This document shows, piece after piece, positions 1-64,000 of a stretch of 64,000 nucleotides of DNA (positions within the stretch are counted from its first letter, which is position 1; each line of letters starts with the position of its first letter). The stretch lies in the IMG/VR virus record IMGVR_UViG_3300040801_004034, positions 1 through 64,000 of that record; one strand, written 5' to 3'. Below the pieces are notes generated by a model. That model saw nothing but the letters and a program-made list of their open reading frames with translations. It had not been told where the DNA came from and ran no database searches. Position numbers and translations under genes: made by a program.

Positions 1-1
1 A

Positions 2-103
2 CTAAACGTCCCTATAGGAGACACAACTTGGGATGCTCTAATCGCAGCAAGTCCAACAACCTATCAAGGAAACGCCAACGTCACTGTTGTTGCAACACTA
101 TGA
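2..103 (+). CDS. 3' end of an upstream ORF (…LNVPIGDTTWDALIAASPTTYQGNANVTVVATL*), function unknown
   Basis: Open frame from the window start to TGA at 101-103; converges on the glycosyltransferase gene. Confidence 0.5.
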   Translation, partial: LNVPIGDTTWDALIAASPTTYQGNANVTVVATL

Positions 104-132
104 GTAAAGTAATACATAGGCATCCGCACTGG

Positions 133-1050
133 CTATACCAGGTTAGTCGCAGATGTAAGCTGATCGTATAGAGTCTGTAGATCAAATACATCCATACTTT
201 CATACGGAAATTCATGCTCTGGTCCAGTAAACTCATAGTCGAAAAATAAACTATCAATACCATGAGCTCCTTTACCTTTTGATCTCACCGGTAAGTTAGG
301 TAATACATTGTTATGCATTTCATATCCGAACACATCTGGACTAGTACCTATCCAGCAAACTGTACTTGGCAACTGTAATGCTGCTGCACCATGTTGTAAG
401 CAACTGTCTATTAATAGTCTCTTTGAGGATACAGTGAGTAACCCTAACAGCGTACGTTTGTTCGGAACGTCATTTACCCACTCAGCTCCTTGAAGCTTCT
501 GACAGTTAGGTCGTGATACTTGCATCACTGTAAAATGTTTTAAAAGTTCATTCGTTAAAATTTGAGCTTGTTCAAACGGAAAATCTCGTGTCCAGCAATA
601 ATCTTTTTCGTTCTCATATGAACCACCATTTGTCTGAAACAGCAAAATTGGTTTATCTTTATCATTAGCTACACGTTTGTATGCATGAAGCTCATTAGGT
701 GTAAAAAACAGTTCAGGTAACTGATTATTGTATTCTAGATCATGTATGTTGTACCATGACTTAATTACGTGCTGTTTACCATATAAATGGTCAGTGTGAT
801 AATATGGTTCACCTTTGAGAATAATTGTGTCTCTGTTTTCAATATAGTCTTTATAAAAATATGGTGTCAAGCCTGTCTTGTATGCTCTATCAACATGCGG
901 GTTATTTACAAATACTTCTACCCAAGTACACACCACAATAAGTTTTCTATCAGGATACTTAGCTTTAATACCAGGCAACAGAGCAGTCGATGCTATAATC
1001 TTACCTAGACCGCCTTCTGGATTGAAAATTACAAACTGCGTTTTAGCCAT
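133..1050 (-). CDS. GT-B glycosyltransferase, GT9 (heptosyltransferase)-like
   Basis: N-terminal GGLGKII and C-terminal LLIDSCLQHGAAALQLPSTVCW match the GT9 G-x-G-D and DSGxxHxAxA motifs. Confidence 0.7.
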   Translation of the reverse strand: MAKTQFVIFNPEGGLGKIIASTALLPGIKAKYPDRKLIVVCTWVEVFVNNPHVDRAYKTGLTPYFYKDYIENRDTIILKGEPYYHTDHLYGKQHVIKSWYNIHDLEYNNQLPELFFTPNELHAYKRVANDKDKPILLFQTNGGSYENEKDYCWTRDFPFEQAQILTNELLKHFTVMQVSRPNCQKLQGAEWVNDVPNKRTLLGLLTVSSKRLLIDSCLQHGAAALQLPSTVCWIGTSPDVFGYEMHNNVLPNLPVRSKGKGAHGIDSLFFDYEFTGPEHEFPYESMDVFDLQTLYDQLTSATNLV

Positions 1051-1054
1051 ATTT

Positions 1055-2041
1055 TTAATTATTCAGATGAACTGCAAACTCCATGAATGTAAGATCTCTC
1101 ATAGATGAGTAACCACTATAACTCACGCATGATTGAATAGCTTGTTCAATTTTATCATAGTATGCAGCATAGGTCAATTCGGACATACGAAGGTTAACCG
1201 ATTTACCTTCAACATAGCTACCATGCCCTTTATTCTTTTCAGATGCACTACCATAGAATTCTTTCCAGTGAGTATAAATACCTGCAGTAGGATCCTCAAG
1301 TTGTTTAAAACATCTTGCTGGACTGTCTTTCAGCTTTGCGAACTCACTGCCGATCATTACCATTGTTGCACCACCTACAAGAGCTTTACACACATCACCA
1401 GGTTCTCTAATTTGCCCATCAGCTATAATTGGTATATCAAGTTTTGGATCTTCAAAACAATCTCTAACAATCGAGAACATAGGTGATCCAACCCCTGTTG
1501 TATTATATGTTGTACAACTCTTTCCCATACTAAGCCCAACTTTAACAGCATCTACGCCCCATTCTTGTAATCGTAAGGCACCGTCTACCGTACCAACATT
1601 ACCAGCAATGATTTTCGTATTCGGTAAATGTTTCTTGATATGTATGATCATATTTTTGACCAATACATGATCACCATGTGCTACATCAATTGTAATGCAA
1701 TTGATCTTGTCTTTATCAAGCATGGTAACAATCTTGATGTCCTGATTGTTTACACCTAAGCTTATTGATTTATACATATCTGGATGTTCATCATTTACCC
1801 AATCAAGAATTTTTTTGTACGGGTAAAATCTATGTAGTATGTAAAAATAATTACTATATGCTAGTCTTTCAGCTGTTTGAAAATCAACACAGCACTTCAT
1901 GTTAGCTGGTATGATACAACTTTTGAATTTCTTATCTAGGAACTTAACACTTGTGTCAATTTTTGATCTACTTACACATGTACTATATGCGGGTTGTAAT
2001 ACAATGTCTTTGTATGAATATAATGTTTTAAGCGTTTTCAT
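1055..2041 (-). CDS. guaC: GMP reductase (IMPDH/GMPR family, no CBS domain)
   Basis: PANM, YFYILHRF, IDVAHG, IIAGNV, VKVGLSMGKSCTT, PIIADG, GATMVMIGS, FYGSAS and VEGK motifs; start placed at ATG 2041. Confidence 0.85.
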   Translation of the reverse strand: MKTLKTLYSYKDIVLQPAYSTCVSRSKIDTSVKFLDKKFKSCIIPANMKCCVDFQTAERLAYSNYFYILHRFYPYKKILDWVNDEHPDMYKSISLGVNNQDIKIVTMLDKDKINCITIDVAHGDHVLVKNMIIHIKKHLPNTKIIAGNVGTVDGALRLQEWGVDAVKVGLSMGKSCTTYNTTGVGSPMFSIVRDCFEDPKLDIPIIADGQIREPGDVCKALVGGATMVMIGSEFAKLKDSPARCFKQLEDPTAGIYTHWKEFYGSASEKNKGHGSYVEGKSVNLRMSELTYAAYYDKIEQAIQSCVSYSGYSSMRDLTFMEFAVHLNN

Positions 2042-2246
2042 TTTTAATCTTTTCGTATGCACTTAACATTGCTGCTCGTGGATTTTGTGTTTTAACAAAC
2101 TCATTATAATGAGTTACATATTCTTTACCAATACCAAGACCAGTAACTGTTTGCATTATCGTCTCAATTAGCTGCTTGTCTGTTTTTTTACATTGTACTC
2201 TCAAATAAGTGTACAGTTGATCACATGTTTTAAATTCTCGCATCAT
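2028..2246 (-). CDS. hypothetical protein, first gene of an early operon
   Basis: 72-aa ORF directly behind TGGACT-N16-TATAAT. Confidence 0.65.
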   Translation of the reverse strand: MMREFKTCDQLYTYLRVQCKKTDKQLIETIMQTVTGLGIGKEYVTHYNEFVKTQNPRAAMLSAYEKIKNENA

Positions 2247-2250
2247 TCAA

Positions 2251-2278
2251 ATTATAGCTGTTGTTTCCGAATAGTCCA
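2251..2278 (-). promoter_or_regulatory. sigma70-type early promoter TGGACT-N16-TATAAT
   Basis: Same architecture as five other promoters in the window; 7 nt to ATG 2243. Confidence 0.65.
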
Positions 2279-2296
2279 TCTTAAATATTATAAACA

Positions 2297-3028
2297 ATGG
2301 CGACAAACACAAAATTAAATGATACATTCTGTAATAGAATAATCTATAATACATCATTTTCCCCAAAAGATGATATGTATATTTCATTCAGACTTGCATT
2401 TGATTATAATGCACTGGTTGATGAACAGAACCAATTCCAAATTCTTTCTGAAGAAGGTCAGGTATTTTACTTAGAGAATTTCTTTGATGCACGAACAGGA
2501 TTCATGATCTTTCTAGTAGATGGTTCATACCCGATTGATGAAATCAATGGAGAACCTGGGATCGGTTATTGTCTAGCTGCTACATTATCCTCAGCATTCA
2601 CAGAAGTGTCGCGACATATTATGTCGCTTGCATTTGATATAAACGGATTGTATGGTCAAAACGATACTTTTAAAAATTCTAACTCGTCTGGTACTACAAC
2701 ACCTGTCCAAAAATCTGTGACGATACGTCAGAAGACATTACAATCAGATTATATGTTTGTAACAAGTAAATCAATTGATACATTTTTTGAAGATATTACA
2801 CAAACAGAAAGTACATATGTTGATGTCCGTATAAGATTTAAAGACTTTTTAAACACCATTTATGTTGATCTTAGGTTACCAGATGAACTGGATTACAAAA
2901 ATGTATTTAAAGAGCGTACAGGATTTAACATTAACATTCTACCTACGAGAGTTAAACCAGGTTTATCGTATTCAGGTAATCTACCATTGTTTATACGCGA
3001 CTTAACGTATAGCGGAACAACTATTTAA
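2297..3028 (+). CDS. putative virion protein, legume-lectin/ConA-like beta-sandwich
   Basis: GFMIFL…G.G…SLAFDING…VTIR…VRIRF…GLSYS pattern; TAAATA 9 nt upstream. Confidence 0.5.
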   Translation: MATNTKLNDTFCNRIIYNTSFSPKDDMYISFRLAFDYNALVDEQNQFQILSEEGQVFYLENFFDARTGFMIFLVDGSYPIDEINGEPGIGYCLAATLSSAFTEVSRHIMSLAFDINGLYGQNDTFKNSNSSGTTTPVQKSVTIRQKTLQSDYMFVTSKSIDTFFEDITQTESTYVDVRIRFKDFLNTIYVDLRLPDELDYKNVFKERTGFNINILPTRVKPGLSYSGNLPLFIRDLTYSGTTI

Positions 3029-3831
3029 CTTTCAAGCTGCTCGATTCTTTTTGTAAGAGCTTTTACCTGCTCGACAAGAATTGGTATAACTTGAATATAA
3101 TCAATACCAAGCATTCCGTTGCTGTTTGTACTAACTGCTTCAGGTAGTATTTTTTGGACTTCTTGTGCTATAAAACCATATGACTGTCCCCGTCTTACAG
3201 CTTTATCATTCCATTCAAATGAAACACCGCTCAAATTACTTATTATGCTATTTGGATCAGAGATTGTTTCGATATTATTTTTAAGTCTACTATCTGAGCT
3301 ATAAAAAGCAACAATATCATTACATGAAATTATTGTATCTTCAGCTAAGATCGTACCATCAACTGCAAAATTCGTTTTACCTGTTAATGATTGTATACTT
3401 ATTGTACTCGCAGTCGGTGCAGTAAATGTCAGAGTACCACTTGCAGGGGTAGTGGCAAAAGGATTCCATGCATTGGTCGATTTACTTACTGTATGCGACC
3501 CGATAGACAATCCAGTATTTTGAACTACTAATGAAGCTGATGTTACTGAACCTGCAACAGCTGCGTTTGACAACACATCAAGCGATAGCATTGTCGCTGT
3601 TTTTGAAAATGAAGCATTATCTGAAACGTTAAGTGTGCTACCAATACTTGTAGCACCGGTCGTATTAAATGTACCGCTTACTGTAGCAGAGTTCGTACTC
3701 AAACTAAGAGCTGACGGACACCCAAGACCACTTGTTATGGGTTTTAAACTACTATCAATACTTGCGTTATCATCTGTCTTAAGCAGACCGTCATATGTAT
3801 TGTTAATTTGTTTTCCTTCGAGTGTTGCCAT
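3025..3831 (-). CDS. tail fibre-like protein with C-terminal intramolecular chaperone (peptidase S74)
   Basis: SSDSRLKNNI…GVSFEW…GFIAQEVQKILPEAV…IDY…LVEQVKAL. Confidence 0.8.
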   Translation of the reverse strand: MATLEGKQINNTYDGLLKTDDNASIDSSLKPITSGLGCPSALSLSTNSATVSGTFNTTGATSIGSTLNVSDNASFSKTATMLSLDVLSNAAVAGSVTSASLVVQNTGLSIGSHTVSKSTNAWNPFATTPASGTLTFTAPTASTISIQSLTGKTNFAVDGTILAEDTIISCNDIVAFYSSDSRLKNNIETISDPNSIISNLSGVSFEWNDKAVRRGQSYGFIAQEVQKILPEAVSTNSNGMLGIDYIQVIPILVEQVKALTKRIEQLES

Positions 3832-4544
3832 TAGATTTGTTCTTTAAGTGTTATGATTTCATTGTTAAGACGTTTTACCTCTTCAATAAGAACTGGTATA
3901 ATTTTTATATAGTCAACAGCAAGATAGCCATTATCACGTTCATGTACAGCTTGCGGGAATACTTTCTGTAACTCCTGTGCCACTACACCAGCTCCTATTT
4001 GATCCACGTATTCTGATTTTTCATTCCATGTGTATATGTAACCGTTTATACCTTCGATAATTTTTTGACTCTCAATAGGTTGTATATTATTTTTAAGTCT
4101 ACCATCTGAAGTATAGAATGCAACAATATCATTACATGAACGTATAGGACCAGTAGCAGTAATACTACCTGATGTCACAATGTTACCAGTATTGGTTATA
4201 GATGAGTTTACTGTTAATGCATTCGCAATTGTTGTTGTTGTCCCAGCTAATGTCGTTGTACCACCTGTTATAGTAACATTAAGCCCGGTTGTAGTAAGAT
4301 TGCTAGAATTAACATTAAATCCGCTCCCTGTAGATAATGATGTACCGATAACAGCTCCATTTGTTGCATTAATATCACCTGTCACGCCTAGACCACCATT
4401 TGGTTGATATATTGTGACTGATGATGAATTACCAAAACCATCTGTCAATAAAATACCACCGCTTGGTATAACTGCGTTATCACAGGTTTTAATAAGCCCG
4501 TGATAACTTTCTTTAATTACTAAATCTGTTAATGCTGTTGCCAT
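3831..4544 (-). CDS. tail fibre-like protein with peptidase S74 chaperone (paralog of 3025..3831)
   Basis: TSDGRLKNNI…GVVAQELQKVFPQAV…VDY…LIEEVK; N-terminus similar to the neighbouring gene. Confidence 0.8.
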   Translation of the reverse strand: MATALTDLVIKESYHGLIKTCDNAVIPSGGILLTDGFGNSSSVTIYQPNGGLGVTGDINATNGAVIGTSLSTGSGFNVNSSNLTTTGLNVTITGGTTTLAGTTTTIANALTVNSSITNTGNIVTSGSITATGPIRSCNDIVAFYTSDGRLKNNIQPIESQKIIEGINGYIYTWNEKSEYVDQIGAGVVAQELQKVFPQAVHERDNGYLAVDYIKIIPVLIEEVKRLNNEIITLKEQI

Positions 4545-4563
4545 AATCTATATTTTTACTTAA

Positions 4564-6438
4564 TCAAAACGATATCTTTCGAGCCTTTGGTATGTTTTCA
4601 TTATTGTAACCTACATCAAGTAAAGCTATAACCTGTTTCTGGTAATTCAACATTGATTCAAACATTCTGTTAAACACTTTTGTTGATGTTGTTTCATTCA
4701 TACCAACGAATAAATTCTTCATAAAACTCTCTGTAACAATTTGTTTATCACCTGCTTTATCAATATATAACAAAGCAAAGAATTCAGGTATTACGTATCT
4801 TCCGTAACTCACATTTACCTTTTTGGATATATTTTGTGTTATCAAATTCATGTTATGTAACATTTTACCCATTGTTTTGTTCAACGTTATGTTATTGAAC
4901 ATATCATCTTGTATCAATACTTCATTTTTAGTGTAAAACGGTAGTGATTTTTCATTAAGAAGGGAGAACTGATCATCTGTTTCATGAAACTGGAGTATAC
5001 GGTTATTGAACATAAATGATATTCTATCGAAATCGTCACCAGTATTTAAAAGTGCCGATGCTTTAAATTGACCAGCTACAGCACTATCAGCTTCCCCCCA
5101 TGTCGGTAATGTATCTCGCCAATCTGTTTCAGTTGTACCCCATACTGTTTCAAGTGCAAAGTTACCACCAATTTTGAAACGAGCAATCAGAATGTTTTTT
5201 CGGTTGAGAAAAAATTTATATAACCCGCTATCTGTTTGAATATAATAAATGTTGCTGTTGTTTTCAGAAAATAGAATATCAACAATAGGTTCGCCTAGGA
5301 ATAAATTATTCTGGAATTTATATCTTTCAACTTCATCCATTGTATCGGTATCAAGCACAACAATAATATTCTGATCTGTTGCAACATATAAATAATTGTT
5401 ATTGATATTGTATGATATTGCTAATACTGTGTTAGTCGTAAAAAATGTCGTGTTTAAATACTTCGATCTATATAATAGTTCACTCGTGAATTTTTTAATC
5501 GATTTCTCACCGCTATCAAAAACAAACACACTACTGTTACCATACTCAATAAATGATATTTGTTCGAAATTCGTATCGTCAATTCCTGTATTACCAATTG
5601 TATCAATCAGTGAAACTGACCTGTCACCTGTTCGATCTTGCGATGTAATATTACCAATATAAATACTATAAAGTTGATTGTTTATTTCATCAGACACATA
5701 TAGTATATCTTTCCGATTTGTAGTAATGGATTTAATACTACTGAACTTGTTAGCATCAAAATTACCAACCCCTGATACAGGCGGGAATGCAGTAATGCTA
5801 TCAAAGTCAGAACCTGTTTCTGCTTGTAACGTTGCATATGATTTATCTGTAACAATAAAAAATATCGAACTTGATACAGACAATATAAATGTTAGAAAAT
5901 CATTATTTCTATTCTGTAATGTTTCAATTTTGATAGTATCTAATGCATCATCTGAAAAAGCTGGATCAAACGAACTTAATGCAAATTGACTACTTGATCC
6001 ATCAATTGCTGGCTCCAAATAGTTATTGTCTGTCCAAACAAGATCTCCATTTAACCCTGATACACCAAGTTGTGCTACAAAACCTACCGGTGCAAGAGGT
6101 GTTATAATCTGTGAATATCTGTATATGTCAATAAAGTTATCATAGAGATTTTCAAGTTTGGTGTTGATTGAGTTTTTATTTATAATTTCATTTGGTTGAA
6201 ATTTCACATCACCAATATCATATTTGAACGAAAACACATCTAACACAGAACGATCAAAGAAAGTTTCAGACAAATTTATCTCATTATCGATAACTTCCGT
6301 CGGTCTTAGAGATATTTCTTGATTGAATCTACCTTGATATGCATTATTATCAAGCACGTTGTAATATCCGACATAGTCACTGCCTGTAAGTACGAACTCA
6401 CCACCGGTTGTGTATTTGTATTTGTAAGGTAATGCCAT
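4564..6438 (-). CDS. virion structural protein with probable beta-propeller
   Basis: 624 aa; LYVSD/VFVFD/LYVAT strand repeats; lies in the baseplate cluster. Confidence 0.55.
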   Translation of the reverse strand: MALPYKYKYTTGGEFVLTGSDYVGYYNVLDNNAYQGRFNQEISLRPTEVIDNEINLSETFFDRSVLDVFSFKYDIGDVKFQPNEIINKNSINTKLENLYDNFIDIYRYSQIITPLAPVGFVAQLGVSGLNGDLVWTDNNYLEPAIDGSSSQFALSSFDPAFSDDALDTIKIETLQNRNNDFLTFILSVSSSIFFIVTDKSYATLQAETGSDFDSITAFPPVSGVGNFDANKFSSIKSITTNRKDILYVSDEINNQLYSIYIGNITSQDRTGDRSVSLIDTIGNTGIDDTNFEQISFIEYGNSSVFVFDSGEKSIKKFTSELLYRSKYLNTTFFTTNTVLAISYNINNNYLYVATDQNIIVVLDTDTMDEVERYKFQNNLFLGEPIVDILFSENNSNIYYIQTDSGLYKFFLNRKNILIARFKIGGNFALETVWGTTETDWRDTLPTWGEADSAVAGQFKASALLNTGDDFDRISFMFNNRILQFHETDDQFSLLNEKSLPFYTKNEVLIQDDMFNNITLNKTMGKMLHNMNLITQNISKKVNVSYGRYVIPEFFALLYIDKAGDKQIVTESFMKNLFVGMNETTSTKVFNRMFESMLNYQKQVIALLDVGYNNENIPKARKISF

Positions 6439-6457
6439 TTCTATATAGTTATTTAAA

Positions 6458-9400
6458 CTACGGGTTGTATGTTACAACATCACCATTGTGAATAACGATA
6501 CCGTCCTGATAGAAAACAACATTTGGATCATCAACAGGGTTAGCTGCAATAATATCAGATTCAATTGTTGATACACCATCAGTCTGAATAGTATCATCGA
6601 TGAACTCAAAAACAATATTACCGATCTGAATATTACTGTTAGCTCTAATTTGTTCGGTGAGGTACGCTTTTAACTGTTCTCTTGTTGCAGCATCAACATT
6701 TGAACGTTTGATATATATTTTAAGATCATTATTTTTAAATCCTGGTATATTATAATTGTAAAGATTACTGATTTGTTCAATATTATTACGTGTACCGGAT
6801 GGTATATCAAAGTTAATATCATCAATTCTTGTTTGTGCTAAATGTTTAAATAGAATCATATCATCTGATAATGTTCTATCATATAATGCGATATCGGATA
6901 TTGAACCATTATCACCGTAAAAGTGACTATTGTTAACAAATTTAGTAACAGGGTCATTTTTTATAGTTGGTACATTAAAGAATATATCCGGTGTGATTAT
7001 TCTATTCATTGAGAATAAATTAGGTGAGAATGATACTGTACCTAGTTTATATGTATCTTTATAAACATCTATTGTACCGTCGTTGATGTTAAAGTTAAAT
7101 GTAAACATCGAGCTTGTCTCTACTTCACCGAGCGGTAAAAGCAATTCGAGACCGTTTTGATCACCAGCACTCTCAACAGAGAACTGGGCATCCCAATAAC
7201 CGAACCCGTCTAGATCACCAGCTGTGAGTTCAGCCGGAGATGCTGAAAACTGAAACGTTGCTGTATTCCATAGAACGGTTATAAGTTCCGCCGATACAAA
7301 ATTATCAATATTCAATCTAAAATATAACTTATTCTGATAGTCTTTATATTTCTGTTCTATGTTATAAAAACCAACAGGGTTCTCAAAGAACTCTGGTAAA
7401 GCAGAATAACTTGTCTGTATTGTTGATAGCTGACCAGTTTCGAGATTAATTCTGTCAATGATTAGTTGATTCAAACTATTCGTTGAGAAGCTAAGAGCAT
7501 TGATACCTGTTTCATCTTTAATAAAATCGATATGCTTACCAGAAACAGCTGAAACAGATAAGTTGAATGATGATAAATAATCGCGTTCAGATGAGAATAC
7601 ATCTAGCTGCCCGGTACTTAATGATCCTGTTCGTGAATATGATTGTATAAACAGTTTATTATCATATGATCCAATACTGTAAATATCCTTTTCAGTAGCT
7701 GATAATGATTGCTGATAAAACCCACCATCTGTCTTACTAAAATAAATCAGCTTTGTATCGTGATATGCATATACATCATCTGTAATAAAATATGGTGTAC
7801 TTGCTGCATTAACACCAGTTAGCGATGTAATACTCACATCAGTCGATATAGGTATAAAACCACTTAACGATGAAAATAATATTTTGTCTGTATATGCTGC
7901 ACTAAGAGGATCTGGTGTGCTACTAAGAGAAAATGAATTCAAATTAAGTGTATAAAGAGCTGATTGTGGTGTTGCAAACGTCACGGCATTGTAACTATGT
8001 ATAACCCGTGACTTGTAACCACCTTGTATGAACGTGTTGTAAACTGAACTTGAATCACTTACCACATCGATAACTTCACCATTAAAGCCAAGCTTTATAA
8101 ATGTTTTAATACTACCTAATTCACCATAAACAACAAAGTCATTTCGCTGATCCAGAAATAGAACATCTATGATTGTATCAACTTGCGGTACTTGAATTGT
8201 TCTTATAAATTCCAATTTTGAATTATAAAAATGTAAATTGGTTGAGTCTGGGATAACAATAAATGGTGTAAAATAGAAGTCGTCCAATACTGCATACCCG
8301 TCGTTGTAATAGTTACCGAATATTTGATAACTTTGGAACGGTTTTGTATTATCGGAGTTTAGCTTAAATGATATGCTGTAATTTCTATTTGTGAGTGTAT
8401 CAAGATCGAATGAATCATAACCGCTTGATGCAAAAACAAGACTGTTTTGTTTTACAGATACCGCACCATCATCAATCGTCTTTACATCAAACGAATCTTT
8501 CAGAAGGAGAGATGATATCGAATCAATCATAGTGTTGATGTATTTATTACCTATACGTTCGTAGAAATATGTACCTTGTGGTTCAAATACCATATTACTC
8601 TTAACATCAAAGAATAATTCATCTTGTAAGCTATTCTGTATTAGATATTGTTCAGCTTGCGAGAGTGTCTCAAACTGTGGTATTTCATTCGATGAAATAG
8701 CATCAATAAAGGTAATTGATGTAGGGTTATAATATCTATCATACCACACACCTGGTTGTGTTTCATCTTCCGTATTTAACCATGAGCATAAAACAGTACC
8801 ATTATTTTCGACGATTGTATCAGGGATACCTTGCTCCTGTAATACAAACACATCATTATCTTGTGTTAGCATATAGGTATTATCTTGAAAGAGCAAATCG
8901 AAATCAATATTCGGATACGGTTCGTTTTTCGTTTTATTGTTATCTAAAAGTTTGAATACTTTATCACTGAAGTATGGACTCTGGCCCCCATATGCACCGC
9001 AATTGACAAGATTGGTGTCATTTATATTAACATGTGAAAAAGGATACAATGTATCTGGTAAAACAAATTTTGTTATTTTATCAGCTTTGAATATATACTC
9101 TTTTGTGTAGAAATTGTAACTGAATGCAAGTGGTTCATTTACAATTTCTCGCGCACCAGCATTTACAATCGATGAATACAATCTTTGATTTTGCGTATGA
9201 TCTGTTTGTAACAGTGGATTTACATAAGCATTGTTTGAAATATGATTACGAAGATTGAAAAACGTCATTTGTGTTTCAAAACCTGTTGTGGTCGGTGTAA
9301 GTGCTTCGTATGGGTAATACACTAGAAAGTTATATTCCTGTTCAATAAGAGTTTCATCTGAAACAGTATATACATTATTGGTTGTATCATAATATACGAA

Positions 9401-10120
9401 GTTATCAGTAAACTTGTTCTCGATTATGAAACCAGGTTGCGGTTCAATCTTTACAAATGCATTATTGATCGCTTGTATAGACGGTGATACACCATAAAGT
9501 CTTCCACTTAAAGGAGATACTATATTAAAGATGCTGCTTATTGTGTTTGTAAACGTTATAATATTACTATCTACATCATACACATAATTGAAAATGTTCT
9601 TACCATCTCTTTTATAAAGAGGATATTGTGATATCTGTACAAACTTAATTTCACCACCAGGTTCTGGTATTACCATTTCTTTTTCCACGAAGTCGAAGAT
9701 CTTAACCTTACATGTCAAATCATCTAAAAAGTCTATAACAACTGTCTCGTTTGCATTAATACTAGACGCAAGTATAACATCGACATCCGCATTCGTATTT
9801 TGCAAACTATAACGTAAAACATTTACTGCGGATGCAGGACTAAGACCAGCAAATGTTAGTGATGTAGATAAATCCTGATTGGCAATATTCTCATTTGTCT
9901 TTTCCTGATCGATAAAATCTTTCGGTTGTTGCTTACCAGTTAAATAGTTAACTGTATAATTTTTTGCAAGAACATCTTTAACATTACCGAGTATATTATA
10001 CACACTGATATTATTACCTTGAATAGTGCGCAACTGAATTTTCTTAAGGATCGAATCAGGATCACTTAATGTAAATTCAACAGGTAGAAGATCGGTATAA
10101 AGTTTCTTTAGTATTGCCAT
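6458..10120 (-). CDS. large virion structural protein (LamG-like/propeller, baseplate-associated)
   Basis: 1220 aa, beta-rich; C-terminal GSISDIALYDRTLS is LamG-like; TAAATA 7 nt upstream. Confidence 0.55.
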   Translation of the reverse strand: MAILKKLYTDLLPVEFTLSDPDSILKKIQLRTIQGNNISVYNILGNVKDVLAKNYTVNYLTGKQQPKDFIDQEKTNENIANQDLSTSLTFAGLSPASAVNVLRYSLQNTNADVDVILASSINANETVVIDFLDDLTCKVKIFDFVEKEMVIPEPGGEIKFVQISQYPLYKRDGKNIFNYVYDVDSNIITFTNTISSIFNIVSPLSGRLYGVSPSIQAINNAFVKIEPQPGFIIENKFTDNFVYYDTTNNVYTVSDETLIEQEYNFLVYYPYEALTPTTTGFETQMTFFNLRNHISNNAYVNPLLQTDHTQNQRLYSSIVNAGAREIVNEPLAFSYNFYTKEYIFKADKITKFVLPDTLYPFSHVNINDTNLVNCGAYGGQSPYFSDKVFKLLDNNKTKNEPYPNIDFDLLFQDNTYMLTQDNDVFVLQEQGIPDTIVENNGTVLCSWLNTEDETQPGVWYDRYYNPTSITFIDAISSNEIPQFETLSQAEQYLIQNSLQDELFFDVKSNMVFEPQGTYFYERIGNKYINTMIDSISSLLLKDSFDVKTIDDGAVSVKQNSLVFASSGYDSFDLDTLTNRNYSISFKLNSDNTKPFQSYQIFGNYYNDGYAVLDDFYFTPFIVIPDSTNLHFYNSKLEFIRTIQVPQVDTIIDVLFLDQRNDFVVYGELGSIKTFIKLGFNGEVIDVVSDSSSVYNTFIQGGYKSRVIHSYNAVTFATPQSALYTLNLNSFSLSSTPDPLSAAYTDKILFSSLSGFIPISTDVSITSLTGVNAASTPYFITDDVYAYHDTKLIYFSKTDGGFYQQSLSATEKDIYSIGSYDNKLFIQSYSRTGSLSTGQLDVFSSERDYLSSFNLSVSAVSGKHIDFIKDETGINALSFSTNSLNQLIIDRINLETGQLSTIQTSYSALPEFFENPVGFYNIEQKYKDYQNKLYFRLNIDNFVSAELITVLWNTATFQFSASPAELTAGDLDGFGYWDAQFSVESAGDQNGLELLLPLGEVETSSMFTFNFNINDGTIDVYKDTYKLGTVSFSPNLFSMNRIITPDIFFNVPTIKNDPVTKFVNNSHFYGDNGSISDIALYDRTLSDDMILFKHLAQTRIDDINFDIPSGTRNNIEQISNLYNYNIPGFKNNDLKIYIKRSNVDAATREQLKAYLTEQIRANSNIQIGNIVFEFIDDTIQTDGVSTIESDIIAANPVDDPNVVFYQDGIVIHNGDVVTYNP

Positions 10121-10130
10121 CTATTTTTAT

Positions 10131-10646
10131 TTAAGTGTTGGGTGAAATTGCTGTGATAAACATATTACTATTCGTGTCTGAGAAGTTAATTACAGGAGCA
10201 GGTTTGCCGTTTACATTTGTCACAGTTACATTATCGATAAAAACTGATCTGTCTATCTGATTGACATCTGCTGCAAAAACGGATAAAAACACAGTTGATG
10301 TAAACCCGTTAAGATACATAAAATCTATTCTCCCAATTGAAATCGTATCTGTATCGAACGGGTTGTATGTATGTTCAATAGTTTCGGGTATAGAATATTC
10401 GTATAAAAATTTTGAATTATTAAAACCTAAACTACTATTAAAATACTCTGTTTTTCCATCCCCATAATCGGCAAAAATTTTGTAAATAGTTGTGTTATTT
10501 GCGCCGCCATCATCGTTTGATACACCTGATAGCCCAAATATAAAGTTTGTAATACCTGAATATGAAATTGTTTTAACAGTTGACACACTACCACTTGAAG
10601 GGAAAGGAGCAGAAAGCTGCACAGTTTTTGTATCATCAAGTAACAT
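10131..10646 (-). CDS. PKD-like structural protein
   Basis: DYGDG…HTY motif; TAAATA 5 nt upstream. Confidence 0.55.
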   Translation of the reverse strand: MLLDDTKTVQLSAPFPSSGSVSTVKTISYSGITNFIFGLSGVSNDDGGANNTTIYKIFADYGDGKTEYFNSSLGFNNSKFLYEYSIPETIEHTYNPFDTDTISIGRIDFMYLNGFTSTVFLSVFAADVNQIDRSVFIDNVTVTNVNGKPAPVINFSDTNSNMFITAISPNT

Positions 10647-10660
10647 GACAATATTTAATC

Positions 10661-13042
10661 TTATAACCCGAAACTACCATTACCACTGAGATATACGACA
10701 TCACCGCTCAATGAAACAGTTGTGTAACTATCTGTAAATGCTGAAACGATGTATGTAGTTGTTGTATCGTAATAGTTTTCAGGTACAATTATGTCGTTTG
10801 ATTCAATTACAAACTCATTATTGACAATTTTAAATAACAAAGAATGAATATAAGAGTTGTCATTCAAGTCTACGAATTGCGTCACTATAGAAAATACATC
10901 AAATAATGAGTTATACGCAAATTTCGATGTCTTGATACGTTGTGGTCTTGCTTCAATATCAATATTAAAGTTATCTATAAAGTAATCAATAGGTTGCGTA
11001 TCTCTACTGATAACTGTTTTTGATCTTTTTGTAATAGTATCATACTGGTATACTTCAAAATAATATACTGTGTTAGTCGATGAAAATTGTGGGACAACTG
11101 TGATAGCACCGATATAAATTGAGTTATCGACGTGAATTGATTCAGTATAGCTTGTAAGAAGCGCATCACTCTCCTCATCGAATCGTTCGAAAAGAAGTTC
11201 TTGTGAAATTGATGGGTTAAACACACCATCATATACAAATGAGTCAATTAAAGTATAATTTGTTGTATTAATGATAAACGTTGTATCGATACATGTTATA
11301 TCCCTGATTTCATTGTTCAATTCATCGTACAACTGCGTATTGTTGTTATATTTCGAAAATACATCTATGAATGCACCGCTGAGTGGCTGAAGCTCGTTTG
11401 TTGATATGTTTACAACATACGACTGTTTTGGTATACCAGGTAAGTCTCTATATGATGTTTCATTAGGTTCAGATCCTGGACTTCGTTTGTTTTGCGTTGT
11501 TGTATTTGCTGATTGGAATATATCACGATCGGTAACAAAAGATGTTATATCGTCAAACTGCTTTATACCTGTTGTATCATTTACAAATAATAAAAACTGA
11601 TTACCGAAAATATCAGATGTTACTTTATTGATATACCCTTTATTAACAATTTCTTCATATTTATACTCAAACCCGCTTAATGTATTTGGTGTTAAACGCT
11701 TTTGCTCAATTGAATCATATGAATAAAAATTATGATCGTCTTTACTACTCTTAACAAGCGACTTACCATACCCAGATGATTTGTTTTTGTATACATCATT
11801 AGTTAGGTAAAATACATAAGGTGATTGCGGTACGTTTTTTGATAAATTTGCAATATTACCGAAACCGTTTGGATCAGGGTATGTATATGTTGTATTTGGC
11901 TGTAAATTTGTGTTGAGTTGCGCACCGAATGGACCTTTCATTTTAAGCAATGAAAAGTTTGTTGGTTTAAAATATAAACCTACTTCGCGCTCATATTTTC
12001 TTTTATCTGTTGGTATTACAAGAGACGATGCATTGTTAATATTCAGTATATTACTAACAGGGTTTTCCGCTTCGAACAACACACCTGATACGAATTGCAT
12101 CTCACTGTTAGTAGAAAGATAAAAATAATCAGTACCGAAGTAATTACGTAAAAGCTGCTTTTCGTATATTATTTTCAGTTCATCATCATTCGTCTGGTTA
12201 AAGTTGATATAATCGATATTCTGTAATTTATCAGTATCGAAATCTGCAGTAACTTCACTTACCGATAAAGGGCTACCATCATCAATTGTAATTACAACAT
12301 CACCATCTGTGAGTTGTATACCTCTCCCATTAATTAAATCTGTAAAATACTGTGCTTCGTTTATAAACATTTCAGCACTAAGCAGGTTTGTATTAGCTGA
12401 AAGTTTATTGTCACGCTTTACTAAACCAGAATAGAAATCTTCAAGTTTATTATATGGTATATCATAATAATCATTATATACGTCATAAGCTTCTTCAATA
12501 GCAACAGATGTATTTAACTGAACACCTGTTAAGACAGCTGTATCTGTATCACCTTTTTCAAGAAATGTTAAGATACGGTCTTTAACGAATTGTTCAGTGT
12601 TCTCGAAACTACCACGATTTTTTAAAATACGAACGTTTTTAATTGTTTCATCTCTATCTCGTTTAATCTCTCTACATATTGTTTTGAGACGTTTTACGAA
12701 AAATGGAATTGCAACACTGAGCGATTCCGGATCATCAAAATCAACAGTTCTAATGATACGAGCTTGTTCTGGAGATGTATATGTATACAACAGCTCTTTG
12801 AACATATCAATGTACTGCTCCCTCACTGAGACATTATATGACTCTCCTCTTTCTACAGTTATACTATTCCATTTAACAATATAGGATTCATAGAGCTTAA
12901 AATTCTGAACATCATCATCCAGCAATTGTGTGTAATTGAGAAATTCTAAAAATGAGAAAGGCTTTTGTAAGTCCTGCTTTTCATCAGTTAAATCGTTCGT
13001 TATACTATTATAAATTAGTGCTGTTATCTTTGTTGTTGACAT
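10661..13042 (-). CDS. virion structural protein (baseplate cluster)
   Basis: 793-aa ORF within the late baseplate operon. Confidence 0.55.
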   Translation of the reverse strand: MSTTKITALIYNSITNDLTDEKQDLQKPFSFLEFLNYTQLLDDDVQNFKLYESYIVKWNSITVERGESYNVSVREQYIDMFKELLYTYTSPEQARIIRTVDFDDPESLSVAIPFFVKRLKTICREIKRDRDETIKNVRILKNRGSFENTEQFVKDRILTFLEKGDTDTAVLTGVQLNTSVAIEEAYDVYNDYYDIPYNKLEDFYSGLVKRDNKLSANTNLLSAEMFINEAQYFTDLINGRGIQLTDGDVVITIDDGSPLSVSEVTADFDTDKLQNIDYINFNQTNDDELKIIYEKQLLRNYFGTDYFYLSTNSEMQFVSGVLFEAENPVSNILNINNASSLVIPTDKRKYEREVGLYFKPTNFSLLKMKGPFGAQLNTNLQPNTTYTYPDPNGFGNIANLSKNVPQSPYVFYLTNDVYKNKSSGYGKSLVKSSKDDHNFYSYDSIEQKRLTPNTLSGFEYKYEEIVNKGYINKVTSDIFGNQFLLFVNDTTGIKQFDDITSFVTDRDIFQSANTTTQNKRSPGSEPNETSYRDLPGIPKQSYVVNISTNELQPLSGAFIDVFSKYNNNTQLYDELNNEIRDITCIDTTFIINTTNYTLIDSFVYDGVFNPSISQELLFERFDEESDALLTSYTESIHVDNSIYIGAITVVPQFSSTNTVYYFEVYQYDTITKRSKTVISRDTQPIDYFIDNFNIDIEARPQRIKTSKFAYNSLFDVFSIVTQFVDLNDNSYIHSLLFKIVNNEFVIESNDIIVPENYYDTTTTYIVSAFTDSYTTVSLSGDVVYLSGNGSFGL

Positions 13043-13045
13043 TGA

Positions 13046-14545
13046 TTATGATGTTAAAAGTTGTGTTCGTGTTAGTATTATATTAAGCAGCAGCTCATCG
13101 ATGATACCACCATCATCAGCAAACTGAGATATTGATGAAAGATTACTTAATTGCGTACTCGGATTATTGAAATCTACAAATTCGTTTATAAATGTACCAT
13201 CTATAGTATCGTTAAACTCATAGAACTCATAAAAATCATCGATTCGCTCAGGTTGTTGAGCATCATCGTATGTCTGATGTACCAATCTACCACCATCTTC
13301 TAATGCAAGCACATCGATGTTGTCGTTCGTATATGATTGAAGCTGAAAATTATGCGTTGTGTTGAAAACATTTGGTAGAATAAGATTCCATCCCCAATAC
13401 TTTGAGTAAGCAGAAAGAGGAAATGCTCCTGTTCCTTCATCACTATAACGTAAGTCAAATGTCTGGGGATGAACAGGGTATATTACTTTGTATTTTTCAC
13501 TAAATTTTTCGTATGCAACAATAGGTTTACCTGACACACCTGTGTATAATGTTGTTGTTAGTATTGGAAGTTTATCTCCTAAATTTGTACCGAATGTACT
13601 GCTGTTCTCAAAACCTTTTGAGTCGAAATTATACTGATATGCATTTTCACTACTATGTATTTTGGAAAGATTTAGTGAACCTATATCACAAATACGTCTA
13701 ATTGATGGTGGTAGTGATGAATCGAGTTTGTTATATGTAACCCCGAGCATATCTAAGCTTGATTGAAACTGGTCAATGTTACTTGTTGATATATCAGTTT
13801 CATTCATTGAAAAGTTTGATATCTTTTCATATATTAATGTACCAAGATCCTCTGAACTCGTCTCACCGTCCCCTACAATTTGACCTAAAAATTTATCAAA
13901 GAAATTCGGTTTATCAATTAGTATATTTTGAAATATAAGATCTTTGTATGTCTGTTTCTGATCGTGATCTTCATTTATCTTACGAATGCTATACTTACCT
14001 TCAGCAGGGTAGATATTGAACACTGATGACTCACCTGAAACAGATGAGATAGGCGTTTGCATTGTTGCAATTAGTTTAACATTATCATAGACATTATCAA
14101 CAGTAAAATAACCTTTATACACACCTTGCTCGACGATGCCATCAAATTTATCTACAACATTAATCGGAATTTGATTGTTGTTTGCATCTACACATGAAAG
14201 TGATATACCGTATAAGTTTGTTGAGTCATCAGTTAAATAGAAATTAGGAGCAGTCTTTACAGGAAAATCATTTTCTGTTTTTCCTCGAATAACAAAATAT
14301 ATCTTCTGACCCTTGTAGTATATTTCATTAAGTTCGAATGATGTATCATTATAACCTATTCCATCCACACCGTTTGTTGAAAATACAAGCTTTTCAATCG
14401 GTAACTCATCATTAGTGATATCAAACGTTATCGTTTCAGAAATATTGTTTAATACACTTTTGGTAGACGGGTTAGTATAAAAGTTCGATTCAGTATCATC
14501 AAAACCCTTTAGATCAAAATTTCCATAGATGGTTCTTAAGCTCAT
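13046..14545 (-). CDS. virion structural protein (baseplate cluster)
   Basis: 499-aa ORF; TAAATA 7 nt upstream. Confidence 0.55.
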   Translation of the reverse strand: MSLRTIYGNFDLKGFDDTESNFYTNPSTKSVLNNISETITFDITNDELPIEKLVFSTNGVDGIGYNDTSFELNEIYYKGQKIYFVIRGKTENDFPVKTAPNFYLTDDSTNLYGISLSCVDANNNQIPINVVDKFDGIVEQGVYKGYFTVDNVYDNVKLIATMQTPISSVSGESSVFNIYPAEGKYSIRKINEDHDQKQTYKDLIFQNILIDKPNFFDKFLGQIVGDGETSSEDLGTLIYEKISNFSMNETDISTSNIDQFQSSLDMLGVTYNKLDSSLPPSIRRICDIGSLNLSKIHSSENAYQYNFDSKGFENSSTFGTNLGDKLPILTTTLYTGVSGKPIVAYEKFSEKYKVIYPVHPQTFDLRYSDEGTGAFPLSAYSKYWGWNLILPNVFNTTHNFQLQSYTNDNIDVLALEDGGRLVHQTYDDAQQPERIDDFYEFYEFNDTIDGTFINEFVDFNNPSTQLSNLSSISQFADDGGIIDELLLNIILTRTQLLTS

Positions 14546-14562
14546 TCACTATTATTTAAGGC

Positions 14563-15300
14563 TTAATCCTCGTAGTAATAGAACGAACCGTAACCAATTG
14601 TCCCAAGGAAGAAAGAATCGATCGTTTGAGTTGTTGAGTAGAAAATAAATCTCTCTTCAAGCTTACCGTATATATTAACAGACGTTGTTTGGACACTATC
14701 AATAATTTCAAAATCATCAGAAACATCATTCAGAAAGAAGCAGCTCTTTTTAAATTGAAAATCTGGCATATTTTGATATTTTTTTGCAGTAATAAGTTCA
14801 CGTTCATTTTTATCAACTGATAAATTAATTTTATAACCATTAGCTGATAGTGTTCTTGAAGCTGTATCGCTATTGATTCGATAAACATTAACCTTCACAC
14901 GAGATTCACTCTTTCGTTGTGTTGGTTCTCCATCTATTGTAAATGTTACACGGTCTGGAATAGATGCACGAACAGTAATTTCTACAACATTTTTTGATTT
15001 GTAAAATTTACCGTCTTTATCAACAACTATAGCTGTTATTGTATACTTACCGGGTGATGTATACACATGTGATGGTTTTGCATCATCTGATGTCGTACCA
15101 TCACCAAAGTCTACATAATAATTGTTATCACTAACAAACAACCCAGTGTTATCAAAATCTAGTTCAATACTTATCCTACCTATATTACCGGTAAAAGTTT
15201 CAGTAACATCATCACCATTTCTATCGAAAATCGTTATACCAACCGGTAACAATTCTAAATTATCATAATTATTCTGCTGTATGTTTTTAACTTTGCGCAT
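14563..15300 (-). CDS. PKD-domain structural protein
   Basis: YYVDFGDGTTS…PSHVYTSPGKYTITAIVVD is a canonical PKD motif. Confidence 0.75.
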   Translation of the reverse strand: MRKVKNIQQNNYDNLELLPVGITIFDRNGDDVTETFTGNIGRISIELDFDNTGLFVSDNNYYVDFGDGTTSDDAKPSHVYTSPGKYTITAIVVDKDGKFYKSKNVVEITVRASIPDRVTFTIDGEPTQRKSESRVKVNVYRINSDTASRTLSANGYKINLSVDKNERELITAKKYQNMPDFQFKKSCFFLNDVSDDFEIIDSVQTTSVNIYGKLEERFIFYSTTQTIDSFFLGTIGYGSFYYYED

Positions 15301-17101
15301 CTTCTACTATAATATTATCAAGGATTGTATCGTTATATAAATATGGAAATTTATAGAAAGGCATTTTGGTATCAGCAGTTATGATATCAATATCCTGTGT
15401 TGGGTATATTGAATTGAATATAACTAGACTGATATTAGGTGTTTCAAGTGTACCTTTTCGTATTAACACATCCTTAACACCTGGTATAGTAAATAGCTGG
15501 TTTTTGAGTTCGAGAATACCAATTGTGCTTCCTAAACCAATGCTCTTAAAATATGATTTGAAGATATTATTTGCTTGTTGTTTGATTCGCTCACTACCAA
15601 GTCTACTATTTTGATCCTTCTTAATTATAAGATATGTTTCATCTTTGACATCTACTGTTAGCTCTTCAGTTGGTAGTTTAATACCTAATGTGACACCGAT
15701 ATAAACAGGGTCTTGGGGTACAAGCTCTACGTTCAACATTCTACGTCGTGACATCTCATCAAGTATAAGGTTCTTTTGAGATGCAGTAAGATAGTTTAAA
15801 TCGTTATTTGAACTTACGTTTGATACTTTCGGTACTAAGAACATATACACGTTGTTAATATTAGCAGTGGAAGCAAATTTAACTTGGTTGAATAAAAATC
15901 TTGGATCGTCGTTTGGTTTATCGAGACCGAGTTGATAGAAATAGTTTAAATACCCATCGATAAACTCATTATTGTTTACCACGCTAAATGATTCAAGGAT
16001 ATTTGAAAACTCCTTATTAAGGAATACCTCATAATCAGATTGTGTAACAAGTCTATTTTGTCTTTGAAACGTTTTAGGTGCGTTGACTCTTATTTCATCA
16101 ACTGTTTCAATTTCTTTTGCAGGTGTTGATTTAACAGTGTTAGCAAAATCAAGATTTAATAATTGTGTCGGTGTAATAAGTGTCAGATTCTGGTCAGCAT
16201 AAACATCGTTTGTTATACGTTCAAACAACGGTGTGGAGAACAATGTTAATTGATTATCATCCAGATCACCAACATCAATTTCACCAGATGCACCATCACT
16301 TTTCACATAATAAATATAAACTTGGTCACCTGCTTTAAGTCTATTACCAAACACACTATTACCAAATTTAAATTCATATAAACCGTTTTCATTTATTCGT
16401 TTTTCATATACTTTTGCAGATGGGGTTTGTAGAAACATATTGTCCACTTCTGTATATTGAGTAAACTTACCGGTATCGGTATCTCTCACGTAAATATCTA
16501 CACTTTCTTCATCAATATTAAACGGTTGTTGTGTTACTGTATCTTTCGTTGCAAGCGTAATTACTTCGAAATCTTCTCCGAATGCACCTTGTGGAGGATG
16601 CTCTATAAAGCTACCTTGATATAAAAGATTTTCATCTGATACTGACTTAAGCACTTGTTCACCAGCTGTTGTCTTAGTAAATGTTACATCATCGATGAAG
16701 CTGTATTTATTACCATTTACATCAAAACTTGCATAACGTGGTATTGTGTATGTACCAGCTGGCAGGTCCTCTGTTGCTGTTACTTTAAACGAAAGTAAAG
16801 ATGTTTGGTAACCAGTAGGTTTGTAATCGATCATCTTAACAATACGATTCATATTTTCATATATGCTCGTGTCTGTAAACATAGACTCGCTTGAGGTCTG
16901 ATTCAAATAGAAAAGTAGTGTATGGTATGAATATGCAATTATATCGATAATTGCTGATATATTACTTCCTTCGTAATTTTGATCGGTAAACGCTCCACCT
17001 TCATTAAGTCTTTGTTTGATAAGTTGCTTTAGAGAAAGTGCATCAAAACATGCATAAGCATTTTTTGGTAGCGTAAAATCTGTATTGTTGTTATCGGCCA
17101 T
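15287..17101 (-). CDS. gp6: baseplate wedge subunit gp6
   Basis: FTDQNYEGSNISAIIDIIAY, FKFGNSVFG, ETVDEIRVNAPKTFQRQNRLVTQSDY. Confidence 0.9.
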   Translation of the reverse strand: MADNNNTDFTLPKNAYACFDALSLKQLIKQRLNEGGAFTDQNYEGSNISAIIDIIAYSYHTLLFYLNQTSSESMFTDTSIYENMNRIVKMIDYKPTGYQTSLLSFKVTATEDLPAGTYTIPRYASFDVNGNKYSFIDDVTFTKTTAGEQVLKSVSDENLLYQGSFIEHPPQGAFGEDFEVITLATKDTVTQQPFNIDEESVDIYVRDTDTGKFTQYTEVDNMFLQTPSAKVYEKRINENGLYEFKFGNSVFGNRLKAGDQVYIYYVKSDGASGEIDVGDLDDNQLTLFSTPLFERITNDVYADQNLTLITPTQLLNLDFANTVKSTPAKEIETVDEIRVNAPKTFQRQNRLVTQSDYEVFLNKEFSNILESFSVVNNNEFIDGYLNYFYQLGLDKPNDDPRFLFNQVKFASTANINNVYMFLVPKVSNVSSNNDLNYLTASQKNLILDEMSRRRMLNVELVPQDPVYIGVTLGIKLPTEELTVDVKDETYLIIKKDQNSRLGSERIKQQANNIFKSYFKSIGLGSTIGILELKNQLFTIPGVKDVLIRKGTLETPNISLVIFNSIYPTQDIDIITADTKMPFYKFPYLYNDTILDNIIVEDAQS

Positions 17102-17114
17102 ATATTTTATTTAA

Positions 17115-17588
17115 TTAAGTTGTATAGAAACCGGTTTGATCAAGCACACCTGATGTGATAAGAGGTTCGTTGTTAAAACGCGGTATAGTATATTTCACTG
17201 TTATTACATATTGCTGATCATCCTCATTAGCCACTACATTCACGTTTAAAATACGTACACGTGGTTCAAATTTTGCTACTGTTGATACGATTGTTTCACC
17301 TATTACACGAGCTCTTGGTTGTGTCACCGGTAAAAATAATAAATCACCAAAATTGATCCCGAAGGTTGGATTTAAAATTTTCTCACCCTGGGATGTTGTA
17401 AGTAAGCTAACAAATGCATTTCTAATTGCTCCAATATTATTATCTGTTTGAAAATCCTTATTCGGTCGTTTATGTAGTTCTGTTTTCTGTAAAACACCGA
17501 ATTTGAGATCCATATGCAAATCAGTATATATTGTAGAGTCTGGTCTACTTTCATTACGCTTCAATACATCTAATCTAATCTTTGCCAT
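17115..17588 (-). CDS. gp25: baseplate wedge subunit gp25
   Basis: AIRNAFVSLLTTSQGEKILNPTFG…FEPRVRILNVNV. Confidence 0.9.
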   Translation of the reverse strand: MAKIRLDVLKRNESRPDSTIYTDLHMDLKFGVLQKTELHKRPNKDFQTDNNIGAIRNAFVSLLTTSQGEKILNPTFGINFGDLLFLPVTQPRARVIGETIVSTVAKFEPRVRILNVNVVANEDDQQYVITVKYTIPRFNNEPLITSGVLDQTGFYTT

Positions 17589-17662
17589 TGTTAAATATTT
17601 ATGACAACAAACTATGTTAACTATTCGATTGTGTTTTTATACCGCTCTTTATAAATAATAGT

Positions 17663-18244
17663 ATGGAAAGCAAATTTCTCACTTTAGCAGAGCAAACAAT
17701 CAATCGTTACACTAATGGCGGGGTTCAAAAAAATGATGTCGTTAAATTAGTATCAAATTATAAAACGACCCCGGTATATAAAGATCTTTCACCTGAAGTT
17801 CAAAAGCATATTGAAGACTATTTTCAAGACGGTAAGCAATATAGAGCAATTGATGTTAAACCTCTTCTCCCATCTAACGACGTTGGTGTATCAGATAACC
17901 GCGGAACAACATTTAACGTTGAGGTAGCAGTAGAAATTGCACCTGGTAGATATGATGCACAAAACAAGGTAACAATTCCTGCTCAACTTCTTGAAGTTGA
18001 TGAAACATATCCTAATCTTCCAAATATTCCGGATGATGCAAAATATGATAATAAAGTTTCGATGACCCCGAAAGAACCTGAAGAAAATGAGGAAGAGCAA
18101 CAAACGATGACTCAGCAAGGTGATAAGCTCAAAAAGAGTGAAACGAAATTACCTATTAAAAACACTGATATTTCAAAGACATCAGCACCTGATAAAAATA
18201 TTGTCGGTGAAAGTTACGTTGCTGGCTTTATGAAAGGGTACTAA
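17663..18244 (+). CDS. hypothetical late protein (possible head/internal protein)
   Basis: 193 aa; TATAAATA 5 nt upstream; N-terminus MESKFLTLAE. Confidence 0.65.
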   Translation: MESKFLTLAEQTINRYTNGGVQKNDVVKLVSNYKTTPVYKDLSPEVQKHIEDYFQDGKQYRAIDVKPLLPSNDVGVSDNRGTTFNVEVAVEIAPGRYDAQNKVTIPAQLLEVDETYPNLPNIPDDAKYDNKVSMTPKEPEENEEEQQTMTQQGDKLKKSETKLPIKNTDISKTSAPDKNIVGESYVAGFMKGY

Positions 18245-18284
18245 TAATCGGTAAGTAGCATATGGGCTATGATTAAATAAAAAT

Positions 18285-19490
18285 ATGCCTTATGATTTAG
18301 AAAATTTAATCCGTGCCGGGATTCTCGATATCGAGCTTAGTGTACCTGACCCTACTGTTGGCGGGGTTAGCGCAGGTGACGGTGCAATCGGTTTTGGTAG
18401 CGACAAAACAAGATGGATAAAATTAGATATAGCTGATACTGCTTGGAAACGTATAGTGTTTAGTAACGAGCTTAACTGGGACCTATTTGAGTATAGTAGA
18501 ACATATAATGTTGGTGAAAAATTTAGAGATGATGTCGTGTTTAAAGTTTATGAAGTTACAACATTATTCACATCTACATCTGCACGATTAAGTGGCGACC
18601 CTACAGCTGAATATGTTGATGCAGCTGATACCAACCAATGTAAAGTCGTGTTTGATTTTTCTGCTGCTCCTGACGCATGTCGAGATGCACTCGCTCTCAC
18701 CGAAGCTGCTCGTGATACAACACTTCTGAGTATTTCAGCATTTGATGAGAGATATATTGGTGCTTTTGCAAATGATACACTTGCTAATGCTGTTACCGGT
18801 GTTTCGATTGATGTTGGTGATATATACTACAATACTTCAACACTTACTCTTAAATTCTGGGATGGTGTAAATTGGACAACACCTATTAGCGATATTGAAG
18901 CAGCTTTATCTGTTACTCAAACTGCATCGGCGAATGCCTTATTCTATGCTTTAAGTGCTGAAACATATGCTTTAAGTGCTGAAACATATGCTACATCAAT
19001 TGTTGATACTGATCGCATTGCTGATTTAGCAATTACAACACCAAAGATAGATAATCTTGCTGTTACAGAAGCTAAAATTAATACTGGTGCAGTAACAGAA
19101 GCTAAAATTAATACCGGTGCAGTAACAGCTGGTAAAATTGGATCAAATGCTGTTACAGAAGCTAAAATTAATACTGGCGCAGTTACTGTTAACAAAATTG
19201 GCTCAAATGCTGTTACAGAAGCTAAAATTAATACTGGTGCAGTTACTGTTAACAAAATCGGTTCAAATGCAGTTACTAATGTAAAAATTGCTAATGATGC
19301 TATCACAGCTAATAAGATTGATAGTACAATCACAATTGCTGTAGCAAGTCTTAGTTCTTATGATGTGGAGATAAACGATACATCAACAGTACCTACAACA
19401 CCTACAACAGGCGGGGTTATGTTTGTTTCAGCTGGTGATCTAAAATATATAGGTTCAGGTGGTACGATAACGACAATAGCTACAGCTTAA
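18285..19490 (+). CDS. fibre-like protein with 10-aa repeats
   Basis: GDIYYNT…WDG..W module and AVTxxKIxxx repeats; TAAATA 5 nt upstream. Confidence 0.7.
   Translation: MPYDLENLIRAGILDIELSVPDPTVGGVSAGDGAIGFGSDKTRWIKLDIADTAWKRIVFSNELNWDLFEYSRTYNVGEKFRDDVVFKVYEVTTLFTSTSARLSGDPTAEYVDAADTNQCKVVFDFSAAPDACRDALALTEAARDTTLLSISAFDERYIGAFANDTLANAVTGVSIDVGDIYYNTSTLTLKFWDGVNWTTPISDIEAALSVTQTASANALFYALSAETYALSAETYATSIVDTDRIADLAITTPKIDNLAVTEAKINTGAVTEAKINTGAVTAGKIGSNAVTEAKINTGAVTVNKIGSNAVTEAKINTGAVTVNKIGSNAVTNVKIANDAITANKIDSTITIAVASLSSYDVEINDTSTVPTTPTTGGVMFVSAGDLKYIGSGGTITTIATA
18945..18992 (+). repeat. 21-bp tandem repeat TATGCTTTAAGTGCTGAAACA x2.3 (YALSAET)
   Basis: Exact direct duplication in the sequence. 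Confidence 0.9.
19029..19328 (+). repeat. 30-bp coding tandem repeat, about 10 units (AVTEAKINTG/AVTVNKIGSN)
   Basis: Near-identical units such as GCTGTTACAGAAGCTAAAATTAATACTGG. Confidence 0.9.
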
Positions 19491-19538
19491 TCTGATACTG
19501 TTGTACAAACCAGTTTATAACCATAAATAAATGTAAGT

Positions 19539-20000
19539 ATGTCAGTACCAGGTATTAAAATCTCGCAGTTAACAAAAACATCATCACTATCTGGTGTTGC
19601 AGCGTTTGTTGTATCCCAAAACGGTTCAACGTTTCAGACATCAATTAGTGCAGGTTATGTAACAGGTTATAACACTCTACAAACGAAACAGAACAATGTT
19701 GTTACATTCCCTGAAAATTTTATAGGTGGTGGGGTGAACAATACTATTTCGAGTAATAATTCAGCAATACTTGGTGGTAGTAACAATACTATACAAACAA
19801 CTCATGATAATTCTTTTATAGTTGGTAATAATTTAACATCAACACAACCAAATACAATTTATACAAATAATATAATTTCTAGCGGTACGATATCTGGCAC
19901 AACAATATCTGGTACGTTGAATCTTACGAGCCCTGATAGCAGCGAATGGGCTCTTTCAATCGACAACAACGGTACATTAATAACAACAAAAATAATATAA
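19539..20000 (+). CDS. short fibre/spike-like protein
   Basis: N-terminal KISQL motif; IGGGVNN/ILGGSNN beta-roll-like repeats. Confidence 0.6.
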   Translation: MSVPGIKISQLTKTSSLSGVAAFVVSQNGSTFQTSISAGYVTGYNTLQTKQNNVVTFPENFIGGGVNNTISSNNSAILGGSNNTIQTTHDNSFIVGNNLTSTQPNTIYTNNIISSGTISGTTISGTLNLTSPDSSEWALSIDNNGTLITTKII

Positions 20001-20003
20001 TTT

Positions 20004-21314
20004 ATGCCAACACATACTACAACACAAGATTTAGACACAAACTCACCACAAATCGATGGTGCTACAGCTACAAAAGGTTCATTCGGGGTAGCACCGGATG
20101 GTACACGTTATGTTAAAAATGGGCCAGCTGATACTGATTGGGAGGTTGCTGGTACAGGAAGCGATGGAGATGCTACTAACCTTGATCCCTTATTGTTACG
20201 TCAAGCACAGTTAGCACAAGAATACATTGATGGTCAATATACAACAAGTGAAATTAAAACTATCCCGTTTACACCTTCTGTAGCAGGTGATCCGAATAAT
20301 CAGTTTCGTTGCGGTGTTTATGATATCATTAAAGAGCGTATTATATTTATACCAACAAACGGTGAAAAATTTAATATTATAGATCAAAATACTAACACAA
20401 CCACACAATCTACATTCGGTTTAGATCTTACTACACCTAATTGGATATCTGTTTGCTTAGGAAATGATGGTAAAGCATATGCTACACCTGACGCTGATAA
20501 CATTACCGGATTTCTCATTATTGATTTAGAAAACGATACAGCTACTGAATCAAGATTTGGTTTACCGCTTTCAGCTTTCGAAGAAAATGAATTTGGTAAA
20601 GTACAATGGCTTGGAATTTGCAACGGTGGTAATGGAAAGTTGTATGCAATGCCATTTAACAGTAATTTTGTATGCATTATTGATACAGAAACACAGACTG
20701 CTGAGCTTAAAGATTATGGTCTCGATTTTGTTGGAAATGGATCATATAGAGGTTGTATTACAGGTCTTGATGGTAGAATTTACGGCACACCGCTAAATTC
20801 TACTTCGGTCCTTATTATAGATCCGGTAACTGACACAGCTACGCAAACCGATTTCGGTATTGATATGAACGATCAACAATGGAATTATGCTGGTACTGGT
20901 CCTGATGGTAAAATTTACTGCTTACCATATAGAGCAGAAGGTGTATTAATAATTGATCCAGCTACTGATACAGCAATAGTAAAAGACTATGGTGCTGATT
21001 GGGCGGTAAGACGACCAGCATATAGAGGAGCTTCTACAGGTGTTGACGGTAGAATTTACGGTTTTCCATATAGAGGTATACGTGAAATTGCTATTCTTGA
21101 TCCTGTTGCAGACACACTCGAATTCACAACAGCTGGTATAGATTTTGATAACGGTGGTACTAATGGTAGCTCCCTTCGTTATGATGGTGGCGTTATTGCT
21201 TCAAACGGTAATTTATACCCTGTAATGGCAAAAGGTGAGGTACAACTTGTTATAGAAAATAACTTAATTAAAAGTTTCCCAAGAGCATGGACACCACCAT
21301 ATAATAACAATTAA
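20004..21314 (+). CDS. beta-propeller protein, putative receptor-binding or decoration protein
   Basis: Six to seven repeats of GxDG[KR]IYxxP…ILIIDPxTDTA. Confidence 0.65.
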   Translation: MPTHTTTQDLDTNSPQIDGATATKGSFGVAPDGTRYVKNGPADTDWEVAGTGSDGDATNLDPLLLRQAQLAQEYIDGQYTTSEIKTIPFTPSVAGDPNNQFRCGVYDIIKERIIFIPTNGEKFNIIDQNTNTTTQSTFGLDLTTPNWISVCLGNDGKAYATPDADNITGFLIIDLENDTATESRFGLPLSAFEENEFGKVQWLGICNGGNGKLYAMPFNSNFVCIIDTETQTAELKDYGLDFVGNGSYRGCITGLDGRIYGTPLNSTSVLIIDPVTDTATQTDFGIDMNDQQWNYAGTGPDGKIYCLPYRAEGVLIIDPATDTAIVKDYGADWAVRRPAYRGASTGVDGRIYGFPYRGIREIAILDPVADTLEFTTAGIDFDNGGTNGSSLRYDGGVIASNGNLYPVMAKGEVQLVIENNLIKSFPRAWTPPYNNN

Positions 21315-22045
21315 TATATTTCTTCTAGTTTTACAAAACAAGCAAACGCATTAATTTCTTTGTCCATAACAATTGCATCTTTGTATAAATGCTCACTTAT
21401 ACATAAGATATAACGTTTGCTCTGTTCATCGCTAAGATCTTCACACTTGTAAACATGTTCCAAGTAACCTCTCATCAAGGCATGATAATCACCTTGGAAC
21501 TCGCTGTCATTCTCAATCAAATACTTTCTAAGCTTAAGAGATTTCTTACCTGTAATACATTCATGCATGAATGAGTATATGTTATTGAGATTGGTCAACG
21601 TTTGAATATCTAACTTACCATCAACACAATTTTTCTGTACTTCGTTAATGATCTTACGTATATCTGGAAAGTTATTTTTGATAAGCTTACCAAGCTTTGA
21701 TTTCTGCTCACCACTAACGGTAATACCTTCAGCTGATAAGATATGAGCAACCCTCTTAAGAACATCACCAATATCAGCTGTAAAGTCGAATGACTGTGTT
21801 CTACTCTGAAGGGCTGGAATGATCTTGTGCTTGTAATTAGCTGTAAGTATAAACCTGGTTACCTCACTATACTCTTCAATTGTATTTCGTAGGGCTTTTT
21901 GGCCATCTTTTGAGAGCCCGTCACAATTACTCGTTAATACTTTTTTATTTCCAACAAAGAAATTATGTGTTTCATCAACTGAAAGGTCATAAACTTTCTT
22001 CTTTATACCAATTTTTGTTATTTTTTTAATCTTTAATTTTTGCAT
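21311..22045 (-). CDS. gp44: clamp loader large subunit gp44, C-terminal half preceded by a 40-aa split-intein C fragment
   Basis: VYDLSVDETHNFFVGNKKVLTSN|CDGLSKDGQKALRNTIEEY…FILTAN…ALQSR…FPDIRKIIN. Confidence 0.92.
   Translation of the reverse strand: MQKLKIKKITKIGIKKKVYDLSVDETHNFFVGNKKVLTSNCDGLSKDGQKALRNTIEEYSEVTRFILTANYKHKIIPALQSRTQSFDFTADIGDVLKRVAHILSAEGITVSGEQKSKLGKLIKNNFPDIRKIINEVQKNCVDGKLDIQTLTNLNNIYSFMHECITGKKSLKLRKYLIENDSEFQGDYHALMRGYLEHVYKCEDLSDEQSKRYILCISEHLYKDAIVMDKEINAFACFVKLEEIY
21926..22045 (-). mobile_element. split intein C fragment (40 aa, ends T-S-N; +1 Cys)
   Basis: Intein blocks F/G: VYDLSV…HNF…SN|C. Confidence 0.9.
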
Positions 22046-22970
22046 ATGCCTTTCTCATCATTTTAAGTTGTAATAAATTATCATCTTCAAATTTTGTTTC
22101 GTCAATATATTGTATAATATTTTCTTCATTAATCCATTTAAATGACATTTCATTCTGATCACAATATTCTTGCAATGCTGTCATTTTGTCTATTTCTATA
22201 TTATATCTATTTTTCGGTTTAATTTCATACATTGTACGGGTTTCCGGATCATAAAAATCTGAAATGTATGTTTTGACATCTGTTTTGACTCGTATCGTTT
22301 CATACTCACAATGTTGGTTACATAACCAAAAGCATGCTTCCCACGAACTTCTAAATTTTTTAGTTGTTTCCCCAATTACTATTTTTGCATCCCAGTGTGT
22401 CCATGTATTAGTAATGTTTGGTGTGTATTCACCTGATGCGATTTTCCGTTTCATGGTTCGTGACATTTTCTTTGAACACATCTTTTTATGTTGTTTACCT
22501 TCTTCAGTTTCGTAGAATTTTTTCATACGTTTTGATTTTTTATTCCGCTGAGCTATACCTGCATCTGTCTTATTATATTGTTTAAGTGTTTTACGTATTT
22601 TTTCTATTTCAGATTCAGTTTTTGTGTAATCTCTTAGTTTTGTCCACACACGTTGTTTAATTTCTGATGGCGTATATTTTTTCCAACCGGTCCAACCTTT
22701 AAATGTTCCTGAATAAGAAAAACTATCTTCTGTTAACAAAATTCCAGAATATAAGCTATAGTGCGGTTCTTCGAGTAAAAACAAAAAATGATTAACACTG
22801 GGTTTATCCATCCAGTATACCAAGTTAGTAAACCACAACTTATGTGTATCATATACCTTTTTTGTTACAGGATTATAATAACGTACCTGTTTTTGTTTAT
22901 AATCTTGTACCAAATGTTTTATTGACTCTTTTGAATATGATTTTCTATTCGTTCGATTGCCACCTCTCAT
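22026..22970 (-). mobile_element. free-standing homing endonuclease (NUMOD3-like repeats plus TnsA-like PD-(D/E)XK domain) between the gp44 halves
   Basis: FRSSWE…YE…YISDFY…YEIKP; start placed at ATG 22970, 5 nt after TAAATA. Confidence 0.8.
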
Positions 22971-22974
22971 ATAA

Positions 22975-23316
22975 TTATTTATGACATTCAACAGTAATAC
23001 TATCAACCTTTGTTAAAATTGTATCTATTCCTTTTGAGATCATATCATCTAATTTCATCCTTTCAATCTCACCGTCTTCATTTTCAACATACCATTTATG
23101 ACTACCAGTACATATTATTTTTTCATCATTTTCAAATTCAAGTTCGTAACAATCTTGTTCACCCATGTAAAAATGGCTAAATGGTCTATACTCTATTCTG
23201 TCTTTTATTTGATTATATGACATTACAAGATCATTATCATGATCAAGATCTTTAATAGGTTGAGTACATTTTTTACCATCTCTCAATACATGGACTGGTG
23301 TATTCTCATCAAGACA
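22975..23316 (-). mobile_element. split intein N fragment (113 aa)
   Basis: Block A CLDENT and block B CTGSHKW, followed by a stop codon. Confidence 0.9.
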
Positions 23317-23625
23317 TTCATCAAGCACAATGATCTTCAAATTTTTATCAAACGATTTCGTCTGTGCAAATCCTACAACTTTACTTCTGATAGTATCAAT
23401 ACCGTTTTCGTCAGATGCATTGATATACATATAATCACATTGCAACTTACTAATGATGATTTTCGCAAGCGTTGTTTTACCAATACCTGGTGTACCACAA
23501 AATAACATATGCGGTATTTCAGATGTTATATTTTCAAAATACTTACGATTTTGATTTGACAACACTAAGTCGTCTAATGTTTGAGGTCTGTAACGTTCTG
23601 TCCACAATTGATTAAATTTATCCAT
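22975..23625 (-). CDS. gp44: clamp loader large subunit gp44, N-terminal half followed by a 113-aa split-intein N fragment
   Basis: WTERYRP, GTPGIGKTT, INASDENGID, IIVLDE|CLDENT…IICTGSHKW. Confidence 0.92.
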   Translation of the reverse strand: MDKFNQLWTERYRPQTLDDLVLSNQNRKYFENITSEIPHMLFCGTPGIGKTTLAKIIISKLQCDYMYINASDENGIDTIRSKVVGFAQTKSFDKNLKIIVLDECLDENTPVHVLRDGKKCTQPIKDLDHDNDLVMSYNQIKDRIEYRPFSHFYMGEQDCYELEFENDEKIICTGSHKWYVENEDGEIERMKLDDMISKGIDTILTKVDSITVECHK

Positions 23626-23631
23626 ATTGAT

Positions 23632-23659
23632 ATTATAGTTTATGTTTATGGTTGTTCAA
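23632..23659 (-). promoter_or_regulatory. early promoter TTGAAC-N16-TATAAT, 6 nt before ATG
   Basis: Read directly from the sequence. Confidence 0.75.
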
Positions 23660-23675
23660 TAGATTAAATATTTTT

Positions 23676-23912
23676 ATGTACAAAACAGAACTCGAACTAA
23701 TCAACGAAGCTTACTATAATAGATCAGAGCAGGAATCTGATGAAGTATCAACTCAATATGATGAAATGGTGCCAGTTTCAATGGAAGAAGTGGTACATTA
23801 CTACATCGAAATGGTATCAGATGTTGCCGGAGACGGTCGTGAAGCGACCGAGCTTCGCAAGTTTGCCAATTTCGTTGATAACAATAGTTACGAAATCAGA
23901 GCAAGCGGTTAA
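23676..23912 (+). CDS. small acidic late protein (LINEAYY motif)
   Basis: Start placed at ATG 23676, 5 nt after TAAATA. Confidence 0.6.
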   Translation: MYKTELELINEAYYNRSEQESDEVSTQYDEMVPVSMEEVVHYYIEMVSDVAGDGREATELRKFANFVDNNSYEIRASG

Positions 23913-24154
23913 ATCTTTTTATCTTTGTTTACAGAGAGATTATATGTCCTCAAAACCCATCCAATGGTATAAGCAACGTGCACAGGTGTTGTATACCAAT
24001 ACTCTGTAAGAACAAGCATCATGTACCAAAATGGTTGACTAACCCAACCGAGCACAACACCTATAATCTTCCACTTACGTTGCTCGCTCATAGAGCAAAT
24101 AAATGCAGCAGGACCAAAGATGCCGATACCGAGTTGTGCAATTAAATCAAGCAT
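23909..24154 (-). CDS. small membrane protein
   Basis: 81 aa with two to three hydrophobic segments; coupled to dut by a TGATG overlap. Confidence 0.6.
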   Translation of the reverse strand: MLDLIAQLGIGIFGPAAFICSMSEQRKWKIIGVVLGWVSQPFWYMMLVLTEYWYTTPVHVAYTIGWVLRTYNLSVNKDKKI

Positions 24155-24642
24155 CAGCGACCGCTTGATCCGAAACCGTGTGCGCCTCGTTCTGCCGGGG
24201 TAATTTGATCAGCCCATTCAACTGTTGTTACATAGTTCTTTTCAATCTTAATTTGCGCAACTTTATCACCTTTCTTATAGTGATATGGTATACCTGTCAG
24301 ATTGTATATTTTTACACCAAGATCAGACCTGTAGCCGGTGTCGATTTCCCCGAAGTGTGGTTGAATACCATGTTTAAACCCTAAACCAGACTTTGGTTTA
24401 ATAACAAATCCAAACCCTGGTGTAATGTTACCGACTGTAATACCTGTAGGTACAACAGCGTGCCCGACATCTACACCACCGGTTGTATCAACTTTACTAC
24501 GTGGTATTGTAGTATCCTCTACAGCAAACAGATCGTAACAATTATCATCATGATGGGCCTTTTCAGGTAATTTAGCATCATCATGGGTTTTTACAAATTC
24601 GATTTTACAATCAATACGCTGGATGTTATTTTCTTCATTCAT
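24154..24642 (-). CDS. dut: trimeric dUTPase
   Basis: YDLFA, PKSGLG, GEIDTGYRS, GDKVAQ, RGAHGFGSSG. Confidence 0.95.
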   Translation of the reverse strand: MNEENNIQRIDCKIEFVKTHDDAKLPEKAHHDDNCYDLFAVEDTTIPRSKVDTTGGVDVGHAVVPTGITVGNITPGFGFVIKPKSGLGFKHGIQPHFGEIDTGYRSDLGVKIYNLTGIPYHYKKGDKVAQIKIEKNYVTTVEWADQITPAERGAHGFGSSGR

Positions 24643-24648
24643 ACACCT

Positions 24649-24676
24649 ATTATACAGTATGTGTTTGGTTTATCAA
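24649..24676 (-). promoter_or_regulatory. early promoter TTGATA-N16-TATAAT, 6 nt before ATG
   Basis: Read directly from the sequence. Confidence 0.75.
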
Positions 24677-24697
24677 GATATCGACTAAATATAATAA

Positions 24698-25183
24698 ATG
24701 GATAATGATGAATTAGATGATTCAGTGAATGACCTTATAAGTCAATTACAATCAATAGATAACAATACAGGCGTACAGAAAAGCCAAAAAGAATTGACAC
24801 CTGAAGATGTGGAAAAATTTCTTGTTATGAGTTCTGGTAAGCTTGTTACAGACTCGCTTGATGTTGTAAGTACATTAAAGGAATACGTAAGAAGCTCGCC
24901 AAACCCGGAAGATGTAGAGGCACTTGCAAGAATACTTTCATCAAGTGCAGCAGCTATTGAAACATTGAACAAGATTCATATTAACGAAAGAAAAATCACT
25001 GCTCAACGACAAATCAAAGAGATGGATATTGAGAGTAAAAAAGAAATTGAAGAACAAAGATCTAATGCTGGTGCTCTTACGATAAATCGTGATGAATTAC
25101 TCGATTATATGATCTCTAAAGCTAAAGTAATCGACGCAGATGCAACAGATGCTGAGGTAGCTGAAATTAAAGATGCTACCTAA
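24698..25183 (+). CDS. probable terminase small subunit (gp16-like)
   Basis: 161 aa, helical; SPNPEDVEALARILSS…IETLNKIH and RDELL resemble the gp16 core; late motif upstream. Confidence 0.55.
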   Translation: MDNDELDDSVNDLISQLQSIDNNTGVQKSQKELTPEDVEKFLVMSSGKLVTDSLDVVSTLKEYVRSSPNPEDVEALARILSSSAAAIETLNKIHINERKITAQRQIKEMDIESKKEIEEQRSNAGALTINRDELLDYMISKAKVIDADATDAEVAEIKDAT

Positions 25184-26024
25184 CTGCACTAAGTGAATCA
25201 TTCATTGTAGGCGCCCCCGATTCAATTTTATTCAAAAACATATCTACCTGTGTTGTAATGCCTTCAACATCTAACGTTACTGGGATTAACTTTGCAACGT
25301 TCTCGTTCTCACGAATATTAACATTTTTAATATAAAATATGAACTCACCCATTTCTTTAAGAGCTGAGATAAGACCTTTTTTCGTTTCGTCTTTAAAATC
25401 GAACAATCGCTCATAATACTGATAGTCCACAACATGATTTTTACCATGTGATGTTGTACTATCTGTTTTGGTAACAGACCCGTTTATTCCTTGCAAATTC
25501 TGCTTCATCAGCGCATCAAGATGAAGCGACATTTTAACTTGTAGTAGTTTGTTATGGTTTGTCGTTTTGTTGAATAATGTAACAGGTGTATTCATTACAA
25601 CAGGGGATTCTTCACTGAATATATCAAAGAATGGTGATAAACTGTTGTCAAAGACTGTCGTATGCTCTGTTAACAAACCAATATCATCAGAATACTCAGT
25701 GAAATACTGATTGCTCGAACCTATTATCGTTTGAATTGATTGTTGTAGTGCTGATGATAATGAATTGAATTTCTCAATAAAATGATTTTTAAAATTGTTA
25801 TCAAATAGCTCAAACCGTTCATCATTCAATTGTTTATAAAGTTCAGCTGTAGCTTGTATAGCTTTCGGATCACATTTTTTTGTTTCAAACGCAATGCTTG
25901 AGTCTAATGCATCGATGTATTTGCTGAAGATGTCTAACATGTTACTTGCTGATCTGTAGTATTCAGTTGTCGGTAATACAACAGTATCTACATAAGCTGG
26001 TAATAATGATGTCTGGTATGCCAT
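25176..26024 (-). CDS. hypothetical protein in the tail/baseplate operon
   Basis: 282-aa ORF coupled to the upstream gene by TAATG. Confidence 0.6.
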   Translation of the reverse strand: MAYQTSLLPAYVDTVVLPTTEYYRSASNMLDIFSKYIDALDSSIAFETKKCDPKAIQATAELYKQLNDERFELFDNNFKNHFIEKFNSLSSALQQSIQTIIGSSNQYFTEYSDDIGLLTEHTTVFDNSLSPFFDIFSEESPVVMNTPVTLFNKTTNHNKLLQVKMSLHLDALMKQNLQGINGSVTKTDSTTSHGKNHVVDYQYYERLFDFKDETKKGLISALKEMGEFIFYIKNVNIRENENVAKLIPVTLDVEGITTQVDMFLNKIESGAPTMNDSLSAVR

Positions 26025-27586
26025 TATATTGTATCCTCCTTAAATTGCGGATCAGTAAAGTGGTACGTCTTAACAGCAATCACTTTGTTATAGTATTCTG
26101 TTTCGTTAACAAACACATGTTCTACATTAATAATGAAATATGTACCTATAAACTTTCTATCGAACTTATTATCCACATACTGACCATCACGCTCGACGTT
26201 TATAAATTTACCAGAACGTCTAAAAACTTGACCGGGTAATGTTAATTCAACACCAATGTTGGTAAGAAGAGCATTACGTAGGAATTTGTTTACCCCAGCA
26301 TTACGCTTCAACGCTGGGTTATTTGCGTATTGCGAGAATGTGTTTTCGTGTGATAGGTTTCTGCGTTTAGTGTCGTTAACAATAAGATTAGGTGATGGCT
26401 CACCATTTTGTCCTTTCATACCATCAACATAATTTTGCGCAAATACACTCTTTCCGGTTTCAATATTACTTGATTTCTGTTCAGCATTAAACTGTTTTTT
26501 GTCATAATCGTATGAATGTACAATTTTTGTATTAACTTTGTTTGAAAGAAGAAGACTATCAGTATTAAAGAATTTGTAATCTCTTACTTGACTTTGTTCA
26601 CCGAATGACGGTGATATAAGTGGTGTTTTTCTTTCGTTTTCTGAAAGCGTACCACCTTCTTCTGGTAACCCGGATATGATTACTGTTTCGATTGCATCTT
26701 TACCTGCACTATCAGTATCTACACCTTTAACATACGCTCTTGAAAACTTTTTTGAAACACTTTCGAGAGAATAAAGACCTGTGTATTGATGTTTGCTCAA
26801 AATACTAAAATCGGAAACTGTATCATCACTAACATGTCTATCATAAATATACATCATATCATCATATGCAGAACTCTGTGATGGTGAACTATAAAATATT
26901 TTCGATGCACCGGGTTCAAAATTTTCACCAGCTGGATCGATAATAGCATTTATATCACCTACAAAGAGCGCATCTTTAAGTATGAGTTTAAGACAATTGC
27001 CTGTCGATACTTGTCTTTCTTCATTCGTAAGATTTTGAACCTCTAATGGGTTGTCAAGATTGAGTAACTTTGTTGTAGAGAAGAATATGTTCTTCTCTCT
27101 TAACAGCAACTCATCATAATCCATAAGTTTAAAACGTTTGTATGAACCTTCTTCTTCTGTTATTTCTTCATCATATTGACATACAAATGTATTTCTAAAT
27201 CCAAACACTCGTTTAAACTCTTCACCTAAATCACTATAAGCGTTCTTTTCAATAGGTATAATTTCAAGATACATTATATCTCTACCATCACCTCGAATAT
27301 TAAACCCTTGTACATCGTTTAATTCCGGATTTTGCTCGGTGTCCGAATTACTAAATTTTAATCTTTCAAACACATTATCATTATTCTTAATAACCATATC
27401 AGCTGATGTGAATGGTGAAAAAATATTATCGGTAATTGTCAATGTCTTAATACTAGACTTTGTAATTGGTAATACATTGTTATCCGGGTTTAAAAACACC
27501 GGTTTGAATATGTATTTCTGCTCATGTAAAATACACTCAAAATTTTGTGAATCTAGTTCATTCAGTAATGTGTTATTGATTGGCAT
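26024..27586 (-). CDS. baseplate hub protein (gp27-like)
   Basis: LTITDNIFSPFTSA…LPGQVFRRSGKFI…GTYFIINVEHVF; follows gp53. Confidence 0.6.
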   Translation of the reverse strand: MPINNTLLNELDSQNFECILHEQKYIFKPVFLNPDNNVLPITKSSIKTLTITDNIFSPFTSADMVIKNNDNVFERLKFSNSDTEQNPELNDVQGFNIRGDGRDIMYLEIIPIEKNAYSDLGEEFKRVFGFRNTFVCQYDEEITEEEGSYKRFKLMDYDELLLREKNIFFSTTKLLNLDNPLEVQNLTNEERQVSTGNCLKLILKDALFVGDINAIIDPAGENFEPGASKIFYSSPSQSSAYDDMMYIYDRHVSDDTVSDFSILSKHQYTGLYSLESVSKKFSRAYVKGVDTDSAGKDAIETVIISGLPEEGGTLSENERKTPLISPSFGEQSQVRDYKFFNTDSLLLSNKVNTKIVHSYDYDKKQFNAEQKSSNIETGKSVFAQNYVDGMKGQNGEPSPNLIVNDTKRRNLSHENTFSQYANNPALKRNAGVNKFLRNALLTNIGVELTLPGQVFRRSGKFINVERDGQYVDNKFDRKFIGTYFIINVEHVFVNETEYYNKVIAVKTYHFTDPQFKEDTI

Positions 27587-27588
27587 TG

Positions 27589-27951
27589 TTAAAGTTGTCT
27601 ACGTATCGCATCAACAACAAGTTTAATATACTTGGGTTTCACAATGCGTATATCTCTCCCTACAGGTAAGTTCTTAACAGGGTTAGATATATTATTTACA
27701 ATTAAAATCAGCCACCACAAGTGCATAGTACCATATGCATTATACGATATTGTTGTGAGGGGAGATTTTTTAACAAGTTTTATTGCATCAAAGTAATTAC
27801 TATTTAAATCATCCGGTAACTCTATTTTCTTGATTATATTGTAGAAGTAATAATCTCTTTCACCTGTTTCATACACACGGAAAATATTCTCGAATCTGTA
27901 TGATTCAAGTGTTGGTAAATCTGGTATATTATTTTGATATTTCCCGTTCAT
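27589..27951 (-). CDS. gp53: baseplate wedge gp53-like (LysM-like)
   Basis: ISYNAYGTMHLWWLILIVNNISNP. Confidence 0.8.
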   Translation of the reverse strand: MNGKYQNNIPDLPTLESYRFENIFRVYETGERDYYFYNIIKKIELPDDLNSNYFDAIKLVKKSPLTTISYNAYGTMHLWWLILIVNNISNPVKNLPVGRDIRIVKPKYIKLVVDAIRRQL

Positions 27952-27954
27952 ATG

Positions 27955-29259
27955 TTAGTTAGTTAAATTTCGAACAGCTGCTTTTGTTGTATTGCTATGT
28001 TCTAATGGAATTATATCTGGAGACGAAATACCACCAGCATTATACCCAGGTGTTGGTCCCCCAGCTACATTTGATGTACCTAGAACAGGTTCCGTTAACG
28101 TTTCACCACCTACAGAACTTGTTGTTACAAGACCTGGACTAATACTTTCATAAAGAAAGTTACGTGTTTCTTCGTTAAGTCCTGAAATTGTTATATTCAC
28201 TTGATATGCATCTGGTATAATAGCTTCTACTCTTTGAACACCTACATCAGCATCATCAGAAGATGTTGTAACCGGTAATGGTATTTTCATCTTACGTCTA
28301 CCACCAATAAAGTCGACTGACATGTTTGAAATGTAGCTATACGGCATAAACAACACCCCGTCTATAATAGTTTCATAAATAACAGGTAAATCAACAAGTG
28401 TTCTTGTTATTCGGCCCGGGCGATTTTGATATACTAACCCGAAAATAAGTTGCCAATTTTGTGCTACATCATCATATGTACCAGTATTTAGCAACGGAAA
28501 TGAAATATTAATATTTCGACCTTCTTGCTGCATTTGAAACTGTCTTGACTCTTCAATATACGTACCAGGTCGGAGGGCTTGAGCAACACTAGCTAGGTTT
28601 GCAGCAATATCTACCGCAGCACTTGCAAAACTACTTGCAATATTTTGCTGATTTTCTCCCATTTGAGTTCGTAATTCAGAATGTTTATTATCAAAGTATG
28701 GTAGGTTATATTCAAAACCTGTATCTTCTAATGCATAAAGACCATTATATGGTTTCAACACATTGCTTGTAAACTGCGCTCCACCGCCTAACTCTGTAAT
28801 AGCGTTTTGTGCAGCCGAAATTGTCTCTGAAATTTGCTCGCTTGATATCTGAGCAATACTACCCACATTTTGGCCGATTGATGTTTGACTCAATGCGTTA
28901 CCGCCTGGTATCAAATTCTGTACTGTAGCTGCTGAGTTTATTAAACTATCTACACCTGTACCACCCGCACCAAGAGCAGCATTTAAACTATATGCAAGAT
29001 TTGTGATAGTGCTATTCTTTGTTATACGTTTTTCTTTAATACGAACACTCGGTGTATCACGACGTGATGTTTGTGGAGACTTTGTCCATTGAAAATCGTT
29101 AACGACATCAATAGGGCTTGTAGGGTTTCCTACAATAAGCTTTTCATACACAGTATTCGCAGAAAAGTCTATATCATTACCTGTTATACTAGTAGATGAG
29201 CGTACTAGAGCAGGTATTGTACCGTCTTTACCGAATTTAAGTGACCATAAGTTTGACAT
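27955..29259 (-). CDS. baseplate tail-tube cap (gp48-like)
   Basis: Position between the tape-measure-like gene and gp53; YISNMSVDF…YQVNITI tube-fold strands. Confidence 0.45.
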   Translation of the reverse strand: MSNLWSLKFGKDGTIPALVRSSTSITGNDIDFSANTVYEKLIVGNPTSPIDVVNDFQWTKSPQTSRRDTPSVRIKEKRITKNSTITNLAYSLNAALGAGGTGVDSLINSAATVQNLIPGGNALSQTSIGQNVGSIAQISSEQISETISAAQNAITELGGGAQFTSNVLKPYNGLYALEDTGFEYNLPYFDNKHSELRTQMGENQQNIASSFASAAVDIAANLASVAQALRPGTYIEESRQFQMQQEGRNINISFPLLNTGTYDDVAQNWQLIFGLVYQNRPGRITRTLVDLPVIYETIIDGVLFMPYSYISNMSVDFIGGRRKMKIPLPVTTSSDDADVGVQRVEAIIPDAYQVNITISGLNEETRNFLYESISPGLVTTSSVGGETLTEPVLGTSNVAGGPTPGYNAGGISSPDIIPLEHSNTTKAAVRNLTN

Positions 29260-29269
29260 CTACTAATAT

Positions 29270-30970
29270 TTAATACGAGTGTCTGTATTGAAGATCACGC
29301 AGTCCATTACCATTGAAATTAATATGTGTAACTTTATTAGATGATGATATATTGTTTGTACTAGGGTTTTGGAGTCTTGCTTCAATATTTTTGAGAACCT
29401 CTGTATTCTCTTTTTGAATTGCTAACTGATCTTCTGCAATTTGTGTAAGTTCTTTTACACTTTCATCAGTTTTCTGTTCTTTTTTCTGCTGTTTGGTATT
29501 TGCATATGCAGCAACATCACTAACACTGTTACGTTTTCTGAGTTCATCTTTAATAAACTTCATGTCCTCATCACGCAAATCATTATCATCAATTATAGCT
29601 TGTAACTGCATGTCTGTTGCAGCAGTAACTTTGTTTTTATCAATTTCAGATGCACCAATTATATCTTTATTATAAAGGCCAGAAGTTTTCGCTGATTTAT
29701 ATGCATCAATTTCCGCATCACCGGCTCCGCCATCATCAAATCCAGGTATACCAAGAAGGCTTGCTACTTTTGATTGTATACCGAACATTTTCGGAAACGA
29801 GTTGATAATTCCAGTCATTGCTTTCTCTCGTATAGCTTTGAACAAGTCTTTAAATGAACCTTTTGGAGCACCTCTTTCACCTGTTTCTTCATCAACTTCA
29901 CCAAACAAGAAATCAGCTAATGGTTTAACAAATGGTATAGCATATGCCATTTCAGTAAAACCTTCTTTAAAATTACCAGTAAATACTTTACCAACACCAC
30001 CCCAGAATTGAAACAGGTTTTTGATCGGATAGCTATTCATCATTTTATCTTTGATTTTACCAAAAAATTCTTTGATTTTGAAACCTTTTCCTTCACCTGA
30101 CTTGCTTGTATCTTCTGATGGTGCGGTATTCATAAATGCATTTAGTATATCGATACCAATACCAACAGCTGTACCAATACCAGGGAAGAGATATGCAATA
30201 CCTGAAGCTACATTCATCATACCACTAATTAGATCACCGTTCTTGAAATCTTTAAATGCAAATGCCCATGATATCATTGACCCAATACCTGGTAGTCTAC
30301 CTAATACTGGTTTTAGCATTTTACCAGCTAAACTAACAATTTTAGAAAAAATACCTTTACCAGCACCTTGACCTAGTATTTTTGCAAACGGTTTCATAAT
30401 CATACTTGCTACTGATTTAAACACACCTTTGACTTTTGTTATAACAGTATCAAACACTTTAGTATTTTTTACAATACCAAGAGCTTTACTTATGATTTTT
30501 GATAAACCGCTAATAAACGTCTTGATAGGCTTCATAATAGTATTACTCAATACTTTAAGACCACCCATAATACCACCTTTTGCAAGCAAGCTCAGAAATT
30601 GTGAAAGTGGACCATCTGACATCAACCCTTTCACTAGAGCAGCTAGACCACCCAAAACAAGCATACCACCAAGCATTAGTTTTTTTATAAAGCCTGAATC
30701 ATCCTTACCTTGCTTACCATCCTGACCGTCTTGACCACCACCATATGCTGAACGTTTTAAATCATCTTCAGCTTTGCGTCCAAAATCAGTAACAATGACA
30801 GACTTAGGCTTTTCAATTACTCTATCAGCATCCTGTCCAGTAACTTTACTTTCACCAGACCCTGTAACCTTACCAGTAAGAGATTTTACATTCTGAGCTG
30901 TTTGTTCAGTAATTTTTGTTACCTTTGATACGAGTGATAAAACCTCTGCAATTTGTATAGCGTCTGCCAT
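29270..30970 (-). CDS. tape-measure / baseplate hub (gp29-like) protein
   Basis: G/A/K-rich amphipathic helices; LPGIG and FPGIGTAVGIG motifs. Confidence 0.6.
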   Translation of the reverse strand: MADAIQIAEVLSLVSKVTKITEQTAQNVKSLTGKVTGSGESKVTGQDADRVIEKPKSVIVTDFGRKAEDDLKRSAYGGGQDGQDGKQGKDDSGFIKKLMLGGMLVLGGLAALVKGLMSDGPLSQFLSLLAKGGIMGGLKVLSNTIMKPIKTFISGLSKIISKALGIVKNTKVFDTVITKVKGVFKSVASMIMKPFAKILGQGAGKGIFSKIVSLAGKMLKPVLGRLPGIGSMISWAFAFKDFKNGDLISGMMNVASGIAYLFPGIGTAVGIGIDILNAFMNTAPSEDTSKSGEGKGFKIKEFFGKIKDKMMNSYPIKNLFQFWGGVGKVFTGNFKEGFTEMAYAIPFVKPLADFLFGEVDEETGERGAPKGSFKDLFKAIREKAMTGIINSFPKMFGIQSKVASLLGIPGFDDGGAGDAEIDAYKSAKTSGLYNKDIIGASEIDKNKVTAATDMQLQAIIDDNDLRDEDMKFIKDELRKRNSVSDVAAYANTKQQKKEQKTDESVKELTQIAEDQLAIQKENTEVLKNIEARLQNPSTNNISSSNKVTHINFNGNGLRDLQYRHSY

Positions 30971-30990
30971 ACATATATTTATACGCTAAG

Positions 30991-31713
30991 TTATACTATG
31001 AAAAATTCAGGTGTAATTGAAATAGCATTCTTTTCATTACCTGTATGTGTTAATTGCGATTCTGCACCACGAACATCATTAATATAGTCTTTCACGTCTT
31101 TAAAATGTTTTGTATCTATTGCACCTAATAACTCTACTGTTGGTGCTACACTCGTACATTTAAACTGATTATCATTGATTGTAATACATGTAATAAACTT
31201 AGCAAGCTCATGTACATAGAGATCACCAATCAAATCATTATAATCATCTTTACCTGAATGTTTTTTCAACAAGAATGCATTAACTTTATTATCATGCTCT
31301 AAGTTCGGAGCAGTTACTTCAAATATATAATCACCGGATGTAACTGTTTTTGTTTCAAACAACAATTCCGTATCTTTGTTATGTTCAATGATATCTGAAA
31401 TTTTAACCGTTGTATCATCATCAATTTCAACTTCGTCTTGAATATATTTTCGTAAAGCTAGTGCAAGTTTTACACGATCAATAGTGTTAATACGATTTAC
31501 AACACCAATGTCTGTATTTTCTTTGATAATTTTATAGAATACAGTATTGAAGAAAACAGCTCCGAGTAATGGATCACTATTTGAATCAATAACCGTTTTT
31601 TGCTGTGATAATGTAAGTGGTTTTATAGTAACTACTTCATTTGTACAATCAACCGGGATACCACTGTTTGATTTTTTGATATCTGCAAGTATATTATTAA
31701 AGTTTTCTGACAT
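30991..31713 (-). CDS. baseplate hub assembly protein (gp26-like)
   Basis: IKPLTLSQQK…TIDRVKLALALR; located upstream of the tape measure. Confidence 0.5.
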   Translation of the reverse strand: MSENFNNILADIKKSNSGIPVDCTNEVVTIKPLTLSQQKTVIDSNSDPLLGAVFFNTVFYKIIKENTDIGVVNRINTIDRVKLALALRKYIQDEVEIDDDTTVKISDIIEHNKDTELLFETKTVTSGDYIFEVTAPNLEHDNKVNAFLLKKHSGKDDYNDLIGDLYVHELAKFITCITINDNQFKCTSVAPTVELLGAIDTKHFKDVKDYINDVRGAESQLTHTGNEKNAISITPEFFIV

Positions 31714-31746
31714 AAATGTATTTATTCGTACTTCAAGATATTACCA

Positions 31747-32490
31747 CTAGCTGTCATTTTCATCTTGCTCTTGTTTGTTAAGAACGTTGATGAAATATTT
31801 TAACTCAGGATATGTATACGTTTTAAGATCATCTGCTGTCATATTAAGACGTTGTTTGACTAGAAATTCAAACTTCAGCAATTGTTCAAGATCTTCATAT
31901 AGAATAGATGTTAAAAAATCTAGTGCTGAACTATCATATAAGCTGAATTCAATATTCTTCGAAACAACTATCTTTTGCTTTTCTGCTTCTTTGCTGAGAA
32001 ACGTATAAAGACTTTTCAAAGGTATAGGTAAATTATCAAGTAGCATACCTTTTTGTTTATCTGTGAAACATTGCACAACATCATCATTTATTTTATAAAG
32101 ACATGCAGTTAAAATATCATACTCATCTTTTGGTATCCGTGATGGCATTATAAAAGATATTTTATAATCACCGGATTTAAACACCGCTGGATTAAAACTG
32201 ATTTTGTTATTGAATATCTTAGTTAAATCATCGGTGTATTCTGTGCCGTTTTTCTTATACGATAAGTTATTACCAAATATTGTATTTCTCAGTGTAGTAA
32301 TTGTAAACACTATATCAAGCACATTTTTACAGTTACCTTTTATAACTACTTGTTTGCATATCTGATTAATTACATCAACACGATAATTATGTTCATCTGT
32401 AAGTAACATTTTTGTAATGTTCTTGAGTTCATGAAATGAAATTTCACGGATAGCTATATATTCATTGACCGGTATTGTATTTATTATCAT
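31747..32490 (-). CDS. baseplate hub assembly protein (gp26/gp51-like)
   Basis: Paralog-like; C-terminal TYPELKYFINVL resembles gp51. Confidence 0.4.
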   Translation of the reverse strand: MIINTIPVNEYIAIREISFHELKNITKMLLTDEHNYRVDVINQICKQVVIKGNCKNVLDIVFTITTLRNTIFGNNLSYKKNGTEYTDDLTKIFNNKISFNPAVFKSGDYKISFIMPSRIPKDEYDILTACLYKINDDVVQCFTDKQKGMLLDNLPIPLKSLYTFLSKEAEKQKIVVSKNIEFSLYDSSALDFLTSILYEDLEQLLKFEFLVKQRLNMTADDLKTYTYPELKYFINVLNKQEQDENDS

Positions 32491-33339
32491 TTAAAATCCT
32501 ATAGGATTAATTGTATCTAAAATACTCTTAGGATCCAGAAATATATTGCTACTAATTTCGTATTTATCATACGCCCAGTTAGTTACAAATTCTTCCCCAC
32601 CTTCTGTTGATGGATCGTATGAGTAATCACGGGATGATACATTGAGCGGTACACAGTTATAGAATCTCCATGTTTTACGCGGAATTTGTGACATACCCTT
32701 TTTTGTGGGTGCAAATTGAATAACAGTCATATTTGTTTTAACATCTTTTATTGCTTCTTCAGGATCATCTGGATTACGAGCTACATATCCAAAGTGAGAA
32801 CCTAGAATTACCCAAGGTCTTATAACAGAGTCTGTAAACGACGTGTTTGTTTCTCTCAGTCTTAATGAAAATTGCTGGTTTGTGAATGGTGCTCTGTCAC
32901 CTAACACAATACCAGGTATAAACCCACGATTATTCGGAATTGTTGCTGCTTCATGTCTAAGCTCTTCAGAACCTATATTGAACCCAGTTGAAAAAATACA
33001 TCCAATAATCAGTTGTGATTTTGCATTAGTGGTTACACCTTTTGATAAATTTATATTCCATGCTGATGAATTGACTGTTGGTTCAAAGCGTTGCATCATA
33101 TCAGCAGATATTGCAGACGGAAAATTATCAAAAAATACAAGCCATTGTGTTCTCTTTGGGATAGTATGTGTCCATTGCGACAAGCTATCAAGAAACGTAT
33201 CCCTCATACTTATTAACGGTGTACCTGGCAAGTTGGTACCAAACAGTTGCAAGCTTGGTTGTGCAATCGAACCACCAGCAATACCATTAACAGTATTGCC
33301 TATTCCTTGGATTACATCATTTATAGGGTTAAGAGCCAT
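32491..33339 (-). CDS. tail-tube initiator (gp54-like, tube fold)
   Basis: W.FYNCVPLNV…Y.YD…F.TNWAY; adjacent to gp19. Confidence 0.55.
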   Translation of the reverse strand: MALNPINDVIQGIGNTVNGIAGGSIAQPSLQLFGTNLPGTPLISMRDTFLDSLSQWTHTIPKRTQWLVFFDNFPSAISADMMQRFEPTVNSSAWNINLSKGVTTNAKSQLIIGCIFSTGFNIGSEELRHEAATIPNNRGFIPGIVLGDRAPFTNQQFSLRLRETNTSFTDSVIRPWVILGSHFGYVARNPDDPEEAIKDVKTNMTVIQFAPTKKGMSQIPRKTWRFYNCVPLNVSSRDYSYDPSTEGGEEFVTNWAYDKYEISSNIFLDPKSILDTINPIGF

Positions 33340-33362
33340 TTTTTATTATTTAATACAGGAAA

Positions 33363-33383
33363 GCCCTTATACAAAATAAGGGC
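33363..33383 (-). terminator. hairpin after the tail tube gene
   Basis: GCCCTTAT-ACAAA-ATAAGGGC; only a short U tract. Confidence 0.5.
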
Positions 33384-33414
33384 CTTCCGCATTACTCGTG
33401 TCGTGAGACTTAAA

Positions 33415-33969
33415 TTAATCTTGTGGTGATGTTTCTTTAAAGTAGTGATATGTCACTGTTACATCAAACTCAACGATTTCACCATCACCAGTTTGATCAT
33501 AATCAATTTCACCAACTGATTTAATAGCAACGCCAACAAGTTGGTATTGTTTTGCTCGGTCAAGTTGTTTATCTAACAGAACAAGATCGATTACACTATC
33601 TGGCTTTGGGGCAAAGTAAGCACCTGTTGATGTTTCATCATCAAATGTTGCTCTCGATGCTCGTAAAAAAGCTTCTCTTAAATTGTATTGTTCATCACAG
33701 CGAAATCTAATAACATATGCATCACTACCAGGGTATTTAGCTACACCAGGTACATTGAAAGCTAGCCCCATGAATGGTACTGCTTGAGATGCATTATCTC
33801 TTGCTGGTAATTTAGCTGTTGTTGCATATACTAGCTCATCTTCACCGAATTGAAGACCAATATCACCACCTAAGTCAATATTGAGCACTCTGAATAAATT
33901 CTTACGTGCAAAATCTTTATCTTGAAGTTGGGTATAGAAACCTTGTATATTTTGGGAAGTCTGTGCCAT
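33415..33969 (-). CDS. gp19: tail tube protein gp19
   Basis: ARKNLFRV, AKLPAR, VPFMG…PG, VGEIDY, EIVEFDVTVTYHY. Confidence 0.85.
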   Translation of the reverse strand: MAQTSQNIQGFYTQLQDKDFARKNLFRVLNIDLGGDIGLQFGEDELVYATTAKLPARDNASQAVPFMGLAFNVPGVAKYPGSDAYVIRFRCDEQYNLREAFLRASRATFDDETSTGAYFAPKPDSVIDLVLLDKQLDRAKQYQLVGVAIKSVGEIDYDQTGDGEIVEFDVTVTYHYFKETSPQD

Positions 33970-33983
33970 TTGTAATTATTTAA

Positions 33984-34178
33984 TCAACCAAGTATAAGAC
34001 CGCTGCTGTTTGTTTGTCTGCTATCCAATAAAATTTGTTTTATTGTTATATCAGTTTTATCATACCAAGTATTGTTTATTTTATACCCTAGTGAAGTTAC
34101 CTCATCAATAGTACCTTCTTGATCTATTGTGGAGAATTTACTTTTATACTTTACTGTTTGTCCTTTTTCTACTATCAT
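33984..34178 (-). CDS. small hypothetical protein
   Basis: ORF fills the gap; likely start MIVEKGQ overlapping the upstream stop. Confidence 0.5.
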   Translation of the reverse strand: MIVEKGQTVKYKSKFSTIDQEGTIDEVTSLGYKINNTWYDKTDITIKQILLDSRQTNSSGLILG

Positions 34179-34723
34179 AATGTTGGAATTGTTAGAACAG
34201 CTACCCACGATGTACTTGCTGGTATTGTAATACTACTTGCATTATTATTTCTAATGTACATCTCAAACGCTGATGGTGCTGTGACATATGCATTAATATC
34301 AAGCCCGCTCAAACCACCGGTTGCACTTAATGTTATAGCAACTGCAGCAGTTGTATCAAATTCTTTCAACTCTGTAAAAATAGCACTAACACTATCTAAT
34401 GTAAATGTTGTATTATATAAAGCTCCTGATGCAACTGTAATAGAACCAGGGTTAAAAATAAAATCAAAATATCTATCCTGAACTGTATTGAGTTCACTGA
34501 TTGCTGTCAATACTTGCTGAACTGTGAGTTTGTTTAATTCAAGATCAGCAGATATAGTATCTACAGTTGATGTTATCGTCTCTACGGCTTCCAGTCTTGT
34601 ATTTACAAATGTATCGTATGATATACTATGTGACGTATTTGTTGAAACATCAACAACGTAAATTAGATCACTTCCATCGATTGCGGTTCGTTGTGTTAAG
34701 TCTGTAAGTTTCTTGTCTGGCAT
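34175..34723 (-). CDS. short fibre/decoration-like protein
   Basis: N-terminal KKLTDL…DLIYVVD motif followed by a coiled coil; TAAATA 5 nt upstream. Confidence 0.55.
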   Translation of the reverse strand: MPDKKLTDLTQRTAIDGSDLIYVVDVSTNTSHSISYDTFVNTRLEAVETITSTVDTISADLELNKLTVQQVLTAISELNTVQDRYFDFIFNPGSITVASGALYNTTFTLDSVSAIFTELKEFDTTAAVAITLSATGGLSGLDINAYVTAPSAFEMYIRNNNASSITIPASTSWVAVLTIPTL

Positions 34724-34775
34724 AATATTATTTATTGTGTATCATGTTGTTTCATAGACTCTGATAATATTATAC

Positions 34776-34811
34776 AAAAAAAAACCGCTCCTATTTCTAA
34801 GAGCGGTTTTT
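34776..34811. terminator. intrinsic terminator after the tail sheath gene (potentially bidirectional)
   Basis: A9-CCGCTC-loop-GAGCGG-T5. Confidence 0.85.
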
Positions 34812-34825
34812 GTTTTAAGTGGGAA

Positions 34826-37219
34826 TTATGATGTACCGTTTATGATTTCATCAAAATTAGCACCTGTCTGGGTTGCCAAGAAGTTGACTAAGATAAATTC
34901 AGCTGCTCGAACTGGCTTGATATAAATATCAATCACTAGTTCATTCTGATCAATAACATCATTTGTGTTGTTACGTTCATCACAAATGATTCGGTAATCG
35001 TAAACACCTTCAGTATTCTTAGTAAGTTTGAAGATTGGATCAAGTACGTTGACAACTCGTGTTCGTGTAATCAATGTATTCGGTTCGAACACAAAGTACT
35101 TAGCTGTACGTCTTGTTGCCTTTTCTAACCATAAGAATAATCTACGAACATTAATTCTATCAAATGCACTTGGTTTTGCTTGCATTGTCTTCTGACCGAA
35201 TGTTACAAAACCTTCTCCTGGGAAGAATGCAACCGGGTTAACAGAAATTTTGTATAACTGATCACGTTGCTTCTGTTTAGGGTAGATTGCTAGATCATTA
35301 ACACCTGAAACTAGACCTCTTGTGAAACCTGCTGGTGCATACCAAGGCTGGAAGTTATCATCTGTGTTAGCCATCATAGCTGCCATTGTACCTGACATCG
35401 GTGCCCAGAACTGATCGTCTAGAACACTGTCATAAACCTTACCCCAGTTACCATATGTAGCTGCATAGCTTGTGTTAATTAAACTCATTACAGCTTGGAT
35501 TGGTTTAAGAACGTTTAATGAGAAGTTCTTTGATTTATCTTCAAGAGTCAAGAAATTGCTTCCTTGAACGAAGAACTGTCTTGGAAGATCACCAATGAAC
35601 ATATGATCTTTACGACGTTTTTCAGCAAAATCTGAGAAGCGTTGAAAGATCGTATTGTAATCTGCTCTGAAGGCTTTAGCTTCGTTTGAAATCTCAAGAA
35701 TATTAGATTTGTAGAACCCATCAATAGCACCAACTGCCATTGTATCGTCGAAATATTTCGTACCTGTTGTACGCTCTGTATATTCTGCTGTCGCGTTAAT
35801 AGTGGTAAGACCACCATCAACAGTGAGATCGATATCAAACATATCAATGTTTTCAACACTATCGAATAATCTATCAAGCTTGCGTGGAATAGAACCGAGT
35901 TTCTTTGTCTTAGGATTTGCTTCAGCATATGCACCGAGAGCATAGAGATTATCTGCTGCACCTAATGTTGCTGTTGCTTCAATATAAACATCCTTGATTG
36001 TCTCAGCTTGAGCTGATGTTGTTGCACCTAATGAACTGCTCAATGATACGATATTTGTATTAGCTGCAGATACATTAGCGAAACGAGATGATGTGAAACG
36101 CACCTTCTTCGTTGGCACTCCATTAATATCTAACCATGTGCTACCATTTTTGCTATTAACATATTCATTTGTCATCACAACAACATTCGGTGATGCATTT
36201 TCTCGTGTTTCAATTGAATAGCTGATTGCTGGACCACCATTTTGGTTGTTGATTTGTCTATGTGTATCAAATGAACCAACATATGTTTCTGAAATATTGT
36301 ATGCAAGCTTAATTGTATCAGAGGTGAATGGTGATTGGCTTAATTTAACAACACCGAGCGTTACTGTATCATCAAACTGATTCGATGAAATATCAAACAG
36401 GCTCACATTCTCCATAACTTCAGATATGCTATCATCACTTGAATCAAATGTATTAACTGTTGTTGCAGTATTATCAGAGATTGCTGATAGTGCGAAGTCA
36501 AGTCTTGAACTTGGAAGTGATGTGTATGCTGTTGTAAAGCCTGCTGATTGTGTAACAGTCTTAACACTGAGAATACCATCGAAATCTGTCGCAGGGTTTA
36601 GATTTGTGTTATCAATAGCACCAATATAAAAACCTTGAAACTTCTGATCAATTGTAGTCTGCCCTTTGTTAAGTACAATCATTGCTGCACCGCTTAAGTC
36701 TTGAACGCTATTGAATGATGTTTTCGGTGTATTTCCCCACTGGAAGTATTGAGGATTTTTACCAAGAATACCATAATATTCATCACGTGTAAGTTCAACG
36801 TGTGTTGGTTCACCAAGAATGTATGTCACATCTGTTGATTGTTCATCATACTCAGTAAGTGCTGTACCGAAGTTACTTGATAGTGTACTAACCGCACTAC
36901 ATGGATATGCAAGAGCACCATAATTGCTACCAAAACCAGCTCCTGTATCTTCACCGTATGGTAAGCGATATGTTAAAATATTTGCTGGTGAGTTGAAAAG
37001 TGGTCGAACTGAGTGATAAAAATATCTTTCAGCTGGTGTAGATGGTCTACCGTAAATTTGTTCAAATTCACTCTGGCTTGTAACTTGTATAACCTCATCA
37101 GTTGGCCCTTTAGATGCGAAACCTGGGATTAAAACGTTGGTGCCTGTTGGTAGATTTGCTCTAAGGGATAAATCAATCTCTCTCACCTCGACTCCGGGGC
37201 TCTGTATTTGTCTGCTCAT
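34826..37219 (-). CDS. gp18: tail sheath protein gp18
   Basis: SPGVEVREIDL, PWYAPAGFTRG, SAFDRINVRRLF, FEPN, CDERNN, IKPVRAAEFI. Confidence 0.97.
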   Translation of the reverse strand: MSRQIQSPGVEVREIDLSLRANLPTGTNVLIPGFASKGPTDEVIQVTSQSEFEQIYGRPSTPAERYFYHSVRPLFNSPANILTYRLPYGEDTGAGFGSNYGALAYPCSAVSTLSSNFGTALTEYDEQSTDVTYILGEPTHVELTRDEYYGILGKNPQYFQWGNTPKTSFNSVQDLSGAAMIVLNKGQTTIDQKFQGFYIGAIDNTNLNPATDFDGILSVKTVTQSAGFTTAYTSLPSSRLDFALSAISDNTATTVNTFDSSDDSISEVMENVSLFDISSNQFDDTVTLGVVKLSQSPFTSDTIKLAYNISETYVGSFDTHRQINNQNGGPAISYSIETRENASPNVVVMTNEYVNSKNGSTWLDINGVPTKKVRFTSSRFANVSAANTNIVSLSSSLGATTSAQAETIKDVYIEATATLGAADNLYALGAYAEANPKTKKLGSIPRKLDRLFDSVENIDMFDIDLTVDGGLTTINATAEYTERTTGTKYFDDTMAVGAIDGFYKSNILEISNEAKAFRADYNTIFQRFSDFAEKRRKDHMFIGDLPRQFFVQGSNFLTLEDKSKNFSLNVLKPIQAVMSLINTSYAATYGNWGKVYDSVLDDQFWAPMSGTMAAMMANTDDNFQPWYAPAGFTRGLVSGVNDLAIYPKQKQRDQLYKISVNPVAFFPGEGFVTFGQKTMQAKPSAFDRINVRRLFLWLEKATRRTAKYFVFEPNTLITRTRVVNVLDPIFKLTKNTEGVYDYRIICDERNNTNDVIDQNELVIDIYIKPVRAAEFILVNFLATQTGANFDEIINGTS

Positions 37220-37274
37220 ATACTATTATTTATATATTGCGGGATATTTTATTAGTACATGCTTAAATAATTTT

Positions 37275-38054
37275 ATGACACCAGGTAACGAAATTAACGA
37301 CATACCATATTATGGGTATATTTATATGTGGACGGATATTAAACGACAAATGTTCTATATAGGTTCTCATAAAGGCAGCTTTTATGATAGTTATAAAGCT
37401 AGCAATACAAGATTAAAACATGCTATTAGAAAGAGACCAGATACATTCACTGTAAGAGTTATAGAATATGTATGTTGTAATGACCGTCATGAGCTTCATA
37501 AGGTTGAAGAAAAATGGCTTAAATTTTATAATGTCGATGCAAATTATGCTTTCTATAATCATAAAAAAACAGCAAGTGGTGGATCAGGACCATCATCAAG
37601 AAAAGGTTTAACACATAAACAATTTTACGGTGATGATTACATCGATCCAAGAAAGGGTAAAACATTAGAACAAATTTATGGTGATGAAGCTACTGTTGTA
37701 AGGAACCGTTTATCTAAAACATTGCAAGATTATTATATCAAACATGGGCATGGTATCAAAAAAGGCATAACACATGACGGTGTTGATCCTCGTAAAGGTA
37801 AAACATTAGAAGAAATTTATGGTTACAAAAAATATGCAAATCCTCCTAAACCATTTAAGATCATGATATCAATACCTGGTCAGAATAGTGTATATGAAAC
37901 ATTCGAGTCCGAACGAGATTTTTTCAAACGTACATTGTTTGAAGCTACCACACTCGATAAAATTAAAAAAGATAAACGACATACTGTTAAGCGTAGATTA
38001 CCATCAACGAAACATAAATACCCTGTCGGTACTACGTTTTTGTTGTATCCTTAA
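37275..38054 (+). mobile_element. GIY-YIG (Seg-like) free-standing homing endonuclease
   Basis: GYIY…FYIGSH…R…E…FYN; two DPRKGKTLE[Q/E]IYG repeats; start 5 nt after TAAATA; antisense to its neighbours. Confidence 0.85.
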
Positions 38055-38674
38055 ATTAGTTCAATATATAGCTGCGAAAATGCAAACTCAAAAGATGAAT
38101 ACAATTCCGCAGAGTCGTCGTTATCATATGTGTATTCAATTGCACCAACAGATACAGGGAATGCATCTTTGTAAATAAATTTTACAACATTCTTATTATA
38201 TTCATCAATACCATAAACTGTAAATGTCGTCTGGTATTGTTGCGGTGGTGTTGCAGATCGTTTAATTTTACCAACCGTCGGTTTTTGTACGTTTGCAACA
38301 TTATCAGCATCATATACAGAATCTTTCATATCATTCAACAATGATAGCCATCTTTGTAACAACCAATAATTATAATATCTATTATCAACAGGAAATTGTA
38401 CAGTCACATTTTCGTACGGCTCTCTTGTATGTAATGATACCTTCATACTCTGACCAGCATATTTTAAAGTTTCAGAATTTACTTTTGTACTTGGCACTAT
38501 CGTACCCTTAATTGATAGCTGTAGCGAATCAGTTATAATTTCACCTTTATCACTCGTACCAAAATTTTTAGTATTGATATCTCTTAAAGCATCTGGTATA
38601 TCGATAACAAGTCTAAACTTGTCTGTACGTGCTTGGTTAAGCGTTGATTGAATTATCTCCCCCATTGTGTCCAC
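38051..38674 (-). CDS. tail tube terminator/completion protein (gp3-like, tube fold)
   Basis: VQFPVDNRYYNYWLLQRW…FIYKDAFPVSVGAIEY. Confidence 0.6.
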   Translation of the reverse strand: MDTMGEIIQSTLNQARTDKFRLVIDIPDALRDINTKNFGTSDKGEIITDSLQLSIKGTIVPSTKVNSETLKYAGQSMKVSLHTREPYENVTVQFPVDNRYYNYWLLQRWLSLLNDMKDSVYDADNVANVQKPTVGKIKRSATPPQQYQTTFTVYGIDEYNKNVVKFIYKDAFPVSVGAIEYTYDNDDSAELYSSFEFAFSQLYIELI

Positions 38675-39858
38675 CCTTGTTGTTCTAACATTGCCATATC
38701 ATCATCTTGCGACATACCATTATTTATAAGAGCTGGCATCACATCATAATGTTCTTCATTTTCATTACTCATATAACCACCTGGTCTCATAAACTCTTTG
38801 ATACCATAATCATGCTCTTCAAGTAGAAGTGGTTTGTTTGCCTCGTCTCTCTCAACCACTGTAAAATATTGTTCAATCACATCATCTATAAGAATGATTA
38901 AATTCCACATCAATCCAGCAACACGGTCATCGTAAAATCCTGATTTAGCTTGCCATTTCCCGTTCTTACCCTTTGTGAATGTTTTAAGTTCATTGATTAA
39001 ATGAATGTCACGGATACTTACAGCACGTACATTAGTGACCCAATGTCTCATGTTTGTTACACCAATATGTTTTGTGTTAGTATGACTAATTATACCATTT
39101 TGTATTGATTTACGTTTTGCTTTACTGGCGCCCCACGATACTATTTTTTCATAGTTGTGAACATTTTTAAGACCATCAACGACCTGTGCACCACTATTAT
39201 TACGTTCGACACAGACTAAAGGCATTCCCCAGTTTTGTAATATCTCATGTACTTTTTCAACAAAATTATACGGTGCTATTTCATTGTTATGATAACAAGC
39301 AACCTGTTTAATTTCTGTAAGATCTGTATAATCAAAAATTTGCACCACACTAGCATCACGCCCTATACCTTCACTTGTATCAACACTTGCAACATAGATT
39401 TTCTCATCACTTGGTTCTTCCCATATCTTATAATGGCCGTTATCATAAACATATTTTGGTTCATATGTGTTCGATTTCAAAAACTCGAACATTTCCTCAT
39501 TAATAGTCTGATCTGATGAATCAATCCACACACAATTATGGCTATACATATCATTTGTATAATATGCTTTAGTACCATCAACATTTACGATATCGTAAAC
39601 AACACGATCACCACATGGGTGTTTCGAAATAACTTTCTGTAAACCACTTAAGGTTTCCACACCTGTACCTAGTAGTATATCGTTAACTCGTTCAAAACCG
39701 TATTCCGTTTTCAACATATGGTCATACGATGCAGTTAGACTATATACACCACAGTTAATTGATATACATGGTTTTGTTTGCTTAGATATACCATAGAATG
39801 TTTTATATCCTTCTTCAGTCAATACTTTCGTATTGTTAATATTTTTAATGAATTCCAT
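38653..39858 (-). CDS. gp17: terminase large subunit gp17, C-terminal nuclease half preceded by a 108-aa split-intein C fragment
   Basis: VYDIVNV…YSHN|CVWIDSS…VDTSEGIGRD…CVERN…ELKTF…YDDRV. Confidence 0.92.
   Translation of the reverse strand: MEFIKNINNTKVLTEEGYKTFYGISKQTKPCISINCGVYSLTASYDHMLKTEYGFERVNDILLGTGVETLSGLQKVISKHPCGDRVVYDIVNVDGTKAYYTNDMYSHNCVWIDSSDQTINEEMFEFLKSNTYEPKYVYDNGHYKIWEEPSDEKIYVASVDTSEGIGRDASVVQIFDYTDLTEIKQVACYHNNEIAPYNFVEKVHEILQNWGMPLVCVERNNSGAQVVDGLKNVHNYEKIVSWGASKAKRKSIQNGIISHTNTKHIGVTNMRHWVTNVRAVSIRDIHLINELKTFTKGKNGKWQAKSGFYDDRVAGLMWNLIILIDDVIEQYFTVVERDEANKPLLLEEHDYGIKEFMRPGGYMSNENEEHYDVMPALINNGMSQDDDMAMLEQQGWTQWGR
39535..39858 (-). mobile_element. atypical split intein C fragment (108 aa, carries block B and blocks F/G)
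   Basis: KVLTEEG, TASYDH, VYD…SHN|C. Confidence 0.88.
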
Positions 39859-40721
39859 CTTTAGTAATATTTAGGTCGTTAATAGGAGTAATACGATCAT
39901 CATATATGATAACGAAATTACAGTTCAGTTCTTCCTGTATATCCTGTTGTCTCATATGGTCCTTTTTCATTTGACCTGGTGTAAGATGATATGGCTCATA
40001 CACCTCAAAAACAGTGTTCGTTTTATGACAATAACCGTCTGGAAAATAAGAGAGTACTCTAAAATTTCTATCTATTTTAATATTTTGATGTTGTTCATAA
40101 TAATCTAATATATCAGATTCTCTGTATCCTTTATTGATGAATGATGTTATACCTCTCTGTCGTTTTATATTTTGACATTTTTTACCATTTTGTTTATATT
40201 GTGAATTCCATGCGACGATGATATTCAAGATAATGTTTCCTCCAATCGTTCCCGTATGTATACATGAAATGTTCTCGTTTGTTTGGCATTATTCTGCACT
40301 TACCGCAGTATGCTTTTTCTTTAAATTGCTGTGTAGCAGCGTCCCATGTAATTTTCGAACCGCATTTACAATAGTATTTTCTCGGTATATCACCACCACA
40401 AAAACCTAATATAAACAAATGCGCAGAAAAACTCTTCGTTTTGAGTTTATCATGATATTCTATACCGTAATGTTGCACGCTTTTGAATAATGAAATATCA
40501 TCCTTTTGCATTTTTCTATTACCAGATTTACCGAGATATTTTTTCCAATTATCATCTTCTGATAGCATACTAATAGTTTTTTGCTTACTATATAATTGTG
40601 CTTGTTCTAATCGGTTTTTTTGTGTTGTATACCAATTTGTTGTTATTTCACTCTGGTTTTCATTTGCTTTCGCACTGTAGTCTTTCGTAAAGTTCTTCGA
40701 TTGTTTGGGTATATTGTTCAT
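39845..40721 (-). pseudogene. homing endonuclease between the terminase halves, broken into two overlapping frames (40194..40721 and 39845..40228)
   Basis: 5' ORF has CKCG…YCGKC zinc motifs; 3' ORF has a Vsr/PD-(D/E)XK-like YFPDGY…EVYEPYH…KD motif; 35-nt overlap. Confidence 0.65.
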
Positions 40722-40761
40722 TTTTATTACTTAATCGAACAAGAGTGTTTCCAGCGCAACA
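40660..40761 (-). mobile_element. atypically short split intein N fragment (33 aa)
   Basis: CCAGNTLVRL…TIEELYERL then stop; block A only. Confidence 0.88.
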
Positions 40762-41562
40762 ACCAAATTCTTGATCAAACGCTTCTTCACTATCCATACT
40801 AGCTTTTGTAAGCTTTACCCATGCATCATCTCTACCAGGTACTTCATTCCAAAGCACCTTATCACATGCCCAACCATTTGTGTTGTTTTCTGCACCAGTG
40901 AAAAGCTTGTAAAATAAGTTGTCAGTACCATTTGCAGTAGATGCTATAAAAATCTTAGATTTCTTAGAAGATGAAATAACAGGGTATACAGATGACCAGA
41001 ACGGCTTCATAATATGTGGTTCAACGAAAGCCATTTCGTCAATAATAAGAGTACCAACTGCTTGACCACGAGCTGCAGTACCTGTTGTTGTCGAAATATT
41101 AATCTGACTACCATTACTCAATTCAACTGATGTCTTACCATAAGCAACAACACCAGGCTTTAACCAGTTTGGCAATTCTTCGTATGCAAGTCTAACACGA
41201 CCGAGAATTTCAATAGCTGTATCCTCTTTATTTGCTACAATAAGAATACGTTGGTCTTTTTGAAAGCAAGCCACCCATAAAGCGTATATTGTAAAGAGTG
41301 TTGTTTTACCAATCTGTCTAGATGCTAATAATATAAAGAAACGATTTTTGACCATCTTCCTAAGAACCCGGTCCTGAAATTTATGAAGCGTGATAGGTTT
41401 TCTACCTTCGTCAACATTAATAATAGTAAAAAACTTTGAGAAAAAATGAATATCATTTTTTGCTTTAATCAGATCACGCATCATCTCTGGTGTATAATCG
41501 TGTTCAGCTCTCGCGGTAGGCAAATTAGGATTATTTTTGTATGACTGTGTATTTTGCGACAT
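40660..41562 (-). CDS. gp17: terminase large subunit gp17, N-terminal ATPase half followed by a 33-aa split-intein N fragment
   Basis: SRQIGKTT, ARG, IIDEMAF, ASTANG, WNEVPGRD, QEFG|CCAGNTLV…. Confidence 0.93.
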   Translation of the reverse strand: MSQNTQSYKNNPNLPTARAEHDYTPEMMRDLIKAKNDIHFFSKFFTIINVDEGRKPITLHKFQDRVLRKMVKNRFFILLASRQIGKTTLFTIYALWVACFQKDQRILIVANKEDTAIEILGRVRLAYEELPNWLKPGVVAYGKTSVELSNGSQINISTTTGTAARGQAVGTLIIDEMAFVEPHIMKPFWSSVYPVISSSKKSKIFIASTANGTDNLFYKLFTGAENNTNGWACDKVLWNEVPGRDDAWVKLTKASMDSEEAFDQEFGCCAGNTLVRLSNKNEQYTQTIEELYERLQCESK

Positions 41563-41569
41563 AGGCGTA

Positions 41570-41579
41570 TAAATATTTA
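41570..41579. promoter_or_regulatory. palindromic TAAATATTTA, a likely bidirectional late promoter
   Basis: Sits in the 18-nt gap between divergent ATGs at 41562 (-) and 41581 (+). Confidence 0.6.
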
Positions 41580-41580
41580 C

Positions 41581-42438
41581 ATGAGCAATACAAATTCACT
41601 AGTTGATATATGGGACAGATACCAAAATGGTGTTATTTCAGAAAAGTTTGTACCACAAAAGGAAACAAAACATGGTACAAAACCTGGTAAGGGACCAAAT
41701 AATCTAAACAGCGATAAAAACAAAGGTATATATAAGCAAGATACAACTGGACCTAATGCACAGGAGGATAGTCTTAAGAAGCCTATTGACCCTAAAAACG
41801 CTAAGGAAGAAGACGAACTTTATGACTCTGATAAGTTTTCTTCAGAAAAATATGACGAAAGTGTTGAAAAAGTAGATAGTGATATGATAAATAATTGTAT
41901 GGCAAAGAAAACACAATTTGATAAACTCTTCGAAATGGTTACTGGCGACGGTGATGATTTTTCAATCGGTAATGAACCAGAAGTTGATATGGAGCTCGAT
42001 GCTCTTGGTATTGACGATGAAGGTGGCGATGGTGATGGTGAAGATGTAACAATCACTATTTCAAGTCAAGCTGTTGAATGCTTACGAGAAATCTTAGCAC
42101 AGATCGACGGTGACGAAGAAGGTGATGATGAATTCGGAGACGAAGATGGTGGTGATGATGAATTCGGTGATGATGAAGATGATAATGAAGATCCATTTGG
42201 TGAAGCTGTTGAATCACAAGATGTACCAGACTCAGCAGGTATGAAACTTCAAGACAAGAACAACAAGGTTAATGCACCGGGTTACAAACAAAGCGGTGGA
42301 AAAGCATCTGGTAAGATCAAGAAATCAGACGATGAAGGTTCTGATGTAAGTGATTCAGATGGTAAGAAAATGCAAGACAAAAACAACAAGGTGAAGTCAA
42401 ATAAGACATCAACAGTTGGTAAGTCACTTTTTGATTAA
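41581..42438 (+). CDS. highly charged late protein (possible prohead core/scaffold)
   Basis: D/E/G-rich tracts; duplicated G[MK]K[LM]QDKNNKV; start 5 nt after TATAAATA. Confidence 0.65.
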   Translation: MSNTNSLVDIWDRYQNGVISEKFVPQKETKHGTKPGKGPNNLNSDKNKGIYKQDTTGPNAQEDSLKKPIDPKNAKEEDELYDSDKFSSEKYDESVEKVDSDMINNCMAKKTQFDKLFEMVTGDGDDFSIGNEPEVDMELDALGIDDEGGDGDGEDVTITISSQAVECLREILAQIDGDEEGDDEFGDEDGGDDEFGDDEDDNEDPFGEAVESQDVPDSAGMKLQDKNNKVNAPGYKQSGGKASGKIKKSDDEGSDVSDSDGKKMQDKNNKVKSNKTSTVGKSLFD

Positions 42439-42460
42439 TCTTTAAGCCATAAACAATTTA

Positions 42461-42494
42461 ATACTCTACATTTCACGATGTAGAGTATTTTTTT
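42461..42494 (+). terminator. intrinsic terminator
   Basis: ATACTCTACAT-TTCACG-ATGTAGAGTAT followed by a T run. Confidence 0.8.
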
Positions 42495-42508
42495 GTATAA
42501 ATATAGTT

Positions 42509-42853
42509 GTGGATAAGTTTGATAAATTTTTCAATGATAGACAATCATCGACATCACTCGGTAATATAAAGCAACCGAACTCACCTGACTACTATAAACG
42601 TCATGAAAACAAACACATGAAAGGTATCGGTAAGGATGTAGCTGATTATGCTAAGAAGAGTGGAAACACATCAGAACGAAAAATAGACAATATTAAAAAA
42701 CGTGGTGGTCAAACTGCATTAGCTCCACAAGATGTACAATATGTTCAAAAGACATATGTCTTGGATCTCCCTCAACTAGGTCAGTCTAAGCAGCTTGGTA
42801 ACACAGGTGTAACTATCACAAACAACAATAACACATATTTCATATCTAAATGA
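42509..42853 (+). CDS. hypothetical late protein
   Basis: GTG start 5 nt after TATAAATA. Confidence 0.65.
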   Translation: MDKFDKFFNDRQSSTSLGNIKQPNSPDYYKRHENKHMKGIGKDVADYAKKSGNTSERKIDNIKKRGGQTALAPQDVQYVQKTYVLDLPQLGQSKQLGNTGVTITNNNNTYFISK

Positions 42854-43635
42854 GTTCAATAGATTTCAACAACTGCTATCCTGGTATGGTTCAAGATGAT
42901 GAGACATGCTTCAGATTTACTGACAAATCGGTACAAGAGAATGAACGTACTATTTATGATAATGCTTGGAGAGAAGAGATAAACAAGTACGGCATTCAAG
43001 TAAACTACTATGTAAATACATTCACTACACTTTCAGCAGATAATATCTATGGTGAACAAACAACACAAGTATTTTCTGAACCGCGTACGATTAAGATCGG
43101 TGCTGAACTTAATGATGATGCTGTGACATTGTCGAGATTTGGATATGAAAGTGATGATCTTATATCTGCTATGATACATATCAAAACGTTCGAAACAGTA
43201 TTCGGATCATTAAGATCTGTCTACAACAAACAGAATAGTTTGATAGAACCTAAAGCAGGTGATGTATTTCAACTCACGGAATATGGAGATGATAGACCGG
43301 GAGGACGTCAAGCAAAATATTTTGAAATTACAGAACGTCTTGATCAGGCAATAGCTGAAATTAACCAGCTTCAAGGACATTTCGTGTTTAGAATCAAAGC
43401 TAAACGTCTTGATTATTCATATGAACCTGGCATTCCATTCAACAGTGTTGTTGATGGTGTTTCTGGTAACCAACAAATTTACGAAGATACATTTACTGGT
43501 AGATTATCTGGTGGTACACATCCAGAAACAGAAGGTAAGAAAGAGAACTACGGTCAATATGACGCTGACAAAAACAGCTTCAATATATTTGATATGGATT
43601 CAGAAGATCGTGGAGACCAATACGGTAGATATTAA
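42850..43635 (+). CDS. gp14: neck protein gp14-like
   Basis: E.I.KYG..V.Y…IYGE…LSRFG…PKAGD…FEIT…YSYE. Confidence 0.75.
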   Translation: MSSIDFNNCYPGMVQDDETCFRFTDKSVQENERTIYDNAWREEINKYGIQVNYYVNTFTTLSADNIYGEQTTQVFSEPRTIKIGAELNDDAVTLSRFGYESDDLISAMIHIKTFETVFGSLRSVYNKQNSLIEPKAGDVFQLTEYGDDRPGGRQAKYFEITERLDQAIAEINQLQGHFVFRIKAKRLDYSYEPGIPFNSVVDGVSGNQQIYEDTFTGRLSGGTHPETEGKKENYGQYDADKNSFNIFDMDSEDRGDQYGRY

Positions 43636-43769
43636 TCTAGTTCGTTTTCAGCTAACCAGTATTCAAAAGCGCATTCATCGCAATAGCACTGACCTTCTGG
43701 TAACCAGTTTGGATTGAAATCCTCATCACCGCATGATTCACATGCATCTGGTTCTTCTAGATCAATCAT
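43632..43769 (-). CDS. 45-aa zinc-finger miniprotein (below the ORF-track cutoff)
   Basis: MIDLEEPDACESCG…CYCDECAFEYWLAENELD*; coupled to the upstream ORF by TAATG. Confidence 0.65.
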   Translation of the reverse strand: MIDLEEPDACESCGDEDFNPNWLPEGQCYCDECAFEYWLAENELD

Positions 43770-43990
43770 TACACACCTTTGAATTTATCAATTATTTCAT
43801 CAGCAATAATTGTGTTATCGAACGTTACTTCCGAAACGAGCTTACCATTGCTATAAAAGACATAGATAAACTTACCATCTTGTCTTCTTATATTACGAAG
43901 CACCATGTCGACTCCTTTTGGAAAGTCTTTATGGTGCTTTATATCATTTTTAAATTTTGCTCCAGGGATATATTTCATCGTCATCAACAC
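43769..43990 (-). CDS. hypothetical protein
   Basis: Part of an overlapping minus-strand gene train. Confidence 0.55.
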   Translation of the reverse strand: MLMTMKYIPGAKFKNDIKHHKDFPKGVDMVLRNIRRQDGKFIYVFYSNGKLVSEVTFDNTIIADEIIDKFKGV

Positions 43991-44249
43991 CGCTTCGATA
44001 TCGGTTTATATTATATTTCATATCACCGAAACGCTCTTCAACGTATTTTTGTAAGGCTCCCGGTTTAATCCATGATGTGCTTTTATCTGTATTTACACCA
44101 ACTCTTTCAGCATGAGCGGCAGCTAGATTTACACCCTCGTATAAGCATGCAAATCTAGCAATAAAACCATCACCATATGATTCTTCAGCATCGTTTTTTA
44201 GTCCTTGTTGTTTAGCTAGTTCGATACTATTGTTCATCTGTTTTTTCAT
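43950..44249 (-). CDS. hypothetical protein
   Basis: Part of an overlapping minus-strand gene train. Confidence 0.6.
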   Translation of the reverse strand: MKKQMNNSIELAKQQGLKNDAEESYGDGFIARFACLYEGVNLAAAHAERVGVNTDKSTSWIKPGALQKYVEERFGDMKYNINRYRSGVDDDEIYPWSKI

Positions 44250-44649
44250 GTAATGATTGTAACAGAGTTCCTAATATCTTATAATCAAGTGTATTATCAT
44301 CATTGATTTTAAGAGCTATCAATTGTTCACGAACACTACGTAAATTATTCAATAGCATCTTTTTACATGAATTATTGAATGTAGCTGTTTTATCATCTGT
44401 GTTATTTGTTTGAAATGTATTATAAATCTGTTCCTCAATTAAATTGAAAATTATCTTGATCGTAGCTGTCTGCACTTTTTGGTTTTTAGAAAGAACCTTC
44501 CCAGCTAAAATATTATCATACTGTTCCATCGGTACAAATTTCTTCAGCAACTTAATAATATCGTCGATACTAGGTGTTTCTGGTTCTTCAACCGGTCGAT
44601 CTAATATTGTTGTCGGTACCTCTCTAGTAATCTTATCTAATTCGCTCAT
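44227..44649 (-). CDS. hypothetical protein
   Basis: ATGA overlap with the upstream gene. Confidence 0.6.
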   Translation of the reverse strand: MSELDKITREVPTTILDRPVEEPETPSIDDIIKLLKKFVPMEQYDNILAGKVLSKNQKVQTATIKIIFNLIEEQIYNTFQTNNTDDKTATFNNSCKKMLLNNLRSVREQLIALKINDDNTLDYKILGTLLQSLHEKTDEQ

Positions 44650-45011
44650 TTCTTTGTATAAATCGGAGTAGTCTTAAGCGCTGTATTAATCGATAACATT
44701 GATTGAACTTTACGCTCACATCGTTCACATTCATATTCAACATCTTCATTGAGTGATACTTCAACGTTCTGTACATGATTTTGACCACATGGGCATGATA
44801 GTGGCTTAAGAGATTTGATTTTTGATGATTCAATATCAGCTTGAATTTCAGCTGCTTGCTTTTTGAGCCGGTTTATGTAAAGTGTTCTAATACCTGACCA
44901 GATCAAAAACTGTAAAATCGTTGCAACTATGAACACGGGTATAAATTGTTCTTGGAAAAGGAATGCAAAGCATGTACTAATACCAAGCGTTATTAAAATG
45001 GATTGTATCAT
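44646..45011 (-). CDS. membrane protein with two TM segments and a C-terminal zinc ribbon
   Basis: Two hydrophobic segments; CPCG…CERC. Confidence 0.65.
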   Translation of the reverse strand: MIQSILITLGISTCFAFLFQEQFIPVFIVATILQFLIWSGIRTLYINRLKKQAAEIQADIESSKIKSLKPLSCPCGQNHVQNVEVSLNEDVEYECERCERKVQSMLSINTALKTTPIYTKK

Positions 45012-45364
45012 TATTTTATTTTAGCTACATACCCACCAATTTTCCACAACTTTCTCTTCATCTCTTCTAATGCTTTGAGCGGTGCATCAATCTTGTCCGT
45101 ATCCTTTATAGAAGGGTTAACCTTTGCAATTTTAAGAGAAAATATCAAATTATCAATATTGATCACAGCATCTGTTGTAGTATTTGAAAAATTATTGAGC
45201 GGGTAACCTGGTTGTCTTTGCGCAGTTGTAATTTCTTTGTTTTGTTGCTGTCTCAACATATCGTTGATATTCTGCGTACCAGGCATTTGTTCTGACCCGA
45301 TGCCTCCCATTGAGTGTGTTTGGCTGTCGCCAGCATCTTCATTAACTGGTTTGTTAGATTTCAT
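45011..45364 (-). CDS. hypothetical late protein
   Basis: TAAATA 5 nt upstream. Confidence 0.65.
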   Translation of the reverse strand: MKSNKPVNEDAGDSQTHSMGGIGSEQMPGTQNINDMLRQQQNKEITTAQRQPGYPLNNFSNTTTDAVINIDNLIFSLKIAKVNPSIKDTDKIDAPLKALEEMKRKLWKIGGYVAKIK

Positions 45365-45439
45365 ACTATTATTTAATTGAATATATCAGTAATTGTGATA
45401 CTATATAGGTTTTAACGCACTGATATAATAAATAATTGT

Positions 45440-45856
45440 ATGGAGATGTATAGTAAGAAATTTCAAAATGTACTCAATGAACAAGATCTATCAGAACTTG
45501 ATACAGATAAAGAGGCATTTGCAGCACAGTTAGACCCAGGTACAGCACCTGAAGATTATGATACCGAGCCTGCACCTCAAGGTGCAACTGGCGCAATTAC
45601 ACAACAGCAACAACAAATGTTTAGCGAGCTTTCAAGCTGGATCACTAGAATGGATGATTTTGCTGATTTCATGAATGGTGTTGAAGGTAGTATGCAATCA
45701 TCTCTTAATAGTGCAGAACCAGATACATTATTCGATGTTATCGGAAGTAGTGAAACAAAGAAAATTGCACGTGTTGCAATGGAAATTTCATCTCTTAGCG
45801 AAATCCTTAAAGGTTATCTTGCAAGTTCCAATAACCCAAGATATAAGGGCGTGTAG
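45440..45856 (+). CDS. hypothetical late protein (possible head protein)
   Basis: TAAATA 5 nt upstream; N-terminus …FQNVLNE. Confidence 0.65.
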   Translation: MEMYSKKFQNVLNEQDLSELDTDKEAFAAQLDPGTAPEDYDTEPAPQGATGAITQQQQQMFSELSSWITRMDDFADFMNGVEGSMQSSLNSAEPDTLFDVIGSSETKKIARVAMEISSLSEILKGYLASSNNPRYKGV

Positions 45857-45940
45857 CCCCTTTTGTAACTCGTTATATATCAACGAGATTCAAACCTGTT
45901 AATCAGTTGTAATTCACCTGGTTCGATCATAAGTATTATT

Positions 45941-47065
45941 ATGGTCGATGTAATTGAAAAATACAAACAAGGTTCTTCAATGAGAGAGCTTGCTATAGAG
46001 TACAAATGTTCACAGAACAAAATTAAAAAATATCTTGTTGATAACAATATTACATTACGAACACGATCCCAAGCACTATCAAAGAATACATGCGAACAAT
46101 ATAGAGATGAGATACTTCAAAAGTACGCAGATTCTATAACAATTGGTCGGTTAACAAAAGAGTATAACATACCTAGTCATAAAATACGCGAATTCCTCAA
46201 ATCGAACGATGTTCATGTCCGTACTAAAGAAGAAGAATATATAACCGAATGCGAACAACAAAACATCAATATACAGGACATAGTTCGCAGGTATAATGAA
46301 GATGGTGTACCTGCAAAGGAACTTTCCAGGATTTACAACACATCCCATACACGTATAAAGACAATTTTCAACAAATTCGGTAACGGGTTAAAAACAACGA
46401 AAGAAATTCGTAACAGTAAATGGTATAATGATAAATTATCGAAAACAACAACTAAAATACAAGACCAAACACAGATAGATGATATTCTAGAAATGTACAG
46501 TAATGATGTTAGATGCGAGGATATAGCTGAAAAATATAACATATCTATTGGATCTATTATGAATCTTCTAAACCGTGTTGGTGTTGAGAAACGCTGTAGA
46601 AAACAAGTTGATAAGAATGCAGTAGCTCAACGAGAAGCTACAATGAATGAAAAATACGGTGTATCATATTTTATGCAGGATCCTAAAAACATATACAAAC
46701 CGTATTGTATGTATAGTGTCGAAATTGAGGGTATCGAATATACGAATTTACAAGGTTTTGAAAAACAAGGTATTATATATTTGAATGAATGTTACAACAT
46801 AAACTATAGCGAGATTTTAGCAGGTCGAAACGAACATATACCGACGATAAAATATGTTTCAACAGATAAAAAACAACACTACTATTTTCCTGATATCTAC
46901 ATACCGTCTCAAAATATGTTAATCGAAATCAAATGTGAGTATACATTTTCAACTTCGAAACATATTACAATGCTTAAACACAAAGCATGTAAAGAGCAGG
47001 GGTATAAACACAAAATTATTATATTCAACAACACCGGAACAGAAATAATTGAAACTATAGCTTAA
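45941..47065 (+). mobile_element. putative free-standing homing endonuclease (four HTH repeats plus TnsA-like PD-(D/E)XK domain)
   Basis: Repeated Y..G.s…l…YN HTH units; YYFPDIYIP…LIEIKCEYT; TAAGTA 5 nt upstream. Confidence 0.75.
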
Positions 47066-47074
47066 ATAATAATA

Positions 47075-47539
47075 ATGAATACTAATGACACAGACTTAAT
47101 TTTTGAAGCATACTCAAATTCTCGACAACCAAGAGATTATCAACTAAACGGTATTGTTACTGTTCAGGGTAAAACGTTCATGCTTGATGAACAAACCGGT
47201 GATGAGGATAATAGCTGGGTTGTAACGGACGACAGCGGTGAAGAATATCTATTCGTCCCTGGTACAGAAGATAGTTATGAAGCTCCACAAGCTGTTCATC
47301 AGGTAACGCCTGAAGAAGCTGAAGAAGATGAAGACGATGAAGACGATGATTCAGAAGCTGAAGAAGATGAAAATGAAGAAGCTGAAGAAGATGATGATTC
47401 AGATGCTGAAGAATACGAAAATGAAGAAGCTGAAGAAGATGACGAAGACGAAGAAGATGTAAGTCATAATGAAAGCCGCTTCGTATCAGAAGACGATTTG
47501 ATCAACGAAGCATACTATGCATCAAAACACAAACGATAG
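47075..47539 (+). CDS. acidic late protein with EAEEDE repeats
   Basis: LIFEAY and LINEAYY motifs; TAAATA 6 nt upstream. Confidence 0.65.
   Translation: MNTNDTDLIFEAYSNSRQPRDYQLNGIVTVQGKTFMLDEQTGDEDNSWVVTDDSGEEYLFVPGTEDSYEAPQAVHQVTPEEAEEDEDDEDDDSEAEEDENEEAEEDDDSDAEEYENEEAEEDDEDEEDVSHNESRFVSEDDLINEAYYASKHKR
47311..47460 (+). repeat. acidic low-complexity repeat (GAAGCTGAAGAAGAT units)
   Basis: Seen directly in the sequence. Confidence 0.8.
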
Positions 47540-47786
47540 TAAGTTAATTTTTGAAGCATATCAATCGTCATCATCAGTAAAAGATGATCATACTGTTGTT
47601 GTTCATATAAACGAAAAAGATTATTTCGAGTCATTCTGTAAGTTTATGGATGAACTATCAAATTTAGCTGCAGCAGGTGCATCGAGAGAGATCGGGATCT
47701 TAGATCCATCTGATGATGAGGAAAGATCGATCACATGGAGTTTTGATGGCGATGGTTCAACTAGATTTGAAATAGAAAAAAGCTAA
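47517..47786 (+). CDS. small protein with an N-terminal LIFEAY motif
   Basis: Overlaps the previous ORF by 23 nt. Confidence 0.6.
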   Translation: MHQNTNDSKLIFEAYQSSSSVKDDHTVVVHINEKDYFESFCKFMDELSNLAAAGASREIGILDPSDDEERSITWSFDGDGSTRFEIEKS

Positions 47787-48820
47787 ACTTGTTTAAGTAA
47801 TATTTCCCCCTTGAGCCCTGAGTGAGTATTTTTTAATATGAACTCAGGGTCCACTTTGTCTATATTCCCGTATACGCACATTTCATTCATATCCTTAAAT
47901 CGCTTACCGAATAATTCAGGCCAAATAAAGACTTTATACCCTTCATCAATTGCGATTTTACTTTTCTTTAAAGCAGCACTATCCTGCCATTGAGAATCGA
48001 ATACGAATATTTTTTCGTGTAATCTAAATCTATCAATTTGCTCTTGTTGCTTCTGTGTGAAGAAAATTTTCGATTTATCTGTTATTCCGCAAGTAGCTAA
48101 CCCGTTTTGTACAAAATAACTATCAATCGGTCCTTCAAATATAAACAAGTAATCTAGATCAACTGACACATTGTGTATACCATAGAGAGATTTTTCAGCA
48201 CCGATCTTGCTAATATACTTTGATTTCGTATCATTCGGTAGCATTGACCTCGTTTGATAAAATACAATCTTACCTGATTCATCATAAAATGGTAGTACTA
48301 ATCTGTTTTTATGTGTAAAGTCTTTAAGAGAAACGTATAGTGCTTTCGGACTATTGACTCCCCTTAGTAGATGCCTGCTCTCAATGAGTTCCAAGCATTT
48401 CTTTACAACCGGTTCATTTTTGTAGTACTCAACTTGATTACGATCTGTCAGATTGATACAATCATCAGGTAAACTCGGTAATTCCTGTTTTGTCTCATTT
48501 TGACCAAACGATGATATATCCGTCTGTTCAGTAATATCAATTGTTGAATCAAACCCTTTAACATGTTCAATGAGCTGTGAAACGCTCCAATGGTTTAGAT
48601 CCATCAAAAACTGAAACGGCTTTTTACTGTAACCGCAGTTATGACAAAAAGCTACTTCTTTCTCAGGTATATAAAAGAAACGTTTCTTTATCCCCCAACT
48701 CTTGCCCTCTCGACAAAAAGGACAACAACCATTGTATGTGTTGTTGAACTTTTGAAATTTTAGCTTATGTACATTCTCGTAAAGTTTTTGTACAACAAAT
48801 TGCTCGGGTATCTGAATCAC
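47783..48820 (-). CDS. gp61: DNA primase gp61
   Basis: CPFC…CHNC zinc finger, RLVLPF, FYQTR, TOPRIM FEGPIDS, KDMNEM. Confidence 0.92.
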   Translation of the reverse strand: MIQIPEQFVVQKLYENVHKLKFQKFNNTYNGCCPFCREGKSWGIKKRFFYIPEKEVAFCHNCGYSKKPFQFLMDLNHWSVSQLIEHVKGFDSTIDITEQTDISSFGQNETKQELPSLPDDCINLTDRNQVEYYKNEPVVKKCLELIESRHLLRGVNSPKALYVSLKDFTHKNRLVLPFYDESGKIVFYQTRSMLPNDTKSKYISKIGAEKSLYGIHNVSVDLDYLFIFEGPIDSYFVQNGLATCGITDKSKIFFTQKQQEQIDRFRLHEKIFVFDSQWQDSAALKKSKIAIDEGYKVFIWPELFGKRFKDMNEMCVYGNIDKVDPEFILKNTHSGLKGEILLKQV

Positions 48821-48826
48821 CCGTTA

Positions 48827-48854
48827 ATTATATACTAGAAAATGCTTTAATCTA
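48827..48854 (-). promoter_or_regulatory. early promoter TAGATT-N16-TATAAT, 6 nt before GTG
   Basis: Read directly from the sequence. Confidence 0.7.
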
Positions 48855-49061
48855 GTCTTGTTTCTTATGAACACCAGAAACATCTTCATATGTACCATCT
48901 GCACGCTCGATCTTTACAATACCTTTATGGAAGAAGATACCAGATGATGGGCAGTAGTATTGAGCTTCTGTATAAACGTCTTGACCAACAGTCTTTGTAA
49001 CAATTTTTGGAGATGTAATTACACCTGATGGAGAGCTGATTCTTTTTGGAGTGATAAACAT
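48852..49061 (-). CDS. small hypothetical late protein
   Basis: TAAATA 8 nt upstream. Confidence 0.6.
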   Translation of the reverse strand: MFITPKRISSPSGVITSPKIVTKTVGQDVYTEAQYYCPSSGIFFHKGIVKIERADGTYEDVSGVHKKQD

Positions 49062-49080
49062 TATACAATTATTTATGCAT

Positions 49081-49932
49081 CTATGATAGCAGATCTAGTA
49101 ATCTTTTACTCTGAAACAGAGTACTATACCATATTTCGCGTTTATTAAGGATTTGTTGAAAACCATTTGCTTCAACAAGCTGTAAAAACTCTTTCCAATT
49201 TTGATCAAAACTTATCGTTTCAAGCTGCTGTTTGACGTACTCTGCATCTTCACCGTCTGCCTTAAGTGTCATAAGTTTTAAATTATGTTCCAACACTTCT
49301 TGCTGTTCTGGTGTAAGCTCGACCTCACCTGCAAGATACCTAGCAATCGTTTTAGGTCCAAACCCTTTAATACCTGCTATGTTATCTGACTTGTCACCAT
49401 TAATAGCTTTATACGTTAAAAATTCATCTGGTTTACATTTTAGTAGTTCTTCAAAATTATGAAGTGCAAAGGTACGTTTTCTTACAGGATCAACAACTTC
49501 AGTTGTTTCATTAATAAGTTGGCACATATCTAAATCAGCTGACATAATTTGTATGTAACTGTCTTTATATTCATTACATAAAATGCATATTACATCATCA
49601 GCTTCATAGTGTTGCGGAAAGACGCTAGGAATACCTAATGTCTGGAGTAGTTCTTTTATTAAATCGTTTTGAGCATGGACACGTAAACTATACTCTTTGT
49701 CACGGTTCTGTTTATAATTCTCATCTTCTGATTTCCGTTTATTCGGAGTATTGCCCAATTTCTCATCCCATACGCAAATAGTTTTTGTCGGGTTGAAATC
49801 ACTAACATATTTTTTAATACATATCAGTAATAAATACACATGAAAAAATTCATCATCTGCATTTGATTGTTGACCTCTATAGAACACTCTATGTACAAGG
49901 TTATTACCATCGATTATTAATAATCTATCCAT
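49081..49932 (-). CDS. rnh: 5'-3' exonuclease / RNase H (FEN-like)
   Basis: IDGNNL, YKQNR, YEADDVI, SADLD, GDKSDNIAGIKGFGPKT. Confidence 0.92.
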   Translation of the reverse strand: MDRLLIIDGNNLVHRVFYRGQQSNADDEFFHVYLLLICIKKYVSDFNPTKTICVWDEKLGNTPNKRKSEDENYKQNRDKEYSLRVHAQNDLIKELLQTLGIPSVFPQHYEADDVICILCNEYKDSYIQIMSADLDMCQLINETTEVVDPVRKRTFALHNFEELLKCKPDEFLTYKAINGDKSDNIAGIKGFGPKTIARYLAGEVELTPEQQEVLEHNLKLMTLKADGEDAEYVKQQLETISFDQNWKEFLQLVEANGFQQILNKREIWYSTLFQSKRLLDLLS

Positions 49933-49933
49933 T

Positions 49934-50137
49934 TTATTCCTCTTCTTTTATATAAACAGGTCTAGCTTTACCATAACGATTAGCAATACCTTCAGTTAAG
50001 TAAATTTTCGGCGGAACTCGAACTTCTCCGGTCCCGTTTCTACCGCGTTTGAACATGGCTTTATAAGCATCATGGCGTGTCTCATTCATTCCATGAGCAA
50101 TCCATCCGATTTGTGTAAATTTTTCTGGTTCATTCAT
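49934..50137 (-). CDS. hypothetical protein
   Basis: 67 aa; ATGA overlap with the upstream gene. Confidence 0.55.
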   Translation of the reverse strand: MNEPEKFTQIGWIAHGMNETRHDAYKAMFKRGRNGTGEVRVPPKIYLTEGIANRYGKARPVYIKEEE

Positions 50138-50694
50138 AATACTGTTTCAATGCTCTTCCAAACCATATCGAACGTCAAATTCTGGGTATTCCAATCCGAC
50201 GGCACACATACCGCTTGACCACCATTTGCTCTAAATGCGTTACAGAATTTACTATTGTCGTCGATTAACAATGTATGCGGTTTTGCTAAAAGCTCTTTAT
50301 GATGAGTTAGTATAATGTTTTCTTCCGGTGCATTTAAATTCTTAACACACCATGCAATTTTTTGTGACGGACAATTCTTATCATTAGCTAGTGGTTTAGT
50401 ACAAATATACATTTCATCACAATATTGATGCAAATATTTGTATAGTTGGTTAGCCCAAGGCATTGGTCTCAATGATGACCAAAAATTGAGCTCATTTTTA
50501 ATTAACAATGCCCATTCATCATGTGTTAAATTCCAATGTTGGTGTAAATTCCATGAATTTGAATGTATTATATCATCAATCGTTTTATGCAAATTCGTAT
50601 CTGTACACGCGTCGTTACAAACTTCAACACACCGTTCGGTAAAATGAGCTAGAACACCATCCATATCTAGAAAAATTGTTTTATACCTCTTCAT
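50134..50694 (-). CDS. HAD-family 5'(3')-deoxyribonucleotidase
   Basis: FLDMDGVLAHF, K..W, LLIDD; start placed at MKRYK. Confidence 0.85.
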   Translation of the reverse strand: MKRYKTIFLDMDGVLAHFTERCVEVCNDACTDTNLHKTIDDIIHSNSWNLHQHWNLTHDEWALLIKNELNFWSSLRPMPWANQLYKYLHQYCDEMYICTKPLANDKNCPSQKIAWCVKNLNAPEENIILTHHKELLAKPHTLLIDDNSKFCNAFRANGGQAVCVPSDWNTQNLTFDMVWKSIETVL

Positions 50695-50956
50695 TCTTTT
50701 TATTCTTTTTGTATTGCTTTTTAACAGTTGAAAACATATGTATCGGCATTTGCTCAACGAACTCCAGTATACCGTTGTCCATACCAAAATCAAATTTTTC
50801 TTTTGGTACTGTTACATTTTCCATATCAGGAATTGCTAAAAAACCATATTCACTCTTTGTTATATGACATGCAATAAACATCTGACCAGCATAATCACCA
50901 TGATGAGTTGCATATATATCTCTCTTCTTCGGTTTAATATGATTTGATTGTTTCAT
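50681..50956 (-). CDS. hypothetical protein
   Basis: Fills the gap in the operon; start placed at MKQSN. Confidence 0.55.
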   Translation of the reverse strand: MKQSNHIKPKKRDIYATHHGDYAGQMFIACHITKSEYGFLAIPDMENVTVPKEKFDFGMDNGILEFVEQMPIHMFSTVKKQYKKNKKNEEV

Positions 50957-51896
50957 TAAGTTTATCTTCAAAAATTTCATCATAAAGTGGATACCATAAT
51001 AATTCATCCCGTATTTTAGACGAATCAATTGCATATTTAAAATCATGGCCTTTACGATCTTCTACAAATCTAACACACTGATCCATATCCATATCAAAAG
51101 CTTGACATATGAGATCTACTAGTTCAATATTTGACAGCTCTCGACCAGTCCCTATATTATAAATTTCTCCCCTTCTACCTTTAGTTGCAACCATCCATAA
51201 TGCACTAATATGATCATAAACATGAATCCACTCACGTACGTTCATACCAGTACCATACACAGGTATTTTTCTACCATTCTTGAGGTTTTGGATAATCGTT
51301 GGAATGAACTTTTCTTCGTATTGATTAGGACCGAAATTATTACAACATCTAGTTATACAAACATTAGTACCATACGTCTCAAAAAAGCTTTTTACGATTA
51401 AATCACTTGCAGCTTTTGTTGATGAGTATGGTGATCTTGGTGCGAGCGGATCTGTTTCAGTAAATGCTTTATCGGTAATGCTTTCTTTCTCAGTTATATG
51501 ACCGTAAACTTCGTCAGTACTTACATGAACAAACCTACCATGATTTTGTTGTCTAAATGCTTGTAATACATTAGCTGTCCCAACTACATTACTTTGAACG
51601 AAAATATCAGGTGCATCAATACTATTATCAACATGAGATTCAGCAGCTAAATGAAACACGTAATCAAACGGGCCGCATTCATCAAAAACACATTCAACAT
51701 CCTTTTTATTACAAATATCAAATTCATATGATTTAACAGCATATTTTTTGTATGTATCATCTGATGCATATCCGTTTTTATCTAAGATGTAAATTTCATG
51801 ATCGAAATTTGCATGTAAATATTGTGCAAGGTGGCCACCTATAAAACCGTACCCACCTGTTATTAAAATTTTCTTATTTGTTTGCGTCATACCCAA
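50934..51896 (-). CDS. rfbB: dTDP-glucose 4,6-dehydratase
   Basis: TGGYGFIG, HLAAESHVD, STDEVYG, YSSTK, REWIHV.DH, DRKGHD. Confidence 0.95.
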   Translation of the reverse strand: MGMTQTNKKILITGGYGFIGGHLAQYLHANFDHEIYILDKNGYASDDTYKKYAVKSYEFDICNKKDVECVFDECGPFDYVFHLAAESHVDNSIDAPDIFVQSNVVGTANVLQAFRQQNHGRFVHVSTDEVYGHITEKESITDKAFTETDPLAPRSPYSSTKAASDLIVKSFFETYGTNVCITRCCNNFGPNQYEEKFIPTIIQNLKNGRKIPVYGTGMNVREWIHVYDHISALWMVATKGRRGEIYNIGTGRELSNIELVDLICQAFDMDMDQCVRFVEDRKGHDFKYAIDSSKIRDELLWYPLYDEIFEDKLNETIKSY

Positions 51897-52641
51897 CTAT
51901 TAAATTTGTTCTTGTTTGTACTGATCTTACAAAGTTACCAGCATCAAGTAGATCATCGATATTACCACAATCGAACCATGCAGCTTCATCAGGTAGTTTG
52001 TACAGAAAGATATTACCTTCATCAATATATTGTTTGATCACATCCACGATTTCATATTCGCCTCTGTCGCTTTTCTTACAGTTTTTTGCTTTTTCCACAA
52101 CTGTTTCATCGAAAATATACAGTCCTGGGATTGCATACTGACTCGGCGGTGATATAGGTTTTTCAACAACATCAATTAATTCATCCCTTTCATCAAATTT
52201 TGCGACACCATATGCTGAAGGGTTTTTTACTCTATACCCTAATATGATGTTGTTTCTTTGAAATTTCTGCATATTTCGTAGATATTGTCTAAGTCCTTCA
52301 CTTTGAAATATGTTATCACCAAGAGCTAGAATAACAGAGTGACCTTTAATGTATTCTTCAGCTAGTATAAATGCTTGTGCTAAACCGTCCGGCTCATCCT
52401 GTAATACAATTTTATAACCAACAGGTAAATGCAACTTAGAAATCAAATTATAAAAATTATTTGATTGATCAGGTTTAACAATAAATATGATTTCATCAAC
52501 ACCAGCGTCAAGCACTGTCTGAATAGGGTATAACAACATAGGCTTATCATAAACAGGTAAAAGCTGTTTTGAAATGCTATATGTTAACGGAAACAACCTA
52601 GTACCATTTCCACCTGCTAGTATGATTCCTTTACGCGCCAT
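51874..52641 (-). CDS. rfbA: glucose-1-phosphate thymidylyltransferase
   Basis: GIILAGGNGTRLFP, SKQLLPVYDKPM, GLAQAF, LGDN, EKP, RGEYEI. Confidence 0.95.
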   Translation of the reverse strand: MARKGIILAGGNGTRLFPLTYSISKQLLPVYDKPMLLYPIQTVLDAGVDEIIFIVKPDQSNNFYNLISKLHLPVGYKIVLQDEPDGLAQAFILAEEYIKGHSVILALGDNIFQSEGLRQYLRNMQKFQRNNIILGYRVKNPSAYGVAKFDERDELIDVVEKPISPPSQYAIPGLYIFDETVVEKAKNCKKSDRGEYEIVDVIKQYIDEGNIFLYKLPDEAAWFDCGNIDDLLDAGNFVRSVQTRTNLIVGYDANK

Positions 52642-53482
52642 TTCTTTGTAAAACTGAACAATTTAACCTAATGTAATACTCTTCATCGCCGAAGTCAAAA
52701 TTGAAATCTTGTGTTGCTTTTGTATTACTCAATACACAATTACTACGATTCGCTTTAATTGGTAGATCATCATAATCAATAAACTCCCAGTTCGGATTTT
52801 CAAGATCATATTCCTTCATGATTTCTATCACTCGTTTTGTTGATAATGCATTGCTATGTACAGCATTATAAATACCTGGTTTAAAATTATGTGCTACTGC
52901 GAAAACAAATTCACCAAGTCTTAATACATCCGTTTTACTATTTACAAAATCAATAAGTTTATGATATTTCAACAATTTTGAAATCAGATTTTTATGATCC
53001 ATACTAGACGATATCGGCATCCTAATTCTAATTGTATTTGTAAATTCAGAATCAAGAAACATTTCGCAAAGATGTTTCGTCTTGCTATAAAAGCTTGATT
53101 CTTCATTTGTTATACCGAAGTTTGGATAATCATCTTCAGTATATGCTTGTGGTTCATATCCAGTGTATATACAACCTGAGCTTATGTTAATAAACTTCGT
53201 ACCAGTTGCTTTACACTCTGCTTCTATTTGAAGCGGAATCGTTATATTATAAAGTGTCGCTTTAGCTTTATTATCTTCACATGCATCTACATTTGGAAAC
53301 CCTGTATATCCACAAGTATTGATTACAACTTCAACACTATGCTGTTTAATAAATTCCGAAAGTTTACCTGGAACGTGGTATTGATCATCTGTTTGATTCA
53401 ATACCCATACTCCATCACCGTCATGTCCTCTGTATCGTAGGTATTTCGAAATAAAACCGTTACCTAATATAGCTATATTCAT
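52631..53482 (-). CDS. rfbD: NDP-4-keto-6-deoxyglucose 3,5-epimerase/4-reductase (RmlD / NRS-ER-like)
   Basis: LGNGFI, GYTGFPNVDACE, SSGCIY, SFYSKTK, RIRMP. Confidence 0.8.
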   Translation of the reverse strand: MNIAILGNGFISKYLRYRGHDGDGVWVLNQTDDQYHVPGKLSEFIKQHSVEVVINTCGYTGFPNVDACEDNKAKATLYNITIPLQIEAECKATGTKFINISSGCIYTGYEPQAYTEDDYPNFGITNEESSFYSKTKHLCEMFLDSEFTNTIRIRMPISSSMDHKNLISKLLKYHKLIDFVNSKTDVLRLGEFVFAVAHNFKPGIYNAVHSNALSTKRVIEIMKEYDLENPNWEFIDYDDLPIKANRSNCVLSNTKATQDFNFDFGDEEYYIRLNCSVLQRNGA

Positions 53483-53490
53483 ATAACACA

Positions 53491-53518
53491 ATTATAGTGT
53501 ATAAAATTTACATATCCA
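53491..53518 (-). promoter_or_regulatory. early promoter TGGATA-N16-TATAAT, 8 nt before ATG
   Basis: Read directly from the sequence. Confidence 0.65.
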
Positions 53519-53813
53519 TATCATGCATCATAAAAAACCTATTAATATACGTGTTAAGTGCATCTGCATCACTTGTATTCTTAGCATACATTACTGGAGG
53601 AATTGGTTCACCATCAAACCCATATCCGATGATTATGAAACTCTTCATAAACTCACTACAAGTAGAAACCATTGCTTCTATTTCATCTTGAGATTGTGTA
53701 CGCTCACGTTTTGCATCTTGCATCATGAGAACAACATCCTTTAAAATATTTTTAAGCTCTTGTTCGTCTATCTTTGGCTTATTTTCATTATTTGGTTGTT
53801 TTTGTTCATCCAT
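53508..53813 (-). CDS. hypothetical protein
   Basis: Start placed at MDEQ, 10 nt after TATAAATA. Confidence 0.6.
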   Translation of the reverse strand: MDEQKQPNNENKPKIDEQELKNILKDVVLMMQDAKRERTQSQDEIEAMVSTCSEFMKSFIIIGYGFDGEPIPPVMYAKNTSDADALNTYINRFFMMHDMDM

Positions 53814-53853
53814 CGTATAATAGTATTTATACAATACTAAAAATTATTTGACT

Positions 53854-54210
53854 TTATTTTGAAAACGGGTTTTGACTTGGATCATTGTTAATGTTATGCT
53901 CAAGTAGTTTATTTATGATAACTTCTATGCTATCAGTTTTCATAAAAAATCCTTTTGAAAAACTATGACCACCATCATCAATTTCAAACAGGATTTCACC
54001 TGCTTCTGTTTTATTCGAATAACATGTTATAAACACAGATGAAAATCCAGGATCTACTAACACCGTCCAACGACGTGGATCAGTTGTAGCATATGCATTA
54101 AAAATCTTCCAAACAACGAACCCATTATCTTTCAATCTCTTGATAAAATATCCAGGTGTGCGTATCTTATTAGATACCTTTTTTTCGGACCAAAACGGTT
54201 TCTCACTCAT
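53854..54210 (-). CDS. hypothetical protein
   Basis: 118-aa ORF following the clamp gene. Confidence 0.65.
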   Translation of the reverse strand: MSEKPFWSEKKVSNKIRTPGYFIKRLKDNGFVVWKIFNAYATTDPRRWTVLVDPGFSSVFITCYSNKTEAGEILFEIDDGGHSFSKGFFMKTDSIEVIINKLLEHNINNDPSQNPFSK

Positions 54211-54211
54211 A

Positions 54212-54943
54212 CTATTTAATTAGGGTCGTTACGATGTAAGTCAACACTGTTTCACCTTTTGTAAGTGTACAGATCAATATACCTGTGTCACTATTCACAT
54301 CGATTTTAACATGTTTTGTATTCTGATAGCTTAACAATCTGAATACCTCAAAATCAACAACGATCGGCTCGATCGGGGATCCTGTAAATGATTCAGCAAG
54401 TTTGCAAGTAAAATTATCACTATTATGTTTTGTTTTATCACCTAACTCACCACAAACATGATCATCTTCAGTATAGAAGTAGAGTTTATTAGTGTTTGTC
54501 GTAAATGAGCTTGCTTTAAACAATAGAGCAATATCTTTTTCAATACATGTAAATGTACTTGGGAAGTCAAGCTGCTTTGCTTTCTCTGGGTTCAGATTTG
54601 GTTGTTTGATGATACCGTCTTCAAGTAAATGATATTTGAATTTAAATTCCCCTTTCTTGTACGAAATATTATTACTACCTATTGTAAGTTCAATTTCATT
54701 CTCAGGTATAATATCAAGCACCCTAATAAGCTTTTTGATATCAGGTACGTTTAGTTTAGATGGTACAAAATCAACAACAGTTACAGGGTATACACCGTTA
54801 CATACAAGCGTTACATTATTTGTTGCAATGATACAACTTATCAGGTCTTCTTTAACTTCGAAAATACCCAGTTCATTAATATTCGAAACAGGTTCGAGGA
54901 AGTTTTTGATGAAATCGTTTTTGTTTTTGATTTGCAGTTTCAT
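54212..54943 (-). CDS. gp45: sliding clamp gp45 (PCNA-like)
   Basis: 243 aa two-domain alpha/beta pattern; near gp32. Confidence 0.7.
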   Translation of the reverse strand: MKLQIKNKNDFIKNFLEPVSNINELGIFEVKEDLISCIIATNNVTLVCNGVYPVTVVDFVPSKLNVPDIKKLIRVLDIIPENEIELTIGSNNISYKKGEFKFKYHLLEDGIIKQPNLNPEKAKQLDFPSTFTCIEKDIALLFKASSFTTNTNKLYFYTEDDHVCGELGDKTKHNSDNFTCKLAESFTGSPIEPIVVDFEVFRLLSYQNTKHVKIDVNSDTGILICTLTKGETVLTYIVTTLIK

Positions 54944-55386
54944 ATCTTTTCTTGTTCTTTTAGCTCCGCAACTGTTTTGCTCAATTTGTTAACCCTTGAA
55001 AGAAGCTGTTGTAATGATGATTGTATATCATCAAGTGTACTAAACAACTGACCTTTTTCAGATTCATCAAAATGAAACTCAATTTGATTATCATTGACTG
55101 GTATATTTACACTTTCGGTTTGTTCAACAACTTGAGAAACAGGTTCAGCAATAGTAACAGTTTGTTCAGCTGGCTTTACAGCCGGTACCGGATCATTTAC
55201 CGGTACCGCTGTAGATGTTACAAACTTTTCAAATGCTTGTTTTGCTTTACCAGCACTAGGTTTCAATGTTGTACTCGGGGACGCAAGTAGTGAATCAGCT
55301 TCACGCGCATCCTTGTACATATTACCAAGAAACCCTGTAAGAGCAGCTTTAGCTTCTTCTTGACGTTTCTGTTCGTTGGGATCCAT
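54940..55386 (-). CDS. hypothetical coiled-coil protein
   Basis: Translationally coupled between gp32 and gp45. Confidence 0.65.
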   Translation of the reverse strand: MDPNEQKRQEEAKAALTGFLGNMYKDAREADSLLASPSTTLKPSAGKAKQAFEKFVTSTAVPVNDPVPAVKPAEQTVTIAEPVSQVVEQTESVNIPVNDNQIEFHFDESEKGQLFSTLDDIQSSLQQLLSRVNKLSKTVAELKEQEKI

Positions 55387-56255
55387 TATGAAAGATCAAT
55401 ACCATCAAGAAGCTCTTTCATCTTTGCGTCTTCTTCTTCATTAGAAGCTGCACTTGATTCATCAGGAGCTTTTTCTGATCGTGTGTTTGTTTCAGCATGC
55501 TCAGAAGGCTTGGTTGATTGATTCACTTCACTTGTATCAACCTGTGCCGGTGCACCTTCACAAATGATGTGTTCACGAACCATGTTTTGCAACTCTTCAG
55601 TTGTTTTAACCGGTTGTACACTTGTGAGATCAAATACACTACCAAGAATTTCTTTTTGTTTATCTTTTGTCATACCATCAATTTCTGATGGTAATGTAAA
55701 CTTCGATGAAACATATGTTGGGTAATCACCTTGTTGTTCAACTTTGATACGAAGATTAACACCTTCAGGTCCTAGATCAAATACACGACGACCGAGATCT
55801 TCTGCATCTTCACCACTAATAGCATCAACAACAATCTTATGAATTTGCTTACCATATCGAAGAATTTTTACCTTTCCGTTATTATCAGGATTTTTAGGAT
55901 CATCAATAACATAAACGTTCACAAGCCATTTTTCAGACCAACGAAGCTTTTCAGCTTTATTACGTTGTTCAGGTGTACCTGCTTTATATTTAAATTTGAT
56001 TTCACTAATTGGATCACGTTCACCGAATGTAACCGGGCTTAAAGCTGAAACATATTGTCCAGTTGCAAGACTATTCCATCCATTCATGTAATAATGGAAG
56101 AATGTCTTTTTTGGTTCTTTTGAGAATGGTAAAAGACGTACTAGGTATGTATTACCTGGTTCTGTCTTCAGAAAATCACCATAAGATGATGCTTTGTTAT
56201 CGTCTGCAAGAGCTGATTGAATGCTCTGGAATATATCGTTTGTTACGTTGCTCAT
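55386..56255 (-). CDS. gp32: single-stranded DNA-binding protein gp32
   Basis: VRLLP, NVYVIDDPKNPDNNGKVKILRYGKQI, YVSSKF, acidic tail. Confidence 0.9.
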   Translation of the reverse strand: MSNVTNDIFQSIQSALADDNKASSYGDFLKTEPGNTYLVRLLPFSKEPKKTFFHYYMNGWNSLATGQYVSALSPVTFGERDPISEIKFKYKAGTPEQRNKAEKLRWSEKWLVNVYVIDDPKNPDNNGKVKILRYGKQIHKIVVDAISGEDAEDLGRRVFDLGPEGVNLRIKVEQQGDYPTYVSSKFTLPSEIDGMTKDKQKEILGSVFDLTSVQPVKTTEELQNMVREHIICEGAPAQVDTSEVNQSTKPSEHAETNTRSEKAPDESSAASNEEEDAKMKELLDGIDLS

Positions 56256-56261
56256 AAATCT

Positions 56262-56289
56262 ATTATAAATACTAGGTCGCTGAAATCAA
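56262..56289 (-). promoter_or_regulatory. early promoter TTGATT-N16-TATAAT, 6 nt before ATG
   Basis: Read directly from the sequence. Confidence 0.75.
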
Positions 56290-56904
56290 TACAGCCTTGA
56301 CCTTTTCTACTATTTGTTTTGTTTTTCTACTTGAATAATATTTTGCTCGTATGTAGTTAATACGTGTAAAACATTCACTAAATTCTTGAAGTTCATTGTA
56401 CGAAAATTTTGATAAAACCTTCTCAACCGGAAATGCGAATAATGAGAAGAAATTTATTTTTCGTTGTTTTATATGTTTGAAAAATGCAGGGTATATTGCT
56501 TGTGGTTCAACGTGTGTTATATAATGTTTAATCGATATACCTTGCTCTTTACAATAATTACTGATAAACATAAAACTGTCTCTTACCTTTTCTGTTGTCA
56601 TATCACTATCAGGTTCGTTTAAAAGATATCGATCGTTGTATAATGTATATGTTCGAATTGCTCGTTGAGTCGTATAGAAATCCAACTCAACATATTTTTT
56701 TGTTTGAACAAAAAACGGAGCTTCAAAAAAAGACGTCATATCAACATCAGGGAATTTGAAAAACAGGTCATCAAGCCTTTTGAGTGCTAATTTAACAGTA
56801 TCATCAAGTTTAGTGAAATCTTTACGAGCTTTAAACGGTTTATCGTTTACTCTTTGAAGAACATAAAGGTATGTGTTATATATCTGTTGTTGTTTTAAGT
56901 CCAT
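56272..56904 (-). CDS. possible helicase loader (gp59-like)
   Basis: 210 aa, helical, immediately upstream of gp32 as in T4; assignment rests mainly on synteny. Confidence 0.4.
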   Translation of the reverse strand: MDLKQQQIYNTYLYVLQRVNDKPFKARKDFTKLDDTVKLALKRLDDLFFKFPDVDMTSFFEAPFFVQTKKYVELDFYTTQRAIRTYTLYNDRYLLNEPDSDMTTEKVRDSFMFISNYCKEQGISIKHYITHVEPQAIYPAFFKHIKQRKINFFSLFAFPVEKVLSKFSYNELQEFSECFTRINYIRAKYYSSRKTKQIVEKVKAVLISAT

Positions 56905-57178
56905 CTAACCCGCTAAATTTATTGAGATATTTTGTTACGTATTTACTCTTTGATACTGATGGTTCTGTGTGTATGAATTTTCTGATTGCTTCAAAATCGT
57001 TAGGTTCATCTATTTGCTGTTTATAAATGTCTCTAATCGTTTTATTTTCAAGTATCTTTAGAAACACCGTAGCAAAATTCATCTTTTTATCATATGTTAA
57101 AGATACGAATGAACAAAATGAGTAAAATGAATGATGAAACTCGTCTGTTTCAATATTGGTATATGGAATATATGACAT
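56876..57178 (-). CDS. hypothetical protein
   Basis: Coupled ORF in the replication operon. Confidence 0.6.
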   Translation of the reverse strand: MSYIPYTNIETDEFHHSFYSFCSFVSLTYDKKMNFATVFLKILENKTIRDIYKQQIDEPNDFEAIRKFIHTEPSVSKSKYVTKYLNKFSGLDGLKTTTDI

Positions 57179-58056
57179 TATAAAAGTTTGAGTGTTTTTG
57201 TTAGGTTCATCACGTTTTCATTTAATGCTACACCGGCAGCACATTCGTGACCACCACCTTGTCCTAATTTTTCCGCAAGCTCTCCCATATGTAATTTACA
57301 TTCGTTTGTGCTTCTTAGATATGCTTTCTTCATTTTAGGATTGATTATAAGTATAAAGTCGTATCCGTATTTTTCAAGCATTCTACCTGCTATTTCATTA
57401 GGCCATTTTTCTGCACAGCAGCTTAACATCTTAAACTGTTTATCACCAATAGGTATTTGTGTACCATACATTTTTGTCTGTACTATTATCTGATTGATTT
57501 CATTATGAATAATATGAAGCGCATTTTTATGAAATTTATTAAAGCCGACAAAACCTGTACCGAAATCATCAATAAATTTACCAAGTTTATCACCAGTATA
57601 CCCCCAGTAAATAAAATCTAAATCTTTACTAAACGGAAACTTAAGTGTGTAACTATCGTAATCATCGATTAGTGCAAATAGTGTTACCATTGGTTTTGAA
57701 AGCTTATCTTTAATTTTAAAAACATCACAAATTAGCTTTGTACAAGACGTTTCCATCTTCACAACTTGTTTAGCTATTTTCCAAACATGACTATTCTCAA
57801 CATGTTGTTCATGATGATCAATAACTACCACGTTTGGGTAGTCGCAAATATATGCATAATCATAAATCGGTAAATCACAAATAAACACTTTTGAATATTG
57901 TGAAAAATCAAATTGATCAAAATCCTTCTTGAAACTTTTAACAGTGGTAACCTTATAAACAACTTTATATGTATCTGCTGGCATAGCTTCACGGATTGCA
58001 AGGAATGACCCAGCTCCATCTAAATCTGCATCGACTATGACTAAAATCTTTTTCAT
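57178..58056 (-). CDS. DHH/DHHA1 phosphoesterase
   Basis: DADLDG, ICD, IDHH, DDYD, GGGHECAAG. Confidence 0.9.
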   Translation of the reverse strand: MKKILVIVDADLDGAGSFLAIREAMPADTYKVVYKVTTVKSFKKDFDQFDFSQYSKVFICDLPIYDYAYICDYPNVVVIDHHEQHVENSHVWKIAKQVVKMETSCTKLICDVFKIKDKLSKPMVTLFALIDDYDSYTLKFPFSKDLDFIYWGYTGDKLGKFIDDFGTGFVGFNKFHKNALHIIHNEINQIIVQTKMYGTQIPIGDKQFKMLSCCAEKWPNEIAGRMLEKYGYDFILIINPKMKKAYLRSTNECKLHMGELAEKLGQGGGHECAAGVALNENVMNLTKTLKLL

Positions 58057-58090
58057 TGTAAATAGTTATTTAATAATAGGTTCCTTCAGT

Positions 58091-58477
58091 TCAACTCATT
58101 CTACCTAGTTCATCCGAAACGTCATCAATATCGTTTCTTCTTGCAGCAAGATTATCATCCTCTTCAATCCAAAGCGTGTCATAATTGATTCTCATTGCAT
58201 TACTACCGAAATTCGGTCCGAATCTATTTTTAACTGAACCTATGTTGATAATACCTAGTTCTTTATCTTCAGGAGATTGAAAAATATTGTAAATAGCATC
58301 ACAAGTAGCAGCAAGACCGTATGATTCACTGATTGTATCAAGCCCTGGTGAATTTTGACCATATCCACTATTATGTGTTAGAATTCCATTTGCAAAAAAT
58401 AAATTATCATCCGATACAGATATATCTACTGTTTCAATTTCACCTATTTCTTGTATTTCTACTATTTCATCAACCAT
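58091..58477 (-). CDS. gp41: replicative helicase gp41, C-terminal part preceded by a 36-aa split-intein C fragment
   Basis: TVDISVSDDNLFFANGILTHN|SGYG…SESYGLAATCD…KNRFG; start placed at ATG 58477. Confidence 0.9.
   Translation of the reverse strand: MVDEIVEIQEIGEIETVDISVSDDNLFFANGILTHNSGYGQNSPGLDTISESYGLAATCDAIYNIFQSPEDKELGIINIGSVKNRFGPNFGSNAMRINYDTLWIEEDDNLAARRNDIDDVSDELGRMS
58370..58477 (-). mobile_element. split intein C fragment (gp41-1-like, 36 aa; +1 Ser)
   Basis: Blocks F/G ending THN|S. Confidence 0.9.
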
Positions 58478-59660
58478 AAAGGTGTTGTTTACATTTTTCA
58501 ATTGTTTCATCAGGTTTTTCATTATAATCTTTCTCCCATATTACCAGAACATCAAATCCTAGATTTTTTATTATAGCTTGTTTTTCTGCATCTTCAATCC
58601 AAATTTGCTCACATGTAAGATCATTATAAGGATTAGGTTTATCAGTGTTACGGTAAATATCAGGGTTACCATGGAATACATCACCATTAAATTCAATAAC
58701 TTTTTTTCTATCAACATTTACATAATCATAAAAGAAGCTTCGTTTTTTATGTTGTTTATGAAATTCTTTGTTTTTGATCGCATAATATGTATTTTCAGTG
58801 TTACTATCAATCAACTCAAATAGTTGTTGTGATATTTTTGAGAAACCAGAGACCCCTATAGCGCTGTGTGTACACCAGTGTAAATATTTTCTTTCACCGA
58901 GTTCAATACCGTATTTACTAATATAAAAATCTTTTGTATTCCTAAATCTGCATAGTTCTATATGTTTTTCATATTTTTCAGCGCCTTCTTTTTCACCATA
59001 CTTCCTTTTAAAAGACTGCAGCGATTTATGATCTTTAGCTTGTTTCATTTTTTTCGGACCATCTATAACACCATATTTTTTAATAAACCCTTCTTTTGAA
59101 CTACCGAAATGTAGTTTCATTATTTTTTCGTTGTATAATATTACACCTTCATCTTCTCCGTATTTTTGTATATAACTCTCTAACGTATGTTTTTTCTTTT
59201 CCTTTTCTCTCATCAATCTGAATCTTTTACGACCATCAGCATCACCGTATTTTTTTACAAATCGTTCAATCGTTTTATTACCTTTATTATTTTCACACTT
59301 TTCAGCAAATTTCTCACGTCCTTTTATTTCCCCATATAATTTAACATAATTATCAATAGTATGTGCTTTTTTATTACACGCTTGTTCATACCGTTTTTTA
59401 CCTTCCTTTTCTCCAAACTTTAATATACAACCTTCTAGTGTTGATGCAGATTTATACATTTTATTATATTTTTCTATCTTTTTAAGACGATCTAGCCACG
59501 GAAACGGTATATCATACTCGCAAAATCTTGCTAACTGAACCATTTGCATGATAGATAGTTTTTCATAAACATCTTCAATAATTTGTATTTGTTTCTGCTG
59601 TTGCAGGTCAGGGGTTTTATTACAATGTTTTTTCCAGTTTTTTGACTTGTAGTATACCAT
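58470..59660 (-). mobile_element. free-standing Vsr/DUF559-like homing endonuclease between the gp41 halves
   Basis: About seven KYGExEG repeats; FYD…VIEFNGDVFHGNP…VLVIWEKDY; ATG 59660 lies 6 nt after TAAATA. Confidence 0.85.
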
Positions 59661-59695
59661 AAACATTATTTATGACTGCTACACAGATTAACATG

Positions 59696-59965
59696 CTATT
59701 TCTCAGTAAAAAGTTTATCACCTACCTCTAAACCAGTATTGATTGATTTTACAAGCTGATTGGATACTGGAAACATATGTTTACCGCTACAAATAATTTC
59801 TTTACCAGACTTTAACTTTATTTTATAACATTTTTGCGTTTCTACAGGATAAACATATCTCACATCAACATATTTTTTTGACCCTAATATTTTATCTCCT
59901 ATTTTTAAATCAACAATGCGTTTATTACCATTTGGTGTTTTCACCACAGTATTGATATCCAAGCA
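59696..59965 (-). mobile_element. split intein N fragment (gp41-1-like, 89 aa)
   Basis: Block A CLDINT.V.TP.G and block B IICSGKHMFP, followed by a stop codon. Confidence 0.9.
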
Positions 59966-61030
59966 TCTGTTAATCTGAGATGCTGTGATTATAGGGCAAC
60001 TAAAAATGTATGACAAGGCTCGAACCTTTTCAGACACACCTTTAATACGTTCATAAAGCTGACTATTTTCATTACCTTTAATCAAATTCAAATAGTCAAG
60101 AACGATTGCATCAAATTTAAACCCTGAACTTTGTACTGATTTTAAATAACCCTGCAATCCTTCTACAGTAACAGTGTTAGGTGGAAATTCTTTTACAACA
60201 ATTGACCCTTGTTTTGGTTGACCTTCTTGCTCATTCATCATGTGCTTGAGTGTTACTGTTTGAGACTTAAGTTCTCGTACAGGTATTTTCGTTAATCCTG
60301 ATACGAGTCGTCTACCATACATCATTTCAGCCATTTCAAATGATATCAGTAGTACGTTTTTACCGGATGCTGCTATATTACATGCAACATTACCAAGAAC
60401 AATACTCTTACCAATATTAGTCTCACCGACGAACATGTATAATGAACGACCATTTTGTAAAAAGCCGCCATCTAAACTATTATTCAACCAATCCCACCCA
60501 GTAGTAATTGTCGGTTCATCGACATTCAAATCATCGATTAAACGATCAATATCTTTAAAGAGATCAAGACCAATATCAGTAGTAAGGTCAACATTACAAC
60601 TCCTCTCGAAACTATCTAAAATATAAGCTGTATCAATATTACCTTGTGAAAAATCCTCTGCAACACTCAACATTGTATTGTAAATTGCACGTTCTTTAAT
60701 AAAACGCTCAGTATTACTTACCAATTCATCTTTATCAAGAACACGATCAAAGTCTTTTACTTCCTTGATTATGTTTTTGAAGTTTTCTTTGAGAGTATCG
60801 TTAACCAAGAACGATTTAATCTCTGTTATGGTCGGTATTTTCTGTCGACGTTCATAGAACGTTTTAATAACAGTAAAAACATTTTTGATATCTTTGTTCT
60901 TAAAATGACTTGGGTCTACAAAAGGTATTACTTGTGTTAAGTATTGCTCATCGAACAGGCATTGATGTATTAAAATCTTCTCAAAAAAATCTGTATCTAG
61001 TCTTTGTTTTTCCATTTGTTTAGAAACCAT
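59696..61030 (-). CDS. gp41: replicative helicase gp41 (DnaB-like), N-terminal part followed by an 89-aa split-intein N fragment
   Basis: TTGW, GETNIGKS, SFEMAE, KEFPP, LDYLNLI, TASQINR|CLDINT…ICSGKHMF. Confidence 0.93.
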   Translation of the reverse strand: MVSKQMEKQRLDTDFFEKILIHQCLFDEQYLTQVIPFVDPSHFKNKDIKNVFTVIKTFYERRQKIPTITEIKSFLVNDTLKENFKNIIKEVKDFDRVLDKDELVSNTERFIKERAIYNTMLSVAEDFSQGNIDTAYILDSFERSCNVDLTTDIGLDLFKDIDRLIDDLNVDEPTITTGWDWLNNSLDGGFLQNGRSLYMFVGETNIGKSIVLGNVACNIAASGKNVLLISFEMAEMMYGRRLVSGLTKIPVRELKSQTVTLKHMMNEQEGQPKQGSIVVKEFPPNTVTVEGLQGYLKSVQSSGFKFDAIVLDYLNLIKGNENSQLYERIKGVSEKVRALSYIFSCPIITASQINRCLDINTVVKTPNGNKRIVDLKIGDKILGSKKYVDVRYVYPVETQKCYKIKLKSGKEIICSGKHMFPVSNQLVKSINTGLEVGDKLFTEK

Positions 61031-61665
61031 CTCTGTCCATTATAGAATGTTTCATCTGGTTTATCAAGGCCTGGTGATTGATGAATGACTGGTATGTCAA
61101 CAACCCCAACAGATACTTTGTGTTCGTTACATGTCAGACATATGTCAAGGTCATAAAAATGAAACTTACTCGGGCAGGTTTCATCAAATCGAACTTCATC
61201 CGGTAACTGTTTAATATTGATACATATGAATAGACCATCTATCAATAGCGCTCTTGATGGTAACGGGCCAAATGAAGTATACATGTATTGATCTTCAGAA
61301 CCATGAGCAACACAACCTCTATGATCTTTACGATCCGACATTAAATGCCATAGTGCTGGTTCTTTCAAATTACAACCTCTTGAACCAGCTAAACCGTTGA
61401 CTGTATAAACGCAGTTGTTTTGGATACGATCCCATAAATCGGAGCAGTTAATATACACATCATCGTGTATCAAAACTAAGAAATCGTATTTGTAATTTTT
61501 TGCTTCTTGAATACACTTGTTATAGTATGATTGTAAAGGTTCTGAATTATTTTCTTTGAACTTAAAATGTAAAAAATATTGATCTAATAGTTTTTTGCTG
61601 CTTTTAAACAGAGCTGTATCTTCTTTTTTACCTTTTGTAGCGCTACATACTAAAATATTACTCAT
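60997..61665 (-). CDS. GT-A fold glycosyltransferase-like protein
   Basis: YN…LVLIHDDV, GLAG, IDGLF, FDE…FHFYDLD.C, H.S.G; start placed at MSNILV. Confidence 0.75.
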   Translation of the reverse strand: MSNILVCSATKGKKEDTALFKSSKKLLDQYFLHFKFKENNSEPLQSYYNKCIQEAKNYKYDFLVLIHDDVYINCSDLWDRIQNNCVYTVNGLAGSRGCNLKEPALWHLMSDRKDHRGCVAHGSEDQYMYTSFGPLPSRALLIDGLFICINIKQLPDEVRFDETCPSKFHFYDLDICLTCNEHKVSVGVVDIPVIHQSPGLDKPDETFYNGQRWFLNKWKNKD

Positions 61666-61990
61666 ATTCTTTCCTATCGTCCAGTTCTGGTTTATTTTTT
61701 TCGGTATACATTGCAGCCATGATATTCCAAATAGCTGCTGCAGCATGGTCTTCATCAGTATGGTTCTGAAACCACTTTCTCAAATGTCTATCAGCACTAT
61801 CATAGTAAACACTCAATGGCATACCGAGTTTCCAGTTGTTTGGTGAATAACGCTCTGCACCTTTTGTAAAATGTAATGCTACTCTTTCTAACTCTTCTTG
61901 CGGTACTAATGACATCCGCGGCTTACCAACCCCTGTATCACGGTGAGCTCCAGTGTCGAATTTTCGGTTATTTTCATTCCTATCTTCCAT
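61658..61990 (-). CDS. dATP/dGTP diphosphohydrolase-like protein (DUF5664)
   Basis: GAHRD…GKPRMSLVP…GAERY…NW.LG…SADRHL…EDHAAA..WN. Confidence 0.8.
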   Translation of the reverse strand: MEDRNENNRKFDTGAHRDTGVGKPRMSLVPQEELERVALHFTKGAERYSPNNWKLGMPLSVYYDSADRHLRKWFQNHTDEDHAAAAIWNIMAAMYTEKNKPELDDRKEYE

Positions 61991-62007
61991 TATGATTAAG
62001 TATTGTT

Positions 62008-62823
62008 ATGTTTATCGGATTCATTTATATAGTATATTATATAGGTAATAATAGTATAATCAAGGACCACAGTTATATAGGTTCAAGATTATACAACAAA
62101 GGTTGGGAGACGTACATGGGATCATCTGTATCAAATAACGAGAAGTGTGTTATTTGGCGAAATGAACTTAAAACCAATCCAGAGAATTTTAAACGTGTGA
62201 TTTTAAAAAATGTGACTGATAGTGAGAACATTTACACCGAAGAACATTTAATGATGGAAAAATTTGGTGTTGATTTAAAATCCAATAGTAAGTGGATTAA
62301 TAGATCTTTCCCGATATTAAATGGATTATCCGACAATTTCTTAGATGATGATCAGTTACAAGCTATAAAAGAAAAACGTAAACAAACATGCATACAAAAA
62401 TATGGTGTTGATCACCCTTCTAAAACAATCATAAATAGAAAAAAATGTAAAGCGCGTTTCAACACTGATGATGTCCGTAAAAGACGAGGTAAAAGTATTT
62501 CGAAAGCGTGGAAAAACAAAACAAAAATTGAACTAGAACAAATTACACAAAAACGTACAAAAAAATTACAGAAATATCTCAGTAACCAAAAAAATTATTC
62601 AAAACACTGTGAAATGAGAAAACGTACAGCATTAAAATGGTGGGTCACAGTTGAATGTATTGAAACTAATAAAACATTTTCATTTTTTAAAAACGATAGT
62701 TTATATCATATACAAGTAGGTCCTGGACAAATAATGAAACGTATAAGGAAAGTCACAATGTCACCTTTTAAAAGTAAAGATGGTATGACATACAGGTTGA
62801 TATCATGTATTAAAAAACACTAA
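62008..62823 (+). mobile_element. GIY-YIG (Seg-like) free-standing homing endonuclease
   Basis: GFIY…YIGSR…YMGSS…FKRVIL…E…WIN; KYGVDHP; TAAGTA 5 nt upstream; antisense to its neighbours. Confidence 0.8.
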
Positions 62824-62836
62824 ACCAAATCCCATT

Positions 62837-63322
62837 TTACCAATTATTGATTCTACGTTCTATTTCATATTTCCATGTTTCTTTATCTGTAAAAACAGGA
62901 ATATTATATCGTTGACATACGATATCTACGTTGCCTTTACGATAGAAATCATCACAATAAACAACTACCTTATCGTCTTTTGCATGGAGACCAAGCTCTA
63001 ACAAAGATATAGGTGATTGACTTCCGTTTGCAAAATACAGTGCAATAATATCACACTGTTCTAAATGATCTAGCTCCCACTGAACTTGTTCATAAAATTG
63101 TTTTTCGTTCAGACCTTGTTTCCACGATGAATCCCAATCGGATCGACGAGGGTTAAACCACACGCATTTTTTCGATTTAAATTCGTTTGCAAGTTCATCC
63201 TGCCAATCTTCAGCTGCGCCCATATCAATCGACCCTGCTAAAAAAATCCAAGGTCGACTTCGATCATAATGTTTACCCGGGTATATCTCAGGTGGTTTTA
63301 CTATTGTATGCTCTTCACCCAT
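62837..63322 (-). CDS. nucleoside 2-deoxyribosyltransferase-like protein
   Basis: IFLAGSID…WQ…NPRR…QVQWELDHL…SPISLLELG…RKGNVDIVC. Confidence 0.85.
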   Translation of the reverse strand: MGEEHTIVKPPEIYPGKHYDRSRPWIFLAGSIDMGAAEDWQDELANEFKSKKCVWFNPRRSDWDSSWKQGLNEKQFYEQVQWELDHLEQCDIIALYFANGSQSPISLLELGLHAKDDKVVVYCDDFYRKGNVDIVCQRYNIPVFTDKETWKYEIERRINNW

Positions 63323-63323
63323 A

Positions 63324-63845
63324 TTATTTTAATAGTTTGACCGAATCTACTCGGAATTCGATATCTGTCGAACCAAATTCGTTATCTACTTTTGTGCTAT
63401 TAATTTGACCTAACCAGTTAGCAAAAAACGCACAACCATCGCTATTGATATCACTGTTTACAAAGTATGTATTACAATGTTTTTCATGATTATGATCAAA
63501 GTACATATTAAGTAGTACTGCTTGTTTGATGAGTTTTTTAGCATATCCGAACCCTCTGTGGTTCTTACTTGTAGCAATATAATATGTTTTCAATACACCT
63601 AATCCTTTTGTATGTGTTGTAAATGCATGTACTGCTACAATATCTCGTTTTGCTCCTGTCACAGGATTAGGTGTATCATATTCATCATACATAATATGAA
63701 TAGGAAATTCTTCCCACCAGTTACGTGATTCCCATAACCACATGAATGTGTTCATAATGAACCCATCTGTATTATTATACAACCACTCACCTATTTGCAG
63801 TTTTTCTTCATTTGTCGGGCTTAATAGTGCATTTGTTTTTATCAT
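63324..63845 (-). CDS. GNAT-family acetyltransferase-like protein
   Basis: YIATSKNHRGFGYAKKLI acetyl-CoA-binding motif. Confidence 0.7.
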   Translation of the reverse strand: MIKTNALLSPTNEEKLQIGEWLYNNTDGFIMNTFMWLWESRNWWEEFPIHIMYDEYDTPNPVTGAKRDIVAVHAFTTHTKGLGVLKTYYIATSKNHRGFGYAKKLIKQAVLLNMYFDHNHEKHCNTYFVNSDINSDGCAFFANWLGQINSTKVDNEFGSTDIEFRVDSVKLLK

Positions 63846-63863
63846 AAAAATTTGTTATTGTGT

Positions 63864-64000
63864 TTATTTTTTGTCTGCCCAACGAAAAAACGCTGGTTCC
63901 TGTTCGAGTTCTGATCTCAATTTCTGTTCTTCGTCGCCTTCCAAAGTAGCCCATTTTTCTACTTGAAGTTCTAGTTGACCATCTCTCAACTTATTACGTT
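63864..64000 (-). CDS. 3' end of an ORF running off the window (…PAFFRWADKK*)
   Basis: Open minus-strand frame ending at TAA 63864. Confidence 0.5.
   Translation of the reverse strand, partial: RNKLRDGQLELQVEKWATLEGDEEQKLRSELEQEPAFFRWADKK

What the first reader, a model, noticed from the sequence alone, without database searches (positions are those of the whole stretch)
22026..59672. Intervening endonucleases carry their own late promoter and overlap the essential half-genes
Seen: TAAATA at 22976-22981 overlaps the clamp-loader IntN stop, 5 nt before ATG 22970. TAAGTA at 40728-40733 lies inside the terminase IntN coding sequence, 6 nt before ATG 40721. TAAATA at 59667-59672 is 6 nt before ATG 59660. 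In all three loci the endonuclease 3' end overlaps the IntC start (20, 14 and 8 nt). Inference: the invaders are hard to delete because they supply promoter or coupling to the essential C-half, and they may give late over-expression of IntC-extein fragments. The three nucleases are different (TnsA-like, zinc plus Vsr-like, repeat plus Vsr-like), implying independent invasions.
Basis: partly seen in the sequence, partly recalled or inferred. Interest (0 to 1): 0.6.

Follow-up and report, generated by a model that had tools for sequence, protein, structure and literature searches.

The report
Late-promoter homing endonucleases inside three split-intein genes
Three essential genes of an uncultured T4-like phage (clamp loader, terminase, helicase) are each split by a selfish endonuclease gene that carries the phage's late-promoter box and overlaps the downstream half-gene; this arrangement was described in 2009, so the case is a well-documented new example, not a new principle.

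Summary
All motif coordinates, spacings and the 20/14/8-nt overlaps are as stated. TAAATA is not chance: genome-wide it precedes 55 gene starts with a sharp 5-nt spacing. Those genes include sheath, tube, baseplate, fibre and portal, and the phage encodes a gp55-like late sigma. Eleven of 16 endonuclease-like genes in the 221-kb genome carry the box, against 54 of 347 other genes. It is conserved before endonuclease orthologues that are only 35-62% identical.

The box most likely gives the endonucleases their own late expression, as for T4 I-TevI or Aeh1 mobE. It cannot supply the early need for clamp-loader and helicase C-halves. Both N-halves have sigma-70-like promoters, and no terminators lie in between.

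Overlaps are the genome's normal geometry. It has no Shine-Dalgarno signal, and 128 of 197 promoter-less genes sit within -30..+10 nt of the upstream stop.

"Hard to delete" is not absolute. One relative has a contiguous mini-intein. Another is split without the endonuclease and keeps only its last ~22 codons.

Dassa et al. 2009 already reported late-promoter boxes, overlaps and this model. Possibly new here: a clamp-loader host gene, a TnsA-like fracturing endonuclease, and leaderless promoter geometry.

The parts
22975..23625 (-). Clamp-loader (gp44/RFC-like) N-extein (103 aa) plus IntN (113 aa); the intein sits in the Walker B box (VLDE|C...)
   Evidence: Pfam AAA, Intein_splicing (weak); parts measured
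23632..23659 (-). Sigma-70-like promoter TTGAAC-16-TATAAT, 6 nt before ATG 23625 of the clamp-loader N-half
22976..22981 (-). Late-promoter box TAAATA (as CATAAATA), overlapping the N-half stop, 5 nt before the HEG1 ATG
   Evidence: conserved in L012, L013, L019-L025
22026..22970 (-). HEG1: 314-aa free-standing endonuclease with a TnsA-like PD-(D/E)xK C-terminal domain (D238, E249, K251)
21311..22045 (-). IntC (40 aa, ...VLTSN|CDG) plus clamp-loader C-extein (204 aa); the start lies 20 nt inside HEG1
   Evidence: Pfam Gp44_lid, Intein_splicing
40660..41562 (-). Large terminase N-extein (267 aa) plus short IntN (33 aa, CCAGNTLV...): an atypical split intein
   Evidence: Pfam Terminase_6N
40728..40733 (-). 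TAAGTA variant box inside the IntN codons, 6 nt before ATG 40721
   Evidence: TAAGTA also lies before HEG3-family genes in L107 and L120
40194..40721 (-). HEG2 part 1: 175-aa ORF with a CxC...CxxC zinc finger; overlaps the TerL N-half by 62 nt
39845..40228 (-). HEG2 part 2: 127-aa nuclease ORF in the +1 frame, without an ATG; DUF7487-like; homologous to the single-ORF endonuclease of L016
39868..39873 (-). TAAATA inside HEG2 part 2, 9 nt before the TerL C-half ATG 39858: a candidate own late promoter of the C-half
38653..39858 (-). Long IntC (108 aa, ...YSHN|CVW) plus terminase C-extein (293 aa); the start lies 14 nt inside HEG2 part 2
59696..61030 (-). gp41/DnaB-like helicase N-extein (355 aa) plus IntN (89 aa), inserted at QINR|C
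   Evidence: Pfam DnaB_C, DnaB
61039..61067 (-). Sigma-70-like promoter TTGATA-17-TATAAT (11 of 12 matches), 8 nt before ATG 61030
59667..59672 (-). Late-promoter box TAAATA (as CATAAATA), 6 nt before the HEG3 ATG 59660
   Evidence: conserved in L007-L010, L098-L102, L106, L113
58470..59660 (-). HEG3: 396-aa endonuclease with KYG-type repeats plus a C-terminal EDxHD/Vsr-like nuclease (D312, E323, H330, D357 invariant in the family)
58091..58477 (-). IntC (36 aa, ...ILTHN|SGY) plus helicase C-extein (92 aa); the start ATGGTTGA overlaps the HEG3 stop by 8 nt

Best explanation
These are three 'fractured genes' in the sense of Dassa et al. 2009: an essential gene whose split-intein halves are separated by a free-standing homing-endonuclease gene (HEG). 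They sit in one 221-kb T4-like myophage from a microbial-mat metagenome.

Each HEG is preceded by the phage's T4-type late-promoter box (TAAATA = positions -11 to -6). The box is placed so that transcription would start on or next to the A of the HEG's ATG, giving a leaderless mRNA. The box gives the HEG its own gp55-dependent late expression. This matches most other HEG-like genes of this genome and the pattern shown experimentally for T4 I-TevI/II/III, segB and Aeh1 mobE.

The essential halves are expressed differently. The N-half has a sigma-70-like promoter (loci 1 and 3) or a late-type box (terminase). With no terminator in between, that transcript reads through the HEG into the C-half. 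The C-half AUG, supplied by the last codons of the HEG cassette, is then used either by termination-reinitiation coupling or by direct initiation in an unstructured A-rich region. One of these two routes serves most promoter-less genes of this genome, which lacks Shine-Dalgarno signals. Late transcripts from the HEG box also carry the C-half, so extra C-half late in infection is a by-product.

Shown: the anatomy, the motif statistics, the conservation, the gene classes and the HEG families.

Inferred: the transcription start sites, the timing, read-through and the mode of C-half translation.
For: Anatomy.

Motif-to-start association with a peak at N5, against controls.

Late-class genes are tail sheath, baseplate wedge, tail fibre, tail tube, portal and head-tail adaptor.

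A gp55-like late sigma lies at genome 77787-78275 (phrog_234, E 1e-22).

The T4 late box spans -13..-6 (PMC2988020), so N5 puts +1 on the ATG.

11 of 16 HEG-like ORFs carry the box against 54 of 347 other genes (Fisher OR 11.9, p 6e-6).

The box is conserved before HEG orthologues at 35-62% identity while flanking bases differ. In wider families, TAAATA lies within 32 nt upstream in 14 of 52 and 25 of 65 loci, against 18 of 174 and 15 of 152 control ORFs.

Sigma-70-like promoters lie at both replication N-halves and there are no terminators.

There is no SD signal (G about 10% at -5..-15).

Promoter-bearing genes almost never overlap their upstream gene (0 of 34 late-box genes, 2 of 35 TATAAT genes). 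In contrast, 128 of 197 promoter-less genes lie within -30..+10 nt of it, and 8-nt overlaps occur 12 times.

Regions around the C-half starts fold less well than shuffles (z +0.6, +0.6, +2.25).

Precedent: PMC2677866, PMC2988022.
Against: There are no RNA data. Only DNA runs of one sample hold the phage, so no TSS, timing or read-through has been observed.

The fixed distance to the ATG could also fit a translation or RNA-processing signal.

One late-class gene is a ribonucleotide reductase, so the class is not purely structural.

L011 has TATAAT-N3 instead of TAAATA before its HEG1 orthologue.

The classical RBS-sequestering hairpin of T4 HEGs is absent, so how HEG translation is kept low on early read-through RNA is unexplained.

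If the C-half depends on coupling to HEG translation, the HEG would have to be translated early too.
Confidence: 0.7

Rival explanations
1. The endonuclease cassettes are retained because the essential C-half depends on them for its promoter and/or translational coupling. Deleting the HEG would therefore kill the phage.
For: Overlaps are conserved in nearly all relatives: 48 of 52 and 59 of 65 loci have an overlapping or abutting downstream gene.

The IntC ATG is built from conserved HEG codons, e.g. ...KAY = GCA TAT G.

The HEGs are intact and as conserved as the exteins. At the clamp loader the HEG is 51-62% identical against 44-59% for the exteins. At gp41 the HEG is 44-46% against 46-52%.

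The TerL C-half has TAAATA-N9-ATG inside HEG2.

HEG2 is frameshifted, yet its DNA is kept.

The HEG-deleted relative L237 kept exactly the last ~22 HEG codons upstream of the IntC ATG.

Dassa et al. proposed the same model.
Against: A late promoter cannot serve proteins needed for replication, which precedes T4-type late transcription.

In L237 the late box and the HEG ORF are gone, and the remnant has no ATG. Neither the HEG promoter nor coupling to HEG translation is therefore required there.

L188 carries a contiguous mini-intein without a HEG and is 73-87% identical to a fractured relative.

Of 80 clamp-loader relatives, 69 are intein-less.

The late box is common to the genome's other HEG-like genes.

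Overlap is the genome norm.
Confidence: 0.2
2. The TAAATA/TAAGTA hexamers upstream of the three HEGs are chance matches in an AT-rich (35% GC) genome and have no function.
For: TAAATA occurs 303 times in the genome, and TAAGTA is off-consensus. The locus-2 motif lies in coding sequence.
Against: The spacing peak is sharp at N5 (40 genes), against 0-10% association and no peak for permuted or variant hexamers.

The box is conserved before diverged orthologues while neighbouring bases vary.

HEG-like genes are enriched for it (p 6e-6).
Confidence: 0.03
3. The box is not a promoter. It is a translation-initiation or RNA-processing signal placed at a fixed distance from the AUG in a phage that lacks Shine-Dalgarno sequences.
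For: The distance to the ATG is fixed, the genome has no SD signal, and upstream regions are A/T-rich. No TSS data exist.
Against: The box matches the T4 late consensus, and the phage has a gp55 homologue.

A second gene class has TATAAT at N6 with -35-like TTGA at 16-17 nt, or GGAAC at 5-6 nt. That is promoter architecture.

Box-bearing genes avoid overlap with upstream genes, as expected for transcription-unit starts.

In SD-using relatives the same box sits 17-23 nt upstream with an SD in between.
Confidence: 0.07

Closest known systems
Fractured genes of Dassa, London, Stoddard & Pietrokovski 2009 (NAR 37:2560; PMC2677866)
   Same: Split-intein halves of an essential phage gene are separated by a free-standing HEG. 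A TATAAATA late-promoter element lies upstream of the HEG (10 loci in the paper). The HEG 3' end overlaps the IntC start by 6-69 bp (15 of 26 loci). In their model the HEG cassette brings the stop, start and control signals. gp41 and terminase are host genes, and the HEGs are Vsr-like.
   Different: A clamp loader is not among the host genes that paper names. A TnsA-like HEG family is not among its two families (GIY-YIG and Vsr-like). No significant hairpin surrounds the start here. There is no SD, and the box sits 5-6 nt from the ATG (leaderless geometry). Three such loci lie in one complete genome.
T4-family HEG regulation: I-TevI/II/III, segB, Aeh1 mobE inside nrdA (Edgell, Gibb & Belfort 2010, PMC2988022; Gibb & Edgell 2007)
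   Same: The HEG is embedded in or between early or middle genes. It has its own late promoter immediately upstream and is co-transcribed with the host gene. Overlaps and translational coupling are discussed there. In Aeh1, mobE splits nrdA into two genes.
   Different: In those phages an RNA hairpin hides the SD on early transcripts. Here there is no SD and no significant hairpin. The Aeh1 NrdA halves assemble without an intein.
AceL-TerL / GOS-TerL / Cat-TerL atypical naturally split inteins (summarised in PMC11766414)
   Same: The host is the large terminase. IntN is very short (33 aa here; 25-37 aa in the known ones) and IntC is long (108 aa here; 104-115 aa). Both have Cys1 and Cys+1.
   Different: Homology to those inteins was not tested here, because their sequences were not at hand. 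The intervening nuclease here is frameshifted.

Membership tests
Fractured gene (split intein + intervening free-standing HEG) | The host gene is encoded by two adjacent same-strand ORFs whose exteins together make the full protein | tested here: met
   Clamp loader: AAA then Gp44_lid. TerL: Terminase_6N then terminase PHROG. gp41: DnaB_C then the helicase C-end..
Fractured gene (split intein + intervening free-standing HEG) | The N-part ends in IntN (Cys1 block) and the C-part begins with IntC ending in (H/S)N followed by Cys or Ser | tested here: met
   Pfam Intein_splicing gives sub-threshold hits on 4 of 6 halves. Junctions read directly are LDE|C...TSN|C, FG|C...SHN|C and NR|C...THN|S. 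The intein blocks are conserved in relatives.
Fractured gene (split intein + intervening free-standing HEG) | A free-standing endonuclease ORF lies between the halves | tested here: met
   HEG1, HEG2 (two ORFs) and HEG3.
Fractured gene (split intein + intervening free-standing HEG) | The halves are ligated by protein trans-splicing | not testable with these tools
   This needs expression of the halves.
T4-type late promoter | A TATAAATA-like box with no -35 element | tested here: met
   CATAAATA occurs at loci 1 and 3. Locus 2 has the variant TTAAGTA. The genome consensus is tTAAATAAT.
T4-type late promoter | Precedes late (virion) genes, and the phage encodes gp55 | tested here: met
   One RNR gene also carries the box.
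T4-type late promoter | Transcripts start about 6 nt downstream, late in infection | not testable with these tools
   No RNA run holds this phage.
Hairpin-gated HEG translation (I-TevI / mobE type) | A stable RNA hairpin sequesters the SD or start on read-through transcripts | tested here: not met
   Folding z-scores are -0.34, -0.86 and +0.70. Only weak 7-bp AU stems touch the AUG at loci 2 and 3, and there is no SD.
TnsA-like PD-(D/E)xK endonuclease (HEG1) | Pfam Tn7_TnsA-like_N match above the gathering score | tested here: inconclusive
   The window protein scores 17.8 bits (E 7e-4), below the 26.5-bit cut-off. 10 of 27 family members match at E <= 0.01, the best at 2e-5.
TnsA-like PD-(D/E)xK endonuclease (HEG1) | Catalytic D...E-x-K motif and a TnsA-like fold | tested here: met
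   D238, E249 and K251 are invariant in 27 sequences. The model has pLDDT 89. Residues 170-298 align to TnsA 1t0f_B (Z 8.1, rmsd 3.0, 116 aligned) and 1f1z (Z 8.0); the next hit is Z 6.5. Z of about 8 is borderline by the tool's own note.
EDxHD / Vsr-like homing endonuclease (HEG3) | A conserved E-(x3)-D-x2-H ... D motif in a Vsr-like domain | tested here: met
   IEFNGDxFH plus D357. D312, E323, G326, H330 and D357 are invariant in 25 sequences.
EDxHD / Vsr-like homing endonuclease (HEG3) | A Pfam Vsr-fold family match above cut-off | tested here: inconclusive
   MTES_1575 scores 20.5 bits (cut-off 38.2) and DUF559 scores 18.2 bits (cut-off 20.6). 8 of 25 relatives match each family. Some sources name relatives 'very short patch repair endonuclease'.
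Atypical TerL split intein (AceL/GOS/Cat-TerL group) | IntN of about 25-37 aa, IntC of about 104-115 aa, Cys1 and Cys+1, in the large terminase | tested here: met
   IntN is 33 aa and IntC is 108 aa, with junctions C...HN|C. Reference values come from PMC11766414.
Atypical TerL split intein (AceL/GOS/Cat-TerL group) | Sequence homology to AceL-TerL | not tested
   No reference sequence was available from a tool. A resemblance recalled from memory was not used.

The most novel reading that the evidence does not exclude
In this phage all three promoter classes are set 5-6 nt from the ATG, so that mRNAs are leaderless. The classes are TTGA-N16/17-TATAAT, GGAAC-N5/6-TATAAT and the late TAAATA box. 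Leaderless initiation itself would then replace the classical RBS-hiding hairpin. On early read-through RNA, the HEG AUG is an internal, SD-less codon and stays silent. The late leaderless transcript is the only form that is translated. This would be a new way to time a selfish gene inside an essential operon. It would also be a rare case of a T4-like phage built on leaderless expression.
Probability: 0.3. Interest if true: 0.6.

Novelty: new member of a known kind. Interest (0 to 1): 0.33.

Why it matters
The finding shows the 2009 fractured-gene arrangement in a complete genome, where the metagenomic fragments of that study could not show it. The genome has three fractured essential genes, 16 endonuclease-like genes and a fourth, contiguous, intein.

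Having the whole genome makes two things possible. The promoter claim can be tested statistically genome-wide. The relatives also supply natural experiments: a pre- or post-invasion mini-intein, and a HEG deletion that keeps only the 3' tail. These separate what the host gene needs (the IntC start region) from what the selfish gene needs (its late promoter).

It also adds candidates for the split-intein toolbox: a clamp-loader split intein and another short-IntN terminase intein. The leaderless layout, if real, is of wider interest for phage gene expression.

Tried and rejected
- RNA evidence: only four DNA runs of one microbial-mat sample hold the phage. Laying their contigs on 20500-26000 showed no variants or joints. 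This says nothing about expression and little about HEG-less alleles.
- Hairpins as in T4 and Dassa 2009: not significant.
- Close annotated phages: none. One 104-nt blastn hit and no tblastn hit in 50,697 phage records.
- Single-protein scans for HEG3, ORF175 and the gp41 C-half found only the same virus or nothing. The word search on the TerL IntC region found nothing. Locus 2 therefore lacks close orthologues, and TAAGTA there rests on genome-wide and cross-family evidence only.
- PDB sequence searches for the nucleases: nothing significant.
- Foldseek on the HEG1 model: no hit at E <= 0.001. The VIA second look gave TnsA.
- The 12-nt identity GTCATAAATAAT between loci 1 and 3: judged borderline chance, because no base preference before ATAAATA is seen. 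An I-TevI-like operator was not pursued.
- Internal sigma-70-like promoters in the HEG 3' ends (22105-22077 TTGACG-17-GATAAT; 58597-58570): the counts are not above shuffles in locus 1, so no claim is made.
- A possible similarity between the HEG3 C-end and the ORF127 N-end (14 columns, E 0.011): not significant.
The halves were searched separately by reference.

Full report
**What the window is.** The window is the first 64 kb of a single 221,292-bp IMG/VR virus record (35.5% GC, CheckV 100% complete). The same virus occurs at 100% identity on other contigs and in four DNA runs of one microbial-mat sample. It is a divergent T4-like myophage. It has a tail sheath, baseplate wedge, tail fibre, tail tube, portal and head-tail adaptor. 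It also has a gp55-like late sigma factor at genome 77787-78275 (phrog_234, E 1e-22). No annotated phage is close to it.

- Locus 1: clamp-loader N-extein+IntN 22975-23625, HEG1 22026-22970, IntC+C-extein 21311-22045.
- Locus 2: terminase N-extein with a 33-aa IntN 40660-41562, two nuclease ORFs (40194-40721 and 39845-40228), then a 108-aa IntC plus C-extein 38653-39858.
- Locus 3: gp41 helicase N-extein+IntN 59696-61030, HEG3 58470-59660, IntC+C-extein 58091-58477.

- TAAATA 22981-22976 overlaps the TAA stop and is 5 nt from ATG 22970.
- TAAGTA 40733-40728 lies in the IntN codons, 6 nt from ATG 40721.
- TAAATA 59672-59667 is 6 nt from ATG 59660.

The overlaps are 20 nt, 14 nt and 8 nt. The 8-nt value depends on the start ATG 58477, which orthologues support. 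One correction is needed. The locus-2 nuclease is split by a +1 frameshift into a zinc-finger ORF and an ATG-less nuclease ORF. The frameshift is identical in three assemblies. In the relative L016 the homologous nuclease is a single ORF.

**Is the motif real?** Yes.

- Genome-wide, 87 of 303 TAAATA copies are followed within 20 nt by the ATG of an ORF of 60 or more codons, and 40 of these are at exactly 5 nt. Permuted and one-base-variant hexamers show 0-10% association and no spacing peak.
- TAAGTA behaves as a weaker variant. It shows a peak at 5 nt, and nine called genes carry it, typically as GATTAAGTA, which is the form at locus 2.
- The T4 late box spans -13 to -6 (PMC2988020). TAAATA-N5-ATG therefore places +1 on the A of the ATG.
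- A second class of about 50 genes has TATAAT-N6-ATG. It is preceded either by TTGA at 16-17 nt or by GGAAC at 5-6 nt.
- There is no Shine-Dalgarno signal: G is about 10% at -5..-15.
- Genes with either box almost never overlap the upstream gene, whereas promoter-less genes usually abut or overlap it.

Together these results indicate promoters that produce leaderless mRNAs. This is an inference, because no RNA data exist.

**Whose promoter is it?** Sixteen ORFs in the genome look like homing endonucleases: DUF7487 x5, HNH x3, GIY-YIG x5, TnsA-like x2 and EDxHD x1. Eleven carry TAAATA or TAAGTA at 4-8 nt, against 54 of 347 other genes (odds ratio 11.9, p 6e-6). The box is therefore a property of endonuclease genes in this phage, not of fractured loci.

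It is also conserved in relatives.

- Orthologues of HEG3 at 35-46% identity (L007-L010, L098-L102, L106, L113) all have TAAATA at 5-7 nt in otherwise unrelated intergenic sequence.
- L107 and L120 have TAAGTA.
- HEG1 orthologues at 41-62% identity have TAAATA at 5-8 nt in L012, L013 and L019-L025. L011 instead has TATAAT-N3.
- In SD-using relatives the box sits 17-23 nt upstream, with an SD between it and the ATG.
- Over the wider families, TAAATA lies within 32 nt upstream in 14 of 52 and 25 of 65 distinct loci. Control ORFs give 18 of 174 and 15 of 152.

**How the halves are probably expressed.** Both replication N-halves carry the best sigma-70-like promoters of their loci: TTGAAC-16-TATAAT-N6-ATG 23625 and TTGATA-17-TATAAT-N8-ATG 61030. 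No intrinsic terminator is predicted anywhere in the three loci. Clamp loader and helicase are needed for replication, which precedes T4-type late transcription. The late box therefore cannot be what supplies the essential C-halves. Read-through from the N-half promoter is the economical reading.

The overlaps fall within the genome's usual range. Among 197 promoter-less same-strand genes, 77 overlap the upstream gene (4 nt x24, 1 nt x13, 8 nt x12, and 11, 14 and 17 nt x4 each). A further 51 lie within 10 nt. The RNA around the C-half starts is less structured than shuffled controls. That fits either coupling or direct initiation.

The terminase locus is late throughout. Its C-half additionally has TAAATA-N9-ATG inside the nuclease ORF.

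**Is the endonuclease hard to lose?** The evidence points both ways.

For retention:
- The HEGs are intact in nearly all relatives.
- They are as conserved as the exteins. At the clamp loader, HEG identity is 51-62% against 44-59% for the exteins. At gp41 it is 44-46% against 46-52%.
- The IntC ATG is made of conserved HEG codons.

Against an absolute barrier:
- Of 80 clamp-loader relatives, 69 are contiguous and intein-less.
- L188 has a contiguous 149-aa mini-intein at the same site. It is 73-87% identical to the fractured L012 in all parts.
- L237 is split but has no HEG. A 64-nt spacer separates the halves. Its reading frame is recognisably the last ~22 codons of a HEG1-family gene: local alignment score 52, against 28 and 23 in the other frames. 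It ends at a stop inside the IntC codons and contains no ATG.

L237 shows that the late box, the HEG ORF and coupling to HEG translation are dispensable. The 3' tail carrying the IntC start region was kept. This is a single case.

**The three nucleases.** They share no sequence or profile similarity.

- HEG1: relatives hit Pfam TnsA-like_N (10 of 27). D238, E249 and K251 are invariant. A confident model (pLDDT 89) aligns best to TnsA (Z 8.1 and 8.0; the next hit is Z 6.5).
- HEG3: it has repeated KYG modules and the E...GD..H...D motif of the EDxHD/Vsr-like family. Its Pfam hits to Vsr-fold families are sub-threshold.
- HEG2: its nuclease part is DUF7487-like and homologous to the L016 nuclease.
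- HEG1-family nucleases also occur next to unfractured clamp-loader genes and in terminase and other fractured loci.

Independent invasions are the reasonable reading.

**Comparison with what is known.** Dassa et al. 2009 (PMC2677866) described this arrangement. They reported the TATAAATA element upstream of the endonuclease in ten loci and 6-69 bp overlaps in 15 of 26 loci. They also proposed that the invading cassette brings the stop, the start and possibly the promoter for the downstream half. The T4 literature (PMC2988022) shows late promoters before I-TevI/II/III, segB and Aeh1 mobE. The short-IntN terminase intein resembles the AceL/GOS/Cat-TerL group in its architecture (PMC11766414).

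Four things may be new here:
- A clamp loader as host gene. No paper in the searchable library pairs a phage clamp loader with a split intein. That library is incomplete.
- A TnsA-like family as the fracturing endonuclease.
- The lack of a hairpin or SD, combined with the leaderless geometry.
- Three fractured genes in one complete genome.

**Verdict.** This is a new member of a known kind, of modest interest. I did not build joined extein sequences.

Noticed in passing
whole genome G000; examples in the window at 23625, 24642, 53482, 56255, 61030 (minus-strand starts): About 50 genes have TATAAT exactly 6 nt before the ATG, and 40 have TAAATA exactly 5 nt before it. There is no Shine-Dalgarno signal (G about 10% at -5..-15). 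The whole phage seems built on leaderless mRNAs. A library search found no description of this for a T4-like phage.
   Followed up: partly
genome 134-215 kb (outside the window), e.g. starts 193358, 196229, 199066: A third promoter-like class, GGAAC(C/A)-N5/6-TATAAT-N6-ATG, precedes dozens of small ORFs of 60-170 aa. It is possibly a phage-specific early or middle class with its own activator box.
   Followed up: no
window 39845-40721 (-): The terminase-locus endonuclease is broken by a +1 frameshift into a zinc-finger ORF and an ATG-less nuclease ORF. The frameshift is identical in three assemblies. GGAGG lies 9-10 nt before a TTG at 40228, which is unusual in this SD-less genome. Decay or programmed recoding is undecided.
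   Followed up: partly
genome 116694-119900 (+), locus L179: A 1068-aa ribonucleotide reductase carries a contiguous intein (YN|CFSGDT ... VTGN|C) with a LAGLIDADG-like segment (GYLDADGS). It is a fourth intein in this phage, and the gene is preceded by TAAATA-N5.
   Followed up: partly
window 37275-38054 (+), 45941-47065 (+), 62008-62823 (+); genome 66436, 74092, 79751, 82188, 122503, 130932, 134861, 153220, 154438, 176353: Thirteen further endonuclease-like ORFs (GIY-YIG, HNH, DUF7487, TnsA-like) are scattered through the genome. This is an unusually heavy load of homing-endonuclease genes.
   Followed up: partly
L016:435-3885: In a related phage the terminase is fractured at another site (Walker B, GRGSS|C ... 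HN|CLLVDEADF). There the endonuclease, IntC and C-extein form one 911-aa open frame, so the 'overlap' has become an in-frame fusion.
   Followed up: partly
L006:2040-3842: A gp41 helicase carries a contiguous mini-intein whose IntC part is 76% identical in DNA to the window's. It is inserted about 17 residues further downstream in the helicase. Related inteins therefore occupy different sites.
   Followed up: no
L237:1919-3173: The clamp loader is split by an intein with no endonuclease. The 64-nt spacer is the remnant of the last ~22 codons of a HEG1-family gene. This is a natural deletion derivative.
   Followed up: yes
L053, L055-L061, L066: HEG1-family nucleases sit just upstream of, and overlap the start of, intact (unfractured) clamp-loader genes. 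This is a possible free-standing precursor state of the fracturing element.
   Followed up: no
many loci, e.g. L037, L050, L053, L058, L111, L128, L138, L164: In other phage lineages the endonuclease genes are preceded by (C)ATATTTAT(T/A)ATAAA 15-20 nt before the ATG, often with a T-run about 15 nt further up. TATTTAT lies within 45 nt upstream in 25 of 52 and 13 of 65 loci, against 12 of 222 and 6 of 205 control ORFs. It may be a different promoter type or the complementary arm of the hairpins reported in 2009.
   Followed up: partly
window 22971-22982 and 59663-59674 (-): The two TAAATA boxes share 12 identical bases (GTCATAAATAAT). The probability is borderline. An I-TevI-style operator was not tested.
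   Followed up: no

What the first reader, a model, noticed from the sequence alone, without database searches (positions are those of the whole stretch)
21926..59965. Opposite charge polarity of the two canonical split inteins could prevent cross-splicing
Counted by hand (K+R minus D+E): clamp-loader IntN is about -12 and its IntC about +7 (MQKLKIKKITKIGIKKK…). Helicase IntN is about +8 and its IntC -9, with no Lys or Arg (MVDEIVEIQEIGEIETVD…). Known: split-intein halves associate largely electrostatically, usually an acidic IntN with a basic IntC as in cyanobacterial DnaE. Inference: the helicase pair is charge-inverted, so non-cognate IntN/IntC combinations would repel. The terminase intein is separated by its different split position. 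Together these could avoid clamp-loader/helicase chimeras.
Basis: partly seen in the sequence, partly recalled or inferred. Interest (0 to 1): 0.85.

Follow-up and report, generated by a model that had tools for sequence, protein, structure and literature searches.

The report
Mirror-charged split inteins in one phage
A T4-like phage genome has three genes cut in two by split inteins, and two of these inteins carry mirror-image charges; the pattern is real, but it is an inherited and already published trait of those intein families, not a shown adaptation against mis-joining.

Summary
The clamp-loader IntN is -12 and its IntC +7. The helicase IntN is +8 and its IntC -9, with no Lys or Arg. The charges sit at aligned positions of the two long pairing strands, with K and E swapped between the two inteins.

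The polarity is a family trait. The helicase intein is a gp41-1 homologue (PDB 6QAZ, E 8e-17). Dassa et al. 2009 already reported gp41 inteins as N-positive/C-negative, opposite to IMPDH, NrdA, NrdJ and DnaE inteins. Beyer et al. 2019 showed the same in the crystal structure.

- In 51 distinct gp41-site split inteins from viral contigs, no IntC is net positive (median -7).
- These IntCs are equally acidic whether or not the neighbouring UvsX gene carries a split intein.
- The clamp-loader family keeps its acidic-N/basic-C strands in contiguous relatives.
- It also keeps them in a 216-kb relative whose helicase has no intein.

Opposite polarity is not needed for orthogonality. Published same-polarity pairs do not cross-splice. 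One metagenomic polymerase gene carries two adjacent same-polarity canonical split inteins.

Like-charge repulsion between non-cognate halves is physically plausible but probably a by-product. The clamp-loader split intein appears to be a new member of a known kind. Interest is low to moderate.

The parts
23317..23625 (-). Clamp-loader (gp44/RFC-like AAA+) N-extein, 103 aa, ending in Walker B ...VLDE
   Evidence: Pfam AAA 6.9e-9. Aligns to RFCS 1iqp residues 13-118 and T4 gp44 3u5z residues 15-113.
22978..23316 (-). Clamp-loader IntN, 113 aa, net -12; starts with Cys1, has TGSH block B and an acidic strand CYELEFENDEKI
   Evidence: Pfam Intein_splicing 2e-4. Intein-N HMM 3.6e-23.
22026..22970 (-). 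Free-standing endonuclease-like ORF between the clamp-loader halves (first ATG at 22970; overlaps the IntC start by 20 nt)
   Evidence: phrog_15427 endonuclease 1.2e-12 and phrog_22417 1.3e-20. Weak REase-fold Pfam hit. A homologous ORF sits at the same place in L289.
21926..22045 (-). Clamp-loader IntC, 40 aa, net +7, ends ...LTSN before Cys+1
   Evidence: The family alignment has LTSN|CDG invariant.
21311..21925 (-). Clamp-loader C-extein (204 aa plus stop), begins CDGLS
   Evidence: Pfam Gp44_lid 2.6e-9. Aligns to RFCS residues 120-215 and T4 gp44 residues 121-279, colinear with the N-extein.
59966..61030 (-). gp41/DnaB-like helicase N-extein, 355 aa, ending ...SQINR
   Evidence: Pfam DnaB_C 1.9e-18. 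Intact relatives continue ...QLNR|SGY....
59699..59965 (-). Helicase IntN, 89 aa, net +8, with basic strand CYKIKLKSGKEI
   Evidence: PDB gp41-1 intein 6QAZ/6RIZ, E about 1e-16. Charges.
58470..59666 (-). Free-standing ORF (398 aa) between the helicase halves, probably a Vsr-like homing endonuclease
   Evidence: phrog_22677 2.2e-39. Weak MTES_1575 and DUF559 hits in the last 40 aa, below the Pfam cut-offs.
58370..58477 (-). Helicase IntC, 36 aa, net -9, no K or R, ends ...ILTHN before Ser+1
   Evidence: Alternative starts at 58510 and 58522 would give net -6.
58091..58369 (-). Helicase C-extein (92 aa plus stop), begins SGYGQN
40762..41562 (-). Large terminase N-extein (267 aa)
   Evidence: Pfam Terminase_6N 2.1e-14. 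phrog_5989 2.8e-47.
40663..40761 (-). Terminase short IntN, 33 aa, net -1 (atypical split)
39845..40721 (-). Two overlapping ORFs in different frames (40194..40721 and 39845..40228) between the terminase halves; possibly an endonuclease gene in two pieces
   Evidence: Only a weak DUF7487 hit. No PHROG hit.
39535..39858 (-). Terminase long IntC, 108 aa, net -1, ends ...YSHN before Cys+1
   Evidence: PDB 6dsl_B consensus atypical TerL intein CatC, E 9e-5 over residues 3-107.
38653..39534 (-). Large terminase C-extein (nuclease half)
   Evidence: phrog_24361 terminase 1.4e-9.

Best explanation
The window is the first 64 kb of a 221-kb T4-like phage contig. Three essential genes are 'fractured': clamp loader, replicative helicase and large terminase. 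In each, a split intein has a free-standing endonuclease-like ORF between its halves.

Each canonical pair reassembles by the known capture-and-collapse route. A long charged strand of IntN (beta3) zips electrostatically onto an oppositely charged strand at the start of IntC (beta6). The HINT fold then forms and the exteins are ligated.

The sign of this zipper is arbitrary and fixed by descent in each intein family. gp41-type inteins are N-positive/C-negative. The clamp-loader family is N-negative/C-positive, like the UvsX, DnaE, NrdJ and IMPDH inteins. A phage that acquires one of each therefore shows opposite polarity automatically.

Like-charge repulsion of non-cognate halves follows and may add a kinetic margin. 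Orthogonality, however, is already expected from about 30% sequence identity.

Shown here: the anatomy, the charges, the homology and the family-wide conservation. Inferred: trans-splicing activity, the electrostatic mechanism in these particular inteins, and the absence of selection for inversion.
For: - Exact charges and aligned, inverted strand residues.
- Helicase IntN is homologous to gp41-1.
- Published polarity of gp41-1 and gp41-8 against IMPDH-1, NrdA-2, NrdJ-1 and DnaE, and in the crystal structure.
- Capture-and-collapse description.
- 51 distinct gp41-site split pairs: IntC from -11 to 0, none positive. IntN/IntC charge correlation r = -0.74; strand beta3/beta6 r = -0.79.
- The clamp-loader family keeps VYEIEFEN and LKIKKITKL in the split members and in one of the two contiguous forms, L086.
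- Each family occurs without the other with unchanged polarity. Close helicase relatives lack the intein. Only 10 clamp-loader-intein loci were found against 262 gp41-type loci, sharing one contig. The 216-kb scaffold has a split clamp loader (-10/+3) and an intact 437-aa helicase.
- gp41 IntC charge is the same with or without a neighbouring split UvsX intein.
- The two window inteins are only 30% (IntN) and 33% (IntC) identical.
Against: - No splicing or binding was measured.
- 'Single split intein' status could not be established for any whole genome, because only about 10-20 kb around each hit could be read.
- The correlations are not corrected for phylogeny.
- Polarity does flip within the gp41-site family: L015 site 1, L031, L080, and proteins P0002 and P0012. 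The sign is therefore evolvable and could in principle respond to selection.
- Several multi-intein loci do combine an inverted, a normal and an atypically split intein: the window, L015 and L274.
Confidence: 0.75

Rival explanations
1. Adaptive inversion. The helicase intein's charges were selected, or are maintained, as inverted because a second canonical split intein shares the cytoplasm. This prevents clamp-loader/helicase chimeras.
For: - Both non-cognate combinations are like-charged.
- Whole-fragment charge swapping suppressed cross-reactivity of Npu DnaE, and charge engineering made NpuDnaB-derived split inteins orthogonal.
- In L015, two gp41-family inteins 15 residues apart in one helicase have opposite strand polarity.
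- gp41 (inverted) often sits next to a UvsX split intein of normal polarity.
Against: - The inversion is universal in the gp41 family, whatever the context. It was present in the first gp41 inteins described.
- Same-polarity natural inteins are orthogonal in vitro and in vivo.
- Same-polarity canonical split inteins c and d co-reside at adjacent junctions of one polymerase gene.
- A strand-only charge swap left Npu DnaE cross-reactive.
- Basic-IntC variants P0002 and P0012 occur in helicases with no second intein in the C piece.
Confidence: 0.1
2. Ecological sorting. No intein changes its charges, but invasion by a new split intein succeeds only if it is orthogonal to residents in polarity, split position or sequence. 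Multi-intein phages therefore end up with assorted classes.
For: - The window holds one normal, one inverted and one atypically split intein.
- The L274 polymerase holds an inverted (a), an atypical (b) and two normal (c, d) inteins.
- The 216-kb relative holds a normal clamp-loader intein plus an atypical TerL intein at another site.
Against: - c and d in L274 share polarity and split type.
- Too few whole genomes could be read to test for any excess of mixed classes.
- With gp41 inteins always inverted and nearly all other families normal, mixed sets arise without any filter.
Confidence: 0.1
3. The charges serve solubility or disorder of the unassembled fragments only, and play no part in choosing the partner.
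For: Beyer et al. suggest that the strand charges may chiefly make the fragments more soluble, since the swap did not change Npu DnaE partner choice.
Against: - There is a strong negative correlation between IntN and IntC charges within one family (r = -0.74 to -0.79).
- Salt-bridge networks are seen in the gp41-1 crystal structure and in models.
- Solubility alone would not require complementary signs.
Confidence: 0.05

Closest known systems
gp41-1 (and gp41-8) naturally split inteins from GOS metagenomes (Dassa 2009; PDB 6QAZ/6RIZ, Beyer 2019/2020)
   Same: - Host protein: gp41/DnaB helicase.
- Canonical split: IntN about 88 aa, IntC about 36 aa.
- A free-standing endonuclease ORF lies between the halves.
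- N-positive/C-negative strand charges.
- IntN matches at E 8e-17.
   Different: - The insertion register is 3 residues upstream: QxNR|intein|SGY here against TRSGY|intein|SSS in gp41-1.
- It is much more polarised: +8/-9 here against about 0/-3 for gp41-1-like copies.
- Block F reads DDNLFF rather than GNHLFY.
Cyanobacterial DnaE split inteins (Npu, Ssp) and the IMPDH-1, NrdJ-1 and NrdA-2 inteins
   Same: The clamp-loader intein has their polarity (acidic IntN, basic IntC) and the canonical split point.
   Different: - The host protein is a phage gp44/RFC-like clamp loader, with insertion inside Walker B (DE|CD).
- There is no detectable close sequence relative in the PDB.
- The penultimate residue is Ser, not His.
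Cyanobacterial PolIII gamma (DnaX) and archaeal RFC inteins (Novikova 2016)
   Same: These are clamp-loader AAA+ hosts. The cyanobacterial site is described as immediately after Walker B.
   Different: Those are described as cellular inteins. One search shows no statement that they are split or carry a free-standing endonuclease gene. The relationship of the inteins themselves was not tested.
Atypical TerL split inteins AceL-TerL, GOS-TerL and Cat-TerL
   Same: - Host: large terminase.
- Short IntN (25-37 aa) and long IntC (104-115 aa), against 33 and 108 here.
- Cys1 and Cys+1.
- IntC matches CatC 6dsl_B.
   Different: Sequence similarity is only moderate (E 9e-5). Whether the insertion site is the same was not compared.
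Engineered charge-swapped or charge-introduced orthogonal split inteins (Shah 2011 as cited by Beyer; Beyer 2019)
   Different: Those are designed variants of a single intein, where the sequence is otherwise identical. Here the two inteins are already only about 30% identical.

Membership tests
Canonical (class 1) split intein | Cys/Ser at intein position 1, directly after the N-extein | tested here: met
   Clamp ...VLDE|CLDENT and helicase ...QINR|CLDINT.
Canonical (class 1) split intein | Block B T/SxxH motif in IntN | tested here: met
   Clamp IICTGSHKW and helicase IICSGKHMF, the latter aligned to gp41-1 IICSEEHLF.
Canonical (class 1) split intein | C-terminal Asn followed by a Cys/Ser/Thr +1 nucleophile | tested here: met
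   Clamp ...LTSN|C (penultimate Ser, invariant in 26 family members). Helicase ...LTHN|S.
Canonical (class 1) split intein | Break at the homing-endonuclease insertion point, giving IntN of about 90-110 aa and IntC of about 35-50 aa | tested here: met
   113/40 aa and 89/36 aa. Dassa 2009 gives ranges of 88-105 and 33-54 aa.
Canonical (class 1) split intein | The exteins join into a colinear full-length homologue | tested here: met
   Clamp exteins align to RFCS 13-118 and 120-215 and to T4 gp44. Helicase: intact relatives read ...QLNR SGY....
Canonical (class 1) split intein | Protein trans-splicing activity | not testable with these tools
   Needs expression of the halves.
gp41-1 class of split inteins | Sequence homology to gp41-1 | tested here: met
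   6qaz_A E 8.4e-17, residues 2-87 against 4-88.
gp41-1 class of split inteins | Same insertion point in the helicase (allelic) | tested here: not met
   Shifted by 3 residues: NR|...|SGY against TRSGY|...|SSS. Both registers are common among the 80 loci.
gp41-1 class of split inteins | Positive IntN strand and negative IntC strand | tested here: met
   beta3 +3 and beta6 -6. Published for gp41-1 and gp41-8.
Fractured gene (Dassa 2009) | The two gene halves lie on the same strand with a free-standing ORF between them | tested here: met
   All three loci.
Fractured gene (Dassa 2009) | The intervening ORF is a homing endonuclease (GIY-YIG or Vsr-like) | tested here: inconclusive
   - Helicase gap: DUF559 and MTES_1575 hits, below cut-off.
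- Clamp gap: PHROG 'endonuclease' 1.2e-12.
- Terminase gap: no usable hit.
Atypical TerL split intein (AceL/GOS/Cat-TerL) | Short IntN (25-37 aa), long IntC (104-115 aa), TerL host, Cys1/Cys+1 | tested here: met
   33/108 aa, G|CCAGNT... and ...YSHN|C. CatC hit E 9e-5. Terminase PHROGs. Published sizes.

The most novel reading that the evidence does not exclude
Phage genomes, and single genes, that carry several split inteins may be assembled from mutually non-interfering classes: normal polarity, inverted polarity and an atypical split point. That would be a natural 'orthogonality code', maintained by selection against chimeric or exon-skipped products.

The window (one of each class), the two-intein helicase in L015 (opposite strand polarity 15 residues apart) and the five-piece polymerase in L274 (inverted, atypical, normal, normal) would be instances.
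Probability: 0.1. Interest if true: 0.55.

Novelty: new member of a known kind. Interest (0 to 1): 0.3.

Why it matters
If charge polarity really were selected to keep co-resident split inteins apart, it would show that natural selection uses the same rule that protein engineers use to build orthogonal ligation tools. It would also predict which inteins can share a genome.

As it stands, the value is more modest:
- The window offers a ready-made natural set of three probably orthogonal split inteins: strongly polarised normal, strongly polarised inverted, and atypical.
- It includes a clamp-loader split intein that the literature searches here did not find described.
- The gp41-site family offers a gradient of natural charge variants for studying electrostatic steering.

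Tried and rejected
- **Cultured phages.** A megablast of 24 kb found only a 40-bp hit, to Methylophilales phage Melnitz. A tblastn with the helicase C piece found exteins only, so no INPHARED phage has this intein and isolate genomes could not be used.
- **Co-residence by contig name.** Only the window's own contig is shared between the gp41-intein and clamp-loader-intein scans.
- **Helicase-extein scan.** It did show that close relatives lack the intein.
- **UvsX-intein scan.** It was dominated by extein matches and was uninformative for co-residence.
- **Look-up of P0012 (basic IntC variant).** The contig lacks the IntN, so compensatory charges in its partner could not be checked.
- **Record names of P0003, P0006 and P0049.** They gave no shared record.
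- **Contig walk.** Walking the 216-kb GROS21 scaffold worked. A reciprocal walk on a helicase-intein genome was not possible within the look-up cap.
- **Clamp IntN against the PDB.** No significant relative was found.
- **Structure prediction of cognate and non-cognate complexes.** Not attempted: the tool folds single, unaltered chains only.


Full report
**What is in the window**

All relevant genes lie on the - strand. Three genes are each present as two ORFs with another ORF between them.

1. *Clamp loader (gp44/RFC-like).*
   - N piece 22975..23625, an endonuclease-like ORF 22026..22970, and C piece 21311..22045.
   - The N-extein (103 aa) aligns to P. furiosus RFCS residues 13-118 and T4 gp44 residues 15-113, ending in Walker B ...LDE.
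   - The C-extein continues at RFCS residue 120 and gp44 residue 121. The intein therefore sits inside DE|CD.
2. *Helicase (gp41/DnaB-like).*
   - N piece 59696..61030, a 398-aa ORF 58470..59666, and a C piece starting at 58477.
   - The 398-aa ORF has weak Vsr-like/DUF559 similarity.
   - Intact relatives read ...QLNR SGY... across the junction.
3. *Large terminase.* N piece 40660..41562, two overlapping ORFs, and C piece 38653..39858.

An intein-N HMM and a C-motif scan find no further intein in the window. The window is bases 1-64000 of IMG/VR contig 3300040801_004034, 221 kb. GC content is about 34%. The gene content is T4-like: sheath, gp32, primase, dUTPase and baseplate genes.

**The observation**

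| Fragment | Length | Net charge |
|---|---|---|
| Clamp IntN | 113 aa | -12 |
| Clamp IntC | 40 aa | +7 |
| Helicase IntN | 89 aa | +8 |
| Helicase IntC | 36 aa | -9 (no Lys or Arg) |
| Terminase IntN | 33 aa | -1 |
| Terminase IntC | 108 aa | -1 |

- Each of the four large charges lies in the 1.3-5.6% tail of same-length fragments of the window's own proteins.
- The two inteins align at 30% identity in IntN and 33% in IntC.
- Their charged residues fall in the same columns with inverted sign. In IntN, CYELEFENDEKI aligns with CYKIKLKSGKEI. In IntC, KIKKITKIGIKKK aligns with EIVEIQEIGEIET.
- By homology to gp41-1 these are the two long antiparallel strands, beta3 and beta6. They form the 'charge zipper' seen in the crystal structure.
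- One caveat concerns the helicase IntC start. Upstream in-frame ATGs exist, one with a GGGAG site, and the public gene call is 139 aa. With the longest start the IntC would be net -6. Family N-termini favour 58477.

**What is already known**

- Dassa et al. 2009 described these 'fractured genes'. They stated that in gp41-1 and gp41-8 the N-intein strand is positive and the C-intein strand negative. In IMPDH-1, NrdA-2, NrdJ-1 and the cyanobacterial DnaE inteins it is the reverse. They also reported a terminase intein broken at an unusual point.
- Beyer et al. confirmed the reversed distribution in the 1.0 Å gp41-1 structure and used it to engineer orthogonal inteins. Swapping the beta3/beta6 charges alone left Npu DnaE cross-reactive. 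Whole-fragment swaps, and charge engineering of NpuDnaB, did reduce cross-reaction.
- The window's helicase IntN matches gp41-1 at E 8e-17.
- The terminase IntC matches the consensus atypical TerL intein CatC at E 9e-5. The 33/108 aa halves with Cys1/Cys+1 fit AceL-TerL (25/104 aa) and GOS-TerL (37/115 aa).
- I found no description of a phage clamp-loader split intein in the papers searched.

**Family survey**

*gp41-site family.*
- A scan of IMG/VR with an alignment of gp41-type IntCs gave 262 relatives. I analysed the best 80.
- Among 51 distinct split pairs, IntC (last 36 aa) ranges from -11 to 0 with median -7, and none is positive.
- IntN ranges from -5 to +10 with median +3.
- 44 of 51 pairs have beta3 positive and beta6 negative.
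- IntN and IntC charges are negatively correlated (r = -0.74; strands r = -0.79). This is not corrected for phylogeny.
- The window's pair ranks 9th of 51 in polarisation. gp41-1 proper is only about 0/-3.

*Clamp-loader family.*
- A scan for the clamp-loader intein found only 10 loci.
- Their IntCs are +1 to +7 and their IntNs -12 to +1.
- The strands VYEIEFEN and LKIKKITKL are conserved, including in the contiguous mini-intein form L086.

Polarity is thus a lineage property in both families.

**Independence from co-residence**

- Only the window's contig appears in both scans. The clamp-loader scan was not capped. So the other 79 gp41-intein contigs do not carry that intein in the sequence they hold. 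These include contigs of 164, 127 and 125 kb.
- Where the neighbouring UvsX gene is visible, gp41 IntC charge averages -5.6 when UvsX carries a split intein (n = 5). It averages -5.5 when UvsX is intact (n = 20), Mann-Whitney p = 1.0.
- I walked a 216-kb syntenic metagenomic scaffold. It has the split clamp loader (IntN -10, IntC +3) with the same intervening ORF. Its helicase is an uninterrupted 437-aa gene and its UvsX is intact.
- The closest helicase relatives, at 43-55% identity, mostly lack the intein.

**Is opposite polarity needed?**

- Published matrices show gp41-1, gp41-8, IMPDH-1, NrdJ-1 and Npu DnaE to be mutually orthogonal in vivo and in vitro. This includes pairs of the same polarity.
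- In another study, 15 of 16 assorted inteins were mutually orthogonal.
- In nature, contig 3300044953_000875 carries a PolIII-alpha-like gene in five pieces. Its inteins c (-12/0) and d (-11/+4) are both canonical and of the same polarity. They are 36% identical in IntN and sit at adjacent junctions.

- Both non-cognate pairs in the window are like-charged.
- Polarity can flip within the gp41-site family: L015 site 1, L031, L080, P0002 and P0012.
- In L015, two family members 15 residues apart in one helicase have opposite strand polarity.
- The five-piece polymerase also contains one inverted and one atypically split intein.

These are anecdotes, and they are compatible with chance assortment of families.

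**Verdict**

- The inversion shows no dependence on a second split intein in the data that could be read.
- Opposite polarity is not required for orthogonality.
- The most likely account is electrostatic steering of cognate halves, with a historically fixed sign in each family and non-cognate repulsion as a by-product.
- Novelty is limited to a new clamp-loader member of the fractured-gene and split-intein kind, and to a natural three-intein set.

Noticed in passing
L092 1-8129 and L274 5800-9050 (IMGVR_UViG_3300044953_000875): A PolIII-alpha/DnaE-like gene is cut into five pieces by four split inteins. Intein a is inverted (+3/-10). Intein b is split near its C-terminus (IntN 170 aa, IntC about 12 aa), with an endonuclease ORF between its halves. 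Inteins c and d are canonical, of the same normal polarity, with no intervening ORF.
   Followed up: partly
L015 2966-5354 (IMGVR_UViG_3300048694_001270): This helicase carries two gp41-family inteins 15 residues apart. One is a contiguous mini-intein at the usual site with reversed charges (N part -9, last 36 aa +5). The other is a split intein at a second site (...ISE|C ... KN|SIG) with IntN +13 and IntC -8.
   Followed up: partly
L024, L048, L055, L057, L067 (upstream of the helicase): The adjacent UvsX/RecA-like gene is fractured by a canonical split intein of normal polarity (IntN -5 to -17). Its strands (CYEIEFEDG and MKIKSIxxxGxK) closely resemble those of the clamp-loader intein.
   Followed up: partly
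window 59960-59970 and 58365-58375; loci L003-L082: gp41-site inteins use two insertion registers 3 residues apart: QxNR|intein|SGY, as in the window, and TRSGY|intein|SSS, as in gp41-1.
   Followed up: partly
window 21926-21940; alignment A3: The clamp-loader intein ends ...LTSN, with Ser rather than the usual His before the terminal Asn. This is invariant in all 26 family members aligned.
   Followed up: no
L292 16530-19649 (GROS21 scaffold_30): In a syntenic relative the terminase is fractured at a different site, the Walker B region. The intein is again atypical: IntN 42 aa, IntC 114 aa apparently ending in Gln. A GIY-YIG-like ORF lies between the halves.
   Followed up: partly
window 37137-38054 (+): A free-standing homing-endonuclease-like ORF on the opposite strand, between the tail sheath and tail tube genes (phrog_314; the N-terminus looks GIY-YIG-like).
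   Followed up: no
window 39845-40721 (-): The gap between the terminase halves holds two overlapping ORFs in different frames, with no clear family. This may be a frameshifted or decaying endonuclease gene.
   Followed up: no
window 58477-58522 (-): The helicase IntC start is ambiguous. There are in-frame ATGs at 58522 (with GGGAG upstream), 58510 (the public gene call, 139 aa) and 58477 (the family-consistent start). All lie inside the end of the endonuclease-like ORF.
   Followed up: yes
proteins P0002, P0012: These are gp41-site split IntCs with a basic start (MITPSKITSIKKIG...) and Cys+1, the reverse of the family norm. Their IntN partners could not be recovered.
   Followed up: partly

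Follow-up and report, generated by a model that had tools for sequence, protein, structure and literature searches.

A probable atypically split intein of the AceL-TerL/GOS-TerL architecture in the fractured terminase gene of a T4-like phage

Known split terminase inteins and the layout of the locus

Atypically split inteins with an N-terminal fragment (IntN) short enough to be synthesized are useful for N-terminal protein labelling, and few of them have been characterized (AceL-TerL, GOS-TerL, Cat, and VidaL). AceL-TerL, GOS-TerL, and Cat, the last being the published consensus of the other two (PMC11766414), share a large terminase (TerL) as their host and a split after block A. Dassa et al. 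(2009) reported a gp17-like terminase from Lake Gatun whose gene is broken 'at an unusual point', so that motif N1 alone is missing from its long C-part, as well as Vsr-like endonucleases whose genes overlap the downstream part of the intein by 6-69 bp (PMC2677866). A further point of reference is I-Bth0305I and the EDxHD (DUF559) nucleases (PMC3239194).

Here, we analyzed a terminase locus of this kind in a window of 64,000 nt, the whole stretch of DNA under study. The preliminary description had claimed a terminase intein split into a 33-aa IntN with block A only and a 108-aa IntC that carries block B and ends in SHN ahead of a cysteine. Both halves were found with coordinates and sequences as claimed, including S44-x-x-H47, H107-N108, and Cys109 (Table 1). 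Between the TerL halves we found two ORFs that were absent from that description.

Table 1. Features of the fractured terminase locus, with positions counted along the window
Feature	Coordinates	Strand	Description
TerL-N ORF	40660-41562	(-)	300 aa; ATPase domain + 33-aa IntN tail
TerL N-extein	40762..41562	(-)	residues 1-267, T4 gp17-type ATPase domain, end ...QEFG
IntN	40660..40761	(-)	TerL-N residues 268-300; 33 codons (40663-40761) + TGA stop; block A only, Cys1-Cys2
ORF175, putative homing-endonuclease gene 5' piece	40194..40721	(-)	Cys-rich, putative DNA-binding part
ORF127, putative homing-endonuclease gene 3' piece	39845..40228	(-)	Vsr-like / PD-(D/E)xK nuclease domain, different frame
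IntC	39535..39858	(-)	108 aa; blocks B (S44, H47), F (D89), G (H107, N108)
TerL C-extein	38653..39534	(-)	Cys+1 then RNase H-like nuclease domain, residues 109-401, + stop
TerL-C ORF	38653-39858	(-)	401 aa; IntC = residues 1-108, next residue Cys109

The dimensions of this intein fall among those of the described systems: the 33-aa IntN compares with 25 aa in AceL-TerL, 37 aa in GOS-TerL, and 30 aa in Cat, and the 108-aa IntC with about 104-115 aa in all three. AceL and Cat have the same class-1 residues, Cys1 and Cys+1, as the present intein, whereas GOS-TerL starts with Ser, as do about 9 of about 47 split relatives. Unlike AceL-TerL, GOS-TerL, and Cat, the present intein has Cys at position 2, and its sequence is divergent. 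The likeness to the fractured genes of Dassa et al. lies in the layout with an endonuclease gene, in a 3' overlap (14 nt here versus 6-69 bp), and in a break that leaves only motif N1 upstream. It differs from them in that a frameshift breaks the endonuclease gene into two ORFs and in that this gene starts inside the IntN codons, so that a 5' UTR hairpin is not expected; no significant hairpin was detected.

Extein junction, intein homology and predicted docking

To place the intein within its host protein, we compared both TerL parts with known terminases. TerL-N matched T4 gp17 structures (E 8e-42), and its extein matched Pfam Terminase_6N (E 2e-14) and phrog_5989 (E 3e-47). The C-extein matched the terminase family phrog_24361 (E 1e-9) and, by tblastn, T4-like TerL genes, with a nuclease domain 49-56% identical to those of two relatives, L006 and L016. 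The closest uninterrupted TerL relatives read ...FDREFN-CKFLQ... (L006) and ...FNQEFN-CEFLDSGES..., and their length equals that of the N-extein plus the C-extein of this phage. Therefore, the intein runs from Cys268 of TerL-N through Asn108 of TerL-C, with the junction EFG-C...N-C set by these uninterrupted relatives. The host is thus a terminase large subunit, interrupted at a ...QE(F/Y)x-C(E/Q/S)F... insertion site that is equivalent to the bond between T353 and A354 of T4 gp17, in the linker that joins the ATPase domain to the nuclease domain. The C-extein begins with CVWID and the -1 residue is Gly, as compared with C-E/Q-F-L at the start of the C-extein in relatives; in the Cat structure (6DSL), the chain continues with Cys-Glu right behind the mutated terminal Asn, like the CEF C-exteins common at this site. 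According to a review, the Cat study emphasized that a Glu of the N-extein touches IntC (PMC11766414); with CVWID and Gly at -1, the present intein could therefore differ in splicing efficiency.

We measured homology to the AceL/GOS type against their consensus, Cat (CatC, 6dsl_B). IntC alone matched CatC in a phmmer search (E 9e-5), and the profile of the IntC family matched it over its full length (positions 1-111) with an E-value of 1.9e-23; the remaining PDB matches were all inteins. Like the gp17 match of TerL-N, these similarities lie far beyond chance. The AF2 model of IntC (pLDDT 95.9) pointed the same way, with VidaL (6VGV, TM 0.81), gp41-1 (6QAZ), and Cat (6dsl_B, TM 0.78, 32% identity) as the best Foldseek matches in the PDB (TM 0.78-0.81) and inteins or BIL/Hedgehog domains making up the top 40. 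IntC is matched to CatC, VidaL, and gp41-1 by sequence and by fold, and the CatC match and the modelled fold both identify its 108 aa as a HINT domain. VidaL is also atypically split, although it and gp41-1 occupy other hosts and sites, and the gp41-1 split falls where endonucleases canonically insert. The window itself also contains a canonical split intein of gp41-1 type, at 58091-61030.

The class-1 catalytic set is complete (C1, S44-x-x-H47, D89, H107-N108, and Cys+1), and an alignment of 16 family members showed H47, D89, G17, and V93 to be invariant and N108 nearly so. IntN agrees with the block A pattern of its relatives, C-x-x-G-N/E/D-T-L-V. When IntN alone was searched against the PDB, spurious WD40 repeats were the only matches, the query being too short for a sequence search. 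The predicted complex of IntN with IntC reached an ipSAE of 0.81 versus 0.02 for the best control, with at least 87% of contacts in common between runs and a partner pLDDT of at least 73; 51 of 78 solved complexes attained the mark used, as did 2 of 108 mismatched pairs. In the predicted interface, block B residues 41-48, S106-H107, and Cys+1 (109) face residues 266-279, and IntN is placed on IntC through beta-strand pairing of residues 273-278. This docking pass may stem from the model having learned the solved Cat complex (6DSL). Sequence, family profile, fold, and predicted docking agree in supporting what the preliminary description had proposed, an atypically split TerL intein of AceL-TerL/GOS-TerL architecture with its break between blocks A and B.

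We next asked how widely this arrangement is distributed. An exhaustive HMMER search recovered an IntC family of 161 cluster representatives, so that the empty result of a word-based protein search with IntC residues 1-125 marks a limit of sensitivity rather than absence. Among 1.84 billion representatives, none exceeds 45% identity to IntC, and with 41-45% identity to its nearest relatives its activity cannot be assumed. Of the 120 relatives closest to TerL-N, about 47 have an IntN of 25-41 aa (median 29) at the same site, starting with CC in 9, CV in 24, and Ser in about 9; uninterrupted loci number at least 25. A stop behind IntN likewise closes the upstream ORF in about 47 relatives, and IntC opens an ORF of its own in at least 97 IntC-first proteins. 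The boundary between ATPase and nuclease domains is the commonest site of the intein family (at least 45 of 140 representatives). The Cys-Cys start and the break between the two domains, both singled out in the preliminary description, are present, but neither is special, since both recur among relatives. This intein is a further member of an already known intein architecture.

The endonuclease gene between the halves

The two ORFs between the TerL halves align to successive parts of one protein. ORF175 aligned to residues 9-168 of an intact 292-aa orthologue in L016 (49% identity), and also to the orthologues in L015 (E 4e-27) and L012 (E 1e-17), and ORF127 aligned to residues 176-286 of the L016 protein (59% identity). 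In relatives this gene is unbroken and encodes 249-292 aa; here, a single frameshift near 40205-40225 parts it into ORFs of 175 and 127 aa, such that an intact one-chain frame for DNA-binding part and nuclease was not found. L016, L012, and L015 have the same three-gene layout with one unbroken endonuclease gene. Its overlaps in L016 are alike (roughly 65 nt and 14 nt), and the 14-nt overlap is also found in L012 and L015. In the present locus, the ATG of ORF175 lies 62 nt within the TerL-N reading frame (IntN codons plus stop), and the 3' end of ORF127 overlaps the IntC ATG by 14 nt (39845-39858).

The assignment of the nuclease piece draws on several marginal matches. ORF127 gave a weak Pfam match to DUF7487 (E 2e-4) and one to DUF559 that stayed below the cut-off (E 0.04; 14.1 bits versus 20.6), and its orthologues scored 21.2 bits (L012, above that cut-off) and 15.6 bits (L015) against DUF559. 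Its AF2 model weakly matched the folds of lambda exonuclease (TM 0.5) and Vsr (1cw0/1vsr, TM 0.4-0.5). An N-terminal Cys-rich, putative DNA-binding part followed by a C-terminal nuclease of restriction-endonuclease topology is the arrangement of I-Bth0305I and the EDxHD nucleases; the similarity of this copy to DUF559 is marginal (14 bits), and its gene is broken. The endonuclease profile matched no PDB sequence, and none of the scans of the N-terminal part found a NUMOD-like domain. Endonucleases of VP-1, kaaroe, and L006 gave no blastp match to ORF175 and are placed by Pfam in different nuclease families (GIY-YIG, TnsA-like, and DUF559). The interposed gene is, on these similarities, a probable Vsr-like (DUF559) homing endonuclease gene; it is broken by one frameshift and probably decaying, and its product is probably inactive.

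ORF127 has a TTG start with GGAGG upstream of it, and the IntC ATG lacks a convincing Shine-Dalgarno sequence upstream. Scans near the genes for sigma-70 promoters, terminators, and the T4 late-promoter motif TATAAATA found nothing above chance. A small stem surrounds the ORF175 ATG but folds no better than shuffles (z -0.9), and RNA folds at all three internal starts were likewise no better than shuffles.

Proposed maturation of TerL and competing explanations

The reading that we hold to be very probably correct is that of a TerL gene fractured by a split intein and joined again by trans-splicing of its products, with a frameshifted endonuclease gene in between. In a 221-kb T4-like phage of a microbial mat, a mobile intein sits at the ATPase-nuclease linker of TerL, and a free-standing Vsr-like endonuclease gene would have landed in it between blocks A and B, outside the usual endonuclease site, which would account for the atypical split of the large-subunit terminase gene. 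While intact, the endonuclease would have carried the element into intein-free TerL alleles. Two polypeptides would now be made, the ATPase domain with the 33-aa IntN and the 108-aa IntC with the nuclease domain, and the 14-nt overlap of the IntC ORF start with the endonuclease 3' end would permit translational coupling. The short IntN would thread onto the nearly complete IntC and complete the HINT fold. We infer that splicing would follow the class-1 steps, namely an N-S acyl shift at Cys1, transesterification to Cys+1, cyclisation of Asn108, and an S-N shift, yielding a single continuous TerL of about 560 aa (...QEFG-CVWID...) as the active packaging motor.

Two features of this copy could have a function of their own. 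Cys2 might form a reversible disulfide with Cys1 or Cys+1, in which case the Cys1-Cys2 start would be a functional variant that places a redox gate on TerL maturation, as is plausible in an oxic/anoxic microbial mat. Similarly, ORF175 and ORF127 may still work together as an enzyme of two chains, given the separate GGAGG-TTG start of the nuclease piece. That either a non-neutral Cys1-Cys2 or a two-chain endonuclease applies seems to us unlikely.

A different outcome would be that the halves no longer splice and that TerL works as two chains, either held together by IntN and IntC as a non-covalent tether or acting separately. The two domains of T4 gp17 remain active when separated, the N domain as an ATPase and the C domain as a nuclease. 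The break here falls 7 residues short of the end of the T4 gp17 N360 ATPase construct (2o0h, a chain of a 25-aa tag plus 360 residues), which folds alone, and the predicted IntN-IntC complex is tight. However, all class-1 catalytic residues are retained, also in relatives whose intein sequences are down to about 41% identity, a pattern that speaks for selection on splicing. In close relatives free of the intein, TerL is encoded as a single uninterrupted chain. No observation made here favours separately working unspliced halves, which the preliminary description had suggested, and the gp17 translocation model requires both domains to be joined by a hinge. We thus consider a two-chain TerL unlikely.

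It is very improbable that the breaks are assembly or sequencing errors in what is really a contiguous intein with a nested endonuclease. The spread of the endonuclease over two frames would fit such errors, as would the source of the DNA support, which comes from metagenome assemblies whose runs all derive from one sample. Against this, the locus sequence is identical in two further IMG/VR records (three in all) and in contigs from three runs of one microbial-mat sample, and separately assembled contigs cross the frameshift without differences; no RNA run contained the locus. There is no homopolymer at the frameshift, the IntN stop and separate IntC start recur among the relatives counted above, and in L016, too, the frame of the endonuclease gene differs from that of its neighbours, both of which it overlaps in the same way. 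The contigs of this one sample showed no variants, intein-less allele, or repaired endonuclease, one run contributing nothing to the comparison, which does not prove absence, and a blastn search of the locus against GenBank phages gave a sole match of 104 bp. Removal of the interruption from RNA, by a group I intron or similar, has next to no likelihood: Vsr-like endonucleases do occur in group I introns too (PMC2677866, PMC3239194), but an Rfam scan of 37000-43000 matched no family even at E 1, local folds were no better than shuffles, and the two flanks of the insert together specify a whole HINT domain that is in frame with each extein.

Neither the locus nor the survey alters current understanding. 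Set beside close relatives that lack the intein or carry it with an intact endonuclease, the freshly frameshifted endonuclease of this phage provides a clear snapshot of the homing cycle. With at most 45% identity to any other IntC, this copy could be orthogonal to the characterized inteins, and the natural pool to which it belongs is large, with 161 cluster representatives, several TerL sites, Cys1 and Ser1 variants, and IntNs of 25-41 aa.

A terminase intein divided between two ORFs

The terminase of this phage is encoded by two ORFs, TerL-N (N-extein plus IntN) and TerL-C (IntC plus C-extein). Residues 6-244 of TerL-N match T4 gp17 (E 8e-42), and the ORF also matches Pfam Terminase_6N and phrog_5989. 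A TGA stop directly follows the IntN codons, and the first 108 residues of TerL-C end in Ser-His-Asn, followed by Cys109 and the nuclease domain; the two ORFs happen to share one reading frame. Several TerLs that are 47-75% identical carry no insertion at this site (...FNQEFN-CEFLDSGES... or ...FDQEFG-NVFLQTGES...), and the TerL of L006, a close relative whose Walker B site holds another atypically split intein, is also uninterrupted here (...FDREFN-CKFLQ...). Since the joined window exteins (...FDQEFG + CVWIDSSDQ...) equal the uninterrupted TerLs in length, we assign the intein from TerL-N Cys268 through TerL-C Asn108, with the first Cys as Cys1 and Cys109 as the +1 nucleophile. A complete HINT active site is split over two ORFs, where relatives are continuous.

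The coordinates, the 33-aa Cys-Cys IntN and the 108-aa IntC ending in SHN before a Cys, as given in the preliminary description, were all found on the minus strand. Its statement that the break separates the ATPase from the nuclease domain is also correct, because the insertion site, which aligns between T353 and A354 of T4 gp17 (3ezk numbering), lies seven residues before the crystallised N360 ATPase construct ends (boundary deduced from the 2o0h chain, whose 385 residues comprise a 25-residue tag plus 360).

That the N-terminal 108 aa form a HINT domain, a point singled out for checking, is borne out by sequence, predicted fold and conservation. IntC alone matches CatC, the C-terminal chain of the engineered consensus atypical TerL intein Cat (6dsl_B, E 9e-5), then VidaL and gp41-1, and a profile of the 16-member IntC family alignment matches CatC over its full length (E 1.9e-23), all 33 of its PDB matches being inteins or intein-like domains. 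The AlphaFold2 model built on this alignment (pLDDT 95.9) retrieved VidaL (TM 0.81), gp41-1 (0.78-0.79) and Cat (0.78, 32% identity) in Foldseek, followed by dozens more inteins. Block B His H47, block F Asp D89 and the terminal Asn N108 are invariant or nearly so among the 16 members.

The complex predicted from TerL-N residues 255-300 and TerL-C residues 1-125 scored 0.81 versus 0.02 for the best control. Among complexes with solved structures 51 of 78 attained this mark, as did 2 of 108 mismatched pairs. A structure of the Cat complex already exists, so we read this score as likeness to a working intein, not as proof of binding by the window's copy. Runs had at least 87% of contacts in common, with partner pLDDT of at least 73. 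In the predicted complex, IntN 273-278 is strand-paired with IntC 10-13 and 99-103, and the scissile region (266-268) contacts block B (41-48), S106-H107 and Cys+1.

Coordinates of the features discussed
Feature	Position	Strand	Remarks
TerL-N ORF, 300 aa	40660-41562	-	T4 gp17, Terminase_6N, phrog_5989 matches
IntN, 33 residues (TerL-N 268-300)	40663-40761 (codons)	-	Cys-Cys start, block A pattern
ORF175, 175 aa, endonuclease 5' piece	40194-40721	-	aligns to L016 protein 9-168
ORF127, 127 aa, endonuclease 3' piece	39845-40228	-	aligns to L016 protein 176-286
TerL-C ORF, 401 aa	38653-39858	-	IntC, then TerL nuclease domain
Clamp-loader-like AAA+ gene, second fractured gene	21311-23625	-	identified by eye, no family scan
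AAA+ N-part ORF	22975-23625	-	canonical-length IntN after ...LDE/C
AAA+ middle ORF, 326 aa	22026-23006	-	weak TnsA-like/REase matches
AAA+ C-part ORF	21311-22045	-	starts with short IntC ending ...TSN/C
gp41/DnaB-type helicase, third fractured gene	58091-61030	-	
Helicase N-part ORF	59696-61030	-	ends with IntN after ...QINR/C
Vsr-like endonuclease ORF, 398 aa	58470-59666	-	weak DUF559/MTES_1575 matches
Helicase C-part ORF	58091-58522	-	starts with IntC ending ...THN/S
1075-aa ORF	L019:674-3898 = G000:C1:116673-119897 (outside window)	+	ribonucleotide-reductase domains
Free-standing GIY-YIG homing-endonuclease gene	37137-38054	+	phrog_314, E 4e-13
Acidic-protein ORF	41554-42438	+	very acidic, low complexity (D/E/G runs)
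Vibrio phage VP-1 (MH363700)	L002 843-4185		GIY-YIG fused in frame to IntN; window's TerL site
Escherichia phage kaaroe (MN850574)	L003 1257-4368		TnsA-like nuclease fused in frame to IntN; Walker B site
L006 (IMGVR_UViG_3300046804_004994)	1435-4885		DUF559 endonuclease fused in frame upstream of IntC, 911-aa ORF; Walker B site

Characterised and uncharacterised relatives

The Lake Gatun gp17-like terminase is laid out alike, accompanied by a free-standing endonuclease; it was described as 'fractured at an unusual point' and has a long C-terminal part with all N-terminal motifs bar N1 (Dassa et al. 2009, PMC2677866). Fragment lengths in a 2025 review (PMC11766414) are IntN 25 and IntC 104 for AceL-TerL (Cys1/Cys+1), 37 and 115 for GOS-TerL (Ser1/Cys+1), and 30 and 104 for Cat. 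Our locus shows every testable defining feature of this family, as the preliminary description had correctly interpreted it.

An exhaustive IntC search with HMMER, covering 1.84 billion representatives, recovered 161 relatives at E <=0.001, the best just 45% identical. IntC lies at the extreme protein start in 97 of 140 full-length matches (from the best 150 of the 161); at least 45 of these 97 sit at the window's site (C-E/S/Q-F-L-G-S-S) and the remainder in TerL at the P-loop or Walker B. In the set of 120 closest TerL-N proteins, at least 25 are uninterrupted and about 47, including the window's own, terminate with an IntN at the window's site (six truncated uninterrupted fragments left out). 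Their IntNs span 25-41 aa (median 29), bar one 60-aa tail of uncertain status, and begin with CV in 24, CC in nine and, as in GOS-TerL, Ser in about nine, so the Cys-Cys start and short IntN emphasised earlier are present but not unusual. Judging from these sequences, the Ser1/Cys+1 chemistry, described for GOS-TerL as unusual, seems to mark a natural subgroup of considerable size. The window intein, a divergent one, may be orthogonal and is a candidate addition to the atypical split-intein toolbox.

Ser-start IntNs (S-C-x-G-E-T... or S-T-D-Y-T-T...) occur in TerL-N relatives P0162-P0167, P0171, P0183 and P0193.

The endonuclease gene and a proposed origin of the split

Two ORFs absent from the preliminary description, ORF175 and ORF127, lie between the intein halves. 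The nearest relative, L016 (identity 70% in N-extein, 55% in IntN, 41% in IntC and 56% in C-extein), has one 292-aa gene in their place; the same-position gene encodes 249 aa in L015 and 280 aa in L012. ORF175 and ORF127 are 49% and 59% identical to consecutive parts of the L016 protein, and we therefore read them as that gene, broken by a single frameshift near 40205-40225, where there is no homopolymer; the frameshift is present in every assembly and contig available. The endonuclease starts 62 nt within the TerL-N reading frame and its 3' end overlaps the IntC start by 14 nt, a layout shared with L016. Because GGAGG lies ten bases upstream of its TTG, ORF127 might still be translated. ORF127 has weak DUF7487 and DUF559 matches, the L012 orthologue scores above the DUF559 cut-off, and the predicted structure of the nuclease piece adopts a fold of restriction-endonuclease type, its weak best matches including lambda exonuclease and Vsr. 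We assign the gene to the Vsr-like (EDxHD) homing-endonuclease family (Dassa et al. 2009, PMC2677866; Taylor et al. 2011), the window copy's probable membership resting largely on its orthologues.

The 2009 paper's gene-breaking model accommodates the other endonuclease arrangements seen in this clade of inteins. The cultured phages VP-1 and kaaroe carry an atypically split intein of the window's type, and other RB49-like coliphages share with kaaroe a Walker B site occupied by a TnsA-like nuclease; the endonuclease-IntC fusion of L006 is the mirror image of the VP-1 and kaaroe fusions to IntN. VP-1 has an additional, contiguous mini-intein in the P-loop. GenBank labels these intein ORFs just terminase or hypothetical protein, and the annotated start of the VP-1 C-half misses IntC.

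We propose that endonuclease insertion between blocks A and B would have been the origin of the atypical split, and that an intact endonuclease would cut intein-free TerL alleles, copying in the whole element. The two proteins would associate and undergo class-1 trans-splicing to yield one TerL of ~560 aa. The preliminary description suggested that unspliced halves might also function separately; we found no support for this. The conserved catalytic residues speak mildly against it, as does the fact that intein-free relatives have a continuous TerL. Under the trans-splicing scheme, the window endonuclease would now be decaying while splicing parts remain under selection, because unspliced TerL would presumably not package DNA, which would make the locus a neat case of an endonuclease decaying after fixation.

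Other inteins and genomic setting

Two further genes of the window are fractured, a clamp-loader-like AAA+ gene, with PF14890 pieces detected at 21944-23286, and a gp41/DnaB-type helicase gene, which resembles loci of the gp41-1 type (Dassa et al. 2009, PMC2677866). Because an intein-like segment, apparently contiguous, also lies within the ribonucleotide-reductase ORF (PF14890, E 3e-4, also matched by the IntC family profile), the phage apparently carries at least four inteins.

The whole virus record is 221 kb and complete by CheckV, and the window, its first 64 kb (GC ~34%), has T4-like terminase, tail tube and tail sheath genes. Sequencing runs from a single microbial-mat metagenome sample contain this DNA, and identical DNA is present in two further IMG/VR records. 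The GIY-YIG gene lies, on the opposite strand, between the tail tube (38051-38674) and tail sheath (34826-37219) genes. The acidic-protein ORF starts only ~20 nt from the TerL-N start in divergent orientation, and a TATAAATA motif lies nearby at 41568-41575 (+).
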